From assembly GCA_964187785.1 (NCBI GenBank), contig OZ076409.1, positions 37,388,001-37,452,000 of the forward strand: a DNA stretch of 64,000 bases, in the 5' to 3' direction. Shown one piece after another: positions 1-64,000 of this stretch. The position numbers and the translations under genes were made by a program. Numbering within the stretch: the first letter of the stretch is position 1; each line of letters begins with the position of its first letter. Under the pieces are notes generated by a model. The model ran no database searches. It was not told where the DNA came from and saw only the letters and a program-made list of their open reading frames with translations. Source of the stretch: Amphiscolops sp. MND2022. Its lineage: Eukaryota.

Positions 1-788
1 TAAATATAATCAACCACAATTACAGTAATTACAGTAATAACAGTGGTGTCCCAAAAAATGTGACTTCAAGTCAATTTGTGTTGCCTCGTAACTCAACAAG
101 TATTCAGAAAAAGTAAACTACTTAGAAGAAATTTTTTCTTAGAACTTGAGTTCGAAAGTTTGAAAACCGTTTTAGAAAATCAAAGGCTCTCTTTCCAATT
201 TCTGACTAAAATCCAATTAACTTTTTAAAATAGGTGTTTGCTGGGAAAGTTTTGCATTCAATTTAGTCAATAAGGCTGATAGACTTTCTTTTCATAACCA
301 TCATCAAAAGTAATTACGAAGATTTTTTTGAAAATGTAAATCTATATTCTTATCTTGAAGTAGAAGCAATTTCAAATTTCCGCATGGAAGTTTTGCTCCC
401 CAAGTTTACTGGACATGGCTTGCCTTTCATGATTCATTGGTTCGTCATGCCAAGAATCACATTCCATGATGATGGAAAGATGCCCATGATGACATGGAAG
501 ATCATGGATGAAAATCTTGAAATTTGGCTTGAAAGGACCTACCCCTTTAATTATTCTGCAATAGTAATCAGAGATGTAAAATATTGTATTTGAATATTAT
601 TTTCAAAAAATAAAAATATTCAATAGTTGCTGGCTAACAATAAATATATCAATTATATTGTCCAATATTGTGTGAGGAAAAATATATTGTTCGAACAAAG
701 ATTTCGTTTGCACACTTCTTAGACTGTATTTATATCCATCAAAAAAATAACCGAACTTGCTGAATCTTGTTTTCCTACACGACTAGTA

Positions 789-1486
789 CCCAGTTTGAAA
801 TATCTTGAAACTCTTTCCTATATCTTGGATTTTCCTGCGAATTCCCGCAACCTCTTGAAACCCTTGATAAGATCTTGAATTATTCTTGGACCGTTAAAAA
901 ATCTTGAAATTCTCGACAAAATATATTATTGTCAAGATTCTTCTCAAGAACTTCCAGAGGTGAAAATTTCGAATTCATCGTTCGGGCACAAAATTTACAC
1001 CAAGAGGCCACGTTCTCGTCGTGGGTCCCGTCACGTGGAATCAAAATGGTACCACTCGCGGAGAGCCTCAATAACTCAACATAAGGAACGTGGTTCCAGA
1101 TAGCTGTAAACTTTTTTTGCCTTTCGAAACTATATCCGACAACTACCTGATCGATTTTTCGATGCTTATGAATCTTATTTCTATTGATTTAGATTTCCTT
1201 CCAATTGAACGTTTGTGGTTCGGATTTCCTTGCGGTGGGCTAGGTTGTAAACGGAAATCTTTCAACCTCTCGCTTTTTTCGGCTTATTCTTGGGTTTTCC
1301 CGGATTTCTTGGCAAAATTCTTGGTACTTCTTGGATTTTCCTGAGACGTTGTTTTGTGAGTTTTTTTTCAGTCGAAAGAATAAAGTATTTATCTTGAAGT
1401 TCTTGGCAAGATTTTGCAAGATCGTACATATTCTTGGCTTTCTTGGTAAAAAACTTGGTGAGAATTTCAAGATACTTTACACTGGG
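789..1486. mobile_element. MITE-like non-autonomous TIR element (CCCAG termini, TA duplication)
   Basis: Left TA|CCCAGTTTGAAATATCTTGAAA; right end reverse-complemented TA|CCCAGTGTAAAGTATCTTGAAA. Interior is rich in TCTTGAA/TCTTGG subterminal repeats; no credible ORF. Confidence 0.7.
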
Positions 1487-2175
1487 TAACTAAATCGGAA
1501 ACTTTACAACAGTTGGCCGAGAAATCGAAATGAGTTTCGTGCATTTTGCGTATACGATTATAAGATTACGTTTGTGTAAATACTTGCCAACATTAAAATG
1601 AATATTAAAATATATGGGCCCAAAACACAAATACTTTGGAACAAAAAAATAAACTGTATTGTACAGAAATAAAGTCAAACAATTTTGTTTGTTTTGTCAA
1701 TACATTAAATTCGATGTATTTTTTTACATTCCTGATGGTAATGCACTTAGCAACAGAAGGAAAATTAGTGATCAGAAGAAGGAGTTCTACGTACAAAAGC
1801 AAAAGACGATTCGTTTTTCAGTACTCAACTTTATTTCCATGATTACAACGTTGCGAATCTGATTCAACAATTTATTCTTCGCTAAAAGACTTTTCGAAAG
1901 TTTCAAACATTTTACAATCAGTTGTTCCACCGTTATTTTGCGGAAAACAATCTTCTAAACAAAATTAGTTCCATTCGAAGTCTCCTGATTGGTTTTCGCT
2001 GAAATGCTTAAATTATCACAAGCTTGCTGAAAGCTTTCATGCTTGAGACATTTAGGTATCCTTCATGCATCTTCACGTATGAATGGACTTGGCCCCTACG
2101 TACTGCAATAGGAAATACGCGCGAAATTTTTTTGAATAAAATAAGGACTTAGCGAAAAGTTAGAGCAATAACTGC

Positions 2176-2915
2176 CCCAGGTTGTCACGCCATGACCTGC
2201 CATCCATGATTCATGACTCGCCATGACATGGCCCATGATATAAGCAATGTATGGAAATCCATGAATCATGGATGGAGATCCATGTGACATGGCTGAAAAA
2301 AAAAGATGAATGTGGTTCTATTTTGGACCACTCTCCATTACTTGAGCTGAAAATGAAGTTGGAATCTTGATATCGGACATTCAGTTCAACTGAAAGCAAA
2401 GCTTTCAGTAATTGAAAAAATGTCCTTATTCTGGGTCAAAAATATTCTGGGTTGGAGGCTCTCTGCTAGTGTGGTATATTATAGATATACCACACGTGAC
2501 AGGATTCACGACGAGAACGTGGTCCCGAAGAGTCCCAAAAAACTAACATTTCAAAAATATAGGAAAATAAAAAAAAACGAATGCCAGACACTCAAACGTG
2601 AATGAATATCGAAATTCAGAAATGATGAAAGGAAACAGTTGAAGAGGAAAGTGAGTCGAATACAAAAATGCAGAAAGACAAAAGGTTTTCTTATATTGAT
2701 CTGAAAAGACGCGTTTTTCCGCAATTCCATCAAAAACTATCCCCAATCATGGGGGATGAATGGATGAATCATGGGTCAAAATCATGGATGATGATCCATG
2801 GGGCCATGCCCTGCCATGGGTCATCCATGATTTTCCATGAAAGTAGAAGTAATGCGTCGAAAGATCCATAATCATGGATGATTCTCTATGAATGAGCCAT
2901 GACAGGCATCCTGGG
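2176..2915. mobile_element. MITE-like element with CCCAGG termini and CATG-rich subterminal repeats
   Basis: Left CCCAGGTTGTCACGCCATGAC vs right (reverse complement) CCCAGGATGCCTGTCATGGC. Dense CCATG/CATGA repeats at ~2185-2295 and ~2745-2905. No exact TSD seen. Confidence 0.55.
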
Positions 2916-3522
2916 ACACCTGTTTTCAACATTTCAAAATCGGTGAGTAGTTTTGGAAAACAATTGTTCTTTAATATTCCTTGCTCTCGAAGATTCACGG
3001 AACAAGTTCAAGGTAAATTTGTCAGAAGAAAAATCACTCGAAAACATCACTTGTAGGAAAAAGAAGAGGACAATCGATGTATCTCAAGACAGACTGTTTC
3101 TTCGATATTCCTCTTTTTCCGGAAAATAACAGACAACAGGTACATTCACCCGAAATTTCGGGATCAGCAGCTTTTCCATCTTGGATCAATTGCAATTGCG
3201 GCAATACCAATCTCATCTCTCTGACATTTAACAGTAAACCGCATATACTTCTTGCAAGGATGAAGTTTATAAAAATTCCCCAGTACTTCTCCGAAAAGAA
3301 TCCGCTAAAGTGTCCTTGTTACTGATTGCAATATTTCATATAAATGTTCACTAAACCAAAACGGAGTCATTTATGGCAGTCAACAATATATCGGCAGACA
3401 ATTGTCATCTAAAATTGTTGGTTGAGCAGTTCCAGCTGAGACAGTTGAAACTTTTGTCCAATTGAGTTGTATTCAAAAATAGAGACATTTATATAAAAAT
3501 CTGTAAAAAAACATATAACTAG

Positions 3523-3647
3523 GTAATAAGACGCCCGCTAAACACCGGGATGTTTTCCGCTAAAAATGTAACTCATCAGCACGGGTTCGAACCCACGACC
3601 TCGTTTCGGCCAGGCAGACGCACTACCAACTGCGCTACCAAGTAACT
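3523..3647 (-). mobile_element. tRNA-derived SINE-like sequence (Pol III head)
   Basis: Minus strand reads TGGTAGCGCAGTTGGTAGTGCG...GTGGGTTCGAACCCGTG, with A-box and B-box at tRNA spacing but no closing acceptor stem. The 3' extent is approximate. Confidence 0.55.
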
Positions 3648-5016
3648 AAAATATTCAAGTGAAGTGGATGGAGATGGTGGAGATTTGGTAGTATTTGGAA
3701 AAAAAAACGCAAAACAGATTATGATTTTCCTCCACCATTATATGTTGGCAGAAAATAATAAAGATAACTAGGAAGAATGACTAATCAAGATGCTGATCGT
3801 GGTGGCTGCTGTGATTTACAATTAATTTACAATTAAGTAAAGATAGAAACAATGATGGATATATATGGAACGCTTTCAATCTTACTTCAATGTTCTTAGT
3901 AAATTGCCAACTATTAGAAAAAGTCAATCATGCGCTGAAACCTTCTCTTTTTCTACTATCACAGTGGATATTGATCCAATTTCTTGCTTTTTTATCACTT
4001 CCGTGATCTACAACCTTTCGAAGAGAGAATGCAGCTTCCCAACAGGGCTATGCTCACTTTGATTCTGATCTACCTCACGATATTGGCGTATAGCTCAATT
4101 TTCTTGCAGCTGATCAAGTTAGCGAGTCGTTCCATTATTTTTGTCGCCAATAAGCCTAGGCTCCCCCCATGAGTTCAGGGACTTTCCCCAGAGCAGTTTG
4201 AAATGCATGATTTCGTATGTTGCTCTGCTACAAGATTTCACAGTGCTTGAAAATAGACAAGTTACTGCAATTTGTAACTTCAGAAATTTGACTGATTCCT
4301 TCGACTTCGAATTTTTCAAAAAAAATCGAAGATTTTTATCAAAAAAACTACTAGAATTTGATGATTCGCGAGCAATTCGAATCGAAATTCTTGTAAAAGC
4401 CCTTAGTAACTGTTTGTTTCAGTAATTCAGACTTTTTGAACGAATATCATGGCTTGAAAAAGTTTGAAATTTCAACCTATCAAAACAGCCGATTTTGATA
4501 TTCCGCTCTCAAAGTAGTTCCCTTGAAAAACAGTTCAAAACTTCATTACGACAATGTTTTTGATTTTCGAAACCCGAATATTTTTCAATAATGCGTTTTT
4601 CAACAGTTTGCGAGCAAAAAAAACCTCGGAAAAAAATTCCAGTAATACGAATTTGTTTGCTACACTGGCACTCTCTCACTATTTGTTTACGTCATATTGT
4701 AGCGTCTGTGCTTACAAAATTTAAAGCATTTCCCACAAAAACCTACAATATTTCGCGGGTATTTTGGGTTTAATTTCCTTGATGTTACTTTGAAAGCCCG
4801 CCAAATTGTAAAGGAATCCTAATAAATACCTGGAGAATTAGTGACGCAGCATGAAAATTTTAAGCATGAAATTTTCACCAAGCAGCATTAGAGTGCACAG
4901 GCAAGCCTTATTTGCTCAAAGCGCAACATAGTGCGTTCAATATCTCGGATTCCACAACCATAGCTTTAACCGTGCAAAATTTGCAAATTACGTCATTTGT
5001 CCCGGATTCCACGGAT

Positions 5017-5734
5017 TGTAACGTCCACCAGTCAACACCAAATTTTCGATGAAAAATTCGATCAAGAACCAAAAAATGTGCGAATCAAAATGGCCGACCT
5101 GGCAGGTCCTTAAAGCCCATAAAATGAAAGAAGAGAGCACGTGAACAAGAGGAACGATAGGAGATAATGAAGAGAAGAGGCAAAACAACTGATGACATGA
5201 AGATCCACACGGGACAGAATACGACGAACGCTACCCGGTGCTATGTCATCCCTGAGAAAGCAGAACCATGCTAGAATGGCGTGACTGGATCCCCGAAAAT
5301 CTACAAACAGTAACTGTGTTTTCACTTGGGGCTTATCCCCTTTTGTTTTGTTAATTTATTATAATGCATTTTGTTATTTTCCCCATGTCTGACCTTCTAG
5401 GTCGGCATTTCATGCCCATAACTGTCGAAATGACATTTTTCGAATAAACACTCTTTTGGACCTCGGAAGTATGTAGGAGATGGCAGGAATACACTAAAAA
5501 CCCTAGGATACGTTTTTACAGGCTTGTGGGGCGTGTCCGGACTTTGAGAGTGCCGGCACGTCGCCTCGGAGCTCTAACTAGAGGAGCCTCCTTAGACGTT
5601 AGAAAAGTCCCCCATGGAGACCATTTTGGGATCAAAAACTAGTGTCTAGGTATGTAGTAAGACAACGGTCTCCTGTTTAAGCATCCTAGGCATTGTCCCT
5701 CTTCCTAGATGTGCGCCGCTAGCCGGACGTTACA
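5017..5734 (+). repeat. E1 5' LTR (718 bp)
   Basis: TGTAACGTCC...GGACGTTACA (10-bp terminal inverted repeat); direct repeat of 23392-24110. Confidence 0.97.
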
Positions 5735-5750
5735 TCTGGAATAGTTTTTA

Positions 5751-5768
5751 TGGCGACCACAGAGGGAT
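5751..5768 (+). promoter_or_regulatory. E1 primer-binding site (tRNA 3' end complement, probably tRNA-Arg)
   Basis: TGGCGACCACAGAGGGAT is the complement of ...ATCCCTCTGTGGTCG-CCA and is identical in E2. The Arg assignment is inferred from resemblance to GACCAC-type Arg acceptor stems. Confidence 0.85.
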
Positions 5769-8720
5769 ATTTTTCCTTACCGCGTCCTGCGAGGAGCAAC
5801 TCCTGCTTTCCGGCCCTGAAAGGTCCGGATCTAGGAGAAGCTTTTGGGAGAGTCCTAGATTGTTTTTATTGCTTTATTCTAGCCCTTAGGGCCTTGTATT
5901 AGTGTTTTTCCTACGTTTCCTGCATGTTTCCGAGGTCCCTAATCTGAAAAAGTCAGTTTGAAACGGTGTACCCCCTTGTACCTTATCTGTACTCATTAAA
6001 AGAGCTATTCCGGCTTATCCGGAACGTGTTTTAACGGGTTTTCCAGCTTCTTTTCAGCTAATTAGCAATGTACAGGGACTGCGAGGACGGTTTGTGAAGA
6101 CCCGAACTAGCTGAGTGCAGGACTGCAGGTGCTTCACGTCATAGCCTCTTCCTCCCAACCTGGTGCCGATTTACCGAAAACGGCTGGGTTATTTCGTTCC
6201 CTTTACGTTTTCTAGCCCAAAATTAGTATTCCCAGGCCTGTTTTTGCATAAATTAACTGTGAAAAATACCCACAGGGTATTTGCATCAATTATTTTGGGA
6301 CTTGAGCTCGAAAACGCCAAAAAATAACACTAATAACAGCTCAAATATCAAATTTTCCCGTTTTGAAAGCCAAAATTTTATAAAATTGTTTACGGCCTGT
6401 GGGAATACCTGAAAAACGTTCTGTCGGACCTACCAGGTCGAGAACAAAAATTTTTGTTGGGCTGTTTTTCGAAAAAACATGAAAAATTCAGCAATTTCTG
6501 TTCAAAAATAGGCAAAATTGGCCATTTTGACCAATTTTGATAAGGGCGAAGCCTTGGGCGTTTGTTCCCAAGCCTCTTGAAAGGCCAAAAAATTTTGTTG
6601 TTGTGCTTGGTAGTACGCAATACTACTACCAAGACGGTTTTTGACCACCCCCAATATAAATTGAAGTTTTAACATTACTTTTCTTTCATTAAAATAGACC
6701 GGAGCACAGGACCCCATAGACCTGAGAGCTATAACATCAAAAGTAATAATTGAAAGAACCCCACTCCCCTGAATAAAGTAGTTACACCTTCCTACTATAC
6801 TGTTAAAACCATCTCGAACCTCTGGGAACCGAAGAATAAAAAGTTCCTAGGGAAAATACGTGTTTTTCATAGGTGTTCCCAGAGTGTCCAAGGTGTAACC
6901 TAAAATCAATTTTGAGAAACCTTATTTGGAACCTGCCAGGTTTCACTCGCCTATTTTCTGTTAGTAGAGAGTATTAGATTACTAACGCCGAAAACCGCGA
7001 GTGATTCCAACCAGTGGTTGTTGAGAAATAGCCCAAAACGTGCTATTTTTGCGACATTATTGGAACATTGAAATAGTGTTTCAAAGAAAGGTCGAAATCT
7101 CTCCCAGCAGGAGTAGCCCAAAACTTATTGCACCATCGTGTAGACCGCAAAATGTTACGTTAGTGGTGTAATTTTCGTAGCGCTACTGTTACTAGTGATC
7201 GAGAAATCTTAGCCGCAGTTTTGCTCAAAAATGATCCGAAAATGTCGAAAAAATTGAATTTTAGTTGAGCATAGCGCAATACCTAGCAAGTACCCCAACA
7301 CTGAAATTCTTGCATTTTCGTGCACACGGCATTGGATCACGACGATTTGTGCAATTTGAGCAGCCGGCTACTAGCCGAAGCTAAGAAATTGACATTTTTG
7401 TGAATTTTGACCCGAAAAAGCGGTACCCCTGGTACATCAAGGTTTTGTCACTTCATATCGCCAGATACAGATCAAGGCACCTCGCCGCTGAAATTTTCCG
7501 TCGTGTAGGCATAAAGTACGCTCGCATGCAAAATTTCAGGTAGCTAGGACGCCTAGAAGGCGAGTTTAACCACTTTTTGTGAAATTCGCGACATAGCCAA
7601 TTTTTCAGTGAACATTGTTAAGTGGCCGTGACACACACAGAATCAATTTTAGCGCAATCGGAAGCTTATTCCCCACGATTCAGCCGGTGTACTAGACGGT
7701 GTGAAATTTTCAGGTCGCTAGCACCACTAGAAGTAATTTTCACCTTCCCCGGAGGTGCTACTTGATGAGAAAAACAATATCTTGAGCGAATTTTAACTGA
7801 AAACCCATGCATTTCTGATCCTGATACACCCCATTCAGGGCCGAAACGACCTGTTTAGCGTATCGGGGGAATCCTACGCACCTCACCGAACTTATAAAAT
7901 CCGTATAGAGTTAACCCCAAGATCAACGACCTTCCACTAAACGCTCTACGAGACCAAAAGACGGTAACTCCAAAAATCAAAATTCGTTTCTTTCCCGCCG
8001 CTAAGGTCGCCTAGGTGCAATCTGCTCGCCATAACCACCCCGACTCTGCGCCTCGTATACCCTGAGGGTGCGAGAGTGTGCCTGGGAACATCAAAACAAT
8101 CACAGACCAGGTTTGCGGAACACGTAGGGAAACTAGAACAAGGACAGGGAAGATCACCCATGTCGTTGTAACCCTTTCACCCACGAGCCATAAAGCCATA
8201 GACCAGGTCATCACTCGATACTCAACCCACACGTTCCCAATCAAACCCCAGATCATTTCCAGTCCATTGTCCACCCATTGTCCCCGAACCAGCCCACCCA
8301 TTGTTCCCAACCTCCTCACACAAAAAAAAAAAATTTTTGTTGAAGAAAGTCGAACCCTCTAAGTGAGGAAAAAGCAGATGAAATTTTAGTTAACCAAACC
8401 AGCGATAGTGTGCCTAGTGCACTCCACAGGTGTAGAAAGCAATTCAAGCCCATTTAGCAAGTCTTTACCCCAATACACGAAAGACGAGTGACAAAGCGCG
8501 CCAAATAGACTAGTTAGTTAGTCAGTGCAGTTTAGATAGTATCTTTTTGAGTTATTTAGCCAAAGCAAACTCTCCCCATTCCATCACACACCACTTGTTT
8601 TGTGAGGGGAAGGAAGTAGAGAAAAGCCAAAAAACAAAAAAAAATTTTTTTGTTGTTGTTGTCGGCCACATCGTGGAAGCTTCACACGCAGTGGAAGCTA
8701 AAATATTACATTTCGTGGCC

Positions 8721-9170
8721 ATGGAACGACGCGAGACTAACACAACCATAAGCGACTTCCATGCCACCAACCCTTTCAGAAGAAGAACGGAAGCCACAAC
8801 CGAACAAAACGAATGTAGATTAGATTCAGCCATAGCAGCCGTATTTTCAGAAGCTATGTCTGACTTCGTACCGAGCCAGGAGCAAAACGCGGAGATAGCC
8901 GTTGCCACTAGCCAGCTTAACTCCTCGCGAGCCTCCCCCGATAGCACCAATCTACCGGATAATACTGAGAACACTACGCAAAGAAACACCTGGCCTCCGC
9001 TGGAAGTCACTGACTACAGCTTGGAAAATTGGCCTAACTCCAACCAAGGGCCCACCAGTGAGCCCAGCATCGTTGATACTCCCAACGAACAAAACGACAC
9101 TCCAATGACTCCACGGGCGGACCCACAGACGGCGGATGTCGAAAGGAACCCCCGGGTTCCCAGGAGATGA
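8721..9170 (+). CDS. E1 Gag N-terminal segment, out of frame with the main ORF
   Basis: FHATNPF, TWPPL and NWPNSN motifs match the in-frame N-terminus of E3 Gag. The stop overlaps the next ATG (ATGA at 9167-9170). Confidence 0.7.
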   Translation: MERRETNTTISDFHATNPFRRRTEATTEQNECRLDSAIAAVFSEAMSDFVPSQEQNAEIAVATSQLNSSRASPDSTNLPDNTENTTQRNTWPPLEVTDYSLENWPNSNQGPTSEPSIVDTPNEQNDTPMTPRADPQTADVERNPRVPRR

Positions 9171-12100
9171 TCAATAGCGTAGGCGGGAATCCCTTCCGAA
9201 GCGGATATGCGCTACCGGAAGCACCGGCGAAAACGTCGAACGGGCCAGTGGAGAACTCGAAGACAAACATAACAGAGAATCCGTTAAGATACGTTTTTCG
9301 AACGCCACCCTCGGTGAGACCAAAGATTAACTATGCGAATGCGAGTCGAACGTCTCATACGCCAGACTCTCAAGCTAGCGCCGACACCAATCTCGACTCA
9401 ACAATAACCAAAGCAAGGAAGGAAATGCAAACGGTTCGAGAAGACTTTCAGAGTAGTCTGGCTCAGCTAGCTCAAGTCCAGACGAGGCTGGCGAGGGAAA
9501 ACAATGAACATGAGATGCGCGCCGACATGATAATGAGAGACATGGATGAGCTGCGAAAAGGTCTGTTGGAAATGCAAGCGGAAGGGCGACAAAATCAAGG
9601 TCGACTGGAGGCGTCCATGGCATCTCTCAATGATCTGATTAAACAGAGAGGAACTACAGCAGACGCCCGCATGGCCGAGATGTCCGCAATAATGAGGGAA
9701 AGAGACCGCCAAGCAGACGAACGCATGAAAGCAATGACAAACACGATGCAGCGCCGCGACATAGACTCCAATATCCGCATGGCGGACTTAATGATGGCAA
9801 TGCAAGATTTAACATTGGGAGTGAAAGCAATTGTGTCACAAACCCCCGCGCAGCAAGCACAAACGGCGCCGCGGATTCCCCAAAAGTATCAACAAACCGA
9901 AATGCCATCTACAAGCGAAGCCCCCCAACCTCACTATAGGACGGTGGCACAGCACACCGTGGAGCCTCCTAGGCCTCCAAAACTAGTGCCACCCGCGACG
10001 TACAGGCGTGACCTGTCTAAAGCTAGCAAGATGGCTAAAGTAACCCACACGGAGTCACGAGACGCCGGTACGGACCCGATGACTGACCCGCCGTCGTTTG
10101 ACCAGTACGCTCGCGGGACATCAACCTCCGGCGACTTTCATACAGCCGCCGACGAAACGAACATCCGCAGGACCAGCTATTATACGGCCGATTCCAGCGC
10201 AGCATTCCGCCCACCTGCGCGAACGCATACGTTCAGAGACTTTGTTCCGCGGCCAGTGGCCACCAGTACGCAGCGTAAGGTGACAAACAAGCGGAATCTA
10301 GAACAAGGCAAAGGCGAACATAGCGACATTGAAGAAATGCCCTCAATGGCAGAAGAGACCCCAGACACACCGAGAACTACCCAACGACAAGCACTAGCGG
10401 AAGCAATATCTACGGCCATGTCTAAAGGCTTGGAGCCACTGCTCGCCGCCAAAGAATCTAAAAACAAGCCCACGAAATATAGAGGAACCCGCGACGGAAA
10501 CGCAGATGGATGGATGATGTTGATGAAACGCCATTTGGAAAAAGCACACCCGAAGGCGACCCCCCTCGATAAAGCATGGACAATAATTGAGTATCTAGAG
10601 CATGAAGCCAGAGATTACATCACGAATAAGTCCGAAGCCGAGAGGGACACGGACGAAAAAGTATTCGCATTGCTGGCGCGTCGCTTTGGGACAGGCTCCA
10701 GCAAGATCCACATCCAACAGCAATTTAGAACCCGCAACCAGAATAGCGAGGAGGACTACATGCAATACCTTGACGCCCTCGAAGGCTTGCGTAGTCAGGG
10801 TTACCCCAATGAAGAGGTGACAGTTCGTCGATACGAAATCATGCAAAGATTCATTGAGGGAGTACGCAACTTCGAACTAAAAAGGAACCTCGCGCTAATG
10901 TATGCACCGGAACAATACGTGGAGACCCCGCCAACAGTGGAAGCCCTCCGCTTCACGGTACAACAATACTTACGCATGCGTGGCTCCACTCGCTCGGACA
11001 ACTACCCAATGATGCCCCCTCCACAACAACAAGCCAACATCCAACAACCTAATCAATCTCCGGTAGCACCCGCGCCTGCCCAAAAAATGCAACAACAACA
11101 GCCTCCCCAACCAGCAGCATACCAACAACAACCCATGCCACCGGCAGCCTATCGACAACAACCCCAGAGGGCGTGCTTCAACTGCGGAGACCCATCGCAC
11201 TTCGTGGTGGACTGCCCCCTGAAAGACCGTGCACGGAAGCCGGTGCAACAGCAAGTGAACTCCTGTCACACGAACCCGACTGGTAGTTGGGTGTGCCCCT
11301 CCCAGCCACATGGCTTGAACTATGATGTTTTCCCAGCATCCCTGCCAACCCAAGGCACAGTTCCCTTCTGCATCAATTGCGGCCGTACTGAGCACTCGGC
11401 GTCAGAATGCATGGCCTCGGAGCAAATGAGTCACGAAGAACAAATCCGTGCAGCGTGGTATGCTCCTGCACCAAGTCAATTCGATGGCCAGAGCCAAGAC
11501 GACCAAGTCCGGGTAATATCGATAGCGGAAGATGGGGGTCCCTCCCGACCTGTAGTAGTCACTTGTGGCGAGAAACAAGTACTCACCACGCTGGAGGCGC
11601 CCGCCCCAGATTGCACAGAAACGCTTATCTCGATACACTTGCTTCTCTCGGCAGAACAAAAAACGCGACCCACGCTGACGCTATCGCAACTAAAAGAGGA
11701 ATTATGCAGAAACGTAAAATATACTATCGCAGCGCGACCGCTCCCACATTTCACGAGAGAAGACGAAACGAAGCTGGCCCCAATACAGAAAGTCAAAACC
11801 GTTTCTCCGGTGCCGGTAGCCATTAACGTAGACGGTGTAGATATGAAATTTGACGCTATCGTAGTCTTAGAAGGTCACTTCCCTCAGGGATTGTACTTGG
11901 GCCGCCAGGAGTTGCGATGTTATAACATCGGAGTGCAAGATGCCCAGGGGGAGGCTCGCATTGACGAACGAGCATCCCTGGTGGTTGCCTTTGGCAACAC
12001 GATCCAGGAACCAATACCCTTGTACGGGATGATTGACACCGGTTCCGGTGTCTCCATTCTCTCCCTCAAGGCCTATCAAAAGATTGCATCACCCCACGCC

Positions 12101-15100
12101 TTGAGCCTCCTACCATATGACATCCAACTGTATGCCGCCAATGGTAAAACCATCAACACCATCGGAATTGCCGAAAATGTTAGCTTCCAGTTGGGCGGAC
12201 ATACCCTTAGAACCAATTTCATAGTCATTGCCGATCACCTAGGTGCCGAGGACTTCTTACTTGGCAGGAACTTCTTGCGCACTTACAACGTTCTCGTGGA
12301 CCTGACGGCCATGAGGGTCACCATACGAGACCCCAAAGCGCCACGCCACTTCAAACCCGTCCATGAGGTAAGTGACCATGAGCCATCCCTAGTGATATCC
12401 ACCGAAAGAGTAGTCCTAGGCCCTTATGAGCGCAAACTGGTGCGAGCCCAAGTTATTTCTCAAAAGCACAACGAATACCTTTTCCGAAACGTAATGATTC
12501 GCCCCCAGGGGGTATATAAACGATCCCCCTTTGTCTCAGAAGATACATTGACGTCTGTTGGAGATGAAGGCATTGTCTTCATAGCCGTACGAAACACTAC
12601 CCCCTCTGAAAACGTAACCATTCAAACCAAAACTGTCCTCGGTAAGGCAGAAACTACAAACTTTGTGTTGCAACCTGTGGCTGCCGATACGGCAACCGAA
12701 ATTGATAAACCTTTGTTTGAACAAGTTAATAGAGTTTATACCGATGAGTGGTTAAACGAAACGAGTTCCGAATATAGTTCCTTTGCTCAAAATTTTTTGT
12801 CCTCTACTGAGATATCTGAAGAAGGATTGTCGGAAAGCGAGAGGCGTGCTCAGACTGACCCACAGTTACTGAAACCTATACCAGGTCCAGACCTCTCTTC
12901 TGTCCTTTCTTCATGGGGGGAGGGAGCGAGAGATCAACTAGCAAGCGTCCTGAGCGAGTACGATGATCTTTTTATGAAACATAAAGCTGACATAGGGAGA
13001 TGCAAAATAGCCAAACATCGTATAGAACTAGAGCCGGAAGCTATCCCGCATAGAGAAGGCGCTCGGCGCATGTCCCCAGATAAGGCAGCAAAGGCTAATC
13101 AAGAGGTGCGGAATTTGCTGGCCCTTGGCCTAATTCAACCCTCCTATTCACCGTGGGCAAGCGGAATAGTCATGGTCAAAAAGAAAACAGGCGAACTTCG
13201 CTTCTGCTGTGACTTCCGACCGCTCAACGACGTAACGGTCAAGGACGCGTTCCCATTGCCCAGGATTGATGAAAGTCTATCCCGGATAGGCAATGCGAAA
13301 ATTTTCACAAGTATTGACCTAGCGTGGGCCTTCTGGCAGATACCGCTAAAGAAGCGCGATAGAAGGAAAACAGCATTTGCCTGCGAACTGGGCTTGTTCG
13401 AATGGCGGCGCATGCCCTTTGGGCTATGCAATGCATCCGCCACATTTCAGCGCTCCATTACACGAGCCCTGCAACGGATCCATCAACGACACGGGAGTGT
13501 CGTCATGGCTTACATTGACGACATAGTCATCGCCACGGAAACCATAGAAGACCACATCGTACGAATCAAGGAAGTATTCGAGTGTCTCCGAGAGGCTGGA
13601 TTCAAAATGCGTGCCGAGAAATGTGATTTCATGCGCACGGAGACAAAGTACCTGGGGCGAGTGGTGTCCTCGGAAGGCATCAGACCAGACCCCGAAGCAA
13701 TAGTCAAAATCCAAGAATGGATGCCCCCGAGAAACAGAGAGGAGCTTCAGAGCTTCCTAGGGTTCGCAAACTATTACCGGGACTTTGTACCGTTTCATGC
13801 AGCCAAGGTGCAACCCCTGCAGGAGTTACTCAAGAAGAGTCAGCATTTCCACTGGGAAATAAAACACCAAGAGGCCTTCGATGCAGTAAAGGAGGCACTA
13901 GCGAATGCGACCGCCTTGGCAGCCCCAAATGAAGACGGACGGTTCGTGCTCGATACCGATGCTAGTGCGGTAGCGATAGCTGGAATCCTGCACCAGGAAC
14001 AAGAACACAATGGGAAAACTATTTTACGGCCAATAGTCTTCGGGAGCAAGTCCCTGACAAAAACGCAACTGAACTATGGAGCACCCAAGTTGGAAATGTA
14101 CGCAGTATTTTACTTCATAGAGAAATTCCATTCGTATCTCGCAGGCCGAGAGTTCACGCTCCGCGTGGACAACCAGGCCCTGTCGTGGCTCAAAACGTAC
14201 TCCATGGACCAAGCCATGATAGGTCGCTGGATAGCCCGTCTGGATCAATATAACTTCAAAACGATCCACCGACCTCGCACACAGCATCGAAACGTGGACG
14301 GCCTCAGCAAACGGACCAACGACTATGTGCACCGAGAGAAAATCCTTGAGAAGTTACCGGAAGTGAGTGAAGGATTCAACTTCATGACCAAAGAAGACTA
14401 TGAAGCACTTCCCACCGTGCCATACTTTGACAAACACGGACGCCCAATACCAAACCATCCAGAGCTCCCGCCGGAAGCTCGAGCCCAACTCCCACTGCTG
14501 TATATCTTGGGAAAAAGGCCCAAAACGAGCTTGCAAGAAACCCCAGTGAATGATGCCCCGTGGTACCCCCAAATACAGTGGGAAGCGACACCCACCACAG
14601 ATGAGGATCACCGACCGAGTCACATCCTCAGCATCACGACCGAAGTGCCACCTGCACGCCTAGACACTGGAGAACCTGATCCTGTGCTTGAAGGGATGCC
14701 ACCCGAATGCCGAAGGCAAGCCCACGCCCTTAGAACAGTCGGAACGGAGCTGCACGAACACTTTCTGACTAGACGTGGCCTCAAGGACCTGCACCTAGCA
14801 CAAAATAGGGACGTGCACCTCCTAGCGCTTAGGAAACTCATGAACGGCGAACCACTAGAAGACACAATGTTCCCCGAAGACGTGCAGGACTTCGCGCGAC
14901 GCTACTTCCATCAAAAGAAAGACCTGCTCTTCCTGAACCCAGACGACATCCTCTGCGTCAACTACGTTCCGCAACAACGTGCGCTGCACGTGCGACCGTG
15001 CATGATAGTCATGCCACAACTATACCAACACGAGATTCTGTATAGGGCACACGACGAATCGGGACATCAGGGCGTAGGGAAGGTGCTAGCAAGAGTACAA

Positions 15101-18100
15101 GAGCGACACACCTGGCCGGGCATCAAGCGTGACATAGTCAATCACATCAAGCACTGCTTAACCTGCCAGCAGACTAAACACCCCGCCGGGAACCCCTGCT
15201 ACCCCTTGCAGAACATTAACAGCAGCAATTTCAATGACCTAGTACAATTCGACCACCTCAAACTATGCAAGACCGAATCGGGAAACACCGGTCTCTTGGT
15301 AATGATAGACCACTTCACGAAATTCGCCGAAGCTGTCCCGTGTGCCCACGACGAATATGATGCTCAAACCACAGCAAAGATCATCCTTAATAAATGGTTC
15401 GCCAGGCACGGCACTCCAGCACGCATGCAGTCCGACAATGCCACGAATTTCACAGCTGAAATCGCACAAGAGCTAATGAAGGCTTCGCAAGTCACTAAAG
15501 TGACATCCACACCAGCGCATCCCCGAGGAAATGGACTCGTGGAAAGGCAGAACCGAACGTTACTCACACTGCTCAGAGTCTACACTTCGCGACGAATGCA
15601 GGATTGGGATGAGCACGTTGATGGAATCCTCGGTGCGTACAATTCAACTAGACACGCAACCACGGGATTCTCTCCCTATATGCTCCAACATGGAGCCGAA
15701 AAATCCATTCCCTTGTCGTTCATCTACCCAGAATTTGCTGCGCGAGGATTCGACTCCAAAGAGGAATTCGTAGAGCACCTTCTAGCCAGACAACAGGAAA
15801 TCCATGAACTCGTCAGAAGAAATACACACCAAGCACAGCTACGGCAAAAGCTGAAGTTTGACCGCCACCTGAAGGCCAAAGCGCACGCCGTAGGCGATGC
15901 GGTGTGGGTATTCTGCCATATCATACCCAAGGGTGGCACCCGCAAGCTGATTCGCGCATGGCGTGGACCCCACAAGGTGACTGACGTGTTGCAGGACGGA
16001 CGATTATATGTGCTAGACACTGGCCAAAAGGTCCATTACGAAAGATTAAAAAAGCACGTGCCTGCCCCTTGGGACTGGGCCGCACACCAGCCCTTTGGGC
16101 CGGATCAAAACGTAGCCATCATTGCCGATCCGTACGTAGAAGAAAGCAATGAGGAGATAGCGTCCGACATCTCTCAAGACTCTTTTCTACCGGAACAACT
16201 TCCGGAAGCATCGTTCGAAATGGAACCAACAGGATCGATTCCACCTCGTACCATTCAGACTCGTACCCAAACGGCACTCGAGCAAGGAATACCCCGAAGA
16301 AGATTCAGTCACTTCGGATACCCCTCTGACTCAGATTCCGAAAGAGAAGAAAATGAGCCGCCGATCCAGAGCCCACCACCGCCAGTAGTGTTCCCCGACT
16401 TGGACGACCTAGAACCACTGTACTCCGACCAGGAGGAAATTCAGCCAGCCGTACCTACAAGTCTGATACCATCACCCTCAGGGACCTCGGCCCCACTACT
16501 ATCCAATCCGTCCCTGACGGATACCCTGAGTAACTTTCCCTTGTTTGGCCCCCAATTGGAGGACCCAATCGACCCGATAGAAATTAAACCAAAGTCAGGA
16601 ACTGAAGACGAAGAAGAGATAACCTATCACAGTCCAAGCCATTGCTCAACACAACCCGATACCACGAATCGCAGAGGACGGCCTCGAGGCCGACCACCAG
16701 GTCGAGGACGACCCCGCGCCATACCATCCAGTAGAACCACGACATCGTCGCGAACCCAAACCGCACGATCCAGAAGAGGCCCTAGGACAAGAATGAGCAC
16801 TCGTGCACCCCCTCGAAGGCTAGACCAAGCAATGACTCTGCCAGAAATACCCGAAAGCCAACAACCACCGGAGGTCCAGAATTCAGAACCGAGACCATCA
16901 TCGCAAACATCACGATATCAACTGCGAGCTAATAGAGCACCACGATACAAGTGTGGAACCTGTGGTTCCCGCAACTGTAGTTGCGTCAAGCATCTGACTC
17001 GCGATTCACCGGACAACCGATTGGCCCGGGGAGCGGTAGTCCCTGCCAGGGATCTCCTGATAGCCAGGACACATTGTCACCCACAACATGAGATCTTAAC
17101 CGTACAAGCCCAGCGAGAAAAAGTGGAGACACCCCCGCTAGTACACCATTTGATCATCACGGTAGAAAAAACTTTCACTAGTGTGGAACGGGAAGTGATA
17201 CCACCGCTCGAAGAAACACAAATAGCAATGCACGCGACATCTCCCTCCGACTGCCCAACTTACCGATTCAAGGAATGGACACCACCCCATCGAGGCGGTC
17301 TAGAATTCACCCTACATGCCATCATACCGCCCTTGCCACCCTCGATGACGTTCGGCGAGCTAGCGAAAGAGGATAGTAGCACGGAGATGATTCGCTGTAT
17401 CACTGCACACCAACTGTGGGAGAAATATCGCATTGCCTCCCCGCCGGGAGACATATACCAGCCCACCAATGGATGGTGGCTACTCGTCACCTCTCTAGAC
17501 GCAACGACATTGGTATCCCCCACAACTCTATTAATGTGCTTAGAAAGCTTGCGTACTGTAACAGAACCCGAGAACACGCTCTGTTTCCACATGGCCGACA
17601 TTTATCGTGGCAAGTTCCTAAGCCAACATTGGCTACAATTAATAGCGGTCATCTTCTGCCGACAGGCGAAGATACACTTCTTGGATCGACAATCTTATAC
17701 ACCGGAAAAACCCGTCACAGTTAGCGAAGCACTCTCGATAGTACACGATTGGTCATCTACCAACATGGGAGATAGACCGCTACGCCGAACCGTCTGGGAA
17801 GACCGAAAAGCAATCTTGCAGCATTTAGCACCCCAACCCACTGATGATCAGAGCAATACCACCGGCAAATGGCTCATAACCCAGCCCAAAACCAGACCGA
17901 ATTACCTACCTTGGATAACTTATGACAATACAGATATCCTGCAGGCACCTGGCACTCTGATACTATGCTGCCCTGCGGATTTGCTCTCTTACTCTGCCAC
18001 GATCCGTTACGTTATTCGCGAATACGGTCAAGAAAACATATTTCGCCTAAGACCGTCAGTTGGCACCGCAATTCGCTTAGTCCGCTCGCCAACTGCACCC

Positions 18101-18388
18101 TGGAATAACGAAATCTTCCTTCTATGTACCAGAGCATCGAACAAGCATCCACTCTTACATGAAGTACTCCATGCGTGTCTGACAAATTTGATAACCCAGC
18201 TCCATCGAAACCACATTACCAGAATCCACTTGCCCATCTATGATCCCGAGCGATCGATGAACCTCCTACCAGCCTGGTACGCCACGCTACGCGACCACTT
18301 TGCAGACCACAATATTGCAATAATTTTGCACGATCGCGTCTATGTCACGATAGCATCGGTTACCTCAGCCAATTTTGGCGGTAGTTAA
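9167..18388 (+). CDS. gag-pol: E1 Gag-Pol polyprotein (3073 aa): capsid, 2x CCHC, pseudo-protease + protease, RT, RNase H, integrase, long C-terminal tail
   Basis: CFNCGDPSHFVVDC and CINCGRTEHSASEC knuckles; MIDTGSG and LLGRNFL protease motifs; MPFGL and YIDD RT motifs; DTDAS/KLEMYA/RVDNQAL RNase H; HHCC, D..D(35)E and WRGPH integrase motifs. Confidence 0.96.
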   Translation: MINSVGGNPFRSGYALPEAPAKTSNGPVENSKTNITENPLRYVFRTPPSVRPKINYANASRTSHTPDSQASADTNLDSTITKARKEMQTVREDFQSSLAQLAQVQTRLARENNEHEMRADMIMRDMDELRKGLLEMQAEGRQNQGRLEASMASLNDLIKQRGTTADARMAEMSAIMRERDRQADERMKAMTNTMQRRDIDSNIRMADLMMAMQDLTLGVKAIVSQTPAQQAQTAPRIPQKYQQTEMPSTSEAPQPHYRTVAQHTVEPPRPPKLVPPATYRRDLSKASKMAKVTHTESRDAGTDPMTDPPSFDQYARGTSTSGDFHTAADETNIRRTSYYTADSSAAFRPPARTHTFRDFVPRPVATSTQRKVTNKRNLEQGKGEHSDIEEMPSMAEETPDTPRTTQRQALAEAISTAMSKGLEPLLAAKESKNKPTKYRGTRDGNADGWMMLMKRHLEKAHPKATPLDKAWTIIEYLEHEARDYITNKSEAERDTDEKVFALLARRFGTGSSKIHIQQQFRTRNQNSEEDYMQYLDALEGLRSQGYPNEEVTVRRYEIMQRFIEGVRNFELKRNLALMYAPEQYVETPPTVEALRFTVQQYLRMRGSTRSDNYPMMPPPQQQANIQQPNQSPVAPAPAQKMQQQQPPQPAAYQQQPMPPAAYRQQPQRACFNCGDPSHFVVDCPLKDRARKPVQQQVNSCHTNPTGSWVCPSQPHGLNYDVFPASLPTQGTVPFCINCGRTEHSASECMASEQMSHEEQIRAAWYAPAPSQFDGQSQDDQVRVISIAEDGGPSRPVVVTCGEKQVLTTLEAPAPDCTETLISIHLLLSAEQKTRPTLTLSQLKEELCRNVKYTIAARPLPHFTREDETKLAPIQKVKTVSPVPVAINVDGVDMKFDAIVVLEGHFPQGLYLGRQELRCYNIGVQDAQGEARIDERASLVVAFGNTIQEPIPLYGMIDTGSGVSILSLKAYQKIASPHALSLLPYDIQLYAANGKTINTIGIAENVSFQLGGHTLRTNFIVIADHLGAEDFLLGRNFLRTYNVLVDLTAMRVTIRDPKAPRHFKPVHEVSDHEPSLVISTERVVLGPYERKLVRAQVISQKHNEYLFRNVMIRPQGVYKRSPFVSEDTLTSVGDEGIVFIAVRNTTPSENVTIQTKTVLGKAETTNFVLQPVAADTATEIDKPLFEQVNRVYTDEWLNETSSEYSSFAQNFLSSTEISEEGLSESERRAQTDPQLLKPIPGPDLSSVLSSWGEGARDQLASVLSEYDDLFMKHKADIGRCKIAKHRIELEPEAIPHREGARRMSPDKAAKANQEVRNLLALGLIQPSYSPWASGIVMVKKKTGELRFCCDFRPLNDVTVKDAFPLPRIDESLSRIGNAKIFTSIDLAWAFWQIPLKKRDRRKTAFACELGLFEWRRMPFGLCNASATFQRSITRALQRIHQRHGSVVMAYIDDIVIATETIEDHIVRIKEVFECLREAGFKMRAEKCDFMRTETKYLGRVVSSEGIRPDPEAIVKIQEWMPPRNREELQSFLGFANYYRDFVPFHAAKVQPLQELLKKSQHFHWEIKHQEAFDAVKEALANATALAAPNEDGRFVLDTDASAVAIAGILHQEQEHNGKTILRPIVFGSKSLTKTQLNYGAPKLEMYAVFYFIEKFHSYLAGREFTLRVDNQALSWLKTYSMDQAMIGRWIARLDQYNFKTIHRPRTQHRNVDGLSKRTNDYVHREKILEKLPEVSEGFNFMTKEDYEALPTVPYFDKHGRPIPNHPELPPEARAQLPLLYILGKRPKTSLQETPVNDAPWYPQIQWEATPTTDEDHRPSHILSITTEVPPARLDTGEPDPVLEGMPPECRRQAHALRTVGTELHEHFLTRRGLKDLHLAQNRDVHLLALRKLMNGEPLEDTMFPEDVQDFARRYFHQKKDLLFLNPDDILCVNYVPQQRALHVRPCMIVMPQLYQHEILYRAHDESGHQGVGKVLARVQERHTWPGIKRDIVNHIKHCLTCQQTKHPAGNPCYPLQNINSSNFNDLVQFDHLKLCKTESGNTGLLVMIDHFTKFAEAVPCAHDEYDAQTTAKIILNKWFARHGTPARMQSDNATNFTAEIAQELMKASQVTKVTSTPAHPRGNGLVERQNRTLLTLLRVYTSRRMQDWDEHVDGILGAYNSTRHATTGFSPYMLQHGAEKSIPLSFIYPEFAARGFDSKEEFVEHLLARQQEIHELVRRNTHQAQLRQKLKFDRHLKAKAHAVGDAVWVFCHIIPKGGTRKLIRAWRGPHKVTDVLQDGRLYVLDTGQKVHYERLKKHVPAPWDWAAHQPFGPDQNVAIIADPYVEESNEEIASDISQDSFLPEQLPEASFEMEPTGSIPPRTIQTRTQTALEQGIPRRRFSHFGYPSDSDSEREENEPPIQSPPPPVVFPDLDDLEPLYSDQEEIQPAVPTSLIPSPSGTSAPLLSNPSLTDTLSNFPLFGPQLEDPIDPIEIKPKSGTEDEEEITYHSPSHCSTQPDTTNRRGRPRGRPPGRGRPRAIPSSRTTTSSRTQTARSRRGPRTRMSTRAPPRRLDQAMTLPEIPESQQPPEVQNSEPRPSSQTSRYQLRANRAPRYKCGTCGSRNCSCVKHLTRDSPDNRLARGAVVPARDLLIARTHCHPQHEILTVQAQREKVETPPLVHHLIITVEKTFTSVEREVIPPLEETQIAMHATSPSDCPTYRFKEWTPPHRGGLEFTLHAIIPPLPPSMTFGELAKEDSSTEMIRCITAHQLWEKYRIASPPGDIYQPTNGWWLLVTSLDATTLVSPTTLLMCLESLRTVTEPENTLCFHMADIYRGKFLSQHWLQLIAVIFCRQAKIHFLDRQSYTPEKPVTVSEALSIVHDWSSTNMGDRPLRRTVWEDRKAILQHLAPQPTDDQSNTTGKWLITQPKTRPNYLPWITYDNTDILQAPGTLILCCPADLLSYSATIRYVIREYGQENIFRLRPSVGTAIRLVRSPTAPWNNEIFLLCTRASNKHPLLHEVLHACLTNLITQLHRNHITRIHLPIYDPERSMNLLPAWYATLRDHFADHNIAIILHDRVYVTIASVTSANFGGS

Positions 18389-18719
18389 GAACACGTCTCG
18401 CTCTCTTCTTGGCAGATCAGGCCACTGGCCTTTTGCATTGCCTTTCGTAATTTTGAAGCGCCTTAAAATTTTAACAAAGCCGCGCCGATAAGCGCAAATT
18501 TTAGTAATAATCACTAGAAACTTTTTAACCTCGTATTTGTGTGTTCGTCCTAAAAAGTTTGACTGCCCACCCGTTTATGTAATGTTTTATCTCCAACTGT
18601 GACTTGTTTTTCAGTTTTGTCCTGTTGCCTCGCCTCTGCGCGGCCCCCCTACTTATCACGCCAAATCAGTCTTGCCATCACAATCTTCGGTGCTAAATAT
18701 TCCTTTATCATCGTTTCCA

Positions 18720-21700
18720 ATGGACCCATCTGCGCGACACCGCCTGCCTACACCCCAGAACGCTGCGCGTGCCCAACCATCCATAAGGAACGATCCACCT
18801 CCAATGATGAGCGAAATAGATGGTCGAGTCGACCAACTAGCTCTTGTCCAAGACACTCTACTAAACGGAGTGACACCCACAATGATCGCTGGCTTTGCCA
18901 TGATCATCGCCCAAACCCAAGCCCAGGCAGAGTACCCTGATGTTAGCTTCACCATCACCAGCCGAGTCGGCCCGATAGAACGCTCTGCCACTTTTCGCGA
19001 CGGTACCTGGCAAGGGTATGACTTGACCCACAGCCTCATAGATCCTCGCTCCCACTTAGTCTATGGAGAGCCTACTAGGCCTCCCATGGACCAAGAACGA
19101 TCACTCCGCATTTCACAATCAGCACTACAGACGCAAACTACGACCCCGTTGCCCTCACCGCACCCGGTGCAATTCAGCTGCACACTGCCAATCATGCCAC
19201 CCCCAGTGCTAACACCGCCCATGCCCCTGGCTTCGGAAGGCATTCGATTACTCACCACCCCATCTTCTACCTTCATGCCTCCATCTACCTTTCAGGGGGG
19301 AGGGGTGCAAGTAGACAATACAACAAGTGCTGCCCTGAGCGAAGAACAGCCCAGGAGAACGGTGACGTTCAAGGACTCATATGAAGAATTAACTCAAACG
19401 TCCTCCAGAACCGAATCACAAGTCTCGGAACCTCTACAAGTCTCAGAACCGGCCAGTCTAGTAGGCTTCCAAATGGACCCACAATTCCGAGAACGTCAGC
19501 GAGAACAACAAAAGGCTGAAAGTAAGGCGGCCAACACTGTGGTAGACCTCCGGGAGAAAATTAAAGCTGGAAAGCGAGCCAGAGAGGCAACCACGCAAAG
19601 TAGACAATCGAGCTCGACCAGTATCTCGCAACCCACGTCTACCTCACCCACACAACCAGAAATAAGGAGACCTAGAATAACGCACGAACTCCTAACACAT
19701 ACAGAAAAACGGCAGCTGGATATCACTGCACGCGACGCACTGCGTCTCCAGCGGGAAATACCAACCACAACGTCACCAGAAGACCCTCTACGACAGAAAT
19801 TCGAGATCGCTACGGGAACTGGGGACCTCGCCACAAGGCAGAAAATAGAGAAAGCCACAGTGGGAGTACTCTACAATCGCCCCGTCAAGAAACCCGTGTT
19901 TACTCGAGACGGATGCCCCCCATGGTTTAACCGCATGCGAGCAGAACTGGAGAGAGTAAACTCATCATACATGCGTGTTCCTGACAACTTCCTCCGACAG
20001 CGCCCTGGCCGCTTCGACGAAGACCGCTTGCGAACTAAAAACTATGCGAGGGACCCCATTACAATCCTGCCCATGGGAAAGGACCTTTTACAGAAAACCA
20101 GAATAGCCTTCTTCGTCGACTCGACGATGAAGTCTTCATTCAACTCCCACAATACCCTCATGGACGTCAGAATACTGAATATGCCCTGTACAACACTGAA
20201 CGAAATGGCAGAGGTGACCGATAAAATATTCACCCAAGCGGGAACAGAGACTATCCCACTACCTCCGTTGTTAGTATATTCGAATGTGATAGACCACCTC
20301 GCTCTGCGAGGGACCCTGGAATTCTTCCGGCCAGACCATGAAAGGTTTACCGAGGGGTTCATCACCGACGAAGTTACCAACTACGTGGAGACGATGGCGA
20401 ATATTGCCCAAGCTATGCGCAGAAGGAAAGCTACCACTGGAACGGTATTTATGTCACCTCCAGGCTACGTGCACCTTCCCCGGACCCTTCAGCAATTCTT
20501 GTACCTAATAATGGAGGCAGCGTACGCAAGGGATCTGGCTTTCTACATTGTGGCCCCTAATTTACGCATCAGCAATAATAGCTGGCGCCCCTGTGAAGCC
20601 TCATACCCAGCCTTCATTGCTGAAGTCTCAAAGGCCCTTCAATCATACGTCGGTTACCGCGGCAATTCCCAAATGGTGGCAGATGAAGCAACAGCATTCG
20701 ATTATGGGATGGAAATGGCTCGTCGATCATTGAACGAGCGTGGAGACCGAATCGTGAATGATCCAAATGAAAGTGAACGCAATAACCTGGTGGATAACCT
20801 CTGGTTTGAACGCCGGGACGAATCGACTATAGACGAGAAAACGCATGAGCCCAAGTTCCACAAGGAACTCACGAGTCTGATGAAGGAAACCGAAACGATT
20901 CAAAGTGATAGAAAAAATTCCTCTATCTTCCCTATAGCACAAATATCATTGGACGCGGAACCTGGGCAAAGATCACCCACATTAGCCATGTTGTTGATAC
21001 TAGCTCAAGATATTGTACGAAGAAATATTCAAGAGCCGACACACACGTACCAAACATGGCACGATCAACTACGAGAACCTCTGGGCCAAGTCGCGGATCG
21101 ACTAGGCATAACATTTCCCGTATTTCTCCACAATATCTCTCCCTTCTGGCTTCCTTCCCTGGTACAGGCCGAGTACGGCCTGGATGAGCAGCGAATGCGA
21201 CTATACATGGAGGCCATGGAAAGAGCGACCGTTAGTGAAGTGCTAGCGTATCTGATGGCCGTGGGGTTGACCATGATGTACCGAGGACCGTCAGCCCTCA
21301 TACAAAAGTTCGTGCTCAACAAGGGAGGCTCAGCCCTGTTCAGCTTCCTAGTCTTTTCGCAGAATCAAAGAAGTTGGATATCTGCGCTCATTGAAACTCT
21401 GGACCCAGCGGGTTCCTTAAAGTTAAAAGCGCAACTAAACTTAAACATTCAAGCACTTCTAGTGTGGATTTACTCCACCTGGGTCAATGTCTCTGGCATT
21501 ATGCATCCTCTGGATGAGTGCCCAGCTATTAACCGAGACCCCAATCAGCTTCCAGGGTTCCTGTTCCCTGCACAAATTGCAACGTTGATGCTCGTGGAGA
21601 CAGAGGACCTGATACCCCTCATTGCTCCTGTGATCTGGCCTATCTTCGGCGCAGTTATGGCCCTGCGCTATCCAACGCAGGCCCTGCGAGTGGCAGCGGT

Positions 21701-22805
21701 GAGCCCATCCCTCTCGATTCTACACTTCGTGACCTCTAATGGGCCCCTTCAGGGTCCCACCTATCAATCAGTGATACACAGCTTTGCCAACTTGCGACCT
21801 CCCATGGCATACACCGTAATCAAAGACCGCCAACAAGTGGAGCACAACTATCTTACGTTGATCAAGGCGCGAGCACGCAGCTCGCTCCCTTTGCCAATGG
21901 AAATCCACCCGGTAGTTTGGCTACATACCCCCCTCAATCCAAATAATGGAGCAGTGGCGACGTTTGACGGGTGGGACGTGCCAATTGTCCTGCGTATCTT
22001 GAGAGCAATTATCCAAAGATTGGGTGGTCGTAGAAAAGGAGAAGAACCTACTAGGTTATTATATCCCTATGCGTGTGACACTTCCAGAGTATATTGTGCA
22101 AGAACAGAACCCCGTGAGCATACCGCCAGAATCTTAAATACCATTACGTGTTGGGCCCAGCCAGAACTCGTGGACCTCGCTATACACCAGACCTTCCAAC
22201 AGCTGCCAACAACCATTCCAACAGTAGCAAAAGAACCAAGCAGGAAAGATTTGCCCGTGAATACTGACGTTCGCAGCAACCCGCGTATGGCGCTAGAGAT
22301 ATTCGTACGTCTGCATGGTCTCCAGCGAGAACGCACTCGAGCTGTGGGCGAAGAATACGCTAGGGGAAAACGAACGTTCAAACAACTATTCACCCAATAT
22401 GGTCACCAAGAATTAGCGGACGGCCTGCCGAACTTGGAGTCAATCGAAGCCATCCCAGGGATCAGCGATTTGAGCGAAGCTGCCTCTGGCAGCTCTCGCA
22501 CCGTCCTTCCCACACCCCACATCATTCAAGACACCGATGAATTATTGGTGGAAGGGGTACAAGATGATGTGCCAAGCGTCATGCCACCATCAGAGGAACC
22601 TATGACTGACAACAACTTCACGCTCTCTGATGCCACTACTCCTGTAAGAGACGAAGTGGAGACCAATATCTTGAACATGGAGGCAGCGGACATAGAGTCA
22701 GAGCTCAACAACTTACTGACCATAGATGAAGAATACCAAAATACGGTGAACGCCATGGGCAGCACCTCCATGCAAGAAGCCCCACAGAACCAGCTGTTGG
22801 AGTAA
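18720..22805 (+). CDS. E1 ORF2 (~1360 aa from ATG): extra ORF with SGNH/GDSL-hydrolase-like domain, function unknown
   Basis: Intact 4-kb ORF between pol and the 3' LTR, with clear homologues in E2 and E3. Motifs IAFFVDST / VRILNMPCTTLNEM / LLVYSNVIDHL / VFMSPP. Confidence 0.85.
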   Translation: MDPSARHRLPTPQNAARAQPSIRNDPPPMMSEIDGRVDQLALVQDTLLNGVTPTMIAGFAMIIAQTQAQAEYPDVSFTITSRVGPIERSATFRDGTWQGYDLTHSLIDPRSHLVYGEPTRPPMDQERSLRISQSALQTQTTTPLPSPHPVQFSCTLPIMPPPVLTPPMPLASEGIRLLTTPSSTFMPPSTFQGGGVQVDNTTSAALSEEQPRRTVTFKDSYEELTQTSSRTESQVSEPLQVSEPASLVGFQMDPQFRERQREQQKAESKAANTVVDLREKIKAGKRAREATTQSRQSSSTSISQPTSTSPTQPEIRRPRITHELLTHTEKRQLDITARDALRLQREIPTTTSPEDPLRQKFEIATGTGDLATRQKIEKATVGVLYNRPVKKPVFTRDGCPPWFNRMRAELERVNSSYMRVPDNFLRQRPGRFDEDRLRTKNYARDPITILPMGKDLLQKTRIAFFVDSTMKSSFNSHNTLMDVRILNMPCTTLNEMAEVTDKIFTQAGTETIPLPPLLVYSNVIDHLALRGTLEFFRPDHERFTEGFITDEVTNYVETMANIAQAMRRRKATTGTVFMSPPGYVHLPRTLQQFLYLIMEAAYARDLAFYIVAPNLRISNNSWRPCEASYPAFIAEVSKALQSYVGYRGNSQMVADEATAFDYGMEMARRSLNERGDRIVNDPNESERNNLVDNLWFERRDESTIDEKTHEPKFHKELTSLMKETETIQSDRKNSSIFPIAQISLDAEPGQRSPTLAMLLILAQDIVRRNIQEPTHTYQTWHDQLREPLGQVADRLGITFPVFLHNISPFWLPSLVQAEYGLDEQRMRLYMEAMERATVSEVLAYLMAVGLTMMYRGPSALIQKFVLNKGGSALFSFLVFSQNQRSWISALIETLDPAGSLKLKAQLNLNIQALLVWIYSTWVNVSGIMHPLDECPAINRDPNQLPGFLFPAQIATLMLVETEDLIPLIAPVIWPIFGAVMALRYPTQALRVAAVSPSLSILHFVTSNGPLQGPTYQSVIHSFANLRPPMAYTVIKDRQQVEHNYLTLIKARARSSLPLPMEIHPVVWLHTPLNPNNGAVATFDGWDVPIVLRILRAIIQRLGGRRKGEEPTRLLYPYACDTSRVYCARTEPREHTARILNTITCWAQPELVDLAIHQTFQQLPTTIPTVAKEPSRKDLPVNTDVRSNPRMALEIFVRLHGLQRERTRAVGEEYARGKRTFKQLFTQYGHQELADGLPNLESIEAIPGISDLSEAASGSSRTVLPTPHIIQDTDELLVEGVQDDVPSVMPPSEEPMTDNNFTLSDATTPVRDEVETNILNMEAADIESELNNLLTIDEEYQNTVNAMGSTSMQEAPQNQLLE

Positions 22806-23355
22806 GGGAGTCCTCTGGACCCCCAAGACTGTTAGAACACAATTGAGCATAAAAGACCTTATCATCAAGGTACTGATGCCAACTCTTGATTTTAGTTGTG
22901 CTACACCATCTTACTGGTGCTGAAAACTTTCAGTGCAATAAACCTTGATTTCTGAGTTTTGTTTGATGTATATTTTACTATGCTACCAATGCAACAATGC
23001 AATATAGCTACATCCTCTGGGCAGGTCCCGGTTCGGTGCCCTCCCGTTTTGATTTGAATTTAAAACTTCTACTAAGCCCAAAAGTTGTTGTTACTCACTT
23101 GGCCGCGCAGGGGCCCAATTTTAAAGAAAGAAATTTTAACTTGAACTGAGTGATTAGTGAAAAAACCTTTTTTTTAAAAAAAATCCGACTGTATAGTTTT
23201 TAACCTAAAAATCAGTGCTTTTTGAATTTGATGGCTTTGGAGTGCTAAACATGCAGTAGCGAAACGAAAGGAATAGTAATGTGAAATCAACATAATCTTG
23301 ATGTAAGACCTTTCCTGTAAATCTCAGAGTACCCTTTGGGTGCGAGCATCCTCTC

Positions 23356-23391
23356 GTTTGCCGAGGACGACAAACTACGGCCCGGGGAGGA
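23356..23391 (+). promoter_or_regulatory. E1 pre-LTR hairpin and short polypurine tract
   Basis: GTTTGCCG-AGGA-CGACAAAC stem-loop, then CCCGGGGAGGA abutting the TG of the 3' LTR; nearly identical in E3. Confidence 0.75.
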
Positions 23392-24110
23392 TGTAACGTC
23401 CACCAGTCAACACCAAATTTTCGATGAAAAATTCGATCAAGAACCAAAAAAATGTGCGAATCAAAATGGCCGACCTGGCAGGTCCTTAAAGCCCATAAAA
23501 TGAAAGAAGAGAGCACGTGAACAAGAGGAACGATAGGAGATAATGAAGAGAAGAGGCAAAACAACTGATGACATGAAGATCCACACGGGACAGAATACGA
23601 CGAACGCTACCCGGTGCTATGTCATCCCTGAGAAAGCAGAACCATGCTAGAATGGCGTGACTGGATCCCCGAAAATCTACAAACAGTAACTGTGTTTTCA
23701 CTTGGGGCTTATCCCCTTTTGTTTTGTTAATTTATTATAATGCATTTTGTTATTTTCCCCATGTCTGACCTTCTAGGTCGGCATTTCATGCCCATAACTG
23801 TCGAAATGACATTTTTCGAATAAACACTCTTTTGGACCTCGGAAGTATGTAGGAGATGGCAGGAATACACTAAAAACCCTAGGATACGTTTTTACAGGCT
23901 TGTGGGGCGTGTCCGGACTTTGAGAGTGCCGGCACGTCGCCTCGGAGCTCTAACTAGAGGAGCCTCCTTAGACGTTAGAAAAGTCCCCCATGGAGACCAT
24001 TTTGGGATCAAAAACTAGTGTCTAGGTATGTAGTAAGACAACGGTCTCCTGTTTAAGCATCCTAGGCATTGTCCCTCTTCCTAGATGTGCGCCGCTAGCC
24101 GGACGTTACA
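23392..24110 (+). repeat. E1 3' LTR (719 bp)
   Basis: Matches the 5' LTR except for one extra A in a homopolymer (by eye). Confidence 0.97.
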
Positions 24111-25622
24111 GATTTAGTCGTGGATTCCAGTAACAAATGCTTAGCTGTACGAACTGTCGGCATGCAGCGGTGTCCCGGATTCCACAAAAACGTAAGTTTT
24201 GCGAAATGAACCAATCAGATTGCAGAAATCATAAATTTCCTGGATTCCACGACTTTATGCTTGACGCGATACGCGGCATCTCTTCTTTAATTAAATTCAA
24301 GTGGTAGACTGAACAAACATAATATAATGCACTACTTTTCGTATATTAATTCAAAATGATTCAGACAATCACACTAATATCACACAAAATTTTTGTATTT
24401 TCAAGTTTAGTACCGTTTTGAACAAACTGCCAGATCATCACAATCTGCCATTTTTGATGACATGCTTTAATTTTGGTACCAGTCATGAGTATCTCTATTC
24501 GTACTTCTTGGATTTTTCGTGTCAATCAAAACAATTTCCTTTGATATAAAATTGAATTAATATAAAATGATTATTCAAAATGAGCGGACCAATCAGAGAG
24601 CAGCGGCAAAAGTGTCATTATAGCAGCAGTATTGGCGTGGAATCCAGGACAGGCACTGTCGTGGAATCCAAGACACGCTTAACATCAAAGAGAAATTTTG
24701 TCCTGGATTCCACGACTTTTTTAATTTTCGTGTCCCGGATTCCACGAAAAGCAGCGAAAAGCTTGCCTGTGCACTGTGATGGCTCCCAAAAACCTAATAA
24801 ATTTGCCTTGCAACCTATAAAAACATGTAAAACTTTTGAGCACTTTCAACTAGGGCTGCAATTCCATTGCAAAGGAAAATCAGCGCACAGAAGCTATGAA
24901 GCACACGAGTTAACCACTTTGATTTATAACAACTTGGTTTAAAAAAGTTTGGTAAATCATGACTCAAAGGCCTAAAGTCTGCTCGCCAAAATGCCTTCGC
25001 GGGTATTGGATTTGTTATCAAAGCACTCAATTTGTAACGGGTATTTATTCAATTCAATTGTTACACCGGAGCATACCTCATCTTTTAATTTAGCCATTTG
25101 GTCTCTAAGTTCTTTGTGCGTGATTTGGCTATATCTTCATTTGGGACAATTCATCGCATTCAAAACTGTGAATTTGAGTACACACGTACTGCACTGGTAG
25201 CCCACTCATTACGGAGAGCTAGTAAATATCTGAAAAAAACTAACTTTGATTGATCAAAGTAGCGTGTCAGCAGCAGAAACTGAATCCAATTTGACGACCT
25301 TATCTCGTCACAAGGTGGAGAAAATATTAGTTGTCATTGTTCAGTACTGCAACTTGATTGATTGGTTTCGATATCTGCGTCTCATGTGTTTCATTTCAGA
25401 TTGTCCCAGCTATCGGAACCGTCCTGTTAATATTACATTTTGTGGTTTTCCTTGAAGAATTCTGTCTTTTTTGTACGGAACGTTCTGTGTGCACGATTTT
25501 CAGCCATGAAGTTGTTGAGAGCACATCCTCTGATTGACTACCCTAGTTGAAAGTGCTCGAAAGTCTTACATGTTCATTAAGGTTGCCAAGCACTTTTAGT
25601 ATGATTTTGAAGTTCCTTGGTG

Positions 25623-26355
25623 TGTAGCGATTACCTATCGAGTACACGATTTCGAAAATTTCGATGAAAATTTCGTTCAAGGGACTATATCCCCTCTGCT
25701 GAAAAGTCATATTCCGCTGGACGGTAGCGTGTCTTTATTCAAATACCTGCCCATAGAATTGAAGAGAATTTGAGCAGAGACTCGAGAGAGACCCCAACCG
25801 AACGAGAAGACTGCAGAAAAACACGGCCGCTGTCAGAAAAAGACTCAAATTTCTGTCAAAACGGACTGAACTTTATTCTAGCCAGTGCTTTCTTCAGCGA
25901 AGCGTTACAAGACGCTGTGATTACCGAAAATGAGTCAATTAGCTTGACCAAGCATCCGTGCTTGTGTCCCCGGCTAATTGCTGCCTCAAAAGTGCTAATT
26001 ATGTAGTAATTTTCGTATTTTCTTGTTGTAACAGCTCGTGAGCTACTCATTTCGATCTCCTGTGTAATTTCGAAAAAACTTGATTTTTCCTTTCCACCAC
26101 TTGCATTTTTTAAAGGCTGTCTAAGTGTTGGTTTCGAAGAAAAAGCGTAATGCGCACTACTGATAGCAATTACAGACTGGATCAGGCCGGCGAGCACTTC
26201 TTAAGAAGCGGAATCCTCCTCTGACGGGACATTTCTTACCCGAAGGAGGCAAAATGGACTCATGGCCATGGGCGCCTGTCCCGGGCAAATACCCATGCCA
26301 TGTGTTCCTCCTGCTCTTATGGTTACGGCGACAATGGTGAGAGCTTGTCGTTACA
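25623..26355 (+). repeat. E2 5' LTR (733 bp)
   Basis: TGTAGCGA...TCGTTACA; direct repeat of 44099-44831. Confidence 0.97.
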
Positions 26356-26371
26356 TGGAGAACACATTTTA

Positions 26372-26389
26372 TGGCGACCACAGAGGGAT
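26372..26389 (+). promoter_or_regulatory. E2 primer-binding site
   Basis: TGGCGACCACAGAGGGAT, identical to the E1 PBS and also 16 nt from the LTR end. Confidence 0.85.
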
Positions 26390-28735
26390 CGCTTCGAAGT
26401 GCTTCCCTTAATGGTTTTAAAATAGCCGACCCTCTGGTGATTGACGCCAAGTACGACCCGACTCTGATGGAAAGAAGAGAGAAGCAGAGTTTTTCCATGT
26501 TTTTACCCTGTGTGTGTTATTGAAGACTTCAAGCCCGGTGGATAAAGGTAAATCTTGTAAAAAAGCGCTGTATGTTGTGATTTTCATGCTTTTTTAGTAG
26601 TTGACAGGTAACGATCGAAATAGTCTACCCTCTTAACGGGTCACTCATAAAATTGATCTAGCAAGCCGTTGGAAGGCTGTTAGAAGTGTTAACAGGTGTT
26701 TCCTAGCCTTTTTCAGCTTTTTATGACCAATGAAGTGAGTGTTGAGAAGAGGACGATCCTTGCTCAGAGGAATCTTACAATCTGCCGAAACGAGTTATAC
26801 GACTCACCAATCCCATTTCCCGTACAGACAACCTAGAGAAATGAAATTTGGTGAAGACGTACTACAAATGCTGACGTGTCTAATGGTGCAACCCATTTGT
26901 CTCTAGCGGTTCTGGGTGATGAGCAAAAAGAACGAGGAGGCACGATTCGTCAGTCCGGGTTGTATAATATTTTTGAGTCAGGTTGAAAAAATTTTTTGGA
27001 TTGCTCAAAATTTTGTATACGACCATTTGCCAATGTTCTTACGAGCCTTCTGTAACTAGGTGTGTGCTTTTGCACCTGTTTTATGCAAAAAAAGTGCGTT
27101 TTTTCATGTATTTTCGACGAAAAGTGCCAAATTTGGCCATTTTGAGGCGAAACACCTACATGAGCGCGAGCGCTCTTGGTGCTAGCCACACACCTGCAGA
27201 AATTAAATAAAAGTAGCTCAGGACTCTAATGAGTTCGCAAAAAACGCGACGAACTACTCAAAGTTGCCCGAAAAGGCACTTAGTATAAATTTTGTGAGGA
27301 AAAAACCCCGTTTTTGGAAGACTGAACATTTTTAGCACTTTGAATTTGTGGGGGAACTTGTATGGAAGCTTTTAAACACCCCCGCATGGTTGCAATTAGG
27401 TTGGGGTACACCTGCCGGTAGCCAACAATACCCATTTTGGTAATTATAACCACTACTTCTTAAAAAAAGTTACGAAAACTGTGATTTTAAGGTTTTTCTA
27501 TAGTACTCTTAGAAGAAACCCAACTTGACTATTGACGAACACTTCTACGCTTAGAATAGCCCCCGGGCTATTATTTTCAATTTATTCAGTAAATTTAACG
27601 ATCTACAGTGAAGACCGCATCCCAAAATTCCTTTTCAGTGCTGAGAAAAATAGAAAAATACACTGAAAAACATCCATTTTCCTAAAATCCGGACTGTCTC
27701 TGAGCTAAGGTCGGGTCATTGATTCTTGGACCTTAGCGAAAAGGTGGTTGCATTTTCATAACCACCACTAAAAATAACGCTAGTGCCGAAAATTTGGTGA
27801 ACGTAACTTTCACCAAAGTCAAAAAAAGTTCTCTAACGTTTCAACCTCAGGGGACTGTAAAACTACCGAAATAATCCAAAACTGAAGGACTGTCGGTGCC
27901 TCGTGTTCAACGGGCACACCTAATCGAGGGTTTATCCTAGTACTACGAGTAGTGGAGCACCACGTAGGTCCCATTTTTCAGCCCTACCACTTTTTGAGGT
28001 GACCCTCTTAGCCAATTTGTGAAAAAAGTAGTCCAAAATTTTTTTGTGTTGTCCAAGTAAGGTCGGAACCTCAAATAAGCGTCCGCGCTTTCATTTGATG
28101 GTTTCACCGGCATTGTACACGCTCATCGACCGTAGCTACAAAGTTTCGTGTCAATCCAACCGGTACTTGGTGAGAAAATAAAAAAAACGTACCACTCAAA
28201 AAGTTGAGCATAGAGAGTAATTTTTCAAAGTTTTCCTGAGTAATCCGAGTACCTTATTTAAAAAGCGAGGTTGAATTGCCGGTCATTTCTATCATTTGTA
28301 CCAGATACTACGTTGTTTTGCAAATTTTGAGCCCGCTAGCTTTTTTCAGTAAAGCATAAGCTCGAAATAAGCATGAAAATTGATGTATCTTGATGACTAA
28401 GGGTACCGAACGTCCGAATCAGCCTGAATCTTGAAATAAGAACCTTAGCTTAGATTTGATTTTGCTATCGTGTAGTACACCTACCACAAGGTCAGGTGGC
28501 CAATTTTCAAGTGTCTCCGACGATTAGACGTTGCGCTCGAGGCACCTTAGTCATTTATAAAGAAATCTGAAAAACTCAAAAATTGTCTAAAAACTCAATT
28601 GTTTGCGAATTGGCTGTTCCGCAAGCCCCAAACGCACGGTTTCCGGCCCCACACCACGGTATCAACGCGCTGTGTAAGTTTCACGCCGGTACGACCCCTA
28701 GATCGATTTTTGACTTTTTCGAGACGTGTGAAATC

Positions 28736-31700
28736 ATGAAGACTAACAGTTTGCGTAACCTTTGGAATTCTATAACGAGAACATTAAGCCGCACGAACAC
28801 CCGGCGATGCTCTAATCTTTCAAAAGGGGGGAGGAAGGACACCTCGCGATGCACTGAAGCATCGAAAACACCAGACCCAACGGGGTGCGAGACAAATCTC
28901 AGTGCAATATCAGACCTGACCTCAGACCCCAGGGAGGAAGATTGGCCAACTGATGACAGTTTCGTTATGGAACCCGATTTTTCAGACCCTATGTCAGACG
29001 ACGCATCGGAGAAGTATCGGGCTAAGCCAATCGCCAGGACTACCGATGATATCGGAGGTTCAGCAGACGAAACAGGAAGTCAGGCGCACACGTCCAAATG
29101 GTTACAAGAACTGACCAAAGTAGCCATCACACCTTTCGGTACTGACGAAGCAGGAACATGGCCCAACTCCAACAGGACAAACGCTGAGGAAAAAGCTGAA
29201 ATGAGTTGCTTAAATGCCACCGGACAACTCAAGGCTCCCAGCATGGCAAGCGAGAGCACTGCGAACACGGCAGAGATATTGCAACAAATGTCTTATGTCG
29301 GGGGTATGAATTATGCCAGGGCACGTCTTCAAGAAGCTACGGCCCCCCGAGCATCTGGGAAGGGTAAGCAAGTACGGCCTCCAGCTCTACTAGCACAGAC
29401 TGGCACTACAGGACCTCATGGCGACTCGCGCTCATCCTCACCCTCATCAAAGGCTGCATCTGCCCGATCTTCGGCATATCGAGCCGTACATGAAGCAGCG
29501 AAAGCGCGCAAAGCTCTATTAGATGCTCAGATAGGCGTGAAGCAAGCTGCTTCACAACTGTCTGAACGTAAAGCAAGGTGCGATAGAGAGCACCAATCAA
29601 TAATGGAGGAAATAGAAGCCGTGCAAACTGAACTGCGAACATCAACTGAGCGACAAGCGCAAGGACATGAAATTCAGGCCGCCCGAATGGATGCCATGGG
29701 TTATCGAATGGCCGAAATAAAGGACATGGTGACCGAAAGAGAGGTGCGCATGGAAGCTCAACTGCAAGAGGTATGTTCACAGATACAAGCAATGGGCACT
29801 ATGTTGAAAAATATCCAACCTCAACCCGCACCAGCAAGCAACACTATCAAAGAGTTGCTGCAAGACACTGATATATCACTGCCAAAACCCATGAAAAGCG
29901 TCTCCCTCAAGCCAAAAGAGAGTGTGACGACTGCAACAAACCCATCTGGCTCTAAACAACACTTGGCCAGGTACGCGCCTTTGCCACAAACTCTGGTCTC
30001 AAATGGAGAGGCCGCATCAACCTCGACGAAATTTATCCCGTCTGCGGTATCAACAAAATATATTCCACCCACCACCAAAACTCACAAGAAAGAACCAACG
30101 TGCGAGGTGATAACTATCGACACTTCAAGCATGGGCATCACCGGCCTGCGAGAGCCCACACGCACAAACGAGCTAACTGAAGTCACCAGCACCTTCCAAA
30201 CAGCAAATGCAACTTTGGGAGAATCAGCTGCGGAATTCCAAACCGCGAACGATGAATTGCCCCCGGGCAACCCATGCGCCAGCAGCACTAGACGCTGAGA
30301 AGTGACTCTCCCCGAAAACACCGATGACTCTGTCAACTCGACGCGAGGCAGCAGTATCCCGCCACCAGCTGTCACTGAAGAAGCGCCTATATCACCGGAG
30401 CAACTCAGGTTTACCGAGGCAATATCCAAGGCCTGTCCAAGGAACTAGCGCCGCTGATTGCTAATCGAGATCAAACTAGGGTCCGCCCTACGGTATACAA
30501 AGGCACTAAAGATGGTTCTGTCGATGGATGGCTCCCAGTGATGAAGCGATTTCTAGAAAGGGTGCATGCAAAATCCCCAAAGATCGACAGAGCCTGGGCT
30601 ATCATCGACCACCTGGAAGGGGAGGCGAGAAATTATATAATCAACAAATCTGAACCTGAACGAGACGAGCCCGACAAGGTATTCTCTCTCTTGGCCAGCA
30701 GATTTGGAACCGGTGGAAACCGCATGCACGTCAGGCAAACCTTCATGTCTCGTGTCCAACAGGAAAAAGAGGATTGGATGCAATTCTTGGACGCATTGGA
30801 AGGTCTGCGCACCCAAGGTTTCCCAGACGAGCCTATCACTACACGTCGTTATGAGATCCTGCAACGTTTTATAGATGGCGTCAATGACCCGACGCTGCGA
30901 CAAGAGTTGGCCGTGGTGTACGCTGCGGAAACGTATTTGACTGAGCCACCAACTGTAGAATCCCTGAGATTCACCACGAGACAATTGCAACGGCATCGCC
31001 CAAACACGTCAAAACCTTACGACCCAAGATATGCAATGAGATCGAGGCCTCACCCTTTCGTGCCAGGGAAATTGGTTCATCCAGCACCAGGCCTACCGCA
31101 AAACGTGCTACCTCCAAACCAAGGACAGCGAGAGGCAAAACCCCAGATGGCTCCACCAGGCCCTGCATCGGTAAAACAGGCTCCTGCACAGCAGCAACCA
31201 GCGAGAGCGATTCCCCAAGGAGCATGCTTCAACTGTGGACTACCAGGTCACTTTGCAAGGGAATGCCCAAGTCGAGACCTAGCAAGGAAACCCGCGGCTC
31301 GCGCTGCACCCGAAGAGCGAGTAAACCTGTGTGAGAACAATGTGGCCTCTGCATGTTCTGGCCCCGTATTCTGTGTTAATTGTGGCATGACCGAACACTC
31401 TGCATCACAATGCCAAAATGTTCCAGTACATGAGGATTTGGCCTACAGCCTCTGGGCTGAACAGCCATCTGCTTCTCAAACAATGAGTGACAGCGAAATG
31501 GTACTCATGCTTCGCCCTGCTGAAGCCGCTCACGTGACGACGCCCCTTACCGTCACATGTGGCAAGATCCAAATCCAGACGAGCCCAGAGCCAACTACTT
31601 TTGATCCCTCTGGACGCACTATCATGTCTGTCCGATTACTGTTGGCGATTGAGAGAGAAACCCGCCCAGAACTCACCATAGACGCTCTGATAGAAGAGAT

Positions 31701-34700
31701 AACCACAAACGAGAATTGCCGACAATTGACTCTGCCCCAACCGGAAGAGTGGCAAGTGAAAGGTGTCACTTCGACGTATCATGCCTATTCTCCGATTCCA
31801 GTCAAAGTCTGCATAGATGGTGTTGACATGCGTTTTGGTGCCACTATTATTACTGACGCGTTTCCTCCTGGAATCTGCTTGGGACCGCAGGAGCTGCGCT
31901 GCTATAACATTGATGCTCAAGAACCAACTGGTGAAGCGAGAATCGATGAGCGTGCGTCGCTCGTAGTTTCATTCGTGGTTCCCGATGCTGCTCCCGTGCC
32001 ATTACGTGGTCTAATAGACACTGGATCAGGAGTGTCCATCCTCACCTTCTCAGCCTACAATCGAGTCGCCGTGCGCACTGGGACACTCTTACGACCTTAT
32101 GGTATTGACTTATATGCCGCGAATGGGAAGACGATCAAAACTTTTGGTCTAGCGGAGAAAGTCAAATTCCAATTGGGAGGCTACGAATTGGAAACTAACT
32201 TCGTGGTAGTCGATGACGCTATGGGAGTGGAAGATTTCCTCCTGGGAAGAAACTTCCTAAGAGCCTATCAAGTCTTGGTAGATTTAACCGCAATGAAGGT
32301 CATTGTCCGAGCTCCCTCTGAACCAGTGTGGTACCATGCCCACACACAAGTAAGTAACGAATCACTCAATTCGTCGGTAGCGATTGCACAGGACGTAGTG
32401 TTGCAACCCTTTGAACGCGCGATACTACGCGCTAGATTGCTTGTAGACAACTTAGAACCTTTCATGTTTCGAACCGTGCTAATCAATTTTCAAACACCTA
32501 ACCGAATGTTAAAAAACGCCATCTTTTTAGAGGACACCGTGGCGACCGTGGGGGAAACTGGCTTCCTTTACGTCAGTTTAGGAAATCTTACCAGCAACGT
32601 ACAGCGGATCAAAAAGGGCACCCTTTTAGGAACCGCGGTACCCGTGACGATGGTTCATAAAGCCATCCCCCAAATTGTCCCCGGACAATCAAACGAAACT
32701 CTGCAATTAAATGCAAATTATGTTTATAAAGTTTATGAACAGATGAACCTTGATTCTTCTTCTGAATATAGTTCTTCATCTGAATTTGAGTTTTTGTCCT
32801 CTACCGAACCGTCAGAACTAGGCTTGTCCGAGCGCGAAGTAAAAAAACGAACCGATCCGGCGCTAATGGCTCCGATACCGGGCCCGGAAGCACAACTCGA
32901 CGAGGTGCGCGGTTTGTGGGGATCGACCGCCAGCGACACGCTTAGTAAACTTTTGAACGAATTTGATGATTTGTTTATGAAATTCAAAGCCGACATTGGC
33001 AAGTGTAAAATCGCTAAGCACCCGGTGGAAGTAGAGCCAGGGGCTGTACCCCACCGCGAAGGTGCAAGACGAATGTCGCCTGACAAGGCAGAGCGTGCTA
33101 ACCAAGAAGTCCGTGACTTGCTAGCTTTGGGAATGATACAACCTTCCCTATCCCCTTGGGCGAGTGGAATTGTTATGGTCAAAAAGAAGAGTGGTGAATT
33201 GCGATTCTGTTGTGACTTTCGACCACTTAATGAAGTGACCATCAAAGACGCTTATCCCTTGCCACGTATCGATGAGAGTCTATCCCGATTGGGCAAAGCC
33301 AAAATCTATACTAGTATTGACTTGGCGTGGGCGTTCTGGCAAATTCCTGTCCGAAAAGCCGATCGTCAAAAGACTGCCTTCGCTTGTGAACTTGGGTTAT
33401 TTGAGTGGCGGCGTATGCCTTTTGGTATGTGTAACGCATCAGCAACATTTCAACGGGCAATAGCGCGAGCGCTACAAAGAATAGTGAACCGTGAAGGAAG
33501 CATGGTTATGGCCTATATCGATGACATTGTGATTGCTACCGAGACCATCGAGGATCACATGGATAGACTACGCGAAGTATTCCAATGCCTGCGTGAGGCC
33601 GGGTTCAAAATGAGAGTCTCCAAGTGTGACTTCATGAAATCGGAGATCAAATATTTGGGCCGGGTCGTATCCGCAGATGGTATCAAGCCAGATCCAAAAG
33701 CTGTCACCAAGCTGAAAGAATGGGATATCCCGCGAACCAAGACTGAATTGCAAAGTTTCTTGGGTTTTGCCAACTACTATCGGGATTTTATCCCGTGGCA
33801 TGCAAAACTAGTTGCCCCTTTACACGCGATAACAGGCGTAGGCTCTTCATTTTTGTGGGGGGAGGAGCAGCAGCGAGCCTTTAACAGCATCAAAGTGGCA
33901 CTAATGGAAGCCACGGCTCTGGCGCAACCCGACACTGAAGGCGAATTTGTTCTCGACACAGATGCTAGTGGTGTAGCTATATCAGGTATTCTGCACCAAT
34001 GGCAAGGACCACCTGAGAGTCGCAAACTGCGACCGATTGTATTCGGAAGCAAAAAGTTAACCGCTACGCAAGCAAAGTATGGAGCCCCAAAATTGGAAAT
34101 GTATGCTGCATACTATTTCATCTTGAAAAACCACAGTTATCTCTGTCCACGAAAATTCACACTGAGGGTAGATAATCAGGCCCTATCCTGGCTAAAAACA
34201 TATTCGATGGATCAGGCGATTATCGGTCGATGGATTATGGCTCTTGAAAAATATCACTTCAGTATTGAGCACCGACCCAGAACGCAACATCGAAATGCTG
34301 ACGGTCTTAGCAAACGAACAAATGATTACAAAAAACACGAAAAGCAACTAAAGGGTTTACCCGCAATTGCAGACAAATGGGACTTCCTATCACAGGAGGA
34401 ATACAACAAACTCCCGCTAGCCCCATGGTTCGATGTCCACGGACGTGTGATACCAAATCACCCAGAATTGCCTGCACACTTGCAGAGGTTGGCTAGCCAA
34501 AGTTCACCCGAGACCACAGTTGCCGCTCCCACGCGAAGGAGCGGACAAAGCAAACGAAGTGCGATCATGCGCGACGAAGCCATGAGAGCGCCCCTGCCTA
34601 CATTGCCAAAACCAGAATTGACATGCCTGCCGAACTTTATCCAGAGTATCCTGAGGATTGGTTGGAACTGACCGAGGAATATCAACGAGACTATTTGCTC

Positions 34701-37700
34701 CCCACGCATGCTGCTAACGTACCATCAAGAACCACTTATCCACTGACGGAAAAGCAAGCAACCAGCACTGCACCAGAGCACGTAAAACAAGCCGCGTTTG
34801 TGGTAAACAGCATATCGATGGAATTACATGAACATGCTAACACAATCCATGGGTTGAAAGATCTACTACTAGCACAAAACCGTGACGTCCATATATTGGC
34901 TATCAAGAAATTGGTAATGCAAGAATCAATAGATCATGACATCTTTCCGGAAAATGTACGTGCCTTTGCCAAAAACTACCACAAACAGAAGAAGAACCTT
35001 CTACTAATAAACGCCAACGGGATTTTGTGTGTAAAGTATTCCAAAAGTCAAAGAGCTTTGCATGAACGCCCCTGCATGATAGTAATGCCACAATTGTATC
35101 AGCATGAAATACTATTCAAGGCCCACGACGCGATGGGACATCAGGGCATCGCGAAAGTCTTGGCCAGAATTCAAGAGCGCCACACTTGGCCAGGCATCCG
35201 CCGCACCATGGGACAATACGTCAGCCAATGCATCACTTGTCAACAAGTACGTGACAAGCCTGGTGATGTACGCTTTCACTTGAAAAATATCCAAAGCGGC
35301 TATTTCAACGAGCTAGTCCAATATGACCACATGAAAATTTGTCCCTCTGATGATGGTAACACAGGGATCTTGGTTATTATCGATCATTTCTCTAAGCTCG
35401 CAGAAGCTGTGCCGTGCAACCACGATGAGTATGATGCAGCGACCACTTCAAAGTTGTTGTTGCAGAAATGGTTTGCCCGCCATGGAACGCCGACGAGGAT
35501 GCAGTCAGACAATGCTCCCAACTTCACCGCGGCAGTGTCTGCTGAGTTTATGAAAGCCGCCCAAGTGACCAAAGTAACCTCAACTGCTGGCCACCCCAGG
35601 ACTCAAGGGTTGGTAGAGCGACAAAACCGAACGTTACTCACCCTACTGCGTGTATTCTGCTCTAGACGAATGCGTGATTGGGACCAGTACTTAGATGAAG
35701 TCATGGGTGCATACAACTCCACACGTCATGCCACTACTGGGTTCTCCCCGTATATGCTGACTAGAGGCATGGAAAAAGCTATACCCCTGACTTTCTTGTA
35801 TCCCGAATTTGCAACTCAGTCATTCGAATCACACGAAGCCTATGTGGAACATGTGCTGGCTCGACAACAAGAGATTCATGACTTAGTCCGTCGTAACACG
35901 CATCAAGCCCAGCAGCGACAAAAGTTGAAGTACGACAGAGCAATTCGTGCTAAAGCCTATGAAGTGGGCGAACCTGTTTGGGTATTCTGCCGATACATTC
36001 CTCAAAATGGATCTCCTAAATTAATGAGAGCGTGGCGTGGTCCTCACAAAGTAGCACGAGTACTACAAGAGGGACGCGTCTACATACTTGACACTGGTCA
36101 GAAAGTACATTTCGAACGATTGAAACCGCACCATGGTGGTCCAACAGAATGGGCAGCTGTTCCTGCGCATAACGGCGAGGTTGCTATTATCATGGACCCT
36201 GATCCAGAACAATCCCACGAGGAGGTGAGAGACGATGCTTCGCAACCTTCTTATCGTGCAGAGGAACCAATTTCAGAAGCCAGTAATGCCTCTTTGCCTT
36301 CTCGACAAAGACATTGGATGGACACACGGTTACGCACACACATGCGCGCAGGTGGCAGCCGCCTACATTATCAACAATTTGGCTATTCTTCGACTGAGTC
36401 TGACGATGAACGTTCTGATGTACTCCTGTCGAGTGTTCAGGCTAGTCCTGATGAGAGTGCTATCTTGTCATCACATGTAGATGAACCTGCGCCTATTCCC
36501 GAAATGCCAATATCACCACTGCCTGATATGGAGGCTCTATTCTCAGAGAATGAAGCAGTACCCGACGTATTGGACATCGCCCCGAATCCTACTATCCACG
36601 CACCCACCGAAAGTGCCGGCACCTCTCTGACCGGTACATCCGCCCCATTATTGACAAATCCATCTCTTACGGATATGTTGAGTAACTTTCCCATTTGGCC
36701 CCTAATCGATGACAGTGTTCTCAACCCAACCTTAGACGACAACGGTGCTGAAACACCAACGACCAATGACGAAAAGGGATCTATTCCCCCTGCGACAGTT
36801 CCCACCAACAACAACGCAGCTACTACCACGAAACTCTCCAATGCTCCTAGAGGGCATGGACCGCGGGGACGTCCGCCAGGCAGAGCGAGGCCGCGAGCCT
36901 CGCTGCCACGTGGCCACCAACAGAGAGGTGCTATTAGAGGCGCTCGCAAAAGAGGCCGTCCCAGAGGAAGACCTCCTCGTACAACACACGCCAGACCTAA
37001 CATCTCTACCCGTGTTCGTAGCACTCCATCTATGGACACTGACTCTTCTGCCCCTAGCGCAGCGGTTACCTCAGATCAAGCAGCACCATCAAAATCAACC
37101 AACGCTCGCTATGGACTGCGACGCAATCGTATTCCCAGATATCGTTGCGGGACATGTGGCCTACGAGACTGCGGATGCAACTACATGGTCCACGCGGGCT
37201 TCCCAATTAAACCCCGGGGAGTCCTGCTAGCACGTGAACAGGAGAAACCGCTTCCAAGCGGCACCGTTGACCGTTTGGTTATTCGAGCCGAGAAGACTTA
37301 TACTGGGCTACAACGCAGCGACACTCCATATCCTGTGGACTATATCCTATCCAAAATGAAAGATTCTACGATAGCAAAGGCCCCGTGCCCAAGGTTCAAG
37401 GAGTGGACCTATGATCTTATTGGTTTGGAATTCACATTACCTATCACTGTTCCCCCCTTGCCTACAAATATTGCTTTTGGTCCTTTCAACTATGAACGAG
37501 AGCCTATCCAAAGGGTACGCTGTATTCCTGCTGACCTTTTGTATGACAAGTACAACGTCACCGCAAAACCAGGAGACGTTTATCAGCCTGCAACCAACTG
37601 GTGGCTACTAATTACGGCCAAACAAGTATCCGACCTGGTTCATCCCACTAACTTGAACACCTGTCTGGAGAGTTTGCGGACGATGACCTCTCCTGATAGA

Positions 37701-38501
37701 ATCACTTGTTTCCACACCATAGACCTATATCGTGGTAAAATTAAGTTTGAATGGTGGCTGGAACTTATTATAGCAGTCTTATCGAACTTTTCACGAATCA
37801 GATTCCTGGACGAATGGACACACTCTTTTCCTAGTCCTGTATCACTCCAATCAGCCCTGCACGCACTGGATACATGGTCCAGGGCTAACATTGATAATCA
37901 ATCGTTGCCGCGATCTGTGTGGCAAGACTTGGGCGCCATTAAAGGCCTCCTCCCGAACGCATGTAACGATGCTCTCTCCAAAGACCCCGGACGAGAATTA
38001 GTATACCATGGAGCCGTGAGACCTCAATTGGTTGACTATGTGCGGTATGCCAATACGGACTTCCTGCAGACTCCCCATCACATTGTTTTATGTTGTCCCG
38101 CAAACCTAGAAACTAATTCTGCCGCTCTTCGTTACGTCATTCGTGAGCATGGTGCAGATGCAATCTTTCAACTTCGACCGGAGGTTGGCAATATTGTAAC
38201 GCTACCCACATCTTTGATAGACGGCCATCCTCAGACTATCCACCTTTTAATCACACGAGCTACACCTCGCTGCCCTATGCTCGCTGATATTCTCTTTGGA
38301 TGTCTTGATCATTTGAAAACGTTACTCGAGCGCCTAGAGGCGATAGAAGTACACTTTGCCATCATTGATCCTGAGCGCCCAATACGTAATCTTTTCGATT
38401 TTTATACCTGTTTGATGGACGTATTCGCTGACACCCCCCTGACCGTCGTTCTTCACGATCGCGTTTACGTATCTATTGCAAGCGTCGCTAGCTTTCCGTA
38501 G
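28736..38501 (+). pseudogene. gag-pol: E2 gag-pol, disrupted (stop at 30296-30298, frameshifts near 30434 and ~34620)
   Basis: ORFs 28583-30298, 30538-34671 and 34623-38501 together are collinear with E1 Gag-Pol (2x CCHC, LIDTGSG, YIDD, DTDAS, HHCC/DDE, GRP repeats, CGTCG, C-terminal LHDRVYVSIASV). Confidence 0.9.
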
Positions 38502-38724
38502 AACTTTTGTTTTTCCCTTTTTTTTGTCGTTTTGTTTTTTGTCCGCTCGATTAAGTTTAGTGAATCGACACGGAGTTTATTTGAAACTAATACGTTACCT
38601 TTTTCTTCAATGTTAATGTGTGATATTCTATTACTTTCCCTGGTATTACCCTCAAAATGACCTATGGTGTTGCCCTACTATCAAGTGTGCTACAATCGAC
38701 CTGCACTCTTTCAGAATTGCCGTC

Positions 38725-41700
38725 ATGAACCAAGATAACGATGGAAGCAACAACGTCCCTCCAAGGTCTTCAGATGACTCTCCTGCCTTGGGGCAACGCG
38801 TTTACGACACTGCGCGTGTCCAGCGTACCCCACAAATTGCTTTTATTCGAGACAGACTCGACCAAGGTCTGTCGCCAGCTACAGTTGCCGGGGTGGCGGC
38901 AATCATAGCCCAGATGGAGTCGCAAATGCAAGCCCCTATGCTGACGATATCTATTACTTCGGGCTTTCCTTGGTTCCAACGATCCATGACATACCAAGAT
39001 GGAGTGTGGCACGGCCATGATCTTACACATCACTTTACGGATGATCGTGCAGCGATCTCATACAGTCCTGCGAATGGCGGAGTCCATCAGACCAGATCTC
39101 TACAGATCCCTTCTTGCCCGCCTCCACCTCCACCGCCACCTCCTGCATCAACACCACAAACAGTAGTGCGTGCGCGCACTCCTGCTCCTATGGTACCTAA
39201 CTTGCCCAATCAATCAATGACGGAGCAAGCAGTTATCTCAGCACTGCAAGCAGTAGCTATCAACCCCAATTACGCTGATTTCATGCGATCCATGGAGCAG
39301 TGTTGGCCTGAACTGCGCCGAATTGCTCTGCCCACTGTCACTATTCGCAACGAAAATGTCACTTCGACCCAAACAAGTCAAGATGCCATCACTATTCCTC
39401 ACGTCAATCCTCTGTCTGATCAGCCAGGACACTCCCGCACCGTGACTGCAGAGCGCAGTCGTTCGCCTTCCCGCTCTTCTCAAAAGGGGGGAGGAGAGAG
39501 CCGCCCTGCCTCCAGAAAACGCAACGACCCTTCCCCAACAAAAAAGAGTGCTCAACAACCACTAACTGCCCGTGACAGCCCCTCGAGCAAGCCACCGCCC
39601 GACAAAAAGATCTCCAACGAGAAGGCCACAACCAAAACGCCAAACCAAACAAAATCAAAAGTGTCGGAAGCATCCGTGCTTCCCTCACCCCAATCACAAC
39701 CAGACGCAACAGGCGAACAACAAGGACTGCCGCAGCCACCATCCACGCAGTCTACAACACGCGAGTCGCTGGCTCAACGAGCGACTCCTAAGCCTTCCAC
39801 ATCAAGACAGCCACAAACGGAGCAAACTGTGGGTTATCAAGGCACCCCTGAATCTCAGCGAACTGTCAAGGACATAATGGGTGATTACCCAGGATTGAAG
39901 GTAACCAACAGTGGTCCAACTGGAACACCACTCCGCAAACAGGCAATTCAACACCCAACTAAGAGGACCTTTACGAAACAACCGACGTACCTGAGTCCAA
40001 TGCAAAACTCAAAGGGCACACTGATCACCAAGGACTCCCGACGTATCTGGGAATCGGCAGTTATAGTATCGCCCGAATGGCTGTTTGAAAAGAACATGTG
40101 TCCTCCGAATGACGAAGAGCATGCGAAATTGAAGAAGGCGAATGTACCTGTATTCATAAATCGTCCAATCCGCCCCGACCACACCCCTACCAATGAGCCG
40201 CCATGGCTAGGGAAGGCAATGAATATGCTGCCAAACGTAGAAGACAATTACTTGGACGCCCTCAACATTGACCTTCGTGGGCAATTCGCTGACCGATATT
40301 TCCTCAATGCTGGAGAGACATTCGAGGTCAACCCACGGTACGCCCGTGACCTCGAAGCCCAACTACCAATGCCGAAAGAAAGGTTGCAGCGTGCGCGCTT
40401 CGCCTTACTTATAGATTCGACATTCCTCAAAAATATCCCCATTGACAATGTGCTGTCAGACGTGATGGTTTTCACTCTACCGCTGTCACGTATTCCCGAG
40501 ATGGCCGAAGTGTTGGTCACCATGTTTGACCCTGAGATGACGGGGACCTTCAAAGAGCCACCCCCACGCAGAGTGATCATCAGTAACGTTTTCGATCACA
40601 TGGCCTGTGAGGGACTAATGGCCCAGATCGCGAACGTTGAAATCATAAATCCAAGTCCAGCACAGCGAACAACAGTACGCAACGCAGCACTGAACATGGC
40701 CCGAGCCATGGAAAAAGCCCAAAATATCTTAAAGGATAAACTCAACGTGCCAGCCCTGTTTGTGACACCCCCAGGTTTCTGCCAGTGGCCTCCCGTCTTG
40801 CAGAGATTTATCTACATGGTAACAGAAATTTGCAAATGTAGACATTGCGATCTGCGCGCCCAATATGCGGATCAGCTCCAACGACTTTCGTCCCTCCTGG
40901 CTTTCCTACATGGGGTATGTTGCCTCGGTGTCTAAAGTGCTACAGTCAGTGGAAAAGACAGGGAACGCGCAGCTGACAATCGATGATGCCATCTATTTTG
41001 ATCACGGCACTCGTATGGGCTTGTTAGTATTCAACAACAACGGAGAAAGGCGAGTTCCAGAACCTAGTACGGCTGAATGTGAGGCAATTCGCCTGAATAA
41101 CTGGATAGAGCGCGCGCGCTCCTCCGGTGGAAAGACTTGCATTAAAACTGATCTTGCGGAAGTCACTGCCATAATGAGCAAAGTCCCCAGCGACCGAGAA
41201 GTAGAACGAGCCATCCCGCGAGTTCAATTTGCCCAGGACCTCACAATTGACCAATTATCAGTGGGAATGAAGTACATTGCTGCAAAATTGACGAGCGAGA
41301 CTCAGGCTGAAATCCAAGCCTTCAGCAGCACCTACGACGCCTGGTACCAGCGGCTACAAACTACCACCGTAGCAGACATTGCAAAAGAACTTGGGATGTC
41401 AACCGACCAATTTGCCATCTGTTTGGGATTGGGTTGGAGTCCCGATGTTATTCGAGTTGAGTTCGACTTAGACGAGCACTGGTTGATCGAAATCAGCAAG
41501 ATTATCGGTACCATGCAAGTAAACGAACTCTTTGCACTGATGCTCACTTTCGGGCAGAAACGCTTCGTAGCTGGCCCAATGATGATATTGACCGACCTGG
41601 TTACCGAGTGTAATCTGGAATGGCTATTTTCATATTTAGTGATTGCGCGAGGGAATATCTCAGGCCTCACCGCTTTAGCCAAGCTGCTACAACGAAAAGA

Positions 41701-43084
41701 CGCTCAGGATTATCCCGCTCACCTGGAGCGCATGACAACTTCGTTATATCACTGGATATACTGCAGTCTGGTCTTTGCCTCGGGACTTTTCGTGGGCGTA
41801 GATAAGCACCAACCATTATATGACGGACGTCAGCTGGTGACCGAGGTAGCTGGATTTCTGACACCTAACCAGCTGGCAGATTTCACTTTGGCTGAAGTCG
41901 AAGACCTTGTACCGGTGTTAGTAACCGTGCTAACTCCGATATTTGGCCCAACCGGGATACTTCGCTATCCCACCAAGCCTCTGCGACTGGCCTCGGAGAC
42001 ACTAACAGTATCCATCCTGACTTTTCTGAAGAATGTAAAACCGCACAACTATCAGCAGATGCTTGAACGTGGGCTGTTTCTGCTAGTACCCCGCATGTAT
42101 ACCACCATAAAGAATGAAACGCAGCAAGACGAAAACCTGGCCGGTATTCTCAAAGCCCGGACAAAGAAGGCGTGCCCTTTACCTCGCGAATACGGCCCGG
42201 TGAATTGGTACAATTCGCCCTTAGATCACCTTGGAATCCCACAGCGATTCAATTGGAGTTTCGCACACCTCAGGAAGTACGTGACCGAATGCGTGCAAAC
42301 CATGGGCGGTCACACAAATCAGGAGTATAATTTTCAGATGATCAAGCTTCCAGCCAGGTACTGGCGAGGACCCATCGGTTATATCCGGGCTAAGCCAATC
42401 AGCATGGTCGAGAAGGGCTTTGATGAGCAGTACGCCTATCGCGATCACTACAAACTAGGCGTGTGGATGTCAAGGACCCTGGAGGAACGCCAAGGGCGCC
42501 TAAAAGGCTTGATCATCCCCCCACTGACAATGCCTGTTTGGAATCCAGAGGCGAGGGTCACTATGGGAAGCGACATGCCAGCGGAGACCTGCTACCACGT
42601 CATGGAACTGCTGAGTGATCCCCTCGGACCCGAATGGGAAGCCTCCAGGCAAATTATAGAACATGCAAACAGGGACAACTGGTCCAGAGCCTGCGGGCTC
42701 TGGGGCCGACCTGATCTACGCCCGAAACTCAGTGCCAAGCAGAAACGACCCATTGCCACCCGCAATAGACCGCTAGATCTACCACACCTGTTTAATGCCA
42801 GTAGATTGGATGTGCAGATCCCAATCTCCACGTCGACCACAAGTTCTGCCAATGTTAGCGGCTCAGCCAATGCAGCGCAAGAACATTCGCCAGAAGCCTC
42901 AACTCCCGTAGCCGCAGAAGATGGCCCTAGTGGCTCAAACACGACTCCCAGGACCCATGAAACTGCCAGCGCCGAACCAAAGCCAGTCCTGCGAGAAGGA
43001 AATATGCGAAGAGGATCCCTGTCCGAACTACAACCGAAAGCCGACGTCTCCCCCAGAGCGCGTCACTTCTCCGCCACCCAGTAA
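38725..43084 (+). pseudogene. E2 ORF2 homologue with a frameshift near 40840-40865
   Basis: ORFs 38620-40935 and 40865-43084 give FALLIDST, VIISNVFDHM, LFVTPPG and ICAPNMRISSNDFRP, collinear with E1 ORF2. Confidence 0.85.
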
Positions 43085-44060
43085 AACAAACCTAACATTG
43101 TTGCCATTCTATTTCTAACTTCAATAGTCCTATGCTAAATGAACCTTTGCGAAACCTCATGGTTTCAATCTCTGTTGTTGCTAAACTTCGATTTTGGAAG
43201 TGCCAATTGGTCATGGGTAAAAATCTCCAAGTGGAGATGAAGCCCCCGGGCTTCATCCTCCTTATTATTCCGTTTTGGGATCGGCAACCCAACCATGAAA
43301 CTGCGCCTTTGCCTTGCCTTAGTTAGATGCAATATTCAATTTGCAATTTGTGTTTGCAGTTAGTGCTTTTTCAAGCTACCTTATGCTACCATATGGATGC
43401 GCTGTGCGCACTCCGTGCTCTGAATTTTCGGTGCTATTACACCCTTTTAGTTACTAGTTATTGTTTACACTGTTGCTATTGTCGAAAAAGACAAAAAGAA
43501 AAAGATGAAGGAAAAGGAAACAGAAGGAGAGAGATGAGAAATGGATAGAATAAAAAGATTGATGGACCTCGACCATTGTTTTTTCTTTGAGTTACCTGAT
43601 AGGATCGAGAGTAAGTCTCGCAAAAGAAATTTTAAATTGACCGTACTTATTGGTTGATTTTATGGCAACTGCTTATCAAAAGAACTTTTATCAAACGCCA
43701 AGCAGTGCGAAGCTCCCGAGCTTCGGAAAATAAGTTTTGAACAGTCATGTGATGGTCGTTGACCTTAAAACAAGTTTTAACACTAACGGCAAAAAAAATT
43801 TTTATATGGAAGGCCGAAAAGAAATTTTAACGCCTGAATTGCTCACGACAGGCTACAAAAAGTAACAACCTTGCCGTATAAGATTTGTATACAAAGTTGT
43901 ATTGATTTGATCAAAATGTAGCAACGCTGGGTCAAAAACACTTCCACGAGGCCAACTTGACGACGTCCCAATGAACTGCCCAGCGCTACTTGATGTGCAC
44001 TCTACCTCCTCAGTGGGACATAGATGACTCTGGGTAAAGACTCGATGATGCCAACCCACA

Positions 44061-44098
44061 CTTGACGGGGACGTCAAGACTAGACCCCGGGGAGTGTA
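44061..44098 (+). promoter_or_regulatory. E2 pre-LTR hairpin and short purine tract
   Basis: CTTGACG-GGGA-CGTCAAG perfect stem-loop, then CCCCGGGGAGTGTA before the TG. Confidence 0.7.
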
Positions 44099-44831
44099 TG
44101 TAGCGATTACCTATCGAGTACACGATTTCGAAAATTTCGATGAAAATTTCGTTCAAGGGACTATATCCCCTCTGCTGAAAAGTCATATTCCGCTGGACGG
44201 TAGCGTGTCTTTATTCAAATACCTGCCCATAGAATTGAAGAGAATTTGAGCAGAGACTCGAGAGAGACCCCAACCGAACGAGAAGACTGCAGAAAAACAC
44301 GGCCGCTGTCAGAAAAAGACTCAAATTTCTGTCAAAACGGACTGAACTTTATTCTAGCCAGTGCTTTCTTCAGCGAAGCGTTACAAGACGCTGTGATTAC
44401 CGAAAATGAGTCAATTAGCTTGACCAAGCATCCGTGCTTGTGTCCCCGGCTAATTGCTGCCTCAAAAGTGCTAATTATGTAGTAATTTTCGTATTTTCTT
44501 GTTGTAACAGCTCGTGAGCTACTCATTTCGATCTCCTGTGTAATTTCGAAAAAACTTGATTTTTCCTTTCCACCACTTGCATTTTTTAAAGGCTGTCTAA
44601 GTGTTGGTTTCGAAGAAAAAGCGTAATGCGCACTACTGATAGCAATTACAGACTGGATCAGGCCGGCGAGCACTTCTTAAGAAGCGGAATCCTCCTCTGA
44701 CGGGACATTTCTTACCCGAAGGAGGCAAAATGGACTCATGGCCATGGGCGCCTGTCCCGGGCAAATACCCATGCCATGTGTTCCTCCTGCTCTTATGGTT
44801 ACGGCGACAATGGTGAGAGCTTGTCGTTACA
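44099..44831 (+). repeat. E2 3' LTR (733 bp)
   Basis: No difference from the 5' LTR seen by eye; the short ORF translations in both LTRs are identical. Confidence 0.97.
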
Positions 44832-45459
44832 GTGAATCATTCATGCTAAATATTTCCCTGATGCAATGCTATTTCTTCAAGTATTTATTAGGATTTCTAT
44901 ACAATTTGGCGGGTTTTCGGAGCAACATCAAGGAAGTTCAAGAAAAATTTCCCGCAAAATTTTCCATGTTTTTGCGGGCAAACCCTTATGTTTTATGAGT
45001 GTTGTGACGCTAACCTATGATGTAGACAAATTTCTACGTGTGCCAGTGTGGCAAACAAATTCGTATAACTGGACATTTTTTCGTTGGAAATTTTTTTTGC
45101 ATGAATAATGTTGGAATGGGCAATTTTCATCACTTTTCGTGTTTTCCACAATAGAGTTTTACACGGCCTTTTTGGGGAACTACTTTAGAACGGAATATTA
45201 AAATGAGGCTGTTTTGATTGGTTGATATTTGAAACTTTTTTCAAACTTTTTCAGCTCCGAAAATATTCATAAAACCTGACAAACTAACCGAAAGTATTAT
45301 AAGACGTTTTTGCAAGCATTTCTCGTGATTTTTTTCACATGAGTCGAACAATTTGGTGTTTTTCGGGCAAAAAAATCAACAAATATTTCGGAAATGAAAA
45401 ATTCTAATCCCAAAATTTCGGTCATTGTACTTGATTTCTGACTTTACCGGGCACGACTT

Positions 45460-45597
45460 TTATTCCGTCAGATCTTAGGCGCAATGTATTTCAGTTAGAT
45501 TTTATTCCGTTAGATCTTATTCCCTTAGATCTTATTCCGTTAGATCTTAGGCGCAACGTGTTTCAGTTAGATCTTATTCCGTTAGATAGATCTTATA
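45460..45597. repeat. Short imperfect tandem repeat (TTAGATCTTATTCCG units)
   Basis: Repeated TTAGATCTTATTCC(G/C) and a twice-repeated AGATCTTAGGCGCAA. Confidence 0.7.
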
Positions 45598-46997
45598 TCA
45601 ATGTTTCAGCCTATTACCTATTATTTCAAACTGGTTACGATTGTGTGGCCTCTGTTAACGTGACTTGCAAAAAACTTCCTCGAAAACCGCTGGCATCTGT
45701 TTTTGACATTGGAGGAGTTCAGGATTTGTTGCTTCTTAAATGCGAAACATTGTTCGCTAAGCCTTGAATGTAACAGTTTTTTGGGCGGTGTTTGTAGTTG
45801 TTGAATTTTCTTTGGCTTTGGTCGATAGACTATCAGAAATGAGTTTTCTGCATTTTCCAGAATATGTTTTCTCCAGTACTTCCAGATATGTATACCTAAG
45901 ATCGTTGAAAAACCGGAAACCTCAAGATCCTTTATTAAGCACATTTTTGGTCTTCGCTAAACATTGTTCGCCATGTATTTGAATTGCTTCTTTTCCCAAT
46001 TTTGAAGTATTTCCTTAATAATCATCCTAATTCAGATTCACTTTTCAATATTTCTTCAAATCGCCATTAGTTGAGGTTTCAGATTTCTAGACAATAGATC
46101 GTAGAGAAAAATCATTATTTCTAGCATAGTTACAATGTTGAGAAAGTTTTTAACGTGTTTTCACGCTTGCGCTGACGTTCGCGAAAAAAATAATGCAGGG
46201 ACTTTTTTTCAAAAATTTTGCAAGTTGCAGCGACTTTTTTGCAATGCGCAGTGAAATGCTGCCTGGATTTTCCATGCTGCTGTGTAATTTTACAATTTTT
46301 TTCCCTGCGCGCAGTCTGAATTTTCTGTTTTTTTAAATTACCCTGCGTGCATGCCTGCAACATGTAAAAAATCACGGCAGTTTCGACTAGGGTAGATAAT
46401 TTCACGGAGGCTCTCTTCTAATGTTTTTATTATGATGAAGGACATTCTAACCTATCATCTAATTCATCAGCGTTTATTTTTCCAGAATCTTGAATCAGCT
46501 GAGCTGTTCGCAATCGGGAGTGGTTTTTGAAATGAAAACTTTTGCCGAATTCTTTGCTAATAAGCTTTGAAGACCAATTGTGGAGCAACGGAGGAATGAT
46601 CGACAAGCTAGGAGGGGAATTAACAGAAAAGATCCAAGATATCTCTGTAGAGGTTTCTCAGAGTAACAAGGTCTCCAACTACATTTTCATCGTGGCCAGT
46701 CCGTTTGTGGACGTTTTTCTGAGTTGCTACATTTGTCGTCAGTTGTAAACTTGCAGTTTCATTCAATGAGATTTGGATGTCCCTGTATTTGGATGTCCCT
46801 GTGTTGTATCGTTTTTCGGCAGGTTGGTCTCATTATCAATGAGTTGATTGAAAGGTGTTGAAGAAGATTAATTAGGTGACGTGTAAAGTATGTTGTTCAG
46901 GTTTTGACGTGAAGAGGTTGGCAGTTGCTACCTGTCTTTGACAATTCGGAAGACAAAAACGGGGACATGCAATTTGTAATTAATTAATCCGTTGCAA

Positions 46998-47722
46998 TGT
47001 AACGTCAAGCTAACAGCTACATTCCAGAACCGGGACAATGCCCAGGTTGCCTTAACAAGAGACCAGTGTCTTACAACAACCTAAACATTAGTTTTTAGTC
47101 CCAAATGGTCTCTGTAGGGACTTTTCCAAGACGCCGAGGAGACTCCTCATATTAGAGCTCCGTGGCGACGTGCCGGCACACTCAAAGTCCGGACACGTCC
47201 CACAAGCACGTAAAAACGGTCCCAAAGGCTTCCTGCGATCCTACATACCTCCGAGGTCCGAAAACTGGGGTTTTAGTCCATACTCATTTTATTGGGGAAA
47301 CATTCTCTAAAGTACCAATTACAGGGATCTAACAGATCCAGTATCATCACACATCTGTAAATCAGTATTAACAACATCAGATATAATCAAAATAAACACT
47401 TCTGACGTATTTCCACTGATTCTGCGGTTTTCTTCACGTTCTTCAAGCATGGGATATCTGGATTCTGGATCATTTCTTCATTTGGAACCTGCAAATATTG
47501 GGTGAGATGACACAATTCCGGGTTTTTCCGTGTCTACTCATGGTGGGGTGTCTCTTCTCTTCATCTTCTGGGTCGGGGCGTGTGGGTTGGGGCTTCTTGG
47601 GCAGGTTTTTCGTTCTTCTGTCCGTCCTTTTCGATTTCAACGACCTGCTAGGTCGGCCATTTTGATTCGCACCTTTTCGACTTTTTGAACGAAATTTTGG
47701 TACTTTACTGGTGGACGTTACA
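46998..47722 (-). repeat. E3 3' LTR (725 bp)
   Basis: Minus strand TGTAACGTCCACCAGT...GACGTTACA. Both ends resemble the E1 LTR, and it is preceded by CCCGGGGAGGA. Confidence 0.92.
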
Positions 47723-48213
47723 TCCTCCCCGGGCCGTTGTTTGTCGTCCTCGGCAAACGGAGATGGGTGCCTCACTATTTACTTAATGTTTTTAGCAACG
47801 TCATTTCAGTTTTTTCTTTAAGTTACTGCTTCAAAATTTCAACTTAGCACTTCTTGATCTAGCACTTTTTTGGTTTTGGGGAGCTAAAATTCAGTTTCTC
47901 TAAAAACTCTTTTCATTCGTTCATTTCAAGCTAGTTAAAAACTTCTTTGCGGGGGGTGGTTGCACTTTTGCGACACCAACCAGCAAAATTAAGACTAGTT
48001 TCTACTAAAATTTTATTTGCACTTTCTTCATTGGACAGTGGGTAGGCATCTAACTGGGATCAATCTACCTACCAGGTAGTTACGAGTAGTTGCTTCATTT
48101 CGATTTTAGCTTGGTTCATACTAAAATAGTACATAATTGTAGAGATTGCACTAGGGTAAGAGTTGTTTTGGTCAGTTTGGTTTAGTTTGATTCATTGAGT
48201 TCCGTATTTCTTT

Positions 48214-51200
48214 CTATTCGTGGCCAGCTTGATTCATTGCAACATCCTGTTCTTGCAGTACTTCGTTCAATGATGCAGTTAACACGTCCGATTGTGGTAG
48301 ATCTCGTTGGTCGAGACTAGGGAGTTCATTCAATTCCAGTTCGATATCTGCTGCTTGTGTTTGAGAGAGGGATCCGTGTCTATTTTCCAGATTGTTTTGT
48401 AGCTGTGTAGTATCGTCATATTGAGTGATAGTGATGTTGTCGGTAATCTGGGTAATCTGGTTGGCATTGCTGGTCGATATGTTTGTCGTAGTTGCTGCTG
48501 CAGTCTGCACGGTGTTGACTGAACTCGTGGTAGATACTGCCGAAGTCGTGCTGCCACCGGCAGAAACCTCCTCGTGTCTCGCTGCCTGTTCTGTGGTCGA
48601 GCCCGCTGGGCGTAATTTTGGCAGCTGATCTGCGAGGTCTAGATGTCCGTATTTCATAAACATCTCTCTGTAGGTTTGTATCGCAATCACGTAACTAGCA
48701 TAAACTGAATTGCCTTCTTCTTTCTGCTCGGCTATTAGGTTCATGAATATTTCCATTGCCATTTTTGGATTGCTTGGCACCTCATCGCTAATGGGTAGTA
48801 TCTTGCGACTAGGTTCTTTGGCGATCTTCGGTGTGATTGCCTTTAAGGTTTGATAGTTTTTGTGAACTGTACAATCAACCATTGGAGGGTTTGCCCAGCA
48901 CGTGGTGCTAGATAGGATCGTAGCGGTGTCAGGCTGGGGTTCTGTTCTGGGATTATACATTCGTGACGTGTCTCTGACAGTTCTATGTCGAAGTTGCTCC
49001 AATGTTGAGCCCTTTCTTTTTCTACCTAGTCGTTGTATGGCGTTGGATAGTGCTCTCAGGATTCCTGGCTCATCCCAGCTGGTAAAGTCCTGCACGTTTC
49101 CTGTGTTGGGCTTTATAGGTACGTGTAGCCATTCCACCGGGTGGAATTCTAGTGACATAGGTACAGCGCACCGCGCTCTGGCTCGGATCAGGGTAACAAA
49201 GTTGTGTTCTACTTGTTTTCGGTCTTTGATGACTGTGTACGCCATTGGGGGTCGGAAGTTTGCGAAGCTGCGCACCAGCGTGTGGAGGTTTGGTAGCCTC
49301 GTATCATCCTCAGGATCCACGAAGTGTAGGATCGACAATGTGGGTGTGCTGGCAGCAACTCTGAGTGGCTGTGTTGGATAACGCAGCGCCATCATGGAGC
49401 CAAATATGGGCCAGACTATGGGGGCAATCACAGGGATTAGGTCTTCCGTTTCTACTAGCATTAAGCTAGCTACCTGTGATGGGAAGAGAAAACCTGGCAG
49501 GTTTTTATTATTGCGATTTTGACTCGATGGATCATCCAAGGTGCTCATCACACCCGAGACATTGACCCAAGTTGAGTAGACCCAAGTTAACATCGTCTCT
49601 ATGTTTTCGGCAAGTTGGGCGCGCAATTTCAAAGCGCCTGCAGGATCCAACGTATTCAGGATGGCACTGACCCAATTTTTCTGGTTCTTTGCGAATATCA
49701 GGAAACTAAATAAGTAGGTGTTGGCTTTCTCTAGAATCAGTTTGTGCACCAAGTGTACTGGGCCTTTGTAGAAGGAGCCTAGGCCAGCGGCCATTAAGTA
49801 GGCCAGAATCTCGCTAATTGTGGCCCTCTGCATTGCTTCTACATACAATTTGATTTGCTGCTCGTCCAGGCTGCTTTCACTTTGCCTCATTGTAGGTACC
49901 CAAAACGGTGATATGTTATAAAGAAAAATAGGAAAGGGAATTCCATGGCGTTCAGCTACTTCTGCTAGAGTTTCTTGCAGCTTCCCATGCCAAGACTGAT
50001 AAGAATGCTCTGGGTTAGTACGATTTTCTCGTGCTATTTTTCGGGCTAGTATTGTTAATAGCACCAGGGTTGGAGAGACCATGCTGGGTTTAGAGTCAAC
50101 GGCTTGTGTTGCGACTGGGAAAACTGTTGCGTTAGTTCTAGCCTGCTTAATCTCTTCGGTTCTCTTGAAGAGAGCTACCAGCTCTTTGTGGAACTTCGCG
50201 TCGTGTGTCTTTTCATCTAGGGTCGACTCATCTCTCTTTCCAAACCATCCGTTGTCGATCATGTTTGACTTTTCCTTTTCATTTGGTTCTTTAACTTGGC
50301 GTACTCCGTTCTCGTCAAAGGTGCGGTGTGCCATTTGCATACCAAAGTCGAAGGCCGTTGCATCATCGGCTAACAATTGAGAGTTTCCCTGATATCCTGT
50401 ATAGGCTTGCACGGCTTTCGAGATTTCTGCCAAGAATGCAGGGTAAGAGTTCTCGCAGGGACGCCAGGTCAAGGCGCTAATTCTCAGGTTTGGGGCTACG
50501 ATATGAAAGTACAGGTTCTGGGCGTACGCTGCTTCCGAAACTAGATACAGAAATTGTTGGAGTGGCTTTGGTAGTAGTACATATCCAGGGGGTGATACAA
50601 AGATCACACCTACAGTGGGTTTCTTTTTCTGGACATGTCTGATTACGGTCCTCATTGCTTCAACATATGCAAGTACTTCGCCGGTCATCAATTCCTCTGT
50701 CAATCTGTGGTTGCCTCCTTCGAAATACTTCAATGTTGCTCGAAAGGCCAAGTGGTCAATCACGTTGCTGTAAATTAAGAGTGGAGGAAAAGGAATGGTT
50801 TCCGTGTGGTTTATGGCGGGACCAAAGACCTTGCAGGTCACCTCGGTCATTTCTTCTAACGACGTGCAGGGCAGGTTCATCACGCGAACATCCATCAGGG
50901 TGTTGTTCATATTCGCCGTTGCCTTCATCGTTGAATCTATGAGCAGGGCAATCCTTGTCTTCTGTAACATTTCTTTGCCCATGGGGAGCAATGTTGTCAC
51001 GTCCCTCATAAAATCTCTGCTTTTCAGCAGTTGGTCGTCATATCTTGCTGGTCGTTGTACTGACAGTTTTACCTATGACGGTAGTGGCTTTACGAGTGAC
51101 GATTTGTCTTTATGAAGACCTTCTCTCACTCTCTCGAACCATGGAGGAATGCGGTCTAACAAGAGTGTTGGCTTTTTCACGGGTCTCAAGTAGTGCACTC

Positions 51201-52410
51201 CAATCGATGCTTTTTCTAGGTTCTTTACGTCTTCTGGATTGCCTTTGCTGGTGGCGGTATCGAATTTTTGCACGTCCAAATCTGAGTCTGGATTTCCTGA
51301 CTTGACTTCTCTCTGCAGACGCGCCGCGTCTCTTGCAGTAATGTCATACTGCCGTGCCTCTGTCTGCGACAAGAGTTCATCAGAAAATCGCACTCTTCTA
51401 GCCTCCGGCTGTTGTATGGGCGAGGGATTCGGGCTTGAGTTTGTTGCATCTGCATTGGCTAAGTCTCTGGCTCTTTTCTTTTGGGCCAGTTGCTCGATCT
51501 TGTTCTGCTCCTTTTTGTTTAGCACATCTCGGAGGTCGATGGGGGCCTTGGCTGTTTGTCTCTCTGCTTTCTCTTGCTCCTTTTGTTGTTCGTGCAAGTC
51601 AGGATCGGCTTGGAAACCTATTAGGTGTTGAGGGTCCGACGACGTTGAGGGTAATAAGGCGTCATATGAGTCTAGAGACCCGATCACCTCTGTCATAATG
51701 GGTACGTCGAATGGATTTCGCATCGTTATGACTCTCGGTTTCTGGCTCATCCTTGTATTTTCGGTGGTGTTGTCGGTATTCTGTGCGTTCGTGCGCGCTT
51801 CATTTGCTTCTTCTACCCCTTCCCCCCTGAAAGATGAAGGGAGCATGAGTCCAGTGTTGGTGTCTTCTAAGCGTCTTACACTGATTGAGCTTGATGGTGG
51901 TGGCGACGATAGCATTGGTGATGGCGTCGTGGGTAGAATACAGACGAATTGCTGTGTAGCTGTTGGTTGAGTTGGCTGATTGTCTATGGCACTTTCGGGG
52001 GCAGTGATTGGTATCGCTACGGATATTTGCGATGGATTTGGTCGCGCTTGCTGTTGCTCCATGGAGGGCCAATTAGGTTCATTGTAAGGCAGACTTGATC
52101 TATGGTCATCGAAGTGATGAGTGAGGTCATGGCCGTGCCATGTTCCGTTGTGGAGTTTGGCTGTGCGGCAGTATGAGCCAATTCCAATGGAGATGGACAG
52201 CGTGAAGTCCGGGTGTGTTTGCAGAGTTTGCAGTTGAGCGGTCAGCATAGCTATTCCGGTGGCTAGTGTTGGCGAGACGTCTAGTTGAGCGTTCGTCTGG
52301 GTGAGACCAAGCTGGTCGGTTCGAGTTTGGGGCTCTGCGACAGGCAGCGAGGACGAGGAGGATACTGGCCTGGGTGGACATGGAAGTCGGCTTCGGGATG
52401 ATTGATCCAT
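48214..52410 (-). pseudogene. E3 ORF2 homologue with a premature stop near 51073
   Basis: ORFs 51073-52527 and 48214-51009 are in the same frame and collinear with E1 ORF2 (IALLIDST, LLIYSNVIDHL, IFVSPPG). Confidence 0.88.
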
Positions 52411-52733
52411 CAGAGAAAATGGTAGCACCTTTAATGGAGTGTAGTTGTTTACAAACTGCAAATTATCAGTGGTAGTGCTGGTGGTGTCGCGTGCTGGCGA
52501 ACAGGCAGGACTAAACTGAAAAAACAATCAGCATTGATTTAGGCTAAAAAGATTTTTTAACATGAACGCAAGAAGGAACACACGGTATACAATTGACCTA
52601 GTAAAAACACTTAACAAAGACAGATTCAGCGGTCTTCATTAAAATTAGTTTCCAACATTGGTTAAAACAGAATGTAGGTTAAAAAGGAAGGAAAATAGCC
52701 TTTCAAGTGGCTATCTTTTGGTGCCACTGCGAT

Positions 52734-55700
52734 TTAGTCTAGCTCGTGCTTGACTTGATTAGGGTACGTTCTCACAGATGCAATTGACACGTACACCCTA
52801 TCATGGAGAACTATGTCGATGTTCGAGTCGATGAAATGATCTCTCAACATTGAATACCAAGCTGGTAGCAAGTTGATTGACCTTTCAGGATCATGGATAG
52901 GAAAGTGGATTCGGGTAATTTGTGCTCGTGTAAGCTTCTGTACCAAGTCAGTCAGGCACAGATGTAGCACATCATGTAAGATAGGATGCTTGTTAGAGGC
53001 TCTTGTGAATATTAGATACATTTCGTTATTCCACGGCGCATTTGGTGATCTAGCTAGGCGTATTGCTTTTCCCACAGTTGGTCGTAGTCGGAAAATTTCC
53101 TCCTGACCATATTCTCGGATGACGTAACGTGCCATTGCTGAATATGAGAGCAAATCCGCTGGACAGCATATCGCCACGGTACCACGTGATTGAAGAATGT
53201 CGGTTTCTTCGTAGGAAATCCATGACAGGTAGTTCGGCTTGAATTTGGGGTGGGTCGTCAGCAGTTTTCCCGTGACAGTGCTTTGATTGTCTTGTCTTGG
53301 CGTGAGATGATCTAAAATGGCTTTTCGGTCTTGCCATACTGTCCTGCGTAAGGGTCTGTCTCCCAAATTCGTGCAAGACCAATCATGAACTACGGAAAGT
53401 GCTTCAAGCACAGTCACTGGGTTCTCGAACGTATAAGTGTATTTGTCCAATAGACGTATTCTGGCTTGTCGACAGAAAGTGATAGCTAGTAGCTGCAACC
53501 AGTGTTGATTAAGGAATTTTCCGCGATAGATGTCTGCTAGGTGGAAACAAAGTGTGTCATCGAACTCCACTAGTGTGCGCAGGTTCTCTAAGCAAATCAA
53601 TAGTGTTCCTGGAGTTACTGGGGATGTTTCGTCCAGAGAAGTGACTAGTAGCCACCATCCTGTCGTTGGATGATACACATCTCCAGGAGGTGAAGTCACA
53701 CCGTATTGTTGCCATAGCTTCTGCGCGGTGATGCAGCGTACCATTGCTATTTTCGTGTCTGTTGGTTCTATTTTTCCAAACACCATCGATGGTGGGAGTG
53801 GGGGAATGATAGCGGCTAACGTGAATTCTAGCCCACTCTTTTCGTGCCACGTCCACTCCTTGAACCGATAGGTGGGACAGTCTGAGGGTGACGTTCCTTG
53901 CATAGCTTTGAGTGTGGTTTCCATCGGAGGGATCACTCCTGGTCCGACGCTCGAGTAGGTCTTTTCTATTGTTATTACGATATGGTGTACTCGTGGAATA
54001 TCCTGATCCTCAGCTTGTATGGACCGGATAGTGTGTTGTGCATGGTCCTCGAACGTCTCGGTGTCCGCCAAGGCGGGGGCAGAGGCGTCCTCTCCCCGGG
54101 CCAATCGTTGGTCCGGTGGTCTCCCTTTGATTAGGTTGACACAGCTGCAGTTGCGGGAACCACAGGTTCCACACCTGTATCTAGGTACTCTATTGCGTCG
54201 CAGCTGATAAGGTGCGGCTCGTGGGGGGTTTAATTGTTCCGCTTGTCGTTGCTCTGGTGACGTGCTTTCCGCAATGTTGGGTAGTGTCATTGCACGTTCC
54301 AAGGTTCTAGACTGAGCTCTGGTTCTTACTCGGCCTCTTGATCTGGTATATGGTCTGCTAGTTCTTGTAAGGGCTTGACTTGATGAAGTGGCACTTCCTC
54401 TTCTACGACCTTGAGGTCTGCCTCTTGGTCTTACTCTTCTGTTTGCGATTCTTCCCGATGGGGGTAATGCTTCCATACTTTGCTTGGGTTCTTGTATTTC
54501 CCTGTCAGTTCCTTCTTGGGGTTCAACTTCTTCGGCAAGTTCTAGTCCTACCGAGCTAGCAGCTCGAGAACTGAACAGTGGGAAATTGCTCTATGTGTCG
54601 GTTAAAGCTGGATTCGATAGTAATGGTGCGGACGTTCCTGACGGTGAAGGTACCAAGCTTGGTGCTGTTTCAGGTAAGACTTCCTCATGATCGGAATACA
54701 GCGGTTCTAGGTCATCAATATCAGGATGAACCATTGGTTGCTGTGGTTCTTCAATGGGTTGATCCATTGGTTCTCTGTCAGATTCCGACTCAGACGGATA
54801 TCCAAAGTGGCTGAATCGTCTACGTGGGATTCCTTGTTCCAGAGCGGACTGAGTACGCGTCTGAATCGTGCGCGGTGGGATAGGCGCGGTTGGTTCCATT
54901 TCGAACGATGCCTCCGGCAGTTGTTCTGGAAGAAATGAGTCTCGTGATATATCTGACGTTATCTCCTCATTGCTTTCTTCCGCGTATGGATCTGCGACGA
55001 TGGCTACATTCTAGTCCAACCCAAAGGGTTGATGTGTTGCCCAATCCCATGGTGCTGGCACGTGCTTCTTCAGACGCTCAAAATGAACTTTTTGACCTGT
55101 GTCTAGCACATATAATCTTCCATCTTGCAACACATCCGTAACCTTGTGAGGTCCACGCCAGGCACGCAGAAGTTTGCGGGTACCACCCTTGGGAATTATA
55201 TGGCAAAAAACCCAAACGGCATCACCCACGGCATGAGCTTTTGCCTTCAAATGTCTGTCGAACTTCTGTTTTTGTCGTACTTGCGCTTGATGACTGTTTC
55301 GGCGGACAAGCTCGTGGATTTCTTGTTGTCTAGCAAATAGGTGCTCTACGAATTCTTCTTTGGATTCGAACTCTCGTGCTGCGAATTCTGGGTATATGAA
55401 TGAGAGCGGAATGGACTTTTCCGCGCCATGTTGGAGCATGTACGGGGAAAATCCTGTTGTTGCGTGTCTGGTCGAATTGTAGGCACCCAAGACTCCGTCT
55501 ATGTGCTCATCCCAGTCATGCATCCTGCGTGACGTGTAAACTCTGAGCAGGGTAAGCAACGTTCGGTTCTGGCGTTCCACTAGGCCGTTACCTCTCGGAT
55601 GAGCTGGAGTAGACGTTACCTTGGTTACTTGCGAAGCTTTCATCAATTCTTGAGCAATTTCGGCAGTGAAATTGGTGGCGTTGTCAGACTGCATTCTGGC

Positions 55701-58700
55701 AGGAGTGCCATGTCTTGCGAACCATTTGTTTAGGATAATCTTTGCAGTCGTCTGTGCGTCATATTCATCGTGTGCAGATGGGATTGCCTCTGCAAACTTG
55801 GTAAAATGGTCGATGATGACTAGCAATCCATTATTTCCTGACGTTGTCTTGCACAATTTCAAATGGTCAAATTGCACCAGATCATTAAAATTGCTGCTGT
55901 TGATACTCTGTAGGGGGTAACAGGGATTCCCAGCGGGATGCTTCGTCTGTTGGCATGTTAAGCAATGCTTAATATGATTGACGACATCACGCTTGATGCC
56001 TGGCCAAGTGTGGCGCTCTTGTATTCTCGCCAGTACTTTGCCAACGCCTTGGTGTCCTGATTCATCATGCGCTCTGTACAAGATTTCATGCTGGTAGAGC
56101 TGGGGCATGACAATCATGCACGGTCGTACGTGCATCGCGCGTTGCTGCGGAATGTAATTGACACATAAAATGTCATTTTGGTTCAAGAACAGTAGGTCTT
56201 TTTTCTGATGAAAGTACCGTTTGGCAAAGTCTTGCACATCCTCGGGGAACAAAGCGTCATCCAATGGCTCGTTCTTCATGAGCTTCTTCAGCGCTAGGAG
56301 GTGAACATCTCTGTTTTGAGCTAGATGTAGATCCTTCAATCCACGCATTGTCGACTGATGCTCGTGAAGTTCAGTCCCAACTAGCCTAAGGACATCAGCT
56401 TGTTCTTGACACTGCATTGGCAATCTACGCAACGCTGGGTCGCGTTGGGTGGTATCGAGACGTGCCGCTGGCACTTTGGTTGTTACGCTAAGGATACAAT
56501 TTGGTCTGTCATTTTCGGTTGATGTCGGGGTGGTTTCCCATTGCACCTGTGGATACCATGGTATGGAGCTCAAAGACTGATCTGAGGTTGGATCCTCCTT
56601 TGGTGGCTTCTTTAAAATATACAGCACGGGGAGTTGTGCTCGAGCTTCGGGTGGAAGCTCTGGATGGTTTGGGGTGAATTTTCCATGTTTGTCGATATAT
56701 GGCACAGTGGGGAGTTCTTCGTAGTCTTTCTGGGACATGAAGCTGAATCCCTTGCTCACTTCTGGTAGAGCTTCCACAATCTTCTCCCGATGCACGTAAT
56801 CATTGGTCCTTTTGCTAAGACCGTCTGCATTTCGGTGTTGCGTGCGTGGTCTGTGGATCGTCTTGAAGTGATATTGGTCAAGGCGCGCAATCCAGCGTCC
56901 AATCATGGCCTGATCCATTGAATATGTCTTCAGCCACGAGAGAGCCTGGTTGTCCACGCGCAGCGTGAATTCTCGACCTGCAAGGTAGGAATGAAACTTC
57001 TCAATGAAATAGAAAACCGCATACATTTCCAGTTTCGGGGCGCCATAATTCAATTGTGTTCGAGTCAGCGACTTGCTACCATAAACGATGGGACGAAGAA
57101 TGGTTTTCCCATTGTATTCTTGTTCTTGGTGCAGTATGCCGGCTATAGCAACTGCACTGGCATCTGTGTCCAAAACGAAACGTCCTTCATCGTTTGGGGC
57201 TGCCAAAGCTGTGGCGTCAGCTAGTGCCTGTTTCACTGAATCAAACGCTTCTTGATGTCTTTCTTTCCAGTGGAAGTGTTGGTTCTTCCTTAACAACTCC
57301 TGCATAGGCTGTACTTTGGCAGCGTGAAAAGGAATGAAGTCTCGGTAGTAGTTCGCGAATCCAAGGAAGCTTTGTAGCTCTTCTCTATTTCTTGGGGGCA
57401 TCCATTCTTGGATTTTGCTTACGGCAGCCGGGTCTGGCTTTATGCCTTCGGCAGAGACTACTCTTCCAAGGTATTTGGTTTCAGTGCGCATGAAATCACA
57501 TTTCTCGGCTCGCATCTTGAAACCGGCCTCTCTGAGACATTCGAATACTTCTTTGATTCTTTCCAAATGATCTTCAATGGTCTCTGTCGCGATTACTATG
57601 TCGTCAATGTATGCCATGACAACACTTCCATGTCGTTGCTGGATTCTTTGTAGAGCTCGAGTGATGGATCGCTGAAAAGTGGCCGATGCATTGCATAGCC
57701 CGAAGGGCATGCGTCGCCATTCAAACAGGCCAAGCTCGCACGCGAAGGCGGTTTTTCTGCGATCGCGCTTTTTCAGTGGGATCTGCCAGAAGGCCCACGC
57801 TAAATCAATGCTCGTGAAGATTTTTGCATTCCCAATTCTCGAGAGGCTTTCGTCAATCCTGGGCAATGGAAATGCGTCCTTTACTGTTACATCATTTAGC
57901 GGGCGGAAGTCACAGCAAAAGCGAAGCTCGCCTGTTTTCTTTTTTACCATGACTATGCCACTGGCCCACGGAGAATAGGAGGGTTGTATCAGTCCAAGGG
58001 CCAGCAAATTTTGCACTTCCTGATTGGCTTTCGCTGCCTTATCAGGGGACATTCGCCTTGCTCCTTCTCGGTGTGGTATAGCCTCCGGCTCTAGCTCTAT
58101 TCTGTGCTTTGCAATCTTACACCTACCTATGTCAGACTTATTTTTCATGAATAGATCTTCGTACTCATTTAAAATAGTCTCTAACTTGTCTCTCGCCTCT
58201 TCCCCCATGAAGAAAAGACGGAAGAGAGGTCAGGGCCTGGGATTGCTTTTAGCAGTTGAGGATCTGTTCGCTTTCGCTTTTCACTCTCTGACCAATCTAC
58301 CTCAGACGGTTCAGTCGAAGACAAGAAGTTTTGGGCAAAGGAACTAAATTCTGAACTAGTGTCCATGTCTATATCTTTATGCACTTGATTTACAAATTCC
58401 ACTGAAAGCTTCGAATCATCACCTCTATTTTGCAAAGGAACAGAGTTCAATACAAAAGTGGTGAGCACCGCTTTGCCAATTACAGTCTGTGCTTTGATCC
58501 TTACCCTTTCTTTGTCAGTTTGATTTCGTAGGGCTACGAAAATCAAACCCTCTGCTCCCACGGAGGTTAGTGTATCTTCTGAAACAAAGACCGACTTGGA
58601 TTTCATGTTACATGAGTGGACCATTACGTTACGAAAATGAAACTCATGGGGTTGTTGCGTGATGATTTTCGCGCGCACAATTTTCCTTTCGAATGGACCT

Positions 58701-61700
58701 AGAACTACTTCTTCGGCGGAAATAACAAATGATGGTTCGTGTTCACTTACCTCATGAACGGCTTTGAAGATTCTAGGCGTTTTGGGATCTCGGATGGTTA
58801 CTTTCATTGCCGTTAGATCCACCAATACATTGTACGTACGCAAGAAATTTCGACCCAAGAGGAAATCCTCTGAACCAATGTGATCTGCTATGACTACAAA
58901 GTTGGTCTTCAGAGTGTATCCGCCAAGTTGAAAGCTTACGTCTTCTGCGATACCAACGGTCGTAATGCTCTTGCCATTGGCAGCGAAGAGTTCAATGTCA
59001 TATGGCGACAAGTTCAACTCATGCGGGGATGCGATTTTCTTGTACGCACTCAGAGAAAGAATTGAGACTCCCGAACCGGTGTCTATCATGCCGAAGAGTG
59101 GTATCGGCATTTGCAGAGGGGCTCCGAATGCAACGACTAGCGAGGCTCGCTCATCAATTTGTGCCTCTCCTTGTGCATCCTGCACTCCAATGTTATAGCA
59201 ACGTAGTTCTTGCCTGCCCAAATATAGGCCTTGCGGAAAGTGTCCTTCCAGGACAACAATCGCATCGAACCTCATGTCTACACCATCAACCGTGATCGCT
59301 ATGGGGACTGGTGCGATTGTCTTGACCTTCTGTATTGGGGCTAGTTTGGTCTCATCACTTCTGGTGAAATGTGGCAAGGGTCTCGAAGCTATGGTGAGGT
59401 TGGTGTTGCGACAAAGTTCTTCTTTCAATTGAGCCAATGTAAGGTTGGGTCGTGCTCTCTGCTCTGCGGATAACAATAGATGAATGGATATAAGCGTCTC
59501 TGTACAATCAGGCGCTGGGGCTTCAAGCGTCGTTAGGATCTGTTTCTCGCCGCAAGTCACGACCACTGGACGTGATGGGCCTCCTTCTTCCGAGGTCGAG
59601 ATCACTCTTACTTGGTGGCCGCGTCTTTTCGTCGGGCTGAAACATGGAGGCGCGGGTAGGGTCCTGCGCCGACCTCCTACCAAAATATACTCCTCTAGTA
59701 CGGAAATTCTGATATCGATCTCAAAACTGGCCCGTACGATTTTCCTGAAACTTTGCATGTGGCCCCCAATTGGCGAGCAATGGAAAAGTGTAGGAGGCCA
59801 TTTTTCTCAAATTCCATTGTGAGACGAGATATGCGCAAAAAACGAACGCAAAAATGGTCTATTTTCACTTTTTTCAAATTTGAGAGTCCATATCTCGTTT
59901 CCAGGTGCCCGGAGCGGTTCGCACGTTGACGTCAATATTGTTCAGCGGTGTTGAATGAGTGCGTGGACAAATTGTGATCGAAATCGGATTAAAATTGACT
60001 GAGTAATAGCCAGAATTCTGACGCATTTTGTCGATATTTTTCGAAAACCTAGTCTATCTCTGCCGTTTTTGCCCAGATTTTTTTCCAGGACCTCTCCTAA
60101 AGGCCTCCCCTGGCCGGTTTACCTCCCAAAAAAACCATTTGGCCCTTTTGCCGCAGTTTCAGCGTTCCAGCACTCCCCGGTGGAAAGATAAATGACTTAG
60201 AATTTTTTCAAAAAAATTTCAAAAATTTTTTTCTCAACTTCAGGCCTCCCAAAGTCAAGGAACTTCCACACAACTAGGATTGCAAGTGAATGCACGTGGA
60301 AAGTACTCGGATAGACGAGAAAAATGAGCTATAGAACGACCCTGTAGCTTAATCTGACGTTGACTTATGACAATTTTAGTGTGAGCTCGCTAGTGAGAAA
60401 TAAATTGAAAATCGATGAAAGTCTCATCCAAAACTCATCGGAATACATTTCATCCATCCCAAAGCAGCCCAAATCTAACTATATGGTGCAGCAAAACTAT
60501 TCAAGACCATTTGGTTCATTCATATTAGTTTTGACACCGTATTATTCATCCGATAGCACAGAACAGTTGAGTACATTCCATCTCCCTATCGGGGGAGATG
60601 AGAATGTACTCGCTAAAGTCCAGATATCACAGCCCATAGTTGTTTCTCTGCGACGCCATCTATGCTATTGCACATAACTACTAATCTATTGACTTAATAT
60701 TGCCTTCACTCTGCTATGACATATGCTAAATGTTTGGTCCTTACAACAACATACACATGACAAACGTCAACGCCACATACTGTTACCAACGCCCACCGTC
60801 CGTGGGCATGCCGAGGCATGCCCTTCGACGACGTATGCCAAATACCAAATGCCACGCTGTCACTCTCTTGGTCCTCAGTGTCTCGAAAGTCCGTGGAGTT
60901 TGTGCCCGGGGCGTACCACGCCGCTTTCACTTGTTCTTCCGTAGCAACGTTGTCAGGCATCATACAATCGGATGCCACGTGGCCGGTGTGACCACAATTG
61001 ACGCAAAATGCTGATGTTCCTTGTTCCGGTAGAGTTGCAGGCATTACATCATCATTCATGCCGCGTGGGTTCGATGGGCACACCCACTCTCCGGCTAGGT
61101 TCGTGCGACATGAGTTGACTGCTTGTTGTACTGGTTTCCGTGCTCGATCCTTCAAAGGACAATCGGCTACAAAATGCGAGGGGTCTCCGCAGTTGAAGCA
61201 TGTTCGCTGCGGTTGTTGTCTGAAAGCCGCAGGTTGTTGTGGGAGGTGCTGGGCAGCAGGCGCTTGCGGGGCCGGTGCCTGCATCTGGTTTTGTTGGTTT
61301 GCTGCGACAGGTGGCTGTTGTTGTTGTTGCTGTGGTGCAGGATAATTTTCCAAACGGGCTGAACCACGCATGCGCAGGTACTGTTGTACCGTGAATCGTA
61401 GGGCTTCTACCGTTGGGGGTGTGTCCACATACTGTTCTTGCGCATACATTAGTGCGAGGTTGCGCTTCAATTCGAAGCTGCGTACACCTTCGATAAATCT
61501 TTGCATGATTTCGTAGCGTCTTACCGCAACTTCCTCGTTGGGAAAACCTTGGCTGCGCAAACCTTCCAATGCATCCAGATATTGCATGTAATCCTCATCT
61601 GGAGTCTGATTACGTGTGCGGAACTGTTGTTGTATTTGGATCTTGTTAGACCCGGTTCCAAATCTTCGTGCTAGCAGCGCGAAGACTTATCATCAGTATC

Positions 61701-63593
61701 TCGTTCCGCTTCAGATTTGTTCGTAATATAGTCCCGTGCCTCGTTTTCTAAGAATTCCACAATAGTCCATGCCTTGTCCAATGGAGTGTCTTTCGCATGA
61801 GCTTTTTGAAGATATCGCTTCATCAACATCAGCCAACCATCTACTATTCCGTCACGTGTGCCACGATACTTGGTTGGTTTATTTTTGGTTTCTTTCACCG
61901 CTAGCAATGGTTCCAGGCCTTTGGACATCGCTGTTGTTATCGCTTTTGCTAGCGTTTGATTATATATGGGGTTTGGAGTGCTATCTTTAGCAGGTTCTAC
62001 CACTGTTGCTGTGTTCAAGTTTCTTCTCGAAGTTGCCTTCCTTTGCGTGCTCGAGGCTAACGGCCGTAGTTGATCGTTACCGTAGGAGAGTGTTGGGCGT
62101 TCTGTGCCAAGCATTGATGAGACGGCAGTTTGATATTCAGTGTTTCCCGATGCTGTCTTTATGTCATTGGACATTTGGCTACTGACTGCCGAGTAGTAGT
62201 CTCCTGTTGTGGAGGCACCTCTGGCATAGGGATCGAATGAAGGAGGGCCAGATATATCACAGTGTTTCACTTCAGTACGATTGGCTGTCGAAACTTGGGT
62301 TTTCACGGGCACCTTCTTGTACGTTGCTGGTGGTTGCAATTTTGGTTGTTTCGCTTGATCAGTTTTCGTCACACTTTGGCGTTGGGCAATTTCTCGATAG
62401 GTGGGATGCTGGGTATGAAACGCACTTGTTGATGGTACATCTGCAGAATTTAGTGCCACCGGCACAGGTGAAGGACGGTTTGGTACCGTCGCTACCACTG
62501 TTTTCACCCCTAGGGTTAAGTCTTGGACTGTAGTCATGAGGTCCACTATGCGTTTGTCGACATCTAAGTCTCTGCGGTGCATCATTTCGGACATATGCTT
62601 CAGGCGCTCATCTGCTTGGTGATCCCTTTGCATCATTATCGCCGTCATTTCCGATATGCGTTTCTCAGTCAGGTCTTTGATAGATCCCATGGACGCTTCT
62701 ATTTTGCCCTGGTTGACACGTCCTTCCATCTTTATCTCGCTTATTTCCTTTCGCAACGTTTCCATTTCCATCACTAGGGTTTCCGCCTGCCGGACATGGT
62801 TATTATTCTCCTGGGCCAGCTTTACTTGGACTTGTTTCAATTGTTCCATGTTGCGTCCAAAATCTTCCCTTATGGCCTCAGTCTCCTTGATGCCTCTGGC
62901 AATCGTCGAATTCGGGGATGCCACACTGCCGGCATCAGAGTGTTGGGACGTTTTCGTGCGTTCCAGTTTGAAGGTGCTGGGATTCATCAGTGGTGGTGTA
63001 GTTAAGGCATAATTCGGGAGAGCCACTTCTCTTCTGGTCTTCCGCTTTCCCAGTTGGGTTCCTAACGGAACCACAGCAGTGTCTTCCAATGTGTCTTCTT
63101 TAGTGCCAAATGCTGGTGCTCCAGAATCCAGTGGGTCTACACTCGTGCCCAAGTGGGGTGTGATTTCTCCCAAAGTCATGCGCACGTTCATATTCTCGAC
63201 CCATTTACTGATGTCCGAGCTAGTAGCTAGTTCTCTATTCGAGTTCGGCCAGTCACCGGTCATGATCACGGAGGTGTTCAGAGGAGGCCACACATTATTA
63301 CGGTTCATGGGAGTCTCATTGGCAAGTTCAGCGCTGTCCGAAGACGCTTGCGAGGAACTTTGCTGGCTTGATTGTGCGATTCGCGAATTTTGCTCAACGT
63401 TGGACAGGTTATCTGACATTAGGTTGTCTAAAAATACGTCGGCGATCACTTCCGGCGTTGCTATTTCAGCTTGTGTACTAAGCGTACTCAACTCTTCTAT
63501 GTCTCTCGCAAATGGGTTGGTGGCATGAAAGCCATCTGATTCCCAAGATGCTTCATTCAAGGGTATCAAATACTGCCATTCGCTCAAACTCAT
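52734..63593 (-). pseudogene. gag-pol: E3 gag-pol, disrupted (frameshifts ~61685 and ~58210, stops at 55011 and 54591, 1.25-kb insertion)
   Basis: Fragments 61671-63629, 60706-61587, 58181-59758, 55011-58208, 54591-54899 and 52734-54476 tile the E1 polyprotein in order. Confidence 0.92.
59617..60866. mobile_element. Unclassified 1250-bp non-coding insertion with 6-bp TSD (CTTGGT)
   Basis: Removing it and one CTTGGT restores ...DTEDQVRVIST..., matching E1 QDDQVRVISI. No TIR, TG..CA ends or poly(A) seen. Confidence 0.8.
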
Positions 63594-63820
63594 TTCGCTT
63601 GCTTGATTTCTTGCGTTTCTATTGAGCAAAACTTTTCTCTGGTCCTTCGCTCACTCCTTCCCCTCAACAAATGAAATTAAAGTTAAATTAAATTGGAAGT
63701 CGTGGTGTCACTTCCTCAAGAGTTTTAACTAAACTATTTTACTATTAAGTTTCTGAGCTTGTAGCTTGTGCCTGCCCTCTAGGTTCTAAGTCAAGATTAG
63801 CTGGCTTTTACAAACTTCAG

Positions 63821-63880
63821 ACTCAAGGTTACATACACTAACTCGAAATTACATGCACTAACTCAAGATTACATGCACTG
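63821..63880. repeat. Three copies of a 20-bp unit in the E3 leader
   Basis: ACTCAAGGTTACATACACTA / ACTCGAAATTACATGCACTA / ACTCAAGATTACATGCACTG. Confidence 0.7.
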
Positions 63881-64000
63881 GTGCTAATCACCACTAATCA
63901 AAACTGAAAGGTTTGCTTCCCCACTAACTGGAGATAGATATTCTACAAAATTCAGTAAATGAAGTTTTTTTTTTGATGTCCTACTTAAGGATGTTAAAGC

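What the first reader, a model, noticed from the sequence alone, without database searches (positions are those of the whole stretch)
5014..44834. 3-bp target-site duplications at both complete elements
Seen: E1 cgGAT|TGTA...TACA|GATtt and E2 tgGTG|TGTA...TACA|GTGaa; 4- and 5-bp comparisons fail for both. Removing E2 plus exactly 3 bp gives (reverse complement) TTCACCAAG, matching the uninterrupted sister repeat near 4874. Known: LTR retroelement integrases usually make 4-6-bp TSDs. Inference: an unusually narrow strand-transfer stagger.
Basis: partly seen in the sequence, partly recalled or inferred. Interest (0 to 1): 0.72.

Follow-up and report, generated by a model that had tools for sequence, protein, structure and literature searches.

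The report
Giant Gypsy retroelements with 3-bp footprints
Two young, 19-kb retrovirus-like jumping genes here are each flanked by an exact 3-letter repeat instead of the usual 4 to 6, which likely marks a second lineage, besides the known Troyka group, whose integrase cuts the two target strands only three bases apart.

Summary
Confirmed. E1 (5017-24110) lies between GAT and GAT, E2 (25623-44831) between GTG and GTG, and no other length fits at the true ends (1-10 bp tried for E1, 1-8 for E2). The ends are fixed by near-identical LTR pairs and TG..CA termini. Chance for both is about 5e-4. E2's flanks are the two halves of one host repeat, and a sister copy registers best when exactly 3 bases are dropped. 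That sister is not uninterrupted: an inverted-repeat element holding E1 splits it. E1 and E2 are different families (integrase 67% identical), so 3 bp is probably a trait of the clade. A 3-bp duplication is already published for Troyka, but these elements fail five Troyka features and look like Ty3/Gypsy. I found no report of such a Gypsy lineage in open-access papers; Repbase was not searchable. The clade's integrase has two shared changes at inferred target-DNA contacts, which is a lead only. The limit is n = 2: no genome, reads or further two-flank copies were available, and the E3 prediction could not be tested. No earlier scan note matched this DNA.

The parts
5014..5016 (+). left copy of E1 3-bp repeat (GAT)
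5017..5734 (+). E1 5' LTR, TG..CA, 8-bp terminal inverted repeat
5751..5767 (+). E1 primer-binding-site-like motif (starts TGG), 16 nt after the LTR; identical in E2; priming tRNA not identified
9077..18388 (+). E1 gag-pol frame, 3103 aa stop to stop: two CX2CX4HX4C knuckles, protease, RT, RNase H, integrase, long C-terminal extension
14954..16156 (+). E1 integrase: HHCC, DDE core, WRGPH (GPY/F-type) module; Ala at the usually Gly position two residues after the second Asp, and a 2-aa insert in the beta3-alpha1 loop
18603..22805 (+). E1 second ORF, 1400 aa, no Pfam match, only unnamed relatives
23380..23391 (+). E1 purine-rich tract abutting the 3' LTR
23392..24110 (+). E1 3' LTR (one indel from the 5' LTR)
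24111..24113 (+). right copy of E1 3-bp repeat (GAT)
4886..4909 (+). left arm of the ~0.8-kb inverted-repeat-bounded element into which E1 is inserted
24758..24781 (-). right arm of that element (21 of 24 alike)
4457..4882 (+). sister host repeat, first half (71% to E2's right flank, inverted), ending in TTCACCAAG
24787..24855 (+). sister host repeat, second half (81% to E2's left flank, inverted)
25620..25622 (+). left copy of E2 3-bp repeat (GTG)
25623..26355 (+). E2 5' LTR, TG..CA
26372..26388 (+). E2 primer-binding-site-like motif, 16 nt after the LTR
28571..43084 (+). E2 coding region (gag-pol and second ORF), spread over five open frames
44099..44831 (+). E2 3' LTR, identical to its 5' LTR
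44832..44834 (+). right copy of E2 3-bp repeat (GTG)
46995..46997 (+). CAA flank of E3; predicted to recur at E3's far end, outside the window
   Evidence: prediction untested
46998..47722 (-). E3 3' LTR (related to E1's); E3 runs off the window at 64000

Best explanation
E1 and E2 are recently inserted 19-kb Ty3/Gypsy-type LTR retroelements of two families, each flanked by an exact 3-bp repeat, which their integrase likely makes by joining the two LTR ends to target strands only three bases apart. Host gap repair would then copy those three bases. Shown: ends, repeats, one copy of the triplet in a sister of E2's site, domain order, an intact DDE core. Inferred: that 3 bp is the regular product of the whole E1/E2/E3 clade, that it arises at strand transfer, and that it arose apart from Troyka. 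Lead only: two clade-wide integrase changes at inferred target-DNA contacts (Gly to Ala beside the minor-groove residue; a 2-aa loop insert) would alter how the target is bent or held.
For: Exact 3-bp repeats at 2 of 2 complete elements; chance 4.7e-4 to 5.1e-4. LTR pairs 99.9-100% identical, so longer repeats had no time to decay. Both insertions sit inside host repeats whose halves lie on either side, which argues against chimeras. Dropping 3 bases is the best of 9 offsets against the sister. E1 and E2 are 74% identical in RT-RNase H and 67% in integrase, and their LTRs share at best a 27-bp match, so the two events come from different families. In maize only 108 of 43,226 intact elements show 3 bp (bioRxiv 10.1101/137141, passages). 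Best solved relative of the integrase is Ty3 (E 6.8e-30 by sequence; rank 1 by fold). DDE enzymes can make 3-bp duplications (IS3, Zator), and length is ascribed to target bending and active-site spacing (PMC10045372, passages). All 46 of 46 integrase cores at 60% or more identity to E1 (E1-E3 included) carry both changes; 0 of 75 more distant ones have the Ala and 73 of 75 lack the insert.
Against: Only two insertions, from one window picked out of a very large scan. No further copy with both flanks was found: 0 of 50 loci of 3 kb or more, out of 90 held. E3's far end is missing. The sister is a 71-81% identical paralog, itself split a few bases on, and not the true empty allele; a gapped alignment, with an off-by-one start, did not discriminate. 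E1's right flank reads GATT, so a 4-bp repeat fits if E1's first T is given to the host. Sequence cannot tell a 3-bp stagger from a wider one trimmed in repair. The two integrase changes are one inherited event each, the sister clades' duplication lengths are unknown, and the mapping to contact residues rests on alignment; the model (mean pLDDT 69, pTM 0.54) has no DNA. No named Gypsy or Troyka reference was in my tree.
Confidence: 0.82

Rival explanations
1. The integrase has a loose stagger (3-5 bp) and these two insertions happen to be from the short end.
For: Mixed lengths exist: RSV/ASLV gives 5 and 6 bp (PMC9410886, passage), and one Troyka insertion had 4 bp (PMC12440569). Two insertions cannot give a distribution.
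Against: 2 of 2, from families with 67% identical integrases, both give 3. In plants the length is characteristic of most lineages (PMC6317226, passages).
Confidence: 0.09
2. The enzyme cuts 4-5 bases apart as usual, but end processing or gap repair removes one or two bases, perhaps linked to the long extension that the 16-nt gap before the primer site would leave on one cDNA end.
For: The 16-nt spacer is in both elements. One-sided trimming gives the same final sequence as a 3-bp stagger (inference). E1 allows a 4-bp reading if its terminal T is reassigned.
Against: All five visible LTR copies (two each in E1 and E2, one in E3) show intact TG and CA ends. The reassignment fails for E2 (GTGT against GTGA). 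The same exact trimming is needed twice.
Confidence: 0.05
3. The repeats are chance: each element is a recombinant of two insertions or an assembly join, and its flanks come from different sites.
For: 3-bp cases in maize are put down to recombination or mutation (10.1101/137141). The window was chosen from a very large scan, and no reads could be laid on it.
Against: E2's flanks are consecutive halves of one host repeat and E1's are the two arms of one inverted-repeat element. Joint chance is about 5e-4 even before asking that both lost a longer repeat.
Confidence: 0.02
4. These are aberrant, giant Troyka (Kuafuortervirus) elements, so the 3-bp stagger is inherited and not new.
For: Troyka has 3-bp duplications, the same pol domain order, and occurs in aquatic animals (PMC12440569).
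Against: TG..CA ends and not CG..CG; CX2CX4HX4C knuckles; a GPY/F-type module; LTRs of 718-733 bp; internal part about 17.7 kb.
Confidence: 0.02

Closest known systems
Ty3/Gypsy LTR retrotransposons (Metaviridae); closest solved integrase Ty3, PDB 7q5b
   Same: TG..CA LTRs, primer site and purine tract, gag-PR-RT-RH-IN order, CX2CX4HX4C knuckles, HHCC-DDE integrase with a GPY/F-type module.
   Different: 3-bp and not 4-6-bp duplication; 19 kb; primer site 16 nt from the LTR; a 1400-aa second ORF of no known family; Ala for Gly and a 2-aa insert in the integrase core.
Troyka / Kuafuorterviruses (PMC12440569, read except the end of the reference list; PMC11673190, first third and passages)
   Same: 3-bp target-site duplication; pol domain order.
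   Different: Troyka has CG..CG ends, 100-400-bp LTRs, a 1.6-7.7-kb internal part, CX2CX8-10HX4C and no GPF/Y; none of these five holds here.
Giant Gypsy elements Burro (planarians) and Ogre (plants) (PMC6431247, passages)
   Same: Very large Gypsy-type elements with long polyproteins and extra ORFs, in high copy number.
   Different: None of Burro's listed extra domains was found by Pfam here. The passages give no duplication length, and kinship was not tested.
IS3-family and Zator DDE transposons (PMC10045372, passages)
   Same: DDE enzymes that leave 3-bp duplications.
   Different: DNA transposons without LTRs or reverse transcriptase; a precedent for the geometry only.

Membership tests
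Ty3/Gypsy (Metaviridae) | Two LTRs with 5'-TG..CA-3' ends | tested here: met
Ty3/Gypsy (Metaviridae) | Domain order PR-RT-RH-IN behind a gag with CX2CX4HX4C knuckles | tested here: met
   Pfam on E1-E3 frames; two knuckles in each of E1, E2, E3
Ty3/Gypsy (Metaviridae) | Gypsy-type integrase with HHCC, DDE and GPY/F-type module | tested here: met
   WRGPH in E1-E3, WRGPF in 5 of the 6 relatives scanned; Ty3 best by sequence and fold
Ty3/Gypsy (Metaviridae) | Single RNase H directly after RT, no tether domain | tested here: met
   RT 1367-1527 followed by RNase H 1593-1725 in the E1 polyprotein
Ty3/Gypsy (Metaviridae) | 4-6-bp target-site duplication (typical trait) | tested here: not met
   3 bp at 2 of 2 elements; this is the variant trait
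Ty3/Gypsy (Metaviridae) | Placement inside Metaviridae, and in a named clade, on an RT tree with references | not testable with these tools
   The tree of 63 sequences held only unnamed relatives
Troyka / Kuafuorterviruses | 3-bp target-site duplication | tested here: met
Troyka / Kuafuorterviruses | 5'-CG..CG-3' LTR ends (CGCCA..TGGCG) | tested here: not met
   TGTA..TACA
Troyka / Kuafuorterviruses | Gag knuckle CX2CX8-10HX4C | tested here: not met
   0 matches in six frames of the window; 6 CX2CX4HX4C matches
Troyka / Kuafuorterviruses | No GPF/Y motif in integrase | tested here: not met
   motif present
Troyka / Kuafuorterviruses | LTR 100-400 bp | tested here: not met
   718-733 bp
Troyka / Kuafuorterviruses | Internal part 1.6-7.7 kb | tested here: not met
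   about 17.7 kb
Troyka / Kuafuorterviruses | Clusters with Troyka on RT/IN trees | not testable with these tools
   No Troyka sequence was available; the paper's supplements could not be read
Burro-like giant Gypsy elements | BIR, BCL2-like, ankyrin, MATH and env-like domains in the polyprotein | tested here: not met
   None among Pfam matches at E up to 0.01 on 15 frames; remote homology not excluded
env-bearing Metaviridae | Envelope-like ORF after pol | tested here: inconclusive
   ORF2 has no Pfam match, one weak hydrophobic stretch, and its model was unusable (pLDDT 32)

The most novel reading that the evidence does not exclude
A second, independent origin of the 3-bp stagger inside true Ty3/Gypsy elements. 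A high-copy clade of 19-kb elements narrowed its cut from 4-5 to 3 bases when its integrase gained an alanine beside the minor-groove contact and a two-residue insert in a target-backbone loop, while its sister clades in the same kind of assemblies kept the usual length. This would be a natural matched pair for finding what sets stagger width in retroviral-type integrases.
Probability: 0.3. Interest if true: 0.75.

Novelty: new variant of a known kind. Interest (0 to 1): 0.55.

Why it matters
A 2025 survey states that LTR retrotransposons other than Troyka make 4-6-bp duplications, and treats 3 bp with CG..CG ends as a classification mark (PMC12440569). A TG..CA Gypsy clade with 3 bp would break that pairing and show that stagger width can shift within ordinary Gypsy integrases. 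It also matters in practice. The published LTRharvest settings are mintsd 4 to maxtsd 6 (10.1101/137141), so such elements would be missed or mis-bounded as intact copies (inference), although 90%-identity clusters in this clade hold hundreds of protein sequences (178 to 895 for P0008, P0013, P0015, P0023). Finally, the split between this clade and its sisters at two inferred target-contact sites makes the question of what sets duplication length testable by counting flanks in one assembly.

Tried and rejected
More copies. No genome is held. No sequencing run was listed for 23000-26700 (none listed, not none exists), so no reads were laid. LTR or primer-site patterns found 0 matches in viral, prokaryote and metagenome contigs. 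A purine-tract pattern gave 6 viral contigs, 0 of 6 with any match to the E1 proteins, so chance. Protein scans gave 0 loci, then 1, 3 and 80 loci; 0 of the 50 loci of 3 kb or more had two LTRs with flanks. The records behind five long loci are not held. Six look-ups in earlier scan notes gave nothing on this DNA or trait. Shifted ends: moving each end by up to 6 bases gave for E1 one 4-bp fit and one other 3-bp fit, both cutting into the invariant TG; the same 4-bp shift fails for E2. The gapped empty-site alignment used a wrong start and was replaced. Insertion without duplication into an existing tandem triplet is disfavoured for E2 (2 of 4 against 4 of 4); it was not tested for E1. The 1.2-kb insert inside E3 is not a solo LTR of this clade and gives no third case. 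ORF2: by eye SGNH-like, but Pfam, the Atlas (best 0.89, under the 0.9 guide), PDB and a fold gave no support. No tRNA or Rfam RNA in the window. Literature: ten searches, of which 12, 30, 55 and 92 asked for 3-bp duplications in LTR elements; among the listings, and the papers opened, only Troyka appeared as a 3-bp LTR lineage. One search listed 30 of 153 and 30 of 302 papers. Repbase Reports and subscription journals were not searchable.
Full report
What is there. The window holds three giant LTR retroelements. E1 spans 5017-24110 (19,094 bp; LTRs 718 and 719 bp, one indel apart). E2 spans 25623-44831 (19,209 bp; identical 733-bp LTRs). E3 lies on the minus strand from 46998 and runs off the window. 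All have TG..CA ends and gag-PR-RT-RNase H-integrase in Gypsy order. A second large ORF of no known family follows pol. The host is a eukaryote; I take it to be an animal, which is inference, and did not identify it.

Observation. E1 is flanked by GAT and GAT; among lengths 1-10 only 3 matches. E2 is flanked by GTG and GTG; among lengths 1-8, 3 matches, as does the trivial single base. The ends do not depend on the repeats, because the bases just outside differ between the 5' and 3' LTR in each element. A 3-mer match has probability 0.022 in this host DNA, so two of two is 4.7e-4; any shared length of 3-6 is 5.1e-4, and 6.3e-3 with 2-mers allowed. With LTR pairs 99.9-100% identical, decay of a longer repeat is implausible (inference). 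Shifting the ends gives one 4-bp reading for E1, at the cost of its terminal T; the same shift fails for E2.

Are the flanks one site? E2's right flank (44832-45240) matches 4457-4878 at 71%, and its left flank (25541-25609) matches 24787-24855 at 81%, both inverted. These are the two halves of one host repeat. The sister copy is split by a ~0.8-kb element with inverted arms at 4886-4909 and 24758-24781, and E1 sits inside that element. On the sister's diagonal, dropping 3 bases gives 4 of 4 and 7 of 10 matches, the best of 9 offsets; dropping none gives 2 of 4 and 5 of 10. This rests on few bases of a paralog, and I ran no such test for E1.

One family or a clade trait? E1 and E2 are 74% identical in RT-RNase H (E1 and E3 94%) and 67% in integrase, and their LTRs share at best a 27-bp match. 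Two families giving the same length points to a clade trait. For scale, 108 of 43,226 intact maize elements have 3 bp (bioRxiv 10.1101/137141, passages), and a plant survey found 5 bp in 93.4%, 4 bp in 6.2% and 6 bp in 0.4% (PMC6317226, passages); those pipelines may themselves exclude 3 bp. I could not raise n above 2: no genome, no runs listed, and 0 of 50 loci of 3 kb or more, out of 90 fetched, had two LTRs with flanks. Relatives exist in number. A protein search found 3230 at E up to 1e-50 among 8000 scored; the 120 listed carry no names and nearly all come from ENA assemblies. A related family at about 52% identity (L006, L007, L009-L014, L018) has the same large two-part build, a similar purine tract before TG, and a TGG motif 7 nt after an LTR-like end. 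Its loci stop before the outer flanks.

Mechanism. Retroviral-type integrases join the two CA-3' ends to opposite target strands 4-6 bp apart, and repair copies the bases between (PMC9410886, passages and sections 20 and 25). Duplication length is ascribed to target bending and active-site distance, and related DDE enzymes (IS3, Zator) give 3 bp (PMC10045372, passages). The E1 integrase has a normal HHCC-DDE-GPY/F build; Ty3 is its best solved relative by sequence (E 6.8e-30) and by fold (model pLDDT 69). A 3-bp stagger is therefore the simplest cause, but it is inferred: one-sided trimming of a wider stagger leaves the same sequence.

A lead on the cause. Of 203 proteins and 92 DNA stretches given, 121 covered both sites examined. 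All 46 at 60% or more identity to the E1 core (E1-E3 included) have Ala two residues after the second catalytic Asp, and a 2-aa insert between beta3 and alpha1. Of the 75 more distant ones, none has the Ala (71 Gly, 4 other) and 73 lack the insert; the two exceptions are P0029, which looks like a clade member that leaves frame, and L039, likely gap placement. In the printed alignment to foamy-virus integrase the Ala faces the Gly of its SDQGAAF motif. That the next residue is Ala188, the minor-groove contact named in PMC9410886, and that the insert falls near the backbone contacts that paper lists for MMTV (Gly96, Thr99), is my mapping from recalled numbering and was not tested on a structure. 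Each change is one inherited event, and the sister clades' duplication lengths are unknown, so this is a hypothesis.

Comparison with what is known. Troyka makes 3-bp duplications; the 2025 paper says other LTR retrotransposons make 4-6 bp (PMC12440569; read from abstract through discussion; its supplements could not be read, and may bear on integrase motifs). These elements share the 3 bp but fail five Troyka features: TG..CA instead of CG..CG, CX2CX4HX4C knuckles, a GPY/F-type module, LTRs over 700 bp and a 17.7-kb interior. They meet the Gypsy build tests but not its typical duplication length. No named clade could be assigned, since my tree of 63 sequences had no references. Other papers seen: PMC11673190 (first third, passages), PMC6431247, PMC9040795, PMC12859917, PMC2774666 and PMC4344482 (passages). 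Searches for a 3-bp Gypsy lineage and for giant elements showed none in their listings; Repbase Reports and subscription journals lie outside that library, so prior notice there is possible.

Verdict. The best reading, at 0.82, is a Gypsy-type clade whose integrase regularly leaves 3-bp duplications, apart from Troyka. It is a new variant of a known kind. Interest 0.55: the trait has a precedent and rests on two insertions, but it contradicts a stated rule, would slip past common detection settings, and can be settled by one tally in the source assembly.

Noticed in passing
window 5735-5767 and 26356-26388; L010 1027-1055: The primer-binding-site-like motif starts 16 nt after the 5' LTR in both E1 and E2 (7 nt in relative L010), which would leave a long extension on one cDNA end for the integrase to remove. 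The priming tRNA was not identified; arginine is a recalled guess.
   Followed up: partly
window 18603-22805: 1400-aa second ORF, present also in E3 (46% identical) and in pieces in E2 (about 31%), with no Pfam, PDB or Atlas assignment; 10 unnamed relatives among 5368 candidates; fold unusable.
   Followed up: partly
window 17774-18385: The last ~200 aa of the E1 polyprotein resemble a macro domain by eye. The Atlas gave only a weak lead (score 0.83, PF01661 in 14% of one cluster) and PDB none.
   Followed up: partly
window 4886-5016 and 24111-24781: A ~0.8-kb element with 24-bp inverted arms and nine GGAWTCCAC motifs (4947-24737; none inside E1-E3) hosts E1 and splits a host repeat within a few bases of where E2 splits another copy of it.
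   Followed up: partly
window about 59600-60900: A 1.2-kb non-coding insert interrupts E3's gag-pol. It has a short flanking direct repeat of about 6 bp (by eye), no TG..CA ends and no other copy in the window.
   Followed up: partly
L006, L007, L009-L014, L018: A related family of giant elements (about 52% RT identity) in other assemblies: gag and pol in overlapping frames, three zinc knuckles, and a second ORF of up to 1900 aa with no match to E1's ORF2.
   Followed up: partly
L002, L003, L004: Three bacterial genome bins contain contigs with Gypsy-type pol (37-54% identity), probably eukaryotic DNA binned in error.
   Followed up: no
window 45460-45587, 2200-2275, 2769-2840: A short direct repeat pair and two palindromic stretches in host DNA.
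   Followed up: no

Follow-up and report, generated by a model that had tools for sequence, protein, structure and literature searches.

Three giant Ty3/Gypsy elements in the window

The window, the whole 64-kb stretch of Amphiscolops sp. MND2022 DNA that was analysed, contains three LTR retrotransposons, E1, E2 and E3, of 19,094, 19,209 and 20,651 bp. E1 (5017..24110, plus strand) is flanked by the 3-bp target-site duplication (TSD) GAT at 5014-5016 and 24111-24113, and its two LTRs of 718 bp each (5' LTR, 5017..5734, TG...CA; 3' LTR, 23393..24110, both plus strand) are 99.86% alike. E2 (25623..44831, plus strand; TSD GTG) has LTRs of 733 bp at 25623-26355 and 44099-44831. E3 lies on the minus strand, from 46998 to 64000 and for a further 3,648 bases past the window (to contig position 37455648); it has the TSD TTG and LTRs of about 725 bp, the 3' LTR being located at 46998-47722. 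The preliminary description had pointed to 3-bp TSDs and a near-identical size of E1 and E2 despite largely unalignable LTRs; both observations hold, the former also for E3, and a single 27-bp match is the sole stretch shared by the E1 and E2 LTRs. In the copies examined, the LTRs measure 708-735 bp and the internal part about 17.7 kb.

All three elements have the same protein layout, including an ORF2 of ~1400 residues, as had been described. In E1, the main Gag-Pol frame (9077..18385, plus strand; 3,103 codons) encodes, in this order, Gag with CCHC knuckles, a pseudo-protease, a protease, a reverse transcriptase (RT) with YIDD, an RNase H, an integrase with a GPY/F-type motif and a tail. A 5' piece of gag (8514..9167, plus strand) is out of frame with the remainder, and E1 is broken here. 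ORF2 (18720..22805, plus strand) comprises 1,361 codons counted from the first ATG, and the polypurine-tract region (23379..23392, plus strand) adjoins the 3' LTR. E2 carries Gag-Pol in three pieces (28571-30295, 30379-34668 and 34497-38498) and ORF2 in two (38617-40932 and 40823-43081), all on the plus strand, while on the minus strand E3 has ORF2 in two pieces (48217-51072 and 51076-52527) and Gag-Pol in five (52737-63650). The single Gag-Pol that had been claimed is hence broken in every copy in the window, but unbroken in other genomic copies, where by hand count ~65 of 150 rows have 3,237-3,340 open codons. Intact Gag-Pol is a single frame of ~3,250-3,300 codons, and ORF2 is separate with 1,360-1,490 codons.

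The pol domains follow the order PR-RT-RH-IN, without a tether domain. The nearest solved RT-RH structure is that of Ty3 (E 2e-103), followed by those of caulimovirus (2e-48) and foamy virus (4e-34), and a CX2CX4HX4C knuckle (zf-CCHC) and, by inspection, a GPY/F-type integrase motif, W-R-G-P-H, were found. The reported doubling of the protease was corroborated with hhalign, and only one of the two copies is canonical: the second (12002..12346, plus strand) has the D-T-G motif, whereas the first (11552..11956, plus strand) lacks D-T-G and with it the catalytic Asp, a degeneration that had been missed. An earlier test with a shallower alignment was weak (E 0.016), while with a deeper one the assignment as a degenerate retropepsin is clear (probability 81%, E 1.2e-5; score 36.9 versus a maximum of 15.3 in 20 column shuffles). 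The pseudo-protease may regulate, or pair with, the active protease. The lack of canonical catalytic residues in this copy, as well as in the macro and SGNH domains, is absent from the preliminary description.

Target-site duplications and primer sites

Genome-wide, 63 copies were examined. Out of 47 resolved insertions 43 have a 3-bp TSD, and the other four comprise one 4-bp TSD, one 5-bp TSD and two insertions without a TSD. Since base composition predicts a chance 3-bp match in only ~2% per copy, this is far above chance. Longer TSDs masked by misplaced LTR borders were ruled out, as the bases past the 3-mer vary. The termini are TG...CA in every resolved copy; the proposed non-canonical ends are therefore not supported, and the unusual features are the length of the TSD and the spacer between LTR and primer binding site (PBS).

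In E1 this spacer (5735..5750, plus strand) has 16 nt: its first half, rich in purines, is predicted to pair with U5, and a T run follows. The PBS (5751..5768, plus strand) is complementary to the 3' end of the host tRNA-Arg(TCG). The PBS of E2 (tRNA-Arg) starts at 26372 on the plus strand, and that of E3, on the minus strand, lies at +16 from the LTR and matches tRNA-Lys(TTT), so that the 16-nt offset noted previously is the same in all three elements. Of the first 100 junctions in a list of 3,426, 97 have a spacer of 16 nt (58 junctions) or 15 nt (39 junctions). The primer sites match tRNA-Arg(TCG) or, in one subfamily (E3 type), tRNA-Lys(TTT), a tRNA-Arg primer being reminiscent of 412/mdg1; an initial search with a host tRNA pattern that included the terminator gave no match. 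The spacer length was retained across the switch from Arg to Lys primer tRNA, a switch that the preliminary description had missed.

The spacer sequence varies, is specific to the subfamily and is passed to each new copy, with the length steady at 15-16 nt. A T directly follows the CA of U5 in 63/63 junction reads, and the inverted repeat reaches 1-2 nt past the CA at both ends and no further. The predicted fold is a U5-spacer stem with an unpaired T run; it is significant in 5/6 E1/E3-type sequences (z -2.2 to -3.5), where paired changes are visible, and not significant in 10 E2-type and 15-nt sequences (35-nt window; z -1.2 to +0.4).

The integrase tail carries two macro-like domains

Behind the integrase, E1 encodes three AT-hook-like GRP motifs (16673..16717; identified by inspection) and a C-x2-C-x4-C-x-C cluster (16952..16984), a putative zinc site that is common to E1, E2 and E3 and is modelled with low confidence. 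These are followed by two macro-like domains, a degenerate copy 1 (17339..17683) and copy 2 (17894..18337), which is of the TARG1/DarG/Poa1p type, all on the plus strand. The layout of integrase, AT hooks, Cys cluster and macro-like tail thus agrees with the preliminary description except that this had one macrodomain, and the macro-like fold was confirmed by fold and profile comparison. For copy 2, fold comparison gave Z 16.5 (140 residues, rmsd 2.9) and a Foldseek E of 3e-9, with TARG1 and DarG as nearest folds, and profile comparison matched TARG1 at E 5e-13. Copy 1 alone is weakly supported (Z 7.5 to SARS-CoV macrodomain II), while the tandem of both copies matches macro 1-2 of PARP14 with Z 11.2 and the two copies match each other in hhalign (probability 63%, E 7e-5). 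Searches of the tail found no Pfam family and no lead in the ESM Atlas.

Both glycine-rich loops of the TARG1 row and the Asp of its G-L-D motif, residues that we take to be catalytic, are replaced in E1, E2 and E3, and the first Lys of the TARG1 T-K-K motif corresponds in the alignment to an invariant Arg. More distant relatives retain glycines in the first macro loop, hence a loss of activity may not span the clade. The C-terminal macrodomain is retained in relatives at 52-57% RT identity.

ORF2 contains an SGNH-fold domain

The SGNH-like nature ascribed to ORF2 was confirmed on the predicted structure, about half of which is below pLDDT 70: the model has an SGNH fold (Z 12.4, 179 residues aligned, rmsd 3.4), and the top 50 matches listed are all of SGNH type. 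The best Foldseek E value is 5e-3; the ZfL2-1 esterase (4c1b) also appears in that list, at E 0.09. In E1 the domain spans 19962..20666 (plus strand), with Ser and Asn kept and an Arg at the position of the block V His; a large helical region follows. Across the family, the block I Ser is found in 29/33 rows and the block III Asn in 29/36, while Arg occupies the block V His position in 33/42 rows and 20/20 genomic reads; the assignment of this position relies on the spacing of the motifs (PMC10792757) and on secondary-structure prediction rather than on an atom-level superposition. Neither the Gly of block II nor the Asp-x-x-His of block V is present. A second His, in the D-H of block III, is kept in 30/38 rows, and an Asp preceding the Ser is conserved too.

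ORF2 matched no Pfam family, and its profile found nothing among PDB sequences at E 10. The ESM Atlas gave weak leads, with PC-esterase and NXPE4 clusters at feature-level scores of 0.83-0.84, and a viral fold library returned weak SGNH rows only. One hydrophobic segment (score 2.2 in E1, 1.7 in an E2-type copy) makes a membrane role possible. Upstream of ORF2, E1 has a pyrimidine tract with CAG (18590..18614, plus strand) that resembles a splice acceptor in sequence; an acceptor-like CAG is present in 10/10 E1-type and 9/10 E2-type copies, with one copy not resolved. A comparison of E1 with E2 gave no splice donor and no leader block common to both, apart from the PBS and one 26-bp match. ORF2 may be made from a spliced subgenomic RNA.

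Abundance and selection

The 1.07-Gb genome of the invertebrate host, whose mitochondrial COX1 reads best with genetic-code table 5, contains at least 3,426 LTR-primer-site junctions of this giant Gypsy family, which is recently active and present at high copy number. Between E1 and E3 synonymous sites are saturated (pS 0.72-0.85), with dN of 0.20-0.45 in both macrodomains and the ORF2 core. Close copies gave dN/dS values of 0.06-0.09 for the SGNH domain and 0.11 for each macrodomain; with the helical part of ORF2 taken in beside the SGNH part, the range is 0.06-0.15. The folded accessory domains are thus under purifying selection, as had been proposed for the accessory regions in general. That tail and ORF2 are mere passengers is highly improbable: the near-neutral acidic linker behind the integrase (0.79) and the imprecise estimate for the Cys cluster (0.36-0.58) would fit, but the low ratios refute it for the folded domains, and homologues exist outside the families of this genome.

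Mechanistic interpretation and its alternatives

The spacer may fold back onto U5 and leave the primer site open. As minus-strand synthesis begins at the primer site, the linear cDNA would bear 15-16 extra bp at its U5 end; because these are absent from integrated junctions, the integrase most probably cleaves behind the CA, leaving a long flap that would be removed in repair. The integrase would then attack the target with a 3-bp stagger. Alternatively, the spacer may never be part of the integrase substrate, either because RT skips the U5-spacer stem or because plus-strand synthesis halts early at the T run, in which case the integrase performs ordinary short processing. The predicted stem with its unpaired T run and the inverted repeat ending 1-2 nt past the CA are in line with such a scheme, which we nevertheless consider rather unlikely, since the subfamily-specific spacer is inherited in every new copy, so that it is copied into the plus strong-stop strand at least, and since its length is fixed although its sequence changes. 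With regard to the tail, AT hooks, Cys cluster and tandem macrodomains may tether the integration complex to DNA or to ADP-ribosylated chromatin, the macrodomains acting as ADP-ribose readers rather than erasers. A counter-defence eraser that strips ADP-ribose from element proteins or cDNA like TARG1 or DarG would agree with the closest folds, the invariant Arg and the persistence of the C-terminal macrodomain in relatives; it appears doubtful given the replaced loops and G-L-D Asp in E1-E3, and the position behind the AT hooks at the integrase C-terminus, the place of a chromodomain, fits tethering better.

For ORF2, the His-less SGNH domain and the helical region may form a non-enzymatic scaffold that binds RNA or lipids and positions the particle inside the cell, in the manner of the OSK domain of Oskar rather than of an envelope or an active esterase. 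The competing reading is an active serine esterase or acyltransferase acting on membranes, with the catalytic His relocated to the block III D-H. The conserved Ser, preceding Asp, Asn and D-H pair, the low dN/dS of the SGNH domain, the weak likeness to PC-esterase/NXPE4 clusters and the match to 4c1b all speak for activity, and an action on membranes has already been suggested for GDSL ORFs in Vesta and in non-LTR elements. Yet the block II Gly and block V D-x-x-H are missing, whereas the Vesta ORF3 retains all four residues (PMC5408684), and we hold an active enzyme to be improbable.

Comparison with known elements

Gag-PR-RT-RH-IN order, CCHC knuckle, GPY/F-type motif, TG...CA LTRs and tRNA priming are all shared with Ty3/Gypsy (Metaviridae). 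The giant family differs in its 3-bp TSD in place of 4-6 bp, which is a typical trait and not a taxonomic definition, and in the 15-16-nt spacer, and adds the pseudo-protease, the tandem macrodomain tail and the ORF2 of 1,360-1,490 codons. We read it as a variant within Ty3/Gypsy and not, as suggested initially, an undescribed kind of system.

TSDs of 3 bp are known from Troyka/Kuafuorterviruses (PMC12440569, PMC11673190), which also usually have one Gag-Pol frame and count invertebrates among their hosts. Troyka elements, however, have CG...CG termini, a CX2CX8-10HX4C knuckle, no GPY/F motif (GPH in the giant family), IADD, VADD or LADD in RT (PMC11673190) instead of YIDD, LTRs of 100-400 bp and an internal part of 1.5-7.7 kb. 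Troyka membership was ruled out, as six of seven defining traits fail and only the 3-bp TSD is shared; the stagger would have evolved independently.

The Vesta LTR elements of bdelloid rotifers likewise have an additional ORF with an SGNH/GDSL fold behind pol (PMC5408684); that ORF3 is about 1.3 kb long, with intact S, G, N and H. At 4.1-4.5 kb, ORF2 here is longer; it has neither the Gly nor the His of block V, and includes the large helical region in addition. The OSK domain of Oskar is an SGNH fold without the catalytic triad (PMC10792757). It matches the ORF2 model with Z 8.8 (5a4a) but ranks 42nd and is not the nearest fold; ORF2 keeps the Ser that OSK has lost, and the likeness is one of analogy, not demonstrated homology.

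Among Gypsy giants, Ogre reaches 16-25 kb and Burro (GYPSM1) over 30 kb (PMC6431247), and both resemble the present family in very large size, high copy number and added domains. Burro, however, carries in-frame env, BIR, BCL2, MATH and ankyrin domains, none of which Pfam detects in the giant family with its 19-20.7 kb, and the size of Ogre, unlike that of the giant family, is due to LTRs of 1.9-6.5 kb. The word 'macro' is absent from the review of giant elements (PMC6431247). In fish epsilon-like endogenous retroviruses (ERVs), macrodomains are reported as additional ORFs, not as the tail of a Gypsy integrase (PMC4977317). TARG1 (C6orf130), DarG and Poa1p share the fold and detectable sequence likeness with copy 2, while the macrodomains here are in tandem on an integrase and their glycine-rich ligand loops are replaced. 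The background assumed initially, 5-12 kb with at most a chromodomain or env, was too narrow in view of Ogre, Burro, Vesta, Troyka and the fish ERVs.

Giant size, SGNH extra ORFs, retroviral macrodomains and 3-bp TSDs thus each have a precedent. Their full combination was not found in the published papers to which the search was confined. The family might already be listed in Repbase or Dfam under an uninformative Gypsy name with its architecture noted, given its thousands of copies, the public protein clusters with up to 3,068 members and the appearance of Burro in Repbase years ahead of its paper (PMC6431247). We judge this a minor possibility, as the proteins listed carry no source name or accession and since, in the 2025 Troyka paper, a Repbase curator gives TSDs of 4-6 bp for other LTR elements (PMC12440569). 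Related loci were not found in the viral contigs searched, and two distant metagenome matches have 30-36%. Sister families have a single macrodomain; queries of the host genome for their proteins P0282, P0376 and P0429, in which 28-150 candidates were scored, did not find them.

Taken together, we assign a probability of about 0.6 to a Ty3/Gypsy lineage of high copy number and recent activity whose ends follow a chemistry of their own and which would use catalytically disarmed domains as binding modules, domain functions that we infer from sequence and predicted folds. A far-reaching version seems improbable to us: a separate, host-spanning LTR branch whose integrase trims the 15-16-bp extension and makes a 3-bp stagger of second origin besides Troyka, which reads ADP-ribose to find insertion sites and whose Oskar-like pseudo-esterase replaces the envelope and brings the RNA to germ-line or stem-cell granules.

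Besides Troyka, the family would be another LTR lineage that independently makes target duplications of 3 bp, and its constant long gap between LTR and primer predicts directly what cDNA ends and integrase processing should look like. As an upper estimate, with every one of the 3,426 junctions taken as a full-length copy, it may account for up to about 65 Mb (6%) of the genome. Search programs that require longer TSDs, or that limit the spacing of the two LTRs to about 20 kb or less, would overlook such a family or report it truncated. The TARG1-type macrodomain on a Gypsy integrase is a candidate targeting or counter-defence module that links retrotransposition to ADP-ribosylation, and the strongly selected, apparently non-catalytic SGNH protein bears on what retroelement esterases do.

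Anatomy and abundance of the elements

Self-comparison and ORF scans place three LTR elements in the window: E1 at 5017-24110 and E2 at 25623-44831, each with an LTR pair differing at about one base, and E3 on the minus strand, from 46998 to 3,648 bases beyond the window. All three end in TG...CA, which corrects the non-canonical ends given in the preliminary description, and each carries a 3-bp target duplication (TSD; GAT, GTG and TTG, respectively). The common layout and short TSDs noticed there are real and extend far beyond the window. Genome-wide, a pattern joining LTR end and primer site gave 3,426 matches, against 0 for the reversed control. In this genome of 1.07 Gb, queries with the C-terminal extension of the integrase (the tail) returned 3,566 and 3,604 candidates; scoring covered 150 from each query. 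LTR pairs are 97.8-100% alike in resolved copies, and the family has therefore been active recently. The host is an invertebrate, its COX1 being read best with mitochondrial table 5.

Gag-Pol is broken in all three window copies, so the single frame claimed for them is not found there. It is nevertheless the family's state, since in a hand count of the 150 best genomic hits with the E1 tail about 65 lie in open Gag-Pol frames of 3,237-3,340 codons. In E3, two Gag-Pol pieces are separated by ~900 bp (59807-60708), possibly an insertion accounting for part of its larger size. ORF2, the separate frame behind Gag-Pol, is uninterrupted in 6 of 10 E1-type and 6 of 10 E2-type copies fetched, a share biased upward by the choice of copies with long Gag-Pol frames. 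Leaders of 2.4-3.0 kb (5769-8720 and 26390-28735) separate the primer binding site from the first gag ATG, and no alignable block was found between the E1 and E2 leaders except one 26-bp match.

Around the elements, an older repeat occurs in opposite orientation at 4457-4878 and 44832-45240 (71% over 428 bp), the latter copy abutting the right end of E2. Between E1 and E2 lies an inverted 69-bp match (81%; 24787-24855 and 25541-25609), which may mark the termini of a small DNA element, and between E2 and E3 a 15-bp unit is repeated four times (45490-45549).

Target duplication and primer geometry

Both ends were resolved in 37 of 40 copies picked from protein hits; 33 of these have a 3-bp TSD, one a 4-bp and one a 5-bp TSD, and two have none. 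Among 20 copies picked by primer-site position on contig 1, a set that takes in a fourth subfamily, whose spacer between 5' LTR and primer site is 15 nt long, seven were resolved, all with 3 bp. Counting the window's three, 43 of 47 resolved copies (63 examined) have 3-bp TSDs, a match expected by chance in ~2% of copies. Of the 32 TSDs tallied, 28 have A or T as their middle base, without any fixed target sequence.

The primer site of E1 and E2 is complementary to host tRNA-Arg(TCG) (255 genomic matches, mostly one tandem array), unlike that of E3, which matches tRNA-Lys(TTT) (644 genomic matches). Both primer tRNAs are highly amplified in the genome: tRNA-Arg(TCG) genes form an array with a ~173-bp unit (contig C9, 57537789-57576392; loci L122-L126), in which some copies read a TCA anticodon and are labelled SeC by ARAGORN, and tRNA-Lys(TTT)-type 3' ends form one with a ~193-bp unit (contig C7, 5219967-5255960). 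Of the first 100 junctions listed, 58 have a spacer of 16 nt and 39 one of 15 nt; lengths of 11, 13 and 18 nt occur once each. Spacer length has thus been held despite sequence change and primer switch. For the first half of the spacer, pairing with U5 is predicted: five of six E1/E3-type sequences give z from -2.2 to -3.5, and 10 other sequences, analysed with a 35-nt window, no significant value. The first eight bases have pairing probabilities of 0.43-0.95 in 22 sequences, a range without control; the T run is predicted to be unpaired.

In standard LTR reverse transcription the interval separating the LTR from the primer site, usually 0-3 bp, forms the outer cDNA end. None of the resolved right junctions retains the spacer, which must thus be removed or never completed. 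The second case would apply if reverse transcription skipped the spacer or terminated early. We favour the first, in which the integrase would perform long processing, trimming the spacer from the cDNA end.

Protease, integrase tail and ORF2

The D-T-G protease and the domain that precedes it align at a probability of 81% and a score of 36.9 (at most 15.3 in 20 shuffles), which bears out the doubled protease. In none of the 15 rows displayed, distant relatives among them, does the upstream copy have the Asp. Between protease and RT lies a conserved stretch (12347-12676; Gag-Pol residues 1091-1200; dN/dS about 0.15), probably beta-rich, which to the eye recalls a dUTPase and may be a vestige of the kind described for Burro.

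The predicted tail model (mean pLDDT 54) runs from an acidic linker through AT-hook-like motifs and a Cys cluster to two alpha/beta domains, mostly at 60-90. By structure the last resembles TARG1, DarG and Poa1p (Foldseek E 3e-9; Z 16.5, rmsd 2.9 over 140 residues), and its profile reaches TARG1 at E 5e-13. The macro-like fold expected for the tail is thereby confirmed for this domain, and the tail probably has two such domains rather than one. The first aligns with the last (hhalign E 7e-5) and is likely a degenerate duplicate of it; the tandem matches PARP14. E1-E3 carry other sequence in place of the glycine-rich loops of TARG1, with an invariant Arg where TARG1 has the first Lys of T-K-K; the TARG1 residues at these positions are catalytic. 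Relatives with 52-57% RT identity carry a single C-terminal macrodomain, so the integrase-macrodomain fusion is older than the family; among the sequences compared, the duplication is specific to the family. In an RT-RH tree of 30 unnamed rows (93 before redundancy reduction), E1-E3 form one supported group adjoining a single-macrodomain sister group. A very abundant sister family (P0404, P0282 and P0298, public protein clusters of 2,541-3,068 members) has a pseudo-protease, a far longer linker from RNase H to integrase and a single macrodomain at its C-terminus; it was not found in this assembly with the queries used.

In the ORF2 model (142 rows, pTM 0.50) the confident domain, residues 454-688, has the SGNH fold (Z 12.4; best Foldseek E just 5e-3) and is followed by a helical region. 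The SGNH-like assignment stands for the fold and not for the full set of residues: Ser of block I and Asn of block III persist, Gly of block II is lost, and Arg occupies the block V His position (33 of 42 rows, 20 of 20 genomic reads). In block III, 30 of 38 rows retain a D-H pair, which may form a relocated active site. Upstream of ORF2, all three window copies and 19 of 20 fetched copies have a pyrimidine tract with CAG, suggesting from sequence that ORF2 may be made from spliced RNA. At E 0.001 there are 607 homologues among 50%-identity representatives, the best 150 of them mostly fragments; P0474, with 1,187 residues from short contigs, suggests that ORF2 occurs outside this genome's families.

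Between E1 and E3, pS is 0.69-0.93 in all regions except the short Cys cluster (0.41), and dN rises from 0.03-0.05 in RT, RH and IN to 0.20-0.23 for the macrodomains and 0.31-0.45 for the core of ORF2. For unsaturated pairs, which have one common member and are not independent, dN/dS is 0.06-0.09 (E1-type) and 0.02-0.08 (E2-type) in the SGNH domain, 0.06-0.15 in the helical part and 0.11 in each macrodomain, against 0.79 in the acidic linker. Ranking of the copies by the second macrodomain biases its value downward; the first and the E1-E3 pair are free of this bias. For the macrodomains and ORF2, these ratios bear out the proposal that the accessories are selected.

Relation to described elements

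Troyka elements are defined by 3-bp TSDs and CG...CG ends, other LTR elements making 4-6 bp TSDs (PMC12440569). The present family shows just one of seven Troyka traits, and identity with Troyka was rejected. Further sources give the Troyka-group RT motif (PMC11673190), a GDSL ORF3 with intact residues in Vesta (PMC5408684), Ogre and Burro (PMC6431247), macrodomain ORFs in fish ERVs (PMC4977317), SGNH blocks and OSK (PMC10792757) and plant elements of up to 24 kb with 4-6 bp TSDs (PMC6317226), identified with a finder that may not accept TSDs as short as 3 bp. Passages from PMC13524379, PMC3601003, PMC8003356, PMC9911081 and PMC6451197 hold nothing on the giant-element layout. No description of the combination of traits was found in the main text of the openly accessible papers searched; such a family would most likely be filed in subscription journals, Repbase Reports or supplements.

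To the observed anatomy, primers, folds and selection we would add long processing and splicing, macrodomains that would act as readers and an ORF2 that would serve as a scaffold, a joint reading to which we give a probability of roughly 0.6. The family behaves as Ty3/Gypsy elements do and is best placed among them, with TSD length and primer geometry as its departures.

Follow-up and report, generated by a model that had tools for sequence, protein, structure and literature searches.

A Ty3/Gypsy family of Amphiscolops sp. with its tRNA-Arg primer-binding site 15-16 nt past the LTR, a spacer probably carried on the cDNA end

Results

Three Ty3/Gypsy-type elements in the window

The window, that is, the whole 64,000-nt stretch of Amphiscolops sp. 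MND2022 DNA that was analysed, contains three LTR elements (E1, E2, and E3), each about 19-21 kb long and of the Ty3/Gypsy type according to domain order and Pfam matches. E1 (5017-24110, plus strand) is flanked by the 3-bp target-site duplication (TSD) GAT (5014..5016, +, with its partner at 24111-24113). Its 5' LTR (5017..5734, +) is 718 nt long with TG...CA ends and a 10-bp perfect terminal inverted repeat, its 3' LTR (23392..24110, +) is flush at CA without a spacer, and the two LTRs differ by one 1-nt indel. A 16-nt spacer (5735..5750, +), putatively the right-end extension of the cDNA, connects the LTR end to an 18-nt primer-binding site (PBS; 5751..5768, +) complementary to the 3' end of the host tRNA-Arg(TCG) after CCA addition, and a polypurine-tract (PPT) region (23379..23391, +) precedes the 3' LTR. 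E2 (25623-44831, plus strand) has a 733-nt 5' LTR (25623..26355, +), a 16-nt spacer (26356..26371, +), a tRNA-Arg(TCG) PBS (26372..26389, +), and a 3' LTR (44099..44831, +) that is flush at CA and identical to the 5' LTR; its TSD is GTG at 25620-25622 and 44832-44834. The statement of the initial annotation that the E1 and E2 spacers (5735-5750 and 26356-26371) are both 16 nt long and differ in sequence was borne out. The 725-nt 3' LTR of E3 (46998..47722, minus strand) is also flush at CA, with the TSD TTG, while its 5' LTR, 16-nt spacer, and variant PBS are located past the window end (locus L031). The length foreseen for the E3 spacer was correct, and the letters were not, the spacer starting with TCTAGGAT and not with TTCCAGAA.

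The PPT region (23379-23391 in E1, just before 44099 in E2, and just outside 47722 in E3) is short and GC-rich and stops 2-4 nt from the 3' LTR, depending on the subfamily, so the left end of the cDNA may also bear a small extension.

E1 carries a Gag-Pol ORF of 3103 aa (9077..18388, +) with a zinc knuckle, RT, RNase H, and a Ty3-like integrase whose D-D-E residues are visible. Pfam matches were RVT_1, RT_RNaseH_2, Integrase_H2C2, and rve, with gag-asp_proteas below the cut-off in E2 and E3. Two direct LTRs with TG...CA ends, the PR-RT-RH-IN order with Gypsy-type RNase H and integrase, a zinc-finger and DDE integrase, a PBS complementary to a host tRNA 3' end (in E1 and E2), a PPT, and a TSD are features shared with Ty3/Gypsy (Metaviridae). 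The best PDB match of the integrase, the closest among solved structures, was Ty3 Gag-Pol 7q5b (E 9e-30), and its Atlas matches were generic Gypsy integrases; the enzyme is of the ordinary Ty3-like DDE kind. Searches of Pol against Pfam, PDB sequences, and the Atlas revealed no additional nuclease domain. A C-terminal Pol domain of about 150 aa (17777-18385) is conserved at 27-30% in distant relatives and had no match in Pfam, PDB sequence, or Atlas searches; we take it to resemble a TARG1-type macrodomain. The intact second ORF of E1 (1400 aa; 18603..22805, +), which is described here without a link to the spacer, had no Pfam family, nothing in the PDB, and only weak Atlas matches.

Spacer length across the family

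We scanned the 1.07-Gb genome, 13 contigs of which look chromosome-sized, and found the 17-nt PBS exactly in 3,087 places. In the genome-wide pattern scan, 2,939 of these matches had TTACA 0-30 nt upstream. The spacer was 16 nt long at 1,270 of the 2,939 junctions (43%), 10-15 nt and mostly 15 at 1,627 (55%, by subtraction), 17-30 nt at 40, and 9 nt or shorter at two, so that a PBS within about 6 nt of the LTR, as is usual in Ty3/Gypsy, is not the arrangement of this family. In one of these two (L071), the spacer is in fact 16 nt long and contains an inner TTACA by chance. Among the first 100 junctions listed, a hand count gave 50 of 15 nt, 47 of 16 nt, and one each of 11, 14, and 18 nt. Reversed-pattern controls gave 0 matches, which together with the two junctions of at most 9 nt indicates that the spacer length is not due to chance. 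These results show that the spacer is long and narrowly set, at 15-16 nt with a terminal T-run, and not exactly 16 nt. The exact 16 nt proposed in the initial annotation therefore fails family-wide, a fixed 16-nt rule being rejected by the 55% of junctions at 10-15 nt; variable spacer length, which had been named as speaking against the proposal, was found in a mild form (15-16 nt dominate, with a range of about 11-20 nt). The family comprises about 3,000 copies, some with 99-100% identical LTRs. In one region (G000:C1:34035025-34099401), five PBS junctions follow one another at intervals of about 14 kb, and a sixth precedes them by 8 kb; this is probably a tandem array of one subfamily.

The primer-binding site and its tRNA

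The PBS of E1 and E2 is the complement of the 3' 18 nt of the host tRNA-Arg(TCG), so the comparison with host tRNAs proposed in the initial annotation gave a match of 18 nt to tRNA-Arg(TCG) genes. The 3'-end pattern of this tRNA had 255 genomic matches, and nearly all of the 100 listed were in a tandem array on C9. This gene array (G000:C9:57.53-57.58 Mb and beyond, L033-L039) is built of units of about 173 bp, many of them variants. The tRNA is similar to animal tRNA-Arg, in keeping with an animal host. PBS nt 1-18 were conserved in 29-33 of 33 non-redundant junctions and nt 19-22 in only 18-22 of 33, where part of the PBS was fixed by the very pattern that selected the junctions; one copy (L139) has lost exactly 18 nt at the PBS. 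In the E3 subfamily (L031, L056, L119, L150), the PBS sequence is different and the E1-type spacer is retained. A metagenome pattern scan gave three matches, two of which were chance matches in bacterial-looking genes; the third (contig L141:2935-2958) has the same 18-nt PBS 1 nt after TTTACA and is a putative short-spacer element. Four AT-rich matches from a viral-contig scan were rejected, only 11 PBS nt being matched.

If priming took place elsewhere, either from another tRNA at the LTR edge or by Tf1-style self-priming with a U5 A-run on spacer nt 8-16, the cDNA tail would be 0-7 nt long and the junctions described below would be plain deletions. A TGG within the first 5 spacer nt of 18 of 33 distinct junctions fits another tRNA at the edge; the other 15, among them E3 and three of the most frequent spacer classes, lack it, and the bases after TGG vary, so that a second edge primer is not a conserved feature. 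The conserved A-run complement, which differs on both sides between clades, fits self-priming. Tf1/sushi elements have no tRNA PBS, and the 5' end of their RNA pairs over about 11 nt next to the LTR, whereas here a tRNA PBS is present and perfect complementarity between the spacer and the LTR extends over at most 8-9 nt, in a stretch of the presumed U5 that lies about 190 nt downstream of the AATAAA in E1 and is thus unlikely to be the RNA 5' end. Since the exact 17-nt PBS with its thousands of occurrences also matches a host tRNA gene, and both palindromes reported below centre at +16 and not at 0-7, we regard priming elsewhere as very improbable.

Integrated ends and target-site duplications

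Of the 56 elements tried in the LTR-pair survey, 20 could be paired; for 35 the retrieved stretch contained no partner LTR, and for one no junction was called. The 3' LTR ended at CA in 20 of 20 pairs, which agrees with the initial annotation that integrated ends stop at CA. After omission of five pairs with unclean 5' starts, 15 clean pairs were left for the TSD count, in which only 0-2 spacer nt follow the CA of the 3' LTR, by chance. The TSD was 3 bp, with no longer match, in 15 of 15 clean pairs and across spacers of 15, 16, and 17 nt, and E1, E2, and E3 likewise have 3-bp TSDs and flush CA ends. The usual 4-6 bp of Ty3/Gypsy elements was thus found in none of the clean pairs. A hidden TSD of 4-5 bp due to misplaced LTR ends was rejected after lengths of 2-7 had been tested in the 15 clean pairs. 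The long spacer and the 3-bp TSD occur together in every clean pair; beyond this co-occurrence in one family, the proposed link between the tail and the 3-bp stagger is hypothetical. One insertion (L027/L098), whose 3' LTR is truncated at its end and whose flank duplicates sequence from upstream of the 5' LTR, looks like a one-ended aberrant integration.

In 13,566 predicted plant elements, the TSD was 4-6 bp, in a survey that depends on LTR-FINDER settings (PMC6317226), compared with 3 bp here. A TSD shorter than the printed 4-6 bp is a finding in its own right.

Spacer-ended LTRs without a PBS

In standard reverse transcription, the nucleotides between LTR and PBS are added to the cDNA ends and removed by integrase, so the linear cDNA is predicted to end in CA plus spacer without the PBS (PMC2829016). 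Five genome pattern searches for an LTR end plus spacer minus PBS gave 9, 12, 33, 7, and 20 matches, mostly point mutants, small indels, and chance matches. Two of them were head-to-head (inverted) fusions centred exactly 16 nt past CA without a PBS, one inside chromosome C1 (arms matching at 37/39) and one at the end of contig C506 (30/32), and in both one arm is a PPT-preceded LTR. The letters of these palindromes fit 17-nt ends sharing two bases equally well; one arm of the C1 palindrome is only 39 nt long, and the C506 palindrome, lying at a contig end, could be an assembly artefact.

Several 3'-type LTRs, preceded by a PPT, hold the whole spacer without a PBS and are joined to internal DNA (C7, C9). 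On C9, a full element runs from its 3' LTR via a 15-nt spacer into a repeat of its own last 1.5 kb, and as this composite has a 3-bp TSD as a whole, it predates integration. A 50-kb composite on C7 (G000:C7:28916064-28966163) with one 3-bp TSD contains copies that are full-length, inverted, or partial and that seem to have been joined first and then integrated in one event; the spacer-to-internal junction occurs in it twice in tandem, plus a third, ambiguous one. The spacer-to-LTR-615 junction of C7 was set aside as a cDNA end and counted as ambiguous, as it adjoins the A-run and could be a template switch. A U5-plus-spacer fragment flanked by 63-bp direct repeats (54/63 identical) is as expected of captured strong-stop DNA. 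In Ty1, LTR inserts at breaks retain extra nucleotides found only in cDNA (PMC11372161). A derivative of about 5.5 kb (G000:C506:49-5509 and G000:C7:28925863-28930666) has the LTR, PBS, leader, and PPT and no match to E1 coding sequence, and is probably non-autonomous.

Searches blind to the break position gave 40 matches, of which 37 were examined, and 12 events with verified U5 and no leader were obtained. Six breaks were at the spacer/PBS boundary (three of these with the T-run one short), and two at +8 and +9 (L156, L170). A further four lay between +5 and +7, where chance matches are expected, and the interval from +10 to +14 had none; this distribution had a post hoc binomial p=0.03, for breaks sampled in the spacer and at its PBS boundary. 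The junctions are few, part of them were selected for a whole spacer, and the T-run may be a break hot spot. PPT-LTR-spacer-PBS junctions of shared-LTR tandems exist (L198, L205), and some of the fossil junctions could have arisen from these by deletion. No U5-spacer-U3 (2-LTR circle) junction was found among the examined matches, the patterns covering part of the possible junctions. These results support the proposal of the initial annotation that the cDNA carries the whole spacer past CA, which is very probably correct.

The tail could also be lost in another way, if a host or particle exonuclease, or stepwise trimming, removed most of the spacer and integrase met an ordinary short end. The breaks at +8 and +9 could be such part-trimmed ends, and since the intervening sequences that we found in print reach 5-6 nt at most, there is no precedent among them for a cut of 16 nt. 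Against this, the fossil ends cluster at full length with the gap at +10 to +14, Pol shows no detected extra nuclease domain, and internal cleavage is documented for an integrase, that of HIV-1 (PMC1905944). We therefore consider removal by trimming unlikely.

Predicted pairing of the spacer with U5

In E1, a hairpin resembling a U5-IR stem is predicted between a 5' arm (5702..5712, +) and a 3' arm (5732..5741, +) made of the last 3 LTR nt and spacer nt 1-7, with P 0.78-1.00 in a 161-nt fold with the PBS blocked. In the same kind of fold, E2 26357-26365 paired with 26302-26311 at P 0.91-0.99 mostly, with one pair at 0.50, and this pairing was replaced by other folds in longer windows. Both pairings named in the initial annotation are thus predicted in the short fold, and that of E2 does not hold in longer ones. 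Just upstream of the E1 hairpin is a conserved pyrimidine motif (5693..5701, +) with two potential partners, the 3' part of the PBS and the tRNA T-stem 5' strand, which may act like a primer activation signal (PAS). Its E2 candidate counterpart is the conserved GTTCCTCC motif (26304..26311, +), which is part of the pairing partner first named. The arm just 3' of GTTCCTCC (26314..26321, +) covaries in the clade with the LTR end plus spacer nt 1-5, and the E2 register of the initial annotation was therefore not retained as the conserved helix. In E3, the hairpin is retained through G-U pairs. Among 28 subfamily representatives folded with 80 nt of U5 and the PBS blocked, spacer nt 1-5 paired with U5 at a mean P of 0.56-0.75, and nt 8 onward at 0.25 or less.

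For swap tests, 5 of 33 non-redundant junctions were dropped (U5 rearranged, spacer duplicated or expanded). Unanchored swapping of whole spacers against 70 nt of U5 gave no significant preference for the own partner (p=0.26 and 0.47 within clades; 0.053 overall). We then anchored the test at the conserved pyrimidine motif, which begins the region 34-45 nt from the LTR end, and tested the arm just after it. The results showed that own spacers with own arms had -5.4 kcal/mol and swapped ones -4.1 kcal/mol (n=23, p=1e-4; p=6e-4 with 12 distinct spacer starts), in a register chosen after seeing the sequences and with p-values inflated by sequence relatedness. With spacer nt 1-6 at the anchored offset, 0 of 5,000 permutations reached the observed value, eight of ten other offsets were null, and two had p of about 0.02-0.03. 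Spacer nt 2-4 were paired in 21-22 of 23 sequences with G-C/A-U exchanges, taking the better of two registers per sequence, and nt 2-5 vary freely in sequence yet stay paired. Of 500 shuffles, 2 attained the covariation score, which exceeded all slid controls, relatedness again inflating it. RNAalifold recovered the E1 hairpin in six sequences of the E1/E3 clade with changes on both sides, and did not recover a hairpin in the gappy 23-sequence clade. Covariation of the 5' part of the spacer with U5 is thus supported by the post hoc anchored swap test and by RNAalifold in the E1/E3 clade; the unanchored test and RNAalifold in the larger clade speak against a stem kept by compensatory change.

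A second helix is less clear. In E1, an A-run situated some 100 nt upstream of the LTR end (5634..5641, +) complements spacer nt 8-15 and is a candidate helix of low probability, and an E2 A-run (26251..26257, +) complements CATTTT of the spacer. Between two clades, two adjacent pairs of the A-run with the 3' half of the spacer differ on both sides, and in the larger clade paired cells make up 86%; the ensemble probability was 0.11 or less, and no swap signal was seen within clades (p=0.16, 0.70). The E2-type motif had a lower energy with the tRNA T-arm (-10.1 kcal/mol) than with the PBS (-8.5 kcal/mol), and the E1-type motif a higher one (-7.6 and -11.0 kcal/mol, respectively). An Rfam search of 5400-5900 gave no match.

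The spacer features might act at the DNA level, as an attachment site or integrase signal, with the RNA pairings as by-products of purine/pyrimidine bias and shared descent. This concerns the reason for the spacer length and overlaps with the explanation we prefer, since tail and trimming would be the same. The non-significant unanchored test and the failure of RNAalifold on the larger clade fit it, and in Sirevirus a C-rich motif situated about 21 bp inward from the LTR end is read as an integrase signal (PMC2829016); by analogy, such a C-rich signal is an alternative reading of the pyrimidine motif. The offset-specific swap signal, the covariation score above its controls, and the free variation of spacer nt 2-5 within maintained pairs argue against it, and we find a purely DNA-level role rather doubtful. 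A role in RNA is the likely one: the first 5-7 spacer nt probably extend a U5-IR-like hairpin, for which covariation was observed and the structure is predicted.

Discussion

The long spacer is a real, family-wide trait, and the support for its presence as a tail on the cDNA is indirect. We consider it probable that, in this Ty3/Gypsy family with its tRNA-Arg site 15-16 nt past the LTR, the spacer is copied to the right end of the cDNA and cut off by integrase at CA as one piece of 15-17 nt. The 3' 18 nt of tRNA-Arg(TCG), which match the PBS, would anneal to it as the primer, and reverse transcriptase would copy the spacer first, giving a linear cDNA that ends in CA plus spacer, as the fossil junctions suggest. 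Integrase would then nick after CA and join the ends with the 3-bp stagger seen in the TSDs, and the leftover 5' flap of 15-17 nt may be removed during gap repair. As HIV-1 integrase can cut at internal positions and phage Mu resolves long 5' flaps after strand transfer (PMC3562280), no new chemistry would be needed.

The spacer is probably long because it forms part of the RNA initiation structure. Its U-rich half might pair with the A-run 100 nt upstream, or might serve as a linker of about 10 nt that lets the PAS-like motif reach the T-arm; speculatively, about 10 unpaired nt spanning the 18-bp primer duplex would explain the narrow spacer length. The predicted hairpin of the U5 end near the PBS, with a U5 motif that can pair with the tRNA T-arm, resembles the U5-IR stem of Rous sarcoma virus and Tf1 together with the HIV-1 PAS, whereas its predicted 3' arm runs 5-7 nt past the integration end, with about 10 more nt to the primer. 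The U5-IR stem is mentioned in PMC3601003, and the PAS in the HIV-1 PBS segment pairs with the tRNA T-arm (PMC11181671).

The usual description of a retroelement cDNA end is an LTR extended by about 2 nt, and the spacer of Ty3 is about 2 nt, compared with 15-16 nt here. ATHILA, a plant non-chromovirus Ty3/Gypsy group, resembles the present family in a variable AT-rich sequence between the LTR end and a TGGCG-type PBS; this intervening sequence is 3-6 bp long and varies by subfamily, and the TSD is 5 bp (bioRxiv 10.64898/2026.03.20.713144). Compared by features only with ATHILA/Tat/Ogre of the plant OTA clade, our family has spacers of 11-20 against 3-6 nt and a TSD of 3 against 5 bp. Sirevirus (Ty1/copia) is alike in a conserved LTR-PBS intervening sequence, read there as an extension of the integrase attachment site, and in a C-rich motif near the LTR end; its 5-nt spacer is called 'unusually long' (PMC2829016), the spacer here is three times longer, and superfamily and primer differ. 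The longest spacers that we found in print, of 5-6 nt, are thus about one third as long as the 15-16 nt of this family. In the literature searched, no LTR element came up whose spacer exceeds 6 nt or whose TSD is 3 bp, a coverage that lacked most subscription papers, Repbase, and GyDB and so does not establish absence in print.

By analogy only, the proposed cut resembles the non-replicative integration of phage Mu, in which a DDE enzyme nicks the element end with long flanking DNA attached and the 5' flaps are removed later (PMC3562280). Mu differs in its 5-bp stagger and in having no reverse transcription. The flaps of Mu are host DNA from packaging, and a 3-bp stagger is known from IS3. A more tentative reading, possible rather than probable, is that this is an active Gypsy lineage with re-tuned integration, in which one internal Mu-like cut of a 15-17-bp U5 tail and the 3-bp stagger would come from one altered intasome geometry, while the tail would serve an RNA multi-way junction with the PAS-like motif at the primer.

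What is new here is that broken genomic copies preserve the expected untrimmed cDNA end, and the genome's own record of unprocessed cDNA ends offers a reusable test of end structure without cloning. Published annotation settings include -mintsd 4 with -pbsoffset 0 3 (PMC6562904) and a pbsoffset of 0-10 (bioRxiv 10.1101/317479); such settings would miss the TSD, the PBS, or both, and similar families may therefore be under-annotated. If the tentative reading of a re-tuned integration were true, a pipeline whose thresholds are a minimum TSD of 4 bp and a PBS no farther than 3-10 nt would overlook families of this kind. The present family thrives with 15-17 nt, numbering thousands of copies of which some have LTRs that are 99-100% identical, which suggests that the limit on spacer length is soft, and the family provides a natural substrate for asking how far from the DNA end an integrase can cut, how long 5' flaps are removed, and how a 3-bp stagger originates.

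Follow-up and report, generated by a model that had tools for sequence, protein, structure and literature searches.

Human TARG1 (OARD1, C6orf130; PDB 4J5R, 4J5S and 2L8R) gave the best profile and structure match to the domain described here. Its catalytic dyad comprises Lys84 and Asp125 (PMC9411070, PMC7050489). The changes G123E and G43E abolish ADP-ribose binding and catalysis in TARG1, while RNA binding is kept (PMC5928194). The related SCO6735 is active without the equivalents of Lys84 and Asp125 (PMC9411070, PMC7050489), and much of its activity is lost upon G128E, the equivalent Gly-to-Glu change (PMC9411070). The phosphate-loop glycine is retained by each of the four homologues that the same source compares (PMC9411070). 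Repeated loss of activity is known among macrodomains (PMC10221186).

Capture of macrodomains by retroelements is also already known. Teleost endogenous retroviruses carry macro-domain ORFs (Basta et al. 2009, as cited in PMC4977317). Unlike the arrangement described below, the macrodomains of these epsilon-like retroviruses are encoded by additional ORFs (PMC4977317). The SUD of SARS (SUD-N and SUD-M) comprises two macro folds in tandem within a viral polyprotein, and these fail to bind ADP-ribose (PMC2674928). The chromodomain of chromoviruses is likewise a borrowed domain, placed at the C-terminal end of a Gypsy Pol (PMC12440569). The usual target duplication of Ty3/Gypsy elements is 4-6 bp, and 3 bp has been described for Troyka (PMC12440569). 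In the literature covered, which included PMC3597677 but few subscription journals and no Repbase Reports, we found no case of a Gypsy integrase carrying a TARG1-type domain.

The window (the whole stretch of DNA analysed, 64,000 nucleotides from Amphiscolops sp. MND2022) contained three related Gypsy-type LTR elements, E1, E2 and E3. The pol frame was interrupted by frameshifts in E2 and by stops and frameshifts in E3. The features referred to below are as follows.

5017-24110, plus strand: E1, whole element
5017..5734, plus strand: 5′ LTR of E1, with TG...CA ends; the 3-bp duplication GAT lies just before it
9077..18388, plus strand: Gag-Pol ORF of E1, 3103 aa, with knuckles, protease, RT, RNase H, integrase and tail
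15014..15985, plus strand: integrase, with H2C2 zinc domain, core and a GPY/F-like motif at 15959
16673..16714, plus strand: three overlapping Gly-Arg-Pro cores in the integrase tail (motif), which we take to be AT-hook-like
16952..16984, plus strand: four-cysteine motif, Cx2Cx4CxC
17339..17701, plus strand: M1, an upstream and more eroded tandem copy of the M2 fold (HHalign to M2; AlphaFold model)
17702..17899, plus strand: two-helix linker from M1 to M2 (AlphaFold model)
17900..18340, plus strand: M2, the flagged feature, a TARG1/ALC1-class pseudo-macrodomain at the C-terminal end of Gag-Pol (profile, AlphaFold model, Foldseek, VIA)
17933..17935, plus strand: Asp equivalent to TARG1 Asp20, presumably at the adenine end of the pocket
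18131..18133, plus strand: Arg replacing the catalytic Lys84
18242..18256, plus strand: remodelled phosphate-binding loop, with Asp in place of G121, Pro of C122, Glu of G123 (18248-18250), Arg of L124 and Ser of D125
18603..22805, plus strand: ORF2 of E1, 1400 aa
23392..24110, plus strand: 3′ LTR of E1, 99.86% identical to the 5′ LTR; GAT lies just after it
25623-44831, plus strand: E2, with LTRs at 25623-26355 and 44099-44831 and the 3-bp duplication GTG
37461..38498, plus strand: M1 and M2 of E2
46998-47722, minus strand: 3′ LTR of E3
52737..53786, minus strand: M1 and M2 of E3

The preliminary description had placed a TARG1/OARD1-type macrodomain at the C-terminus of the integrase protein (17910-18350). 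The residues it read were indeed encoded there, in frame 9077-18388, and the counterparts that it claimed in E2 (38037-38460) and E3 (52800-53225, minus strand) were present, with 45% and 71% identity to E1. Simple searches did not reveal the fold. Neither the single sequence of M2 nor a three-sequence profile gave a macro match in the PDB, and none was found by the Pfam scan (0/48 family members) or the NCBIfam search. A search of cluster representatives then yielded 183 relatives, 150 of which were used further. When a profile of 48 sequences (relatives plus window copies) was built, human TARG1/C6orf130 entries were the only ones with E <0.5, and the best of them matched over the whole domain (E 2.5e-14). 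We also modelled M1 and M2 with AlphaFold from a 107-row alignment that comprised family sequences only, and the model reached a pLDDT of 87; the single-sequence model (pLDDT 35) was unusable. Foldseek placed TARG1 first for the M2 model (E 3.4e-8, TM 0.84). VIA aligned 137 residues to TARG1 with Z 17.8 and rmsd 2.1 Å at 19% identity; Z was 14.9 for DarG, 12.7 for yeast Poa1p and 12.4 for SCO6735, which share the fold class of M2. M2 therefore belongs to the TARG1/OARD1-type (ALC1-like) macrodomain fold class, as the preliminary description had proposed; the outcome named there as refuting it, profile and structure searches without a macro fold, did not occur. In the ESM Atlas, which we used as a lead only, the nearest clusters were unnamed viral ones (0.91), and the first named cluster was PF01661 (0.89).

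A probable second copy of this fold, M1, lies upstream of M2 and had been overlooked. Over about 120 residues, M1 aligned to M2 by HHalign at 95.9% (E 6e-9, score 54.8), whereas none of 60 column shuffles scored above 20.3 and the reversed control scored 15.7. M1 had a pLDDT of 78-97 in the two-domain model; its first ligand-binding loop/helix is about 14 residues shorter. Searched by structure within the two-domain model, M1 gave Z of only 6.2-6.7, to aminopeptidase N-terminal domains; its direct HHalign to the intact-site domains of other Gypsy elements (see below) was 2.5%, below significance, and the ESM Atlas returned nothing above 0.79. No M1 was found in the available sequence of the distant members P0167, P0182 and P0232, all of which are fragments. 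Because of these members, the duplication was probably limited to one branch.

The pocket of M2 is altered across the family. We numbered its positions after human TARG1 by the family profile alignment, which agrees with G43, I44, G123, K84 and D125 as given in PMC5928194 and PMC9411070. Residues were counted in 160 domain rows from 150 of the 183 representatives; many of these come from decayed fragments, M1 may account for a few of the rows, and each denominator is the number of rows with a residue at that column. M2 retains the TARG1 residues Asp20 (72/86 rows), Cys33, Asp37, Thr83 and Pro118. Lys84 was replaced by Arg in 87/104 rows and kept in two, and the Asp125 position was mostly Pro, Gly or Ser, with Asp not among the residues listed for its 86 rows. 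The catalytic dyad is thus absent from the family. The glycine-rich loops (G43; G121-x-G123) were not kept either. G43 was replaced by Ala in 78/103 rows (Gly in 2/103), G121 by Asp in 79/88 (Gly in 2/88) and G123 by Glu in 58/87, and the eight rows with Gly at the last position were distant single-domain members. S35 had become Pro in 75/96 rows and L124 Arg in 81/86. The preliminary description had already noted that Lys is changed to Arg and that the glycine loop is replaced, and both changes extend across the family.

Because the pocket residues are replaced, including by the Glu of the binding-dead TARG1 G123E, we infer that M2 has probably lost catalysis and, slightly less surely, ADP-ribose binding. 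DarG, SCO6735 and Poa1p keep the phosphate-loop glycine and are active (PMC9411070), whereas M2 mostly has Glu there. It had been suggested that M2 may be a binding-only module, one that continues to recognise ADP-ribose and could direct integration to ADP-ribosylated chromatin or protect the element against PARP-based defence. The TARG1 fold at 2.1 Å and the retained Asp20 equivalent are in keeping with this idea; so are the intact-site domains of other Gypsy lineages, which imply that ADP-ribose matters to such elements, and the leaning of insertions towards non-repetitive DNA. However, both glycine loops are changed, the Glu is that of the standard binding-dead TARG1 control (PMC5928194), and M1 in addition lacks part of loop 1. 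On these residues (G123 to Glu in 58/87 rows, G121 to Asp in 79/88), ADP-ribose reading by M2 seems quite unlikely.

The old pocket might instead have acquired another ligand. Conservation in M2 is among the highest at R119 (94%), D116 (90%), R79 (84%) and the equivalent of Asp20 (84%), and these residues line the pocket as those of a remodelled ligand site would. A conserved Arg/Asp/Arg set could bind a phosphate-bearing ligand or a nucleic-acid end, such as the RNA or cDNA of the element, or the domain could be a non-canonical hydrolase. There are precedents for both: TARG1 G123E still binds RNA (PMC5928194), SUD binds G-quadruplexes through lysine-rich surfaces (PMC2674928) and SCO6735 catalyses without the dyad (PMC9411070). 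M1 and M2, unlike SUD, are neutral to acidic. The net charge of M2 ranged from -9 to +5, whereas 15 of the 20 domains with intact sites had +8 to +15; this speaks against a surface that is generally basic and binds nucleic acid. M2 also differs from TARG1 in not being basic. Moreover, the Pro, Asp and Glu of the phosphate loop would be expected to repel phosphates. The conserved charges could also pair with one another and thereby close the pocket. We therefore regard a rebuilt ligand site as somewhat unlikely. The structural match to SUD was weak (Z 7.6); the two tandems are likely of separate origin, and SUD serves as an analogy.

Both domains are under purifying selection. In the only pair of subfamilies with unsaturated synonymous sites, dN/dS was 0.10 for M1, 0.07 for M2, 0.01 for RT and 0.22 for the linker. 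In six other pairs, synonymous sites were mostly saturated and M2 was still 46-73% identical. Among 29 E1-like copies, pN/pS was 0.17 for M1 and 0.20 for M2. The divergence of M2 was much faster than that of RT or of the integrase core (46-82% versus 68-99% identity). A terminal-domain search of the 1.07-Gb genome gave at least 3504-4248 first-look candidates, and the best 121-150 were scored. Many of the scored copies sat in open frames of more than 3000 aa, and the domain was free of stops in 150/150 top copies. No copy occurred in 600 kb of arbitrary genome stretches, which served only as background.

These values bear on two further explanations. One is that the tandem has no function and persists in frame as a relic. 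The catalytic residues are gone, and many database members of the family are decayed fragments (one from a distant member, P0230, is joined to an RNase H piece). Nevertheless, persistence of M2 at 46-73% identity beyond synonymous saturation, dN/dS of 0.07-0.10, the lack of domain stops in the top copies and the confidently modelled fold largely refute this explanation, which we consider highly implausible. The purifying selection instead supports the suggestion that M2 is a repurposed module. The other is that M1 and M2, once released from Pol, have a role apart from integration, as a decoy, a protein-binding counter-defence factor or a particle scaffold. Positive selection was not seen at the domain level (dN/dS about 0.1) and the neighboring motifs look DNA-binding; we regard this explanation as quite unlikely.

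These neighboring motifs lie just before M1, in a tail that extends Pol 808 residues beyond the GPY/F-like motif. One to three AT-hook-like cores were found in 11/11 family ORFs but in only 1/14 ORFs with intact-site domains, and the four-cysteine motif, a possible zinc site, in 11/11 versus 0/14. The fold, the tandem duplication, the fusion with integrase in one ORF, the family-wide pocket changes and the purifying selection are all observed. As their best explanation we tentatively propose, at slightly less than an even chance, that M1 and M2 form a docking module which likely neither cuts nor binds ADP-ribose and which helps to tether integrase to a host chromatin partner. Judging from the anatomy, an ancestral element might have captured an active TARG1-like domain, the pocket might then have been rebuilt around the conserved Arg and Asp residues, and the domain would later have been duplicated in one branch. 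The closed tandem, together with the AT-hook-like and four-cysteine motifs, would act as a tether that docks on the host partner. Several observations weigh against this proposal: the best-conserved residues line the old pocket, SCO6735 is active without the dyad, distant single-domain members have Gly at position 123, and M2 diverges much faster than RT or the integrase core.

Chromoviruses target heterochromatin. The preliminary description had put the macrodomain in the position of their chromodomain, which holds insofar as both occupy the Pol C-terminus. No chromodomain was found at the integrase C-terminus in the Pfam scan; a macro fold stands there. However, M1 and M2 differ from the chromodomain in fold and in ending a tail of about 800 residues, and insertions of the family were neither enriched in repeats nor clustered. 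Repeat hits occurred at 4/27 insertion sites and 112/300 background sites (Fisher P = 0.02), and GC content was 0.358 at insertion sites against 0.387 in the 600-kb background (P = 0.002). The first 80 distinct copies on large contigs were spread uniformly along the chromosomes (KS P = 0.84), with no clustering at centromeres or telomeres, and thus no strong targeting was seen. The mild insertion bias is in keeping with a tether but could be due to the AT-hook-like motifs, to the integrase itself or to post-insertion selection. Its weakness, measured on only 27 sites and the 600-kb background, counts against a tether. Nothing in the site data directly links these features to the macrodomains.

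The elements showed the protease-RT-RNase H-integrase order, the GPY/F-like motif and the TG...CA LTRs of Ty3/Gypsy (Metaviridae), but not the usual duplication of 4-6 bp. After one segmental duplicate was dropped, 31 sites of the E1 and E2 subfamilies remained, and the duplication was 3 bp at 27 of them, 4 bp at one and absent at three. In a separate comparison, five of six elements had 3 bp, the sixth being the 4-bp site. Duplications of 3 bp on TG...CA elements occurred in at least six subfamilies (in the window at 5014-5016/24111-24113 and 25620-25622/44832-44834; elsewhere at L205-L304). Comparatively, four of six controls from other Gypsy lineages had 4-5 bp, one was unclear and one had no LTR pair. 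The 3-bp duplication is shared with Troyka (Kuafuorterviruses), another animal LTR element. We nevertheless rejected membership of Troyka, which has CG...CG ends, LTRs of 100-400 bp, an internal part below 7.7 kb, a longer knuckle (CX2CX8-10HX4C) and no GPY/F (PMC12440569), whereas E1-type elements have TG...CA ends, LTRs of about 720 bp, an internal part of 17.7 kb and a GPY/F-like motif, and their knuckle is of the standard kind. The combination of TG...CA ends with 3 bp breaks the usual 4-6-bp rule (PMC12440569), which would matter for repeat annotation and integrase geometry.

Other Gypsy elements of the same genome carry a canonical TARG1-like domain. A genome search with Pfam Macro gave 1441 candidates, and the canonical domain matched TARG1 with E 1.2e-27. 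We fetched 20 loci (L167-L186; for example C12:44821589, C9:45008581, C10:23513386 and C3:87409791). The domain was at the integrase C-terminus in 15, in the RNase H-integrase gap in one, upstream of RNase H and apparently before RT in one, and near the end of an 834-aa ORF in three. M2 aligned to these intact-site domains by HHalign at 95.8-97.5%. K84, G43, G123 and D125 were each retained in 18/20. The two exceptions at K84, G123 and D125 were L168 and L172, which have Glu at 123; their RTs are close to that of the intact L167, and the same Gly-to-Glu change occurred on a separate branch. The Arg/Glu family to which M2 belongs formed one clade both in the RT tree (14 rows, 100/100) and in the domain tree (20 rows, 100). 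In these unrooted trees, whose rows included no named references, it stood at a large distance from the intact group with C-terminal domains. It may represent a separate capture or an ancient common origin. The intact-site domains are likely active erasers and a better target for the PARP idea.

A wider scenario, which we regard as unlikely, is that Gypsy elements in this animal lineage have been in a long conflict over ADP-ribose. TARG1-type erasers would have been captured into at least four polyprotein positions and their pockets lost repeatedly through Gly-to-Glu changes. In the giant lineage with 3-bp duplications, which would be an undescribed clade, the dead fold would have become a tandem reader that steers integration, and so a macro fold would play the part that the chromodomain has in chromoviruses. 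In any case, one genome holds a natural series of mobile elements, with intact TARG1-like domains at one end and dead but conserved ones at the other. This series makes it testable whether ADP-ribosylation restricts animal retrotransposons, and what the macro fold does after its pocket has closed. Despite its thousands of candidate sites here (the 3504-4248 first-look sites), the M2 family is invisible to Pfam. It likely spans other hosts, because the best matches of three distant representatives in this genome reach only 22-36%. No locus of the family turned up when metagenome and viral contigs were scanned.

Several minor observations were made on the elements. The 834-aa ORFs (L181, L182 and L186) belong to a multi-copy family whose macrodomain has an intact site and which matches a protease weakly; no RT was found within 10 kb of them, and the family is possibly non-autonomous. 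ORF2 had no match in Pfam, NCBIfam or the PDB. An SGNH-type esterase had been suggested by eye for its core (about 20040-20900), from what we take to be an SGNH-like motif, and was rejected since none of these databases supported it. An ORF2 of at least 400 aa was absent from two of the six full elements fetched (C12:16.93 Mb and C9:42.48 Mb). The leader of E1 (5735-9076, 3.3 kb) runs from the 5′ LTR to the gag frame, and its sole ORF has 218 aa (8514-9170). With spacings of 1.5 kb between E1 and E2 (24110-25623) and 2.2 kb between E2 and E3 (44831-46998), these 19-kb-class elements form a local cluster, in contrast to the 600 kb of arbitrary stretches, where the domain had no copy. A pair of inverted repeats, 71% identical (4457-4878 and 44832-45240), lies on the outside flanks of E1 and E2. 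The usual spacing of the primer site from the LTR is 1-3 bases; a primer-site-like octamer (5735-5758 and 26356-26379) begins 15-16 bases inward of the LTR end in every subfamily that was seen.
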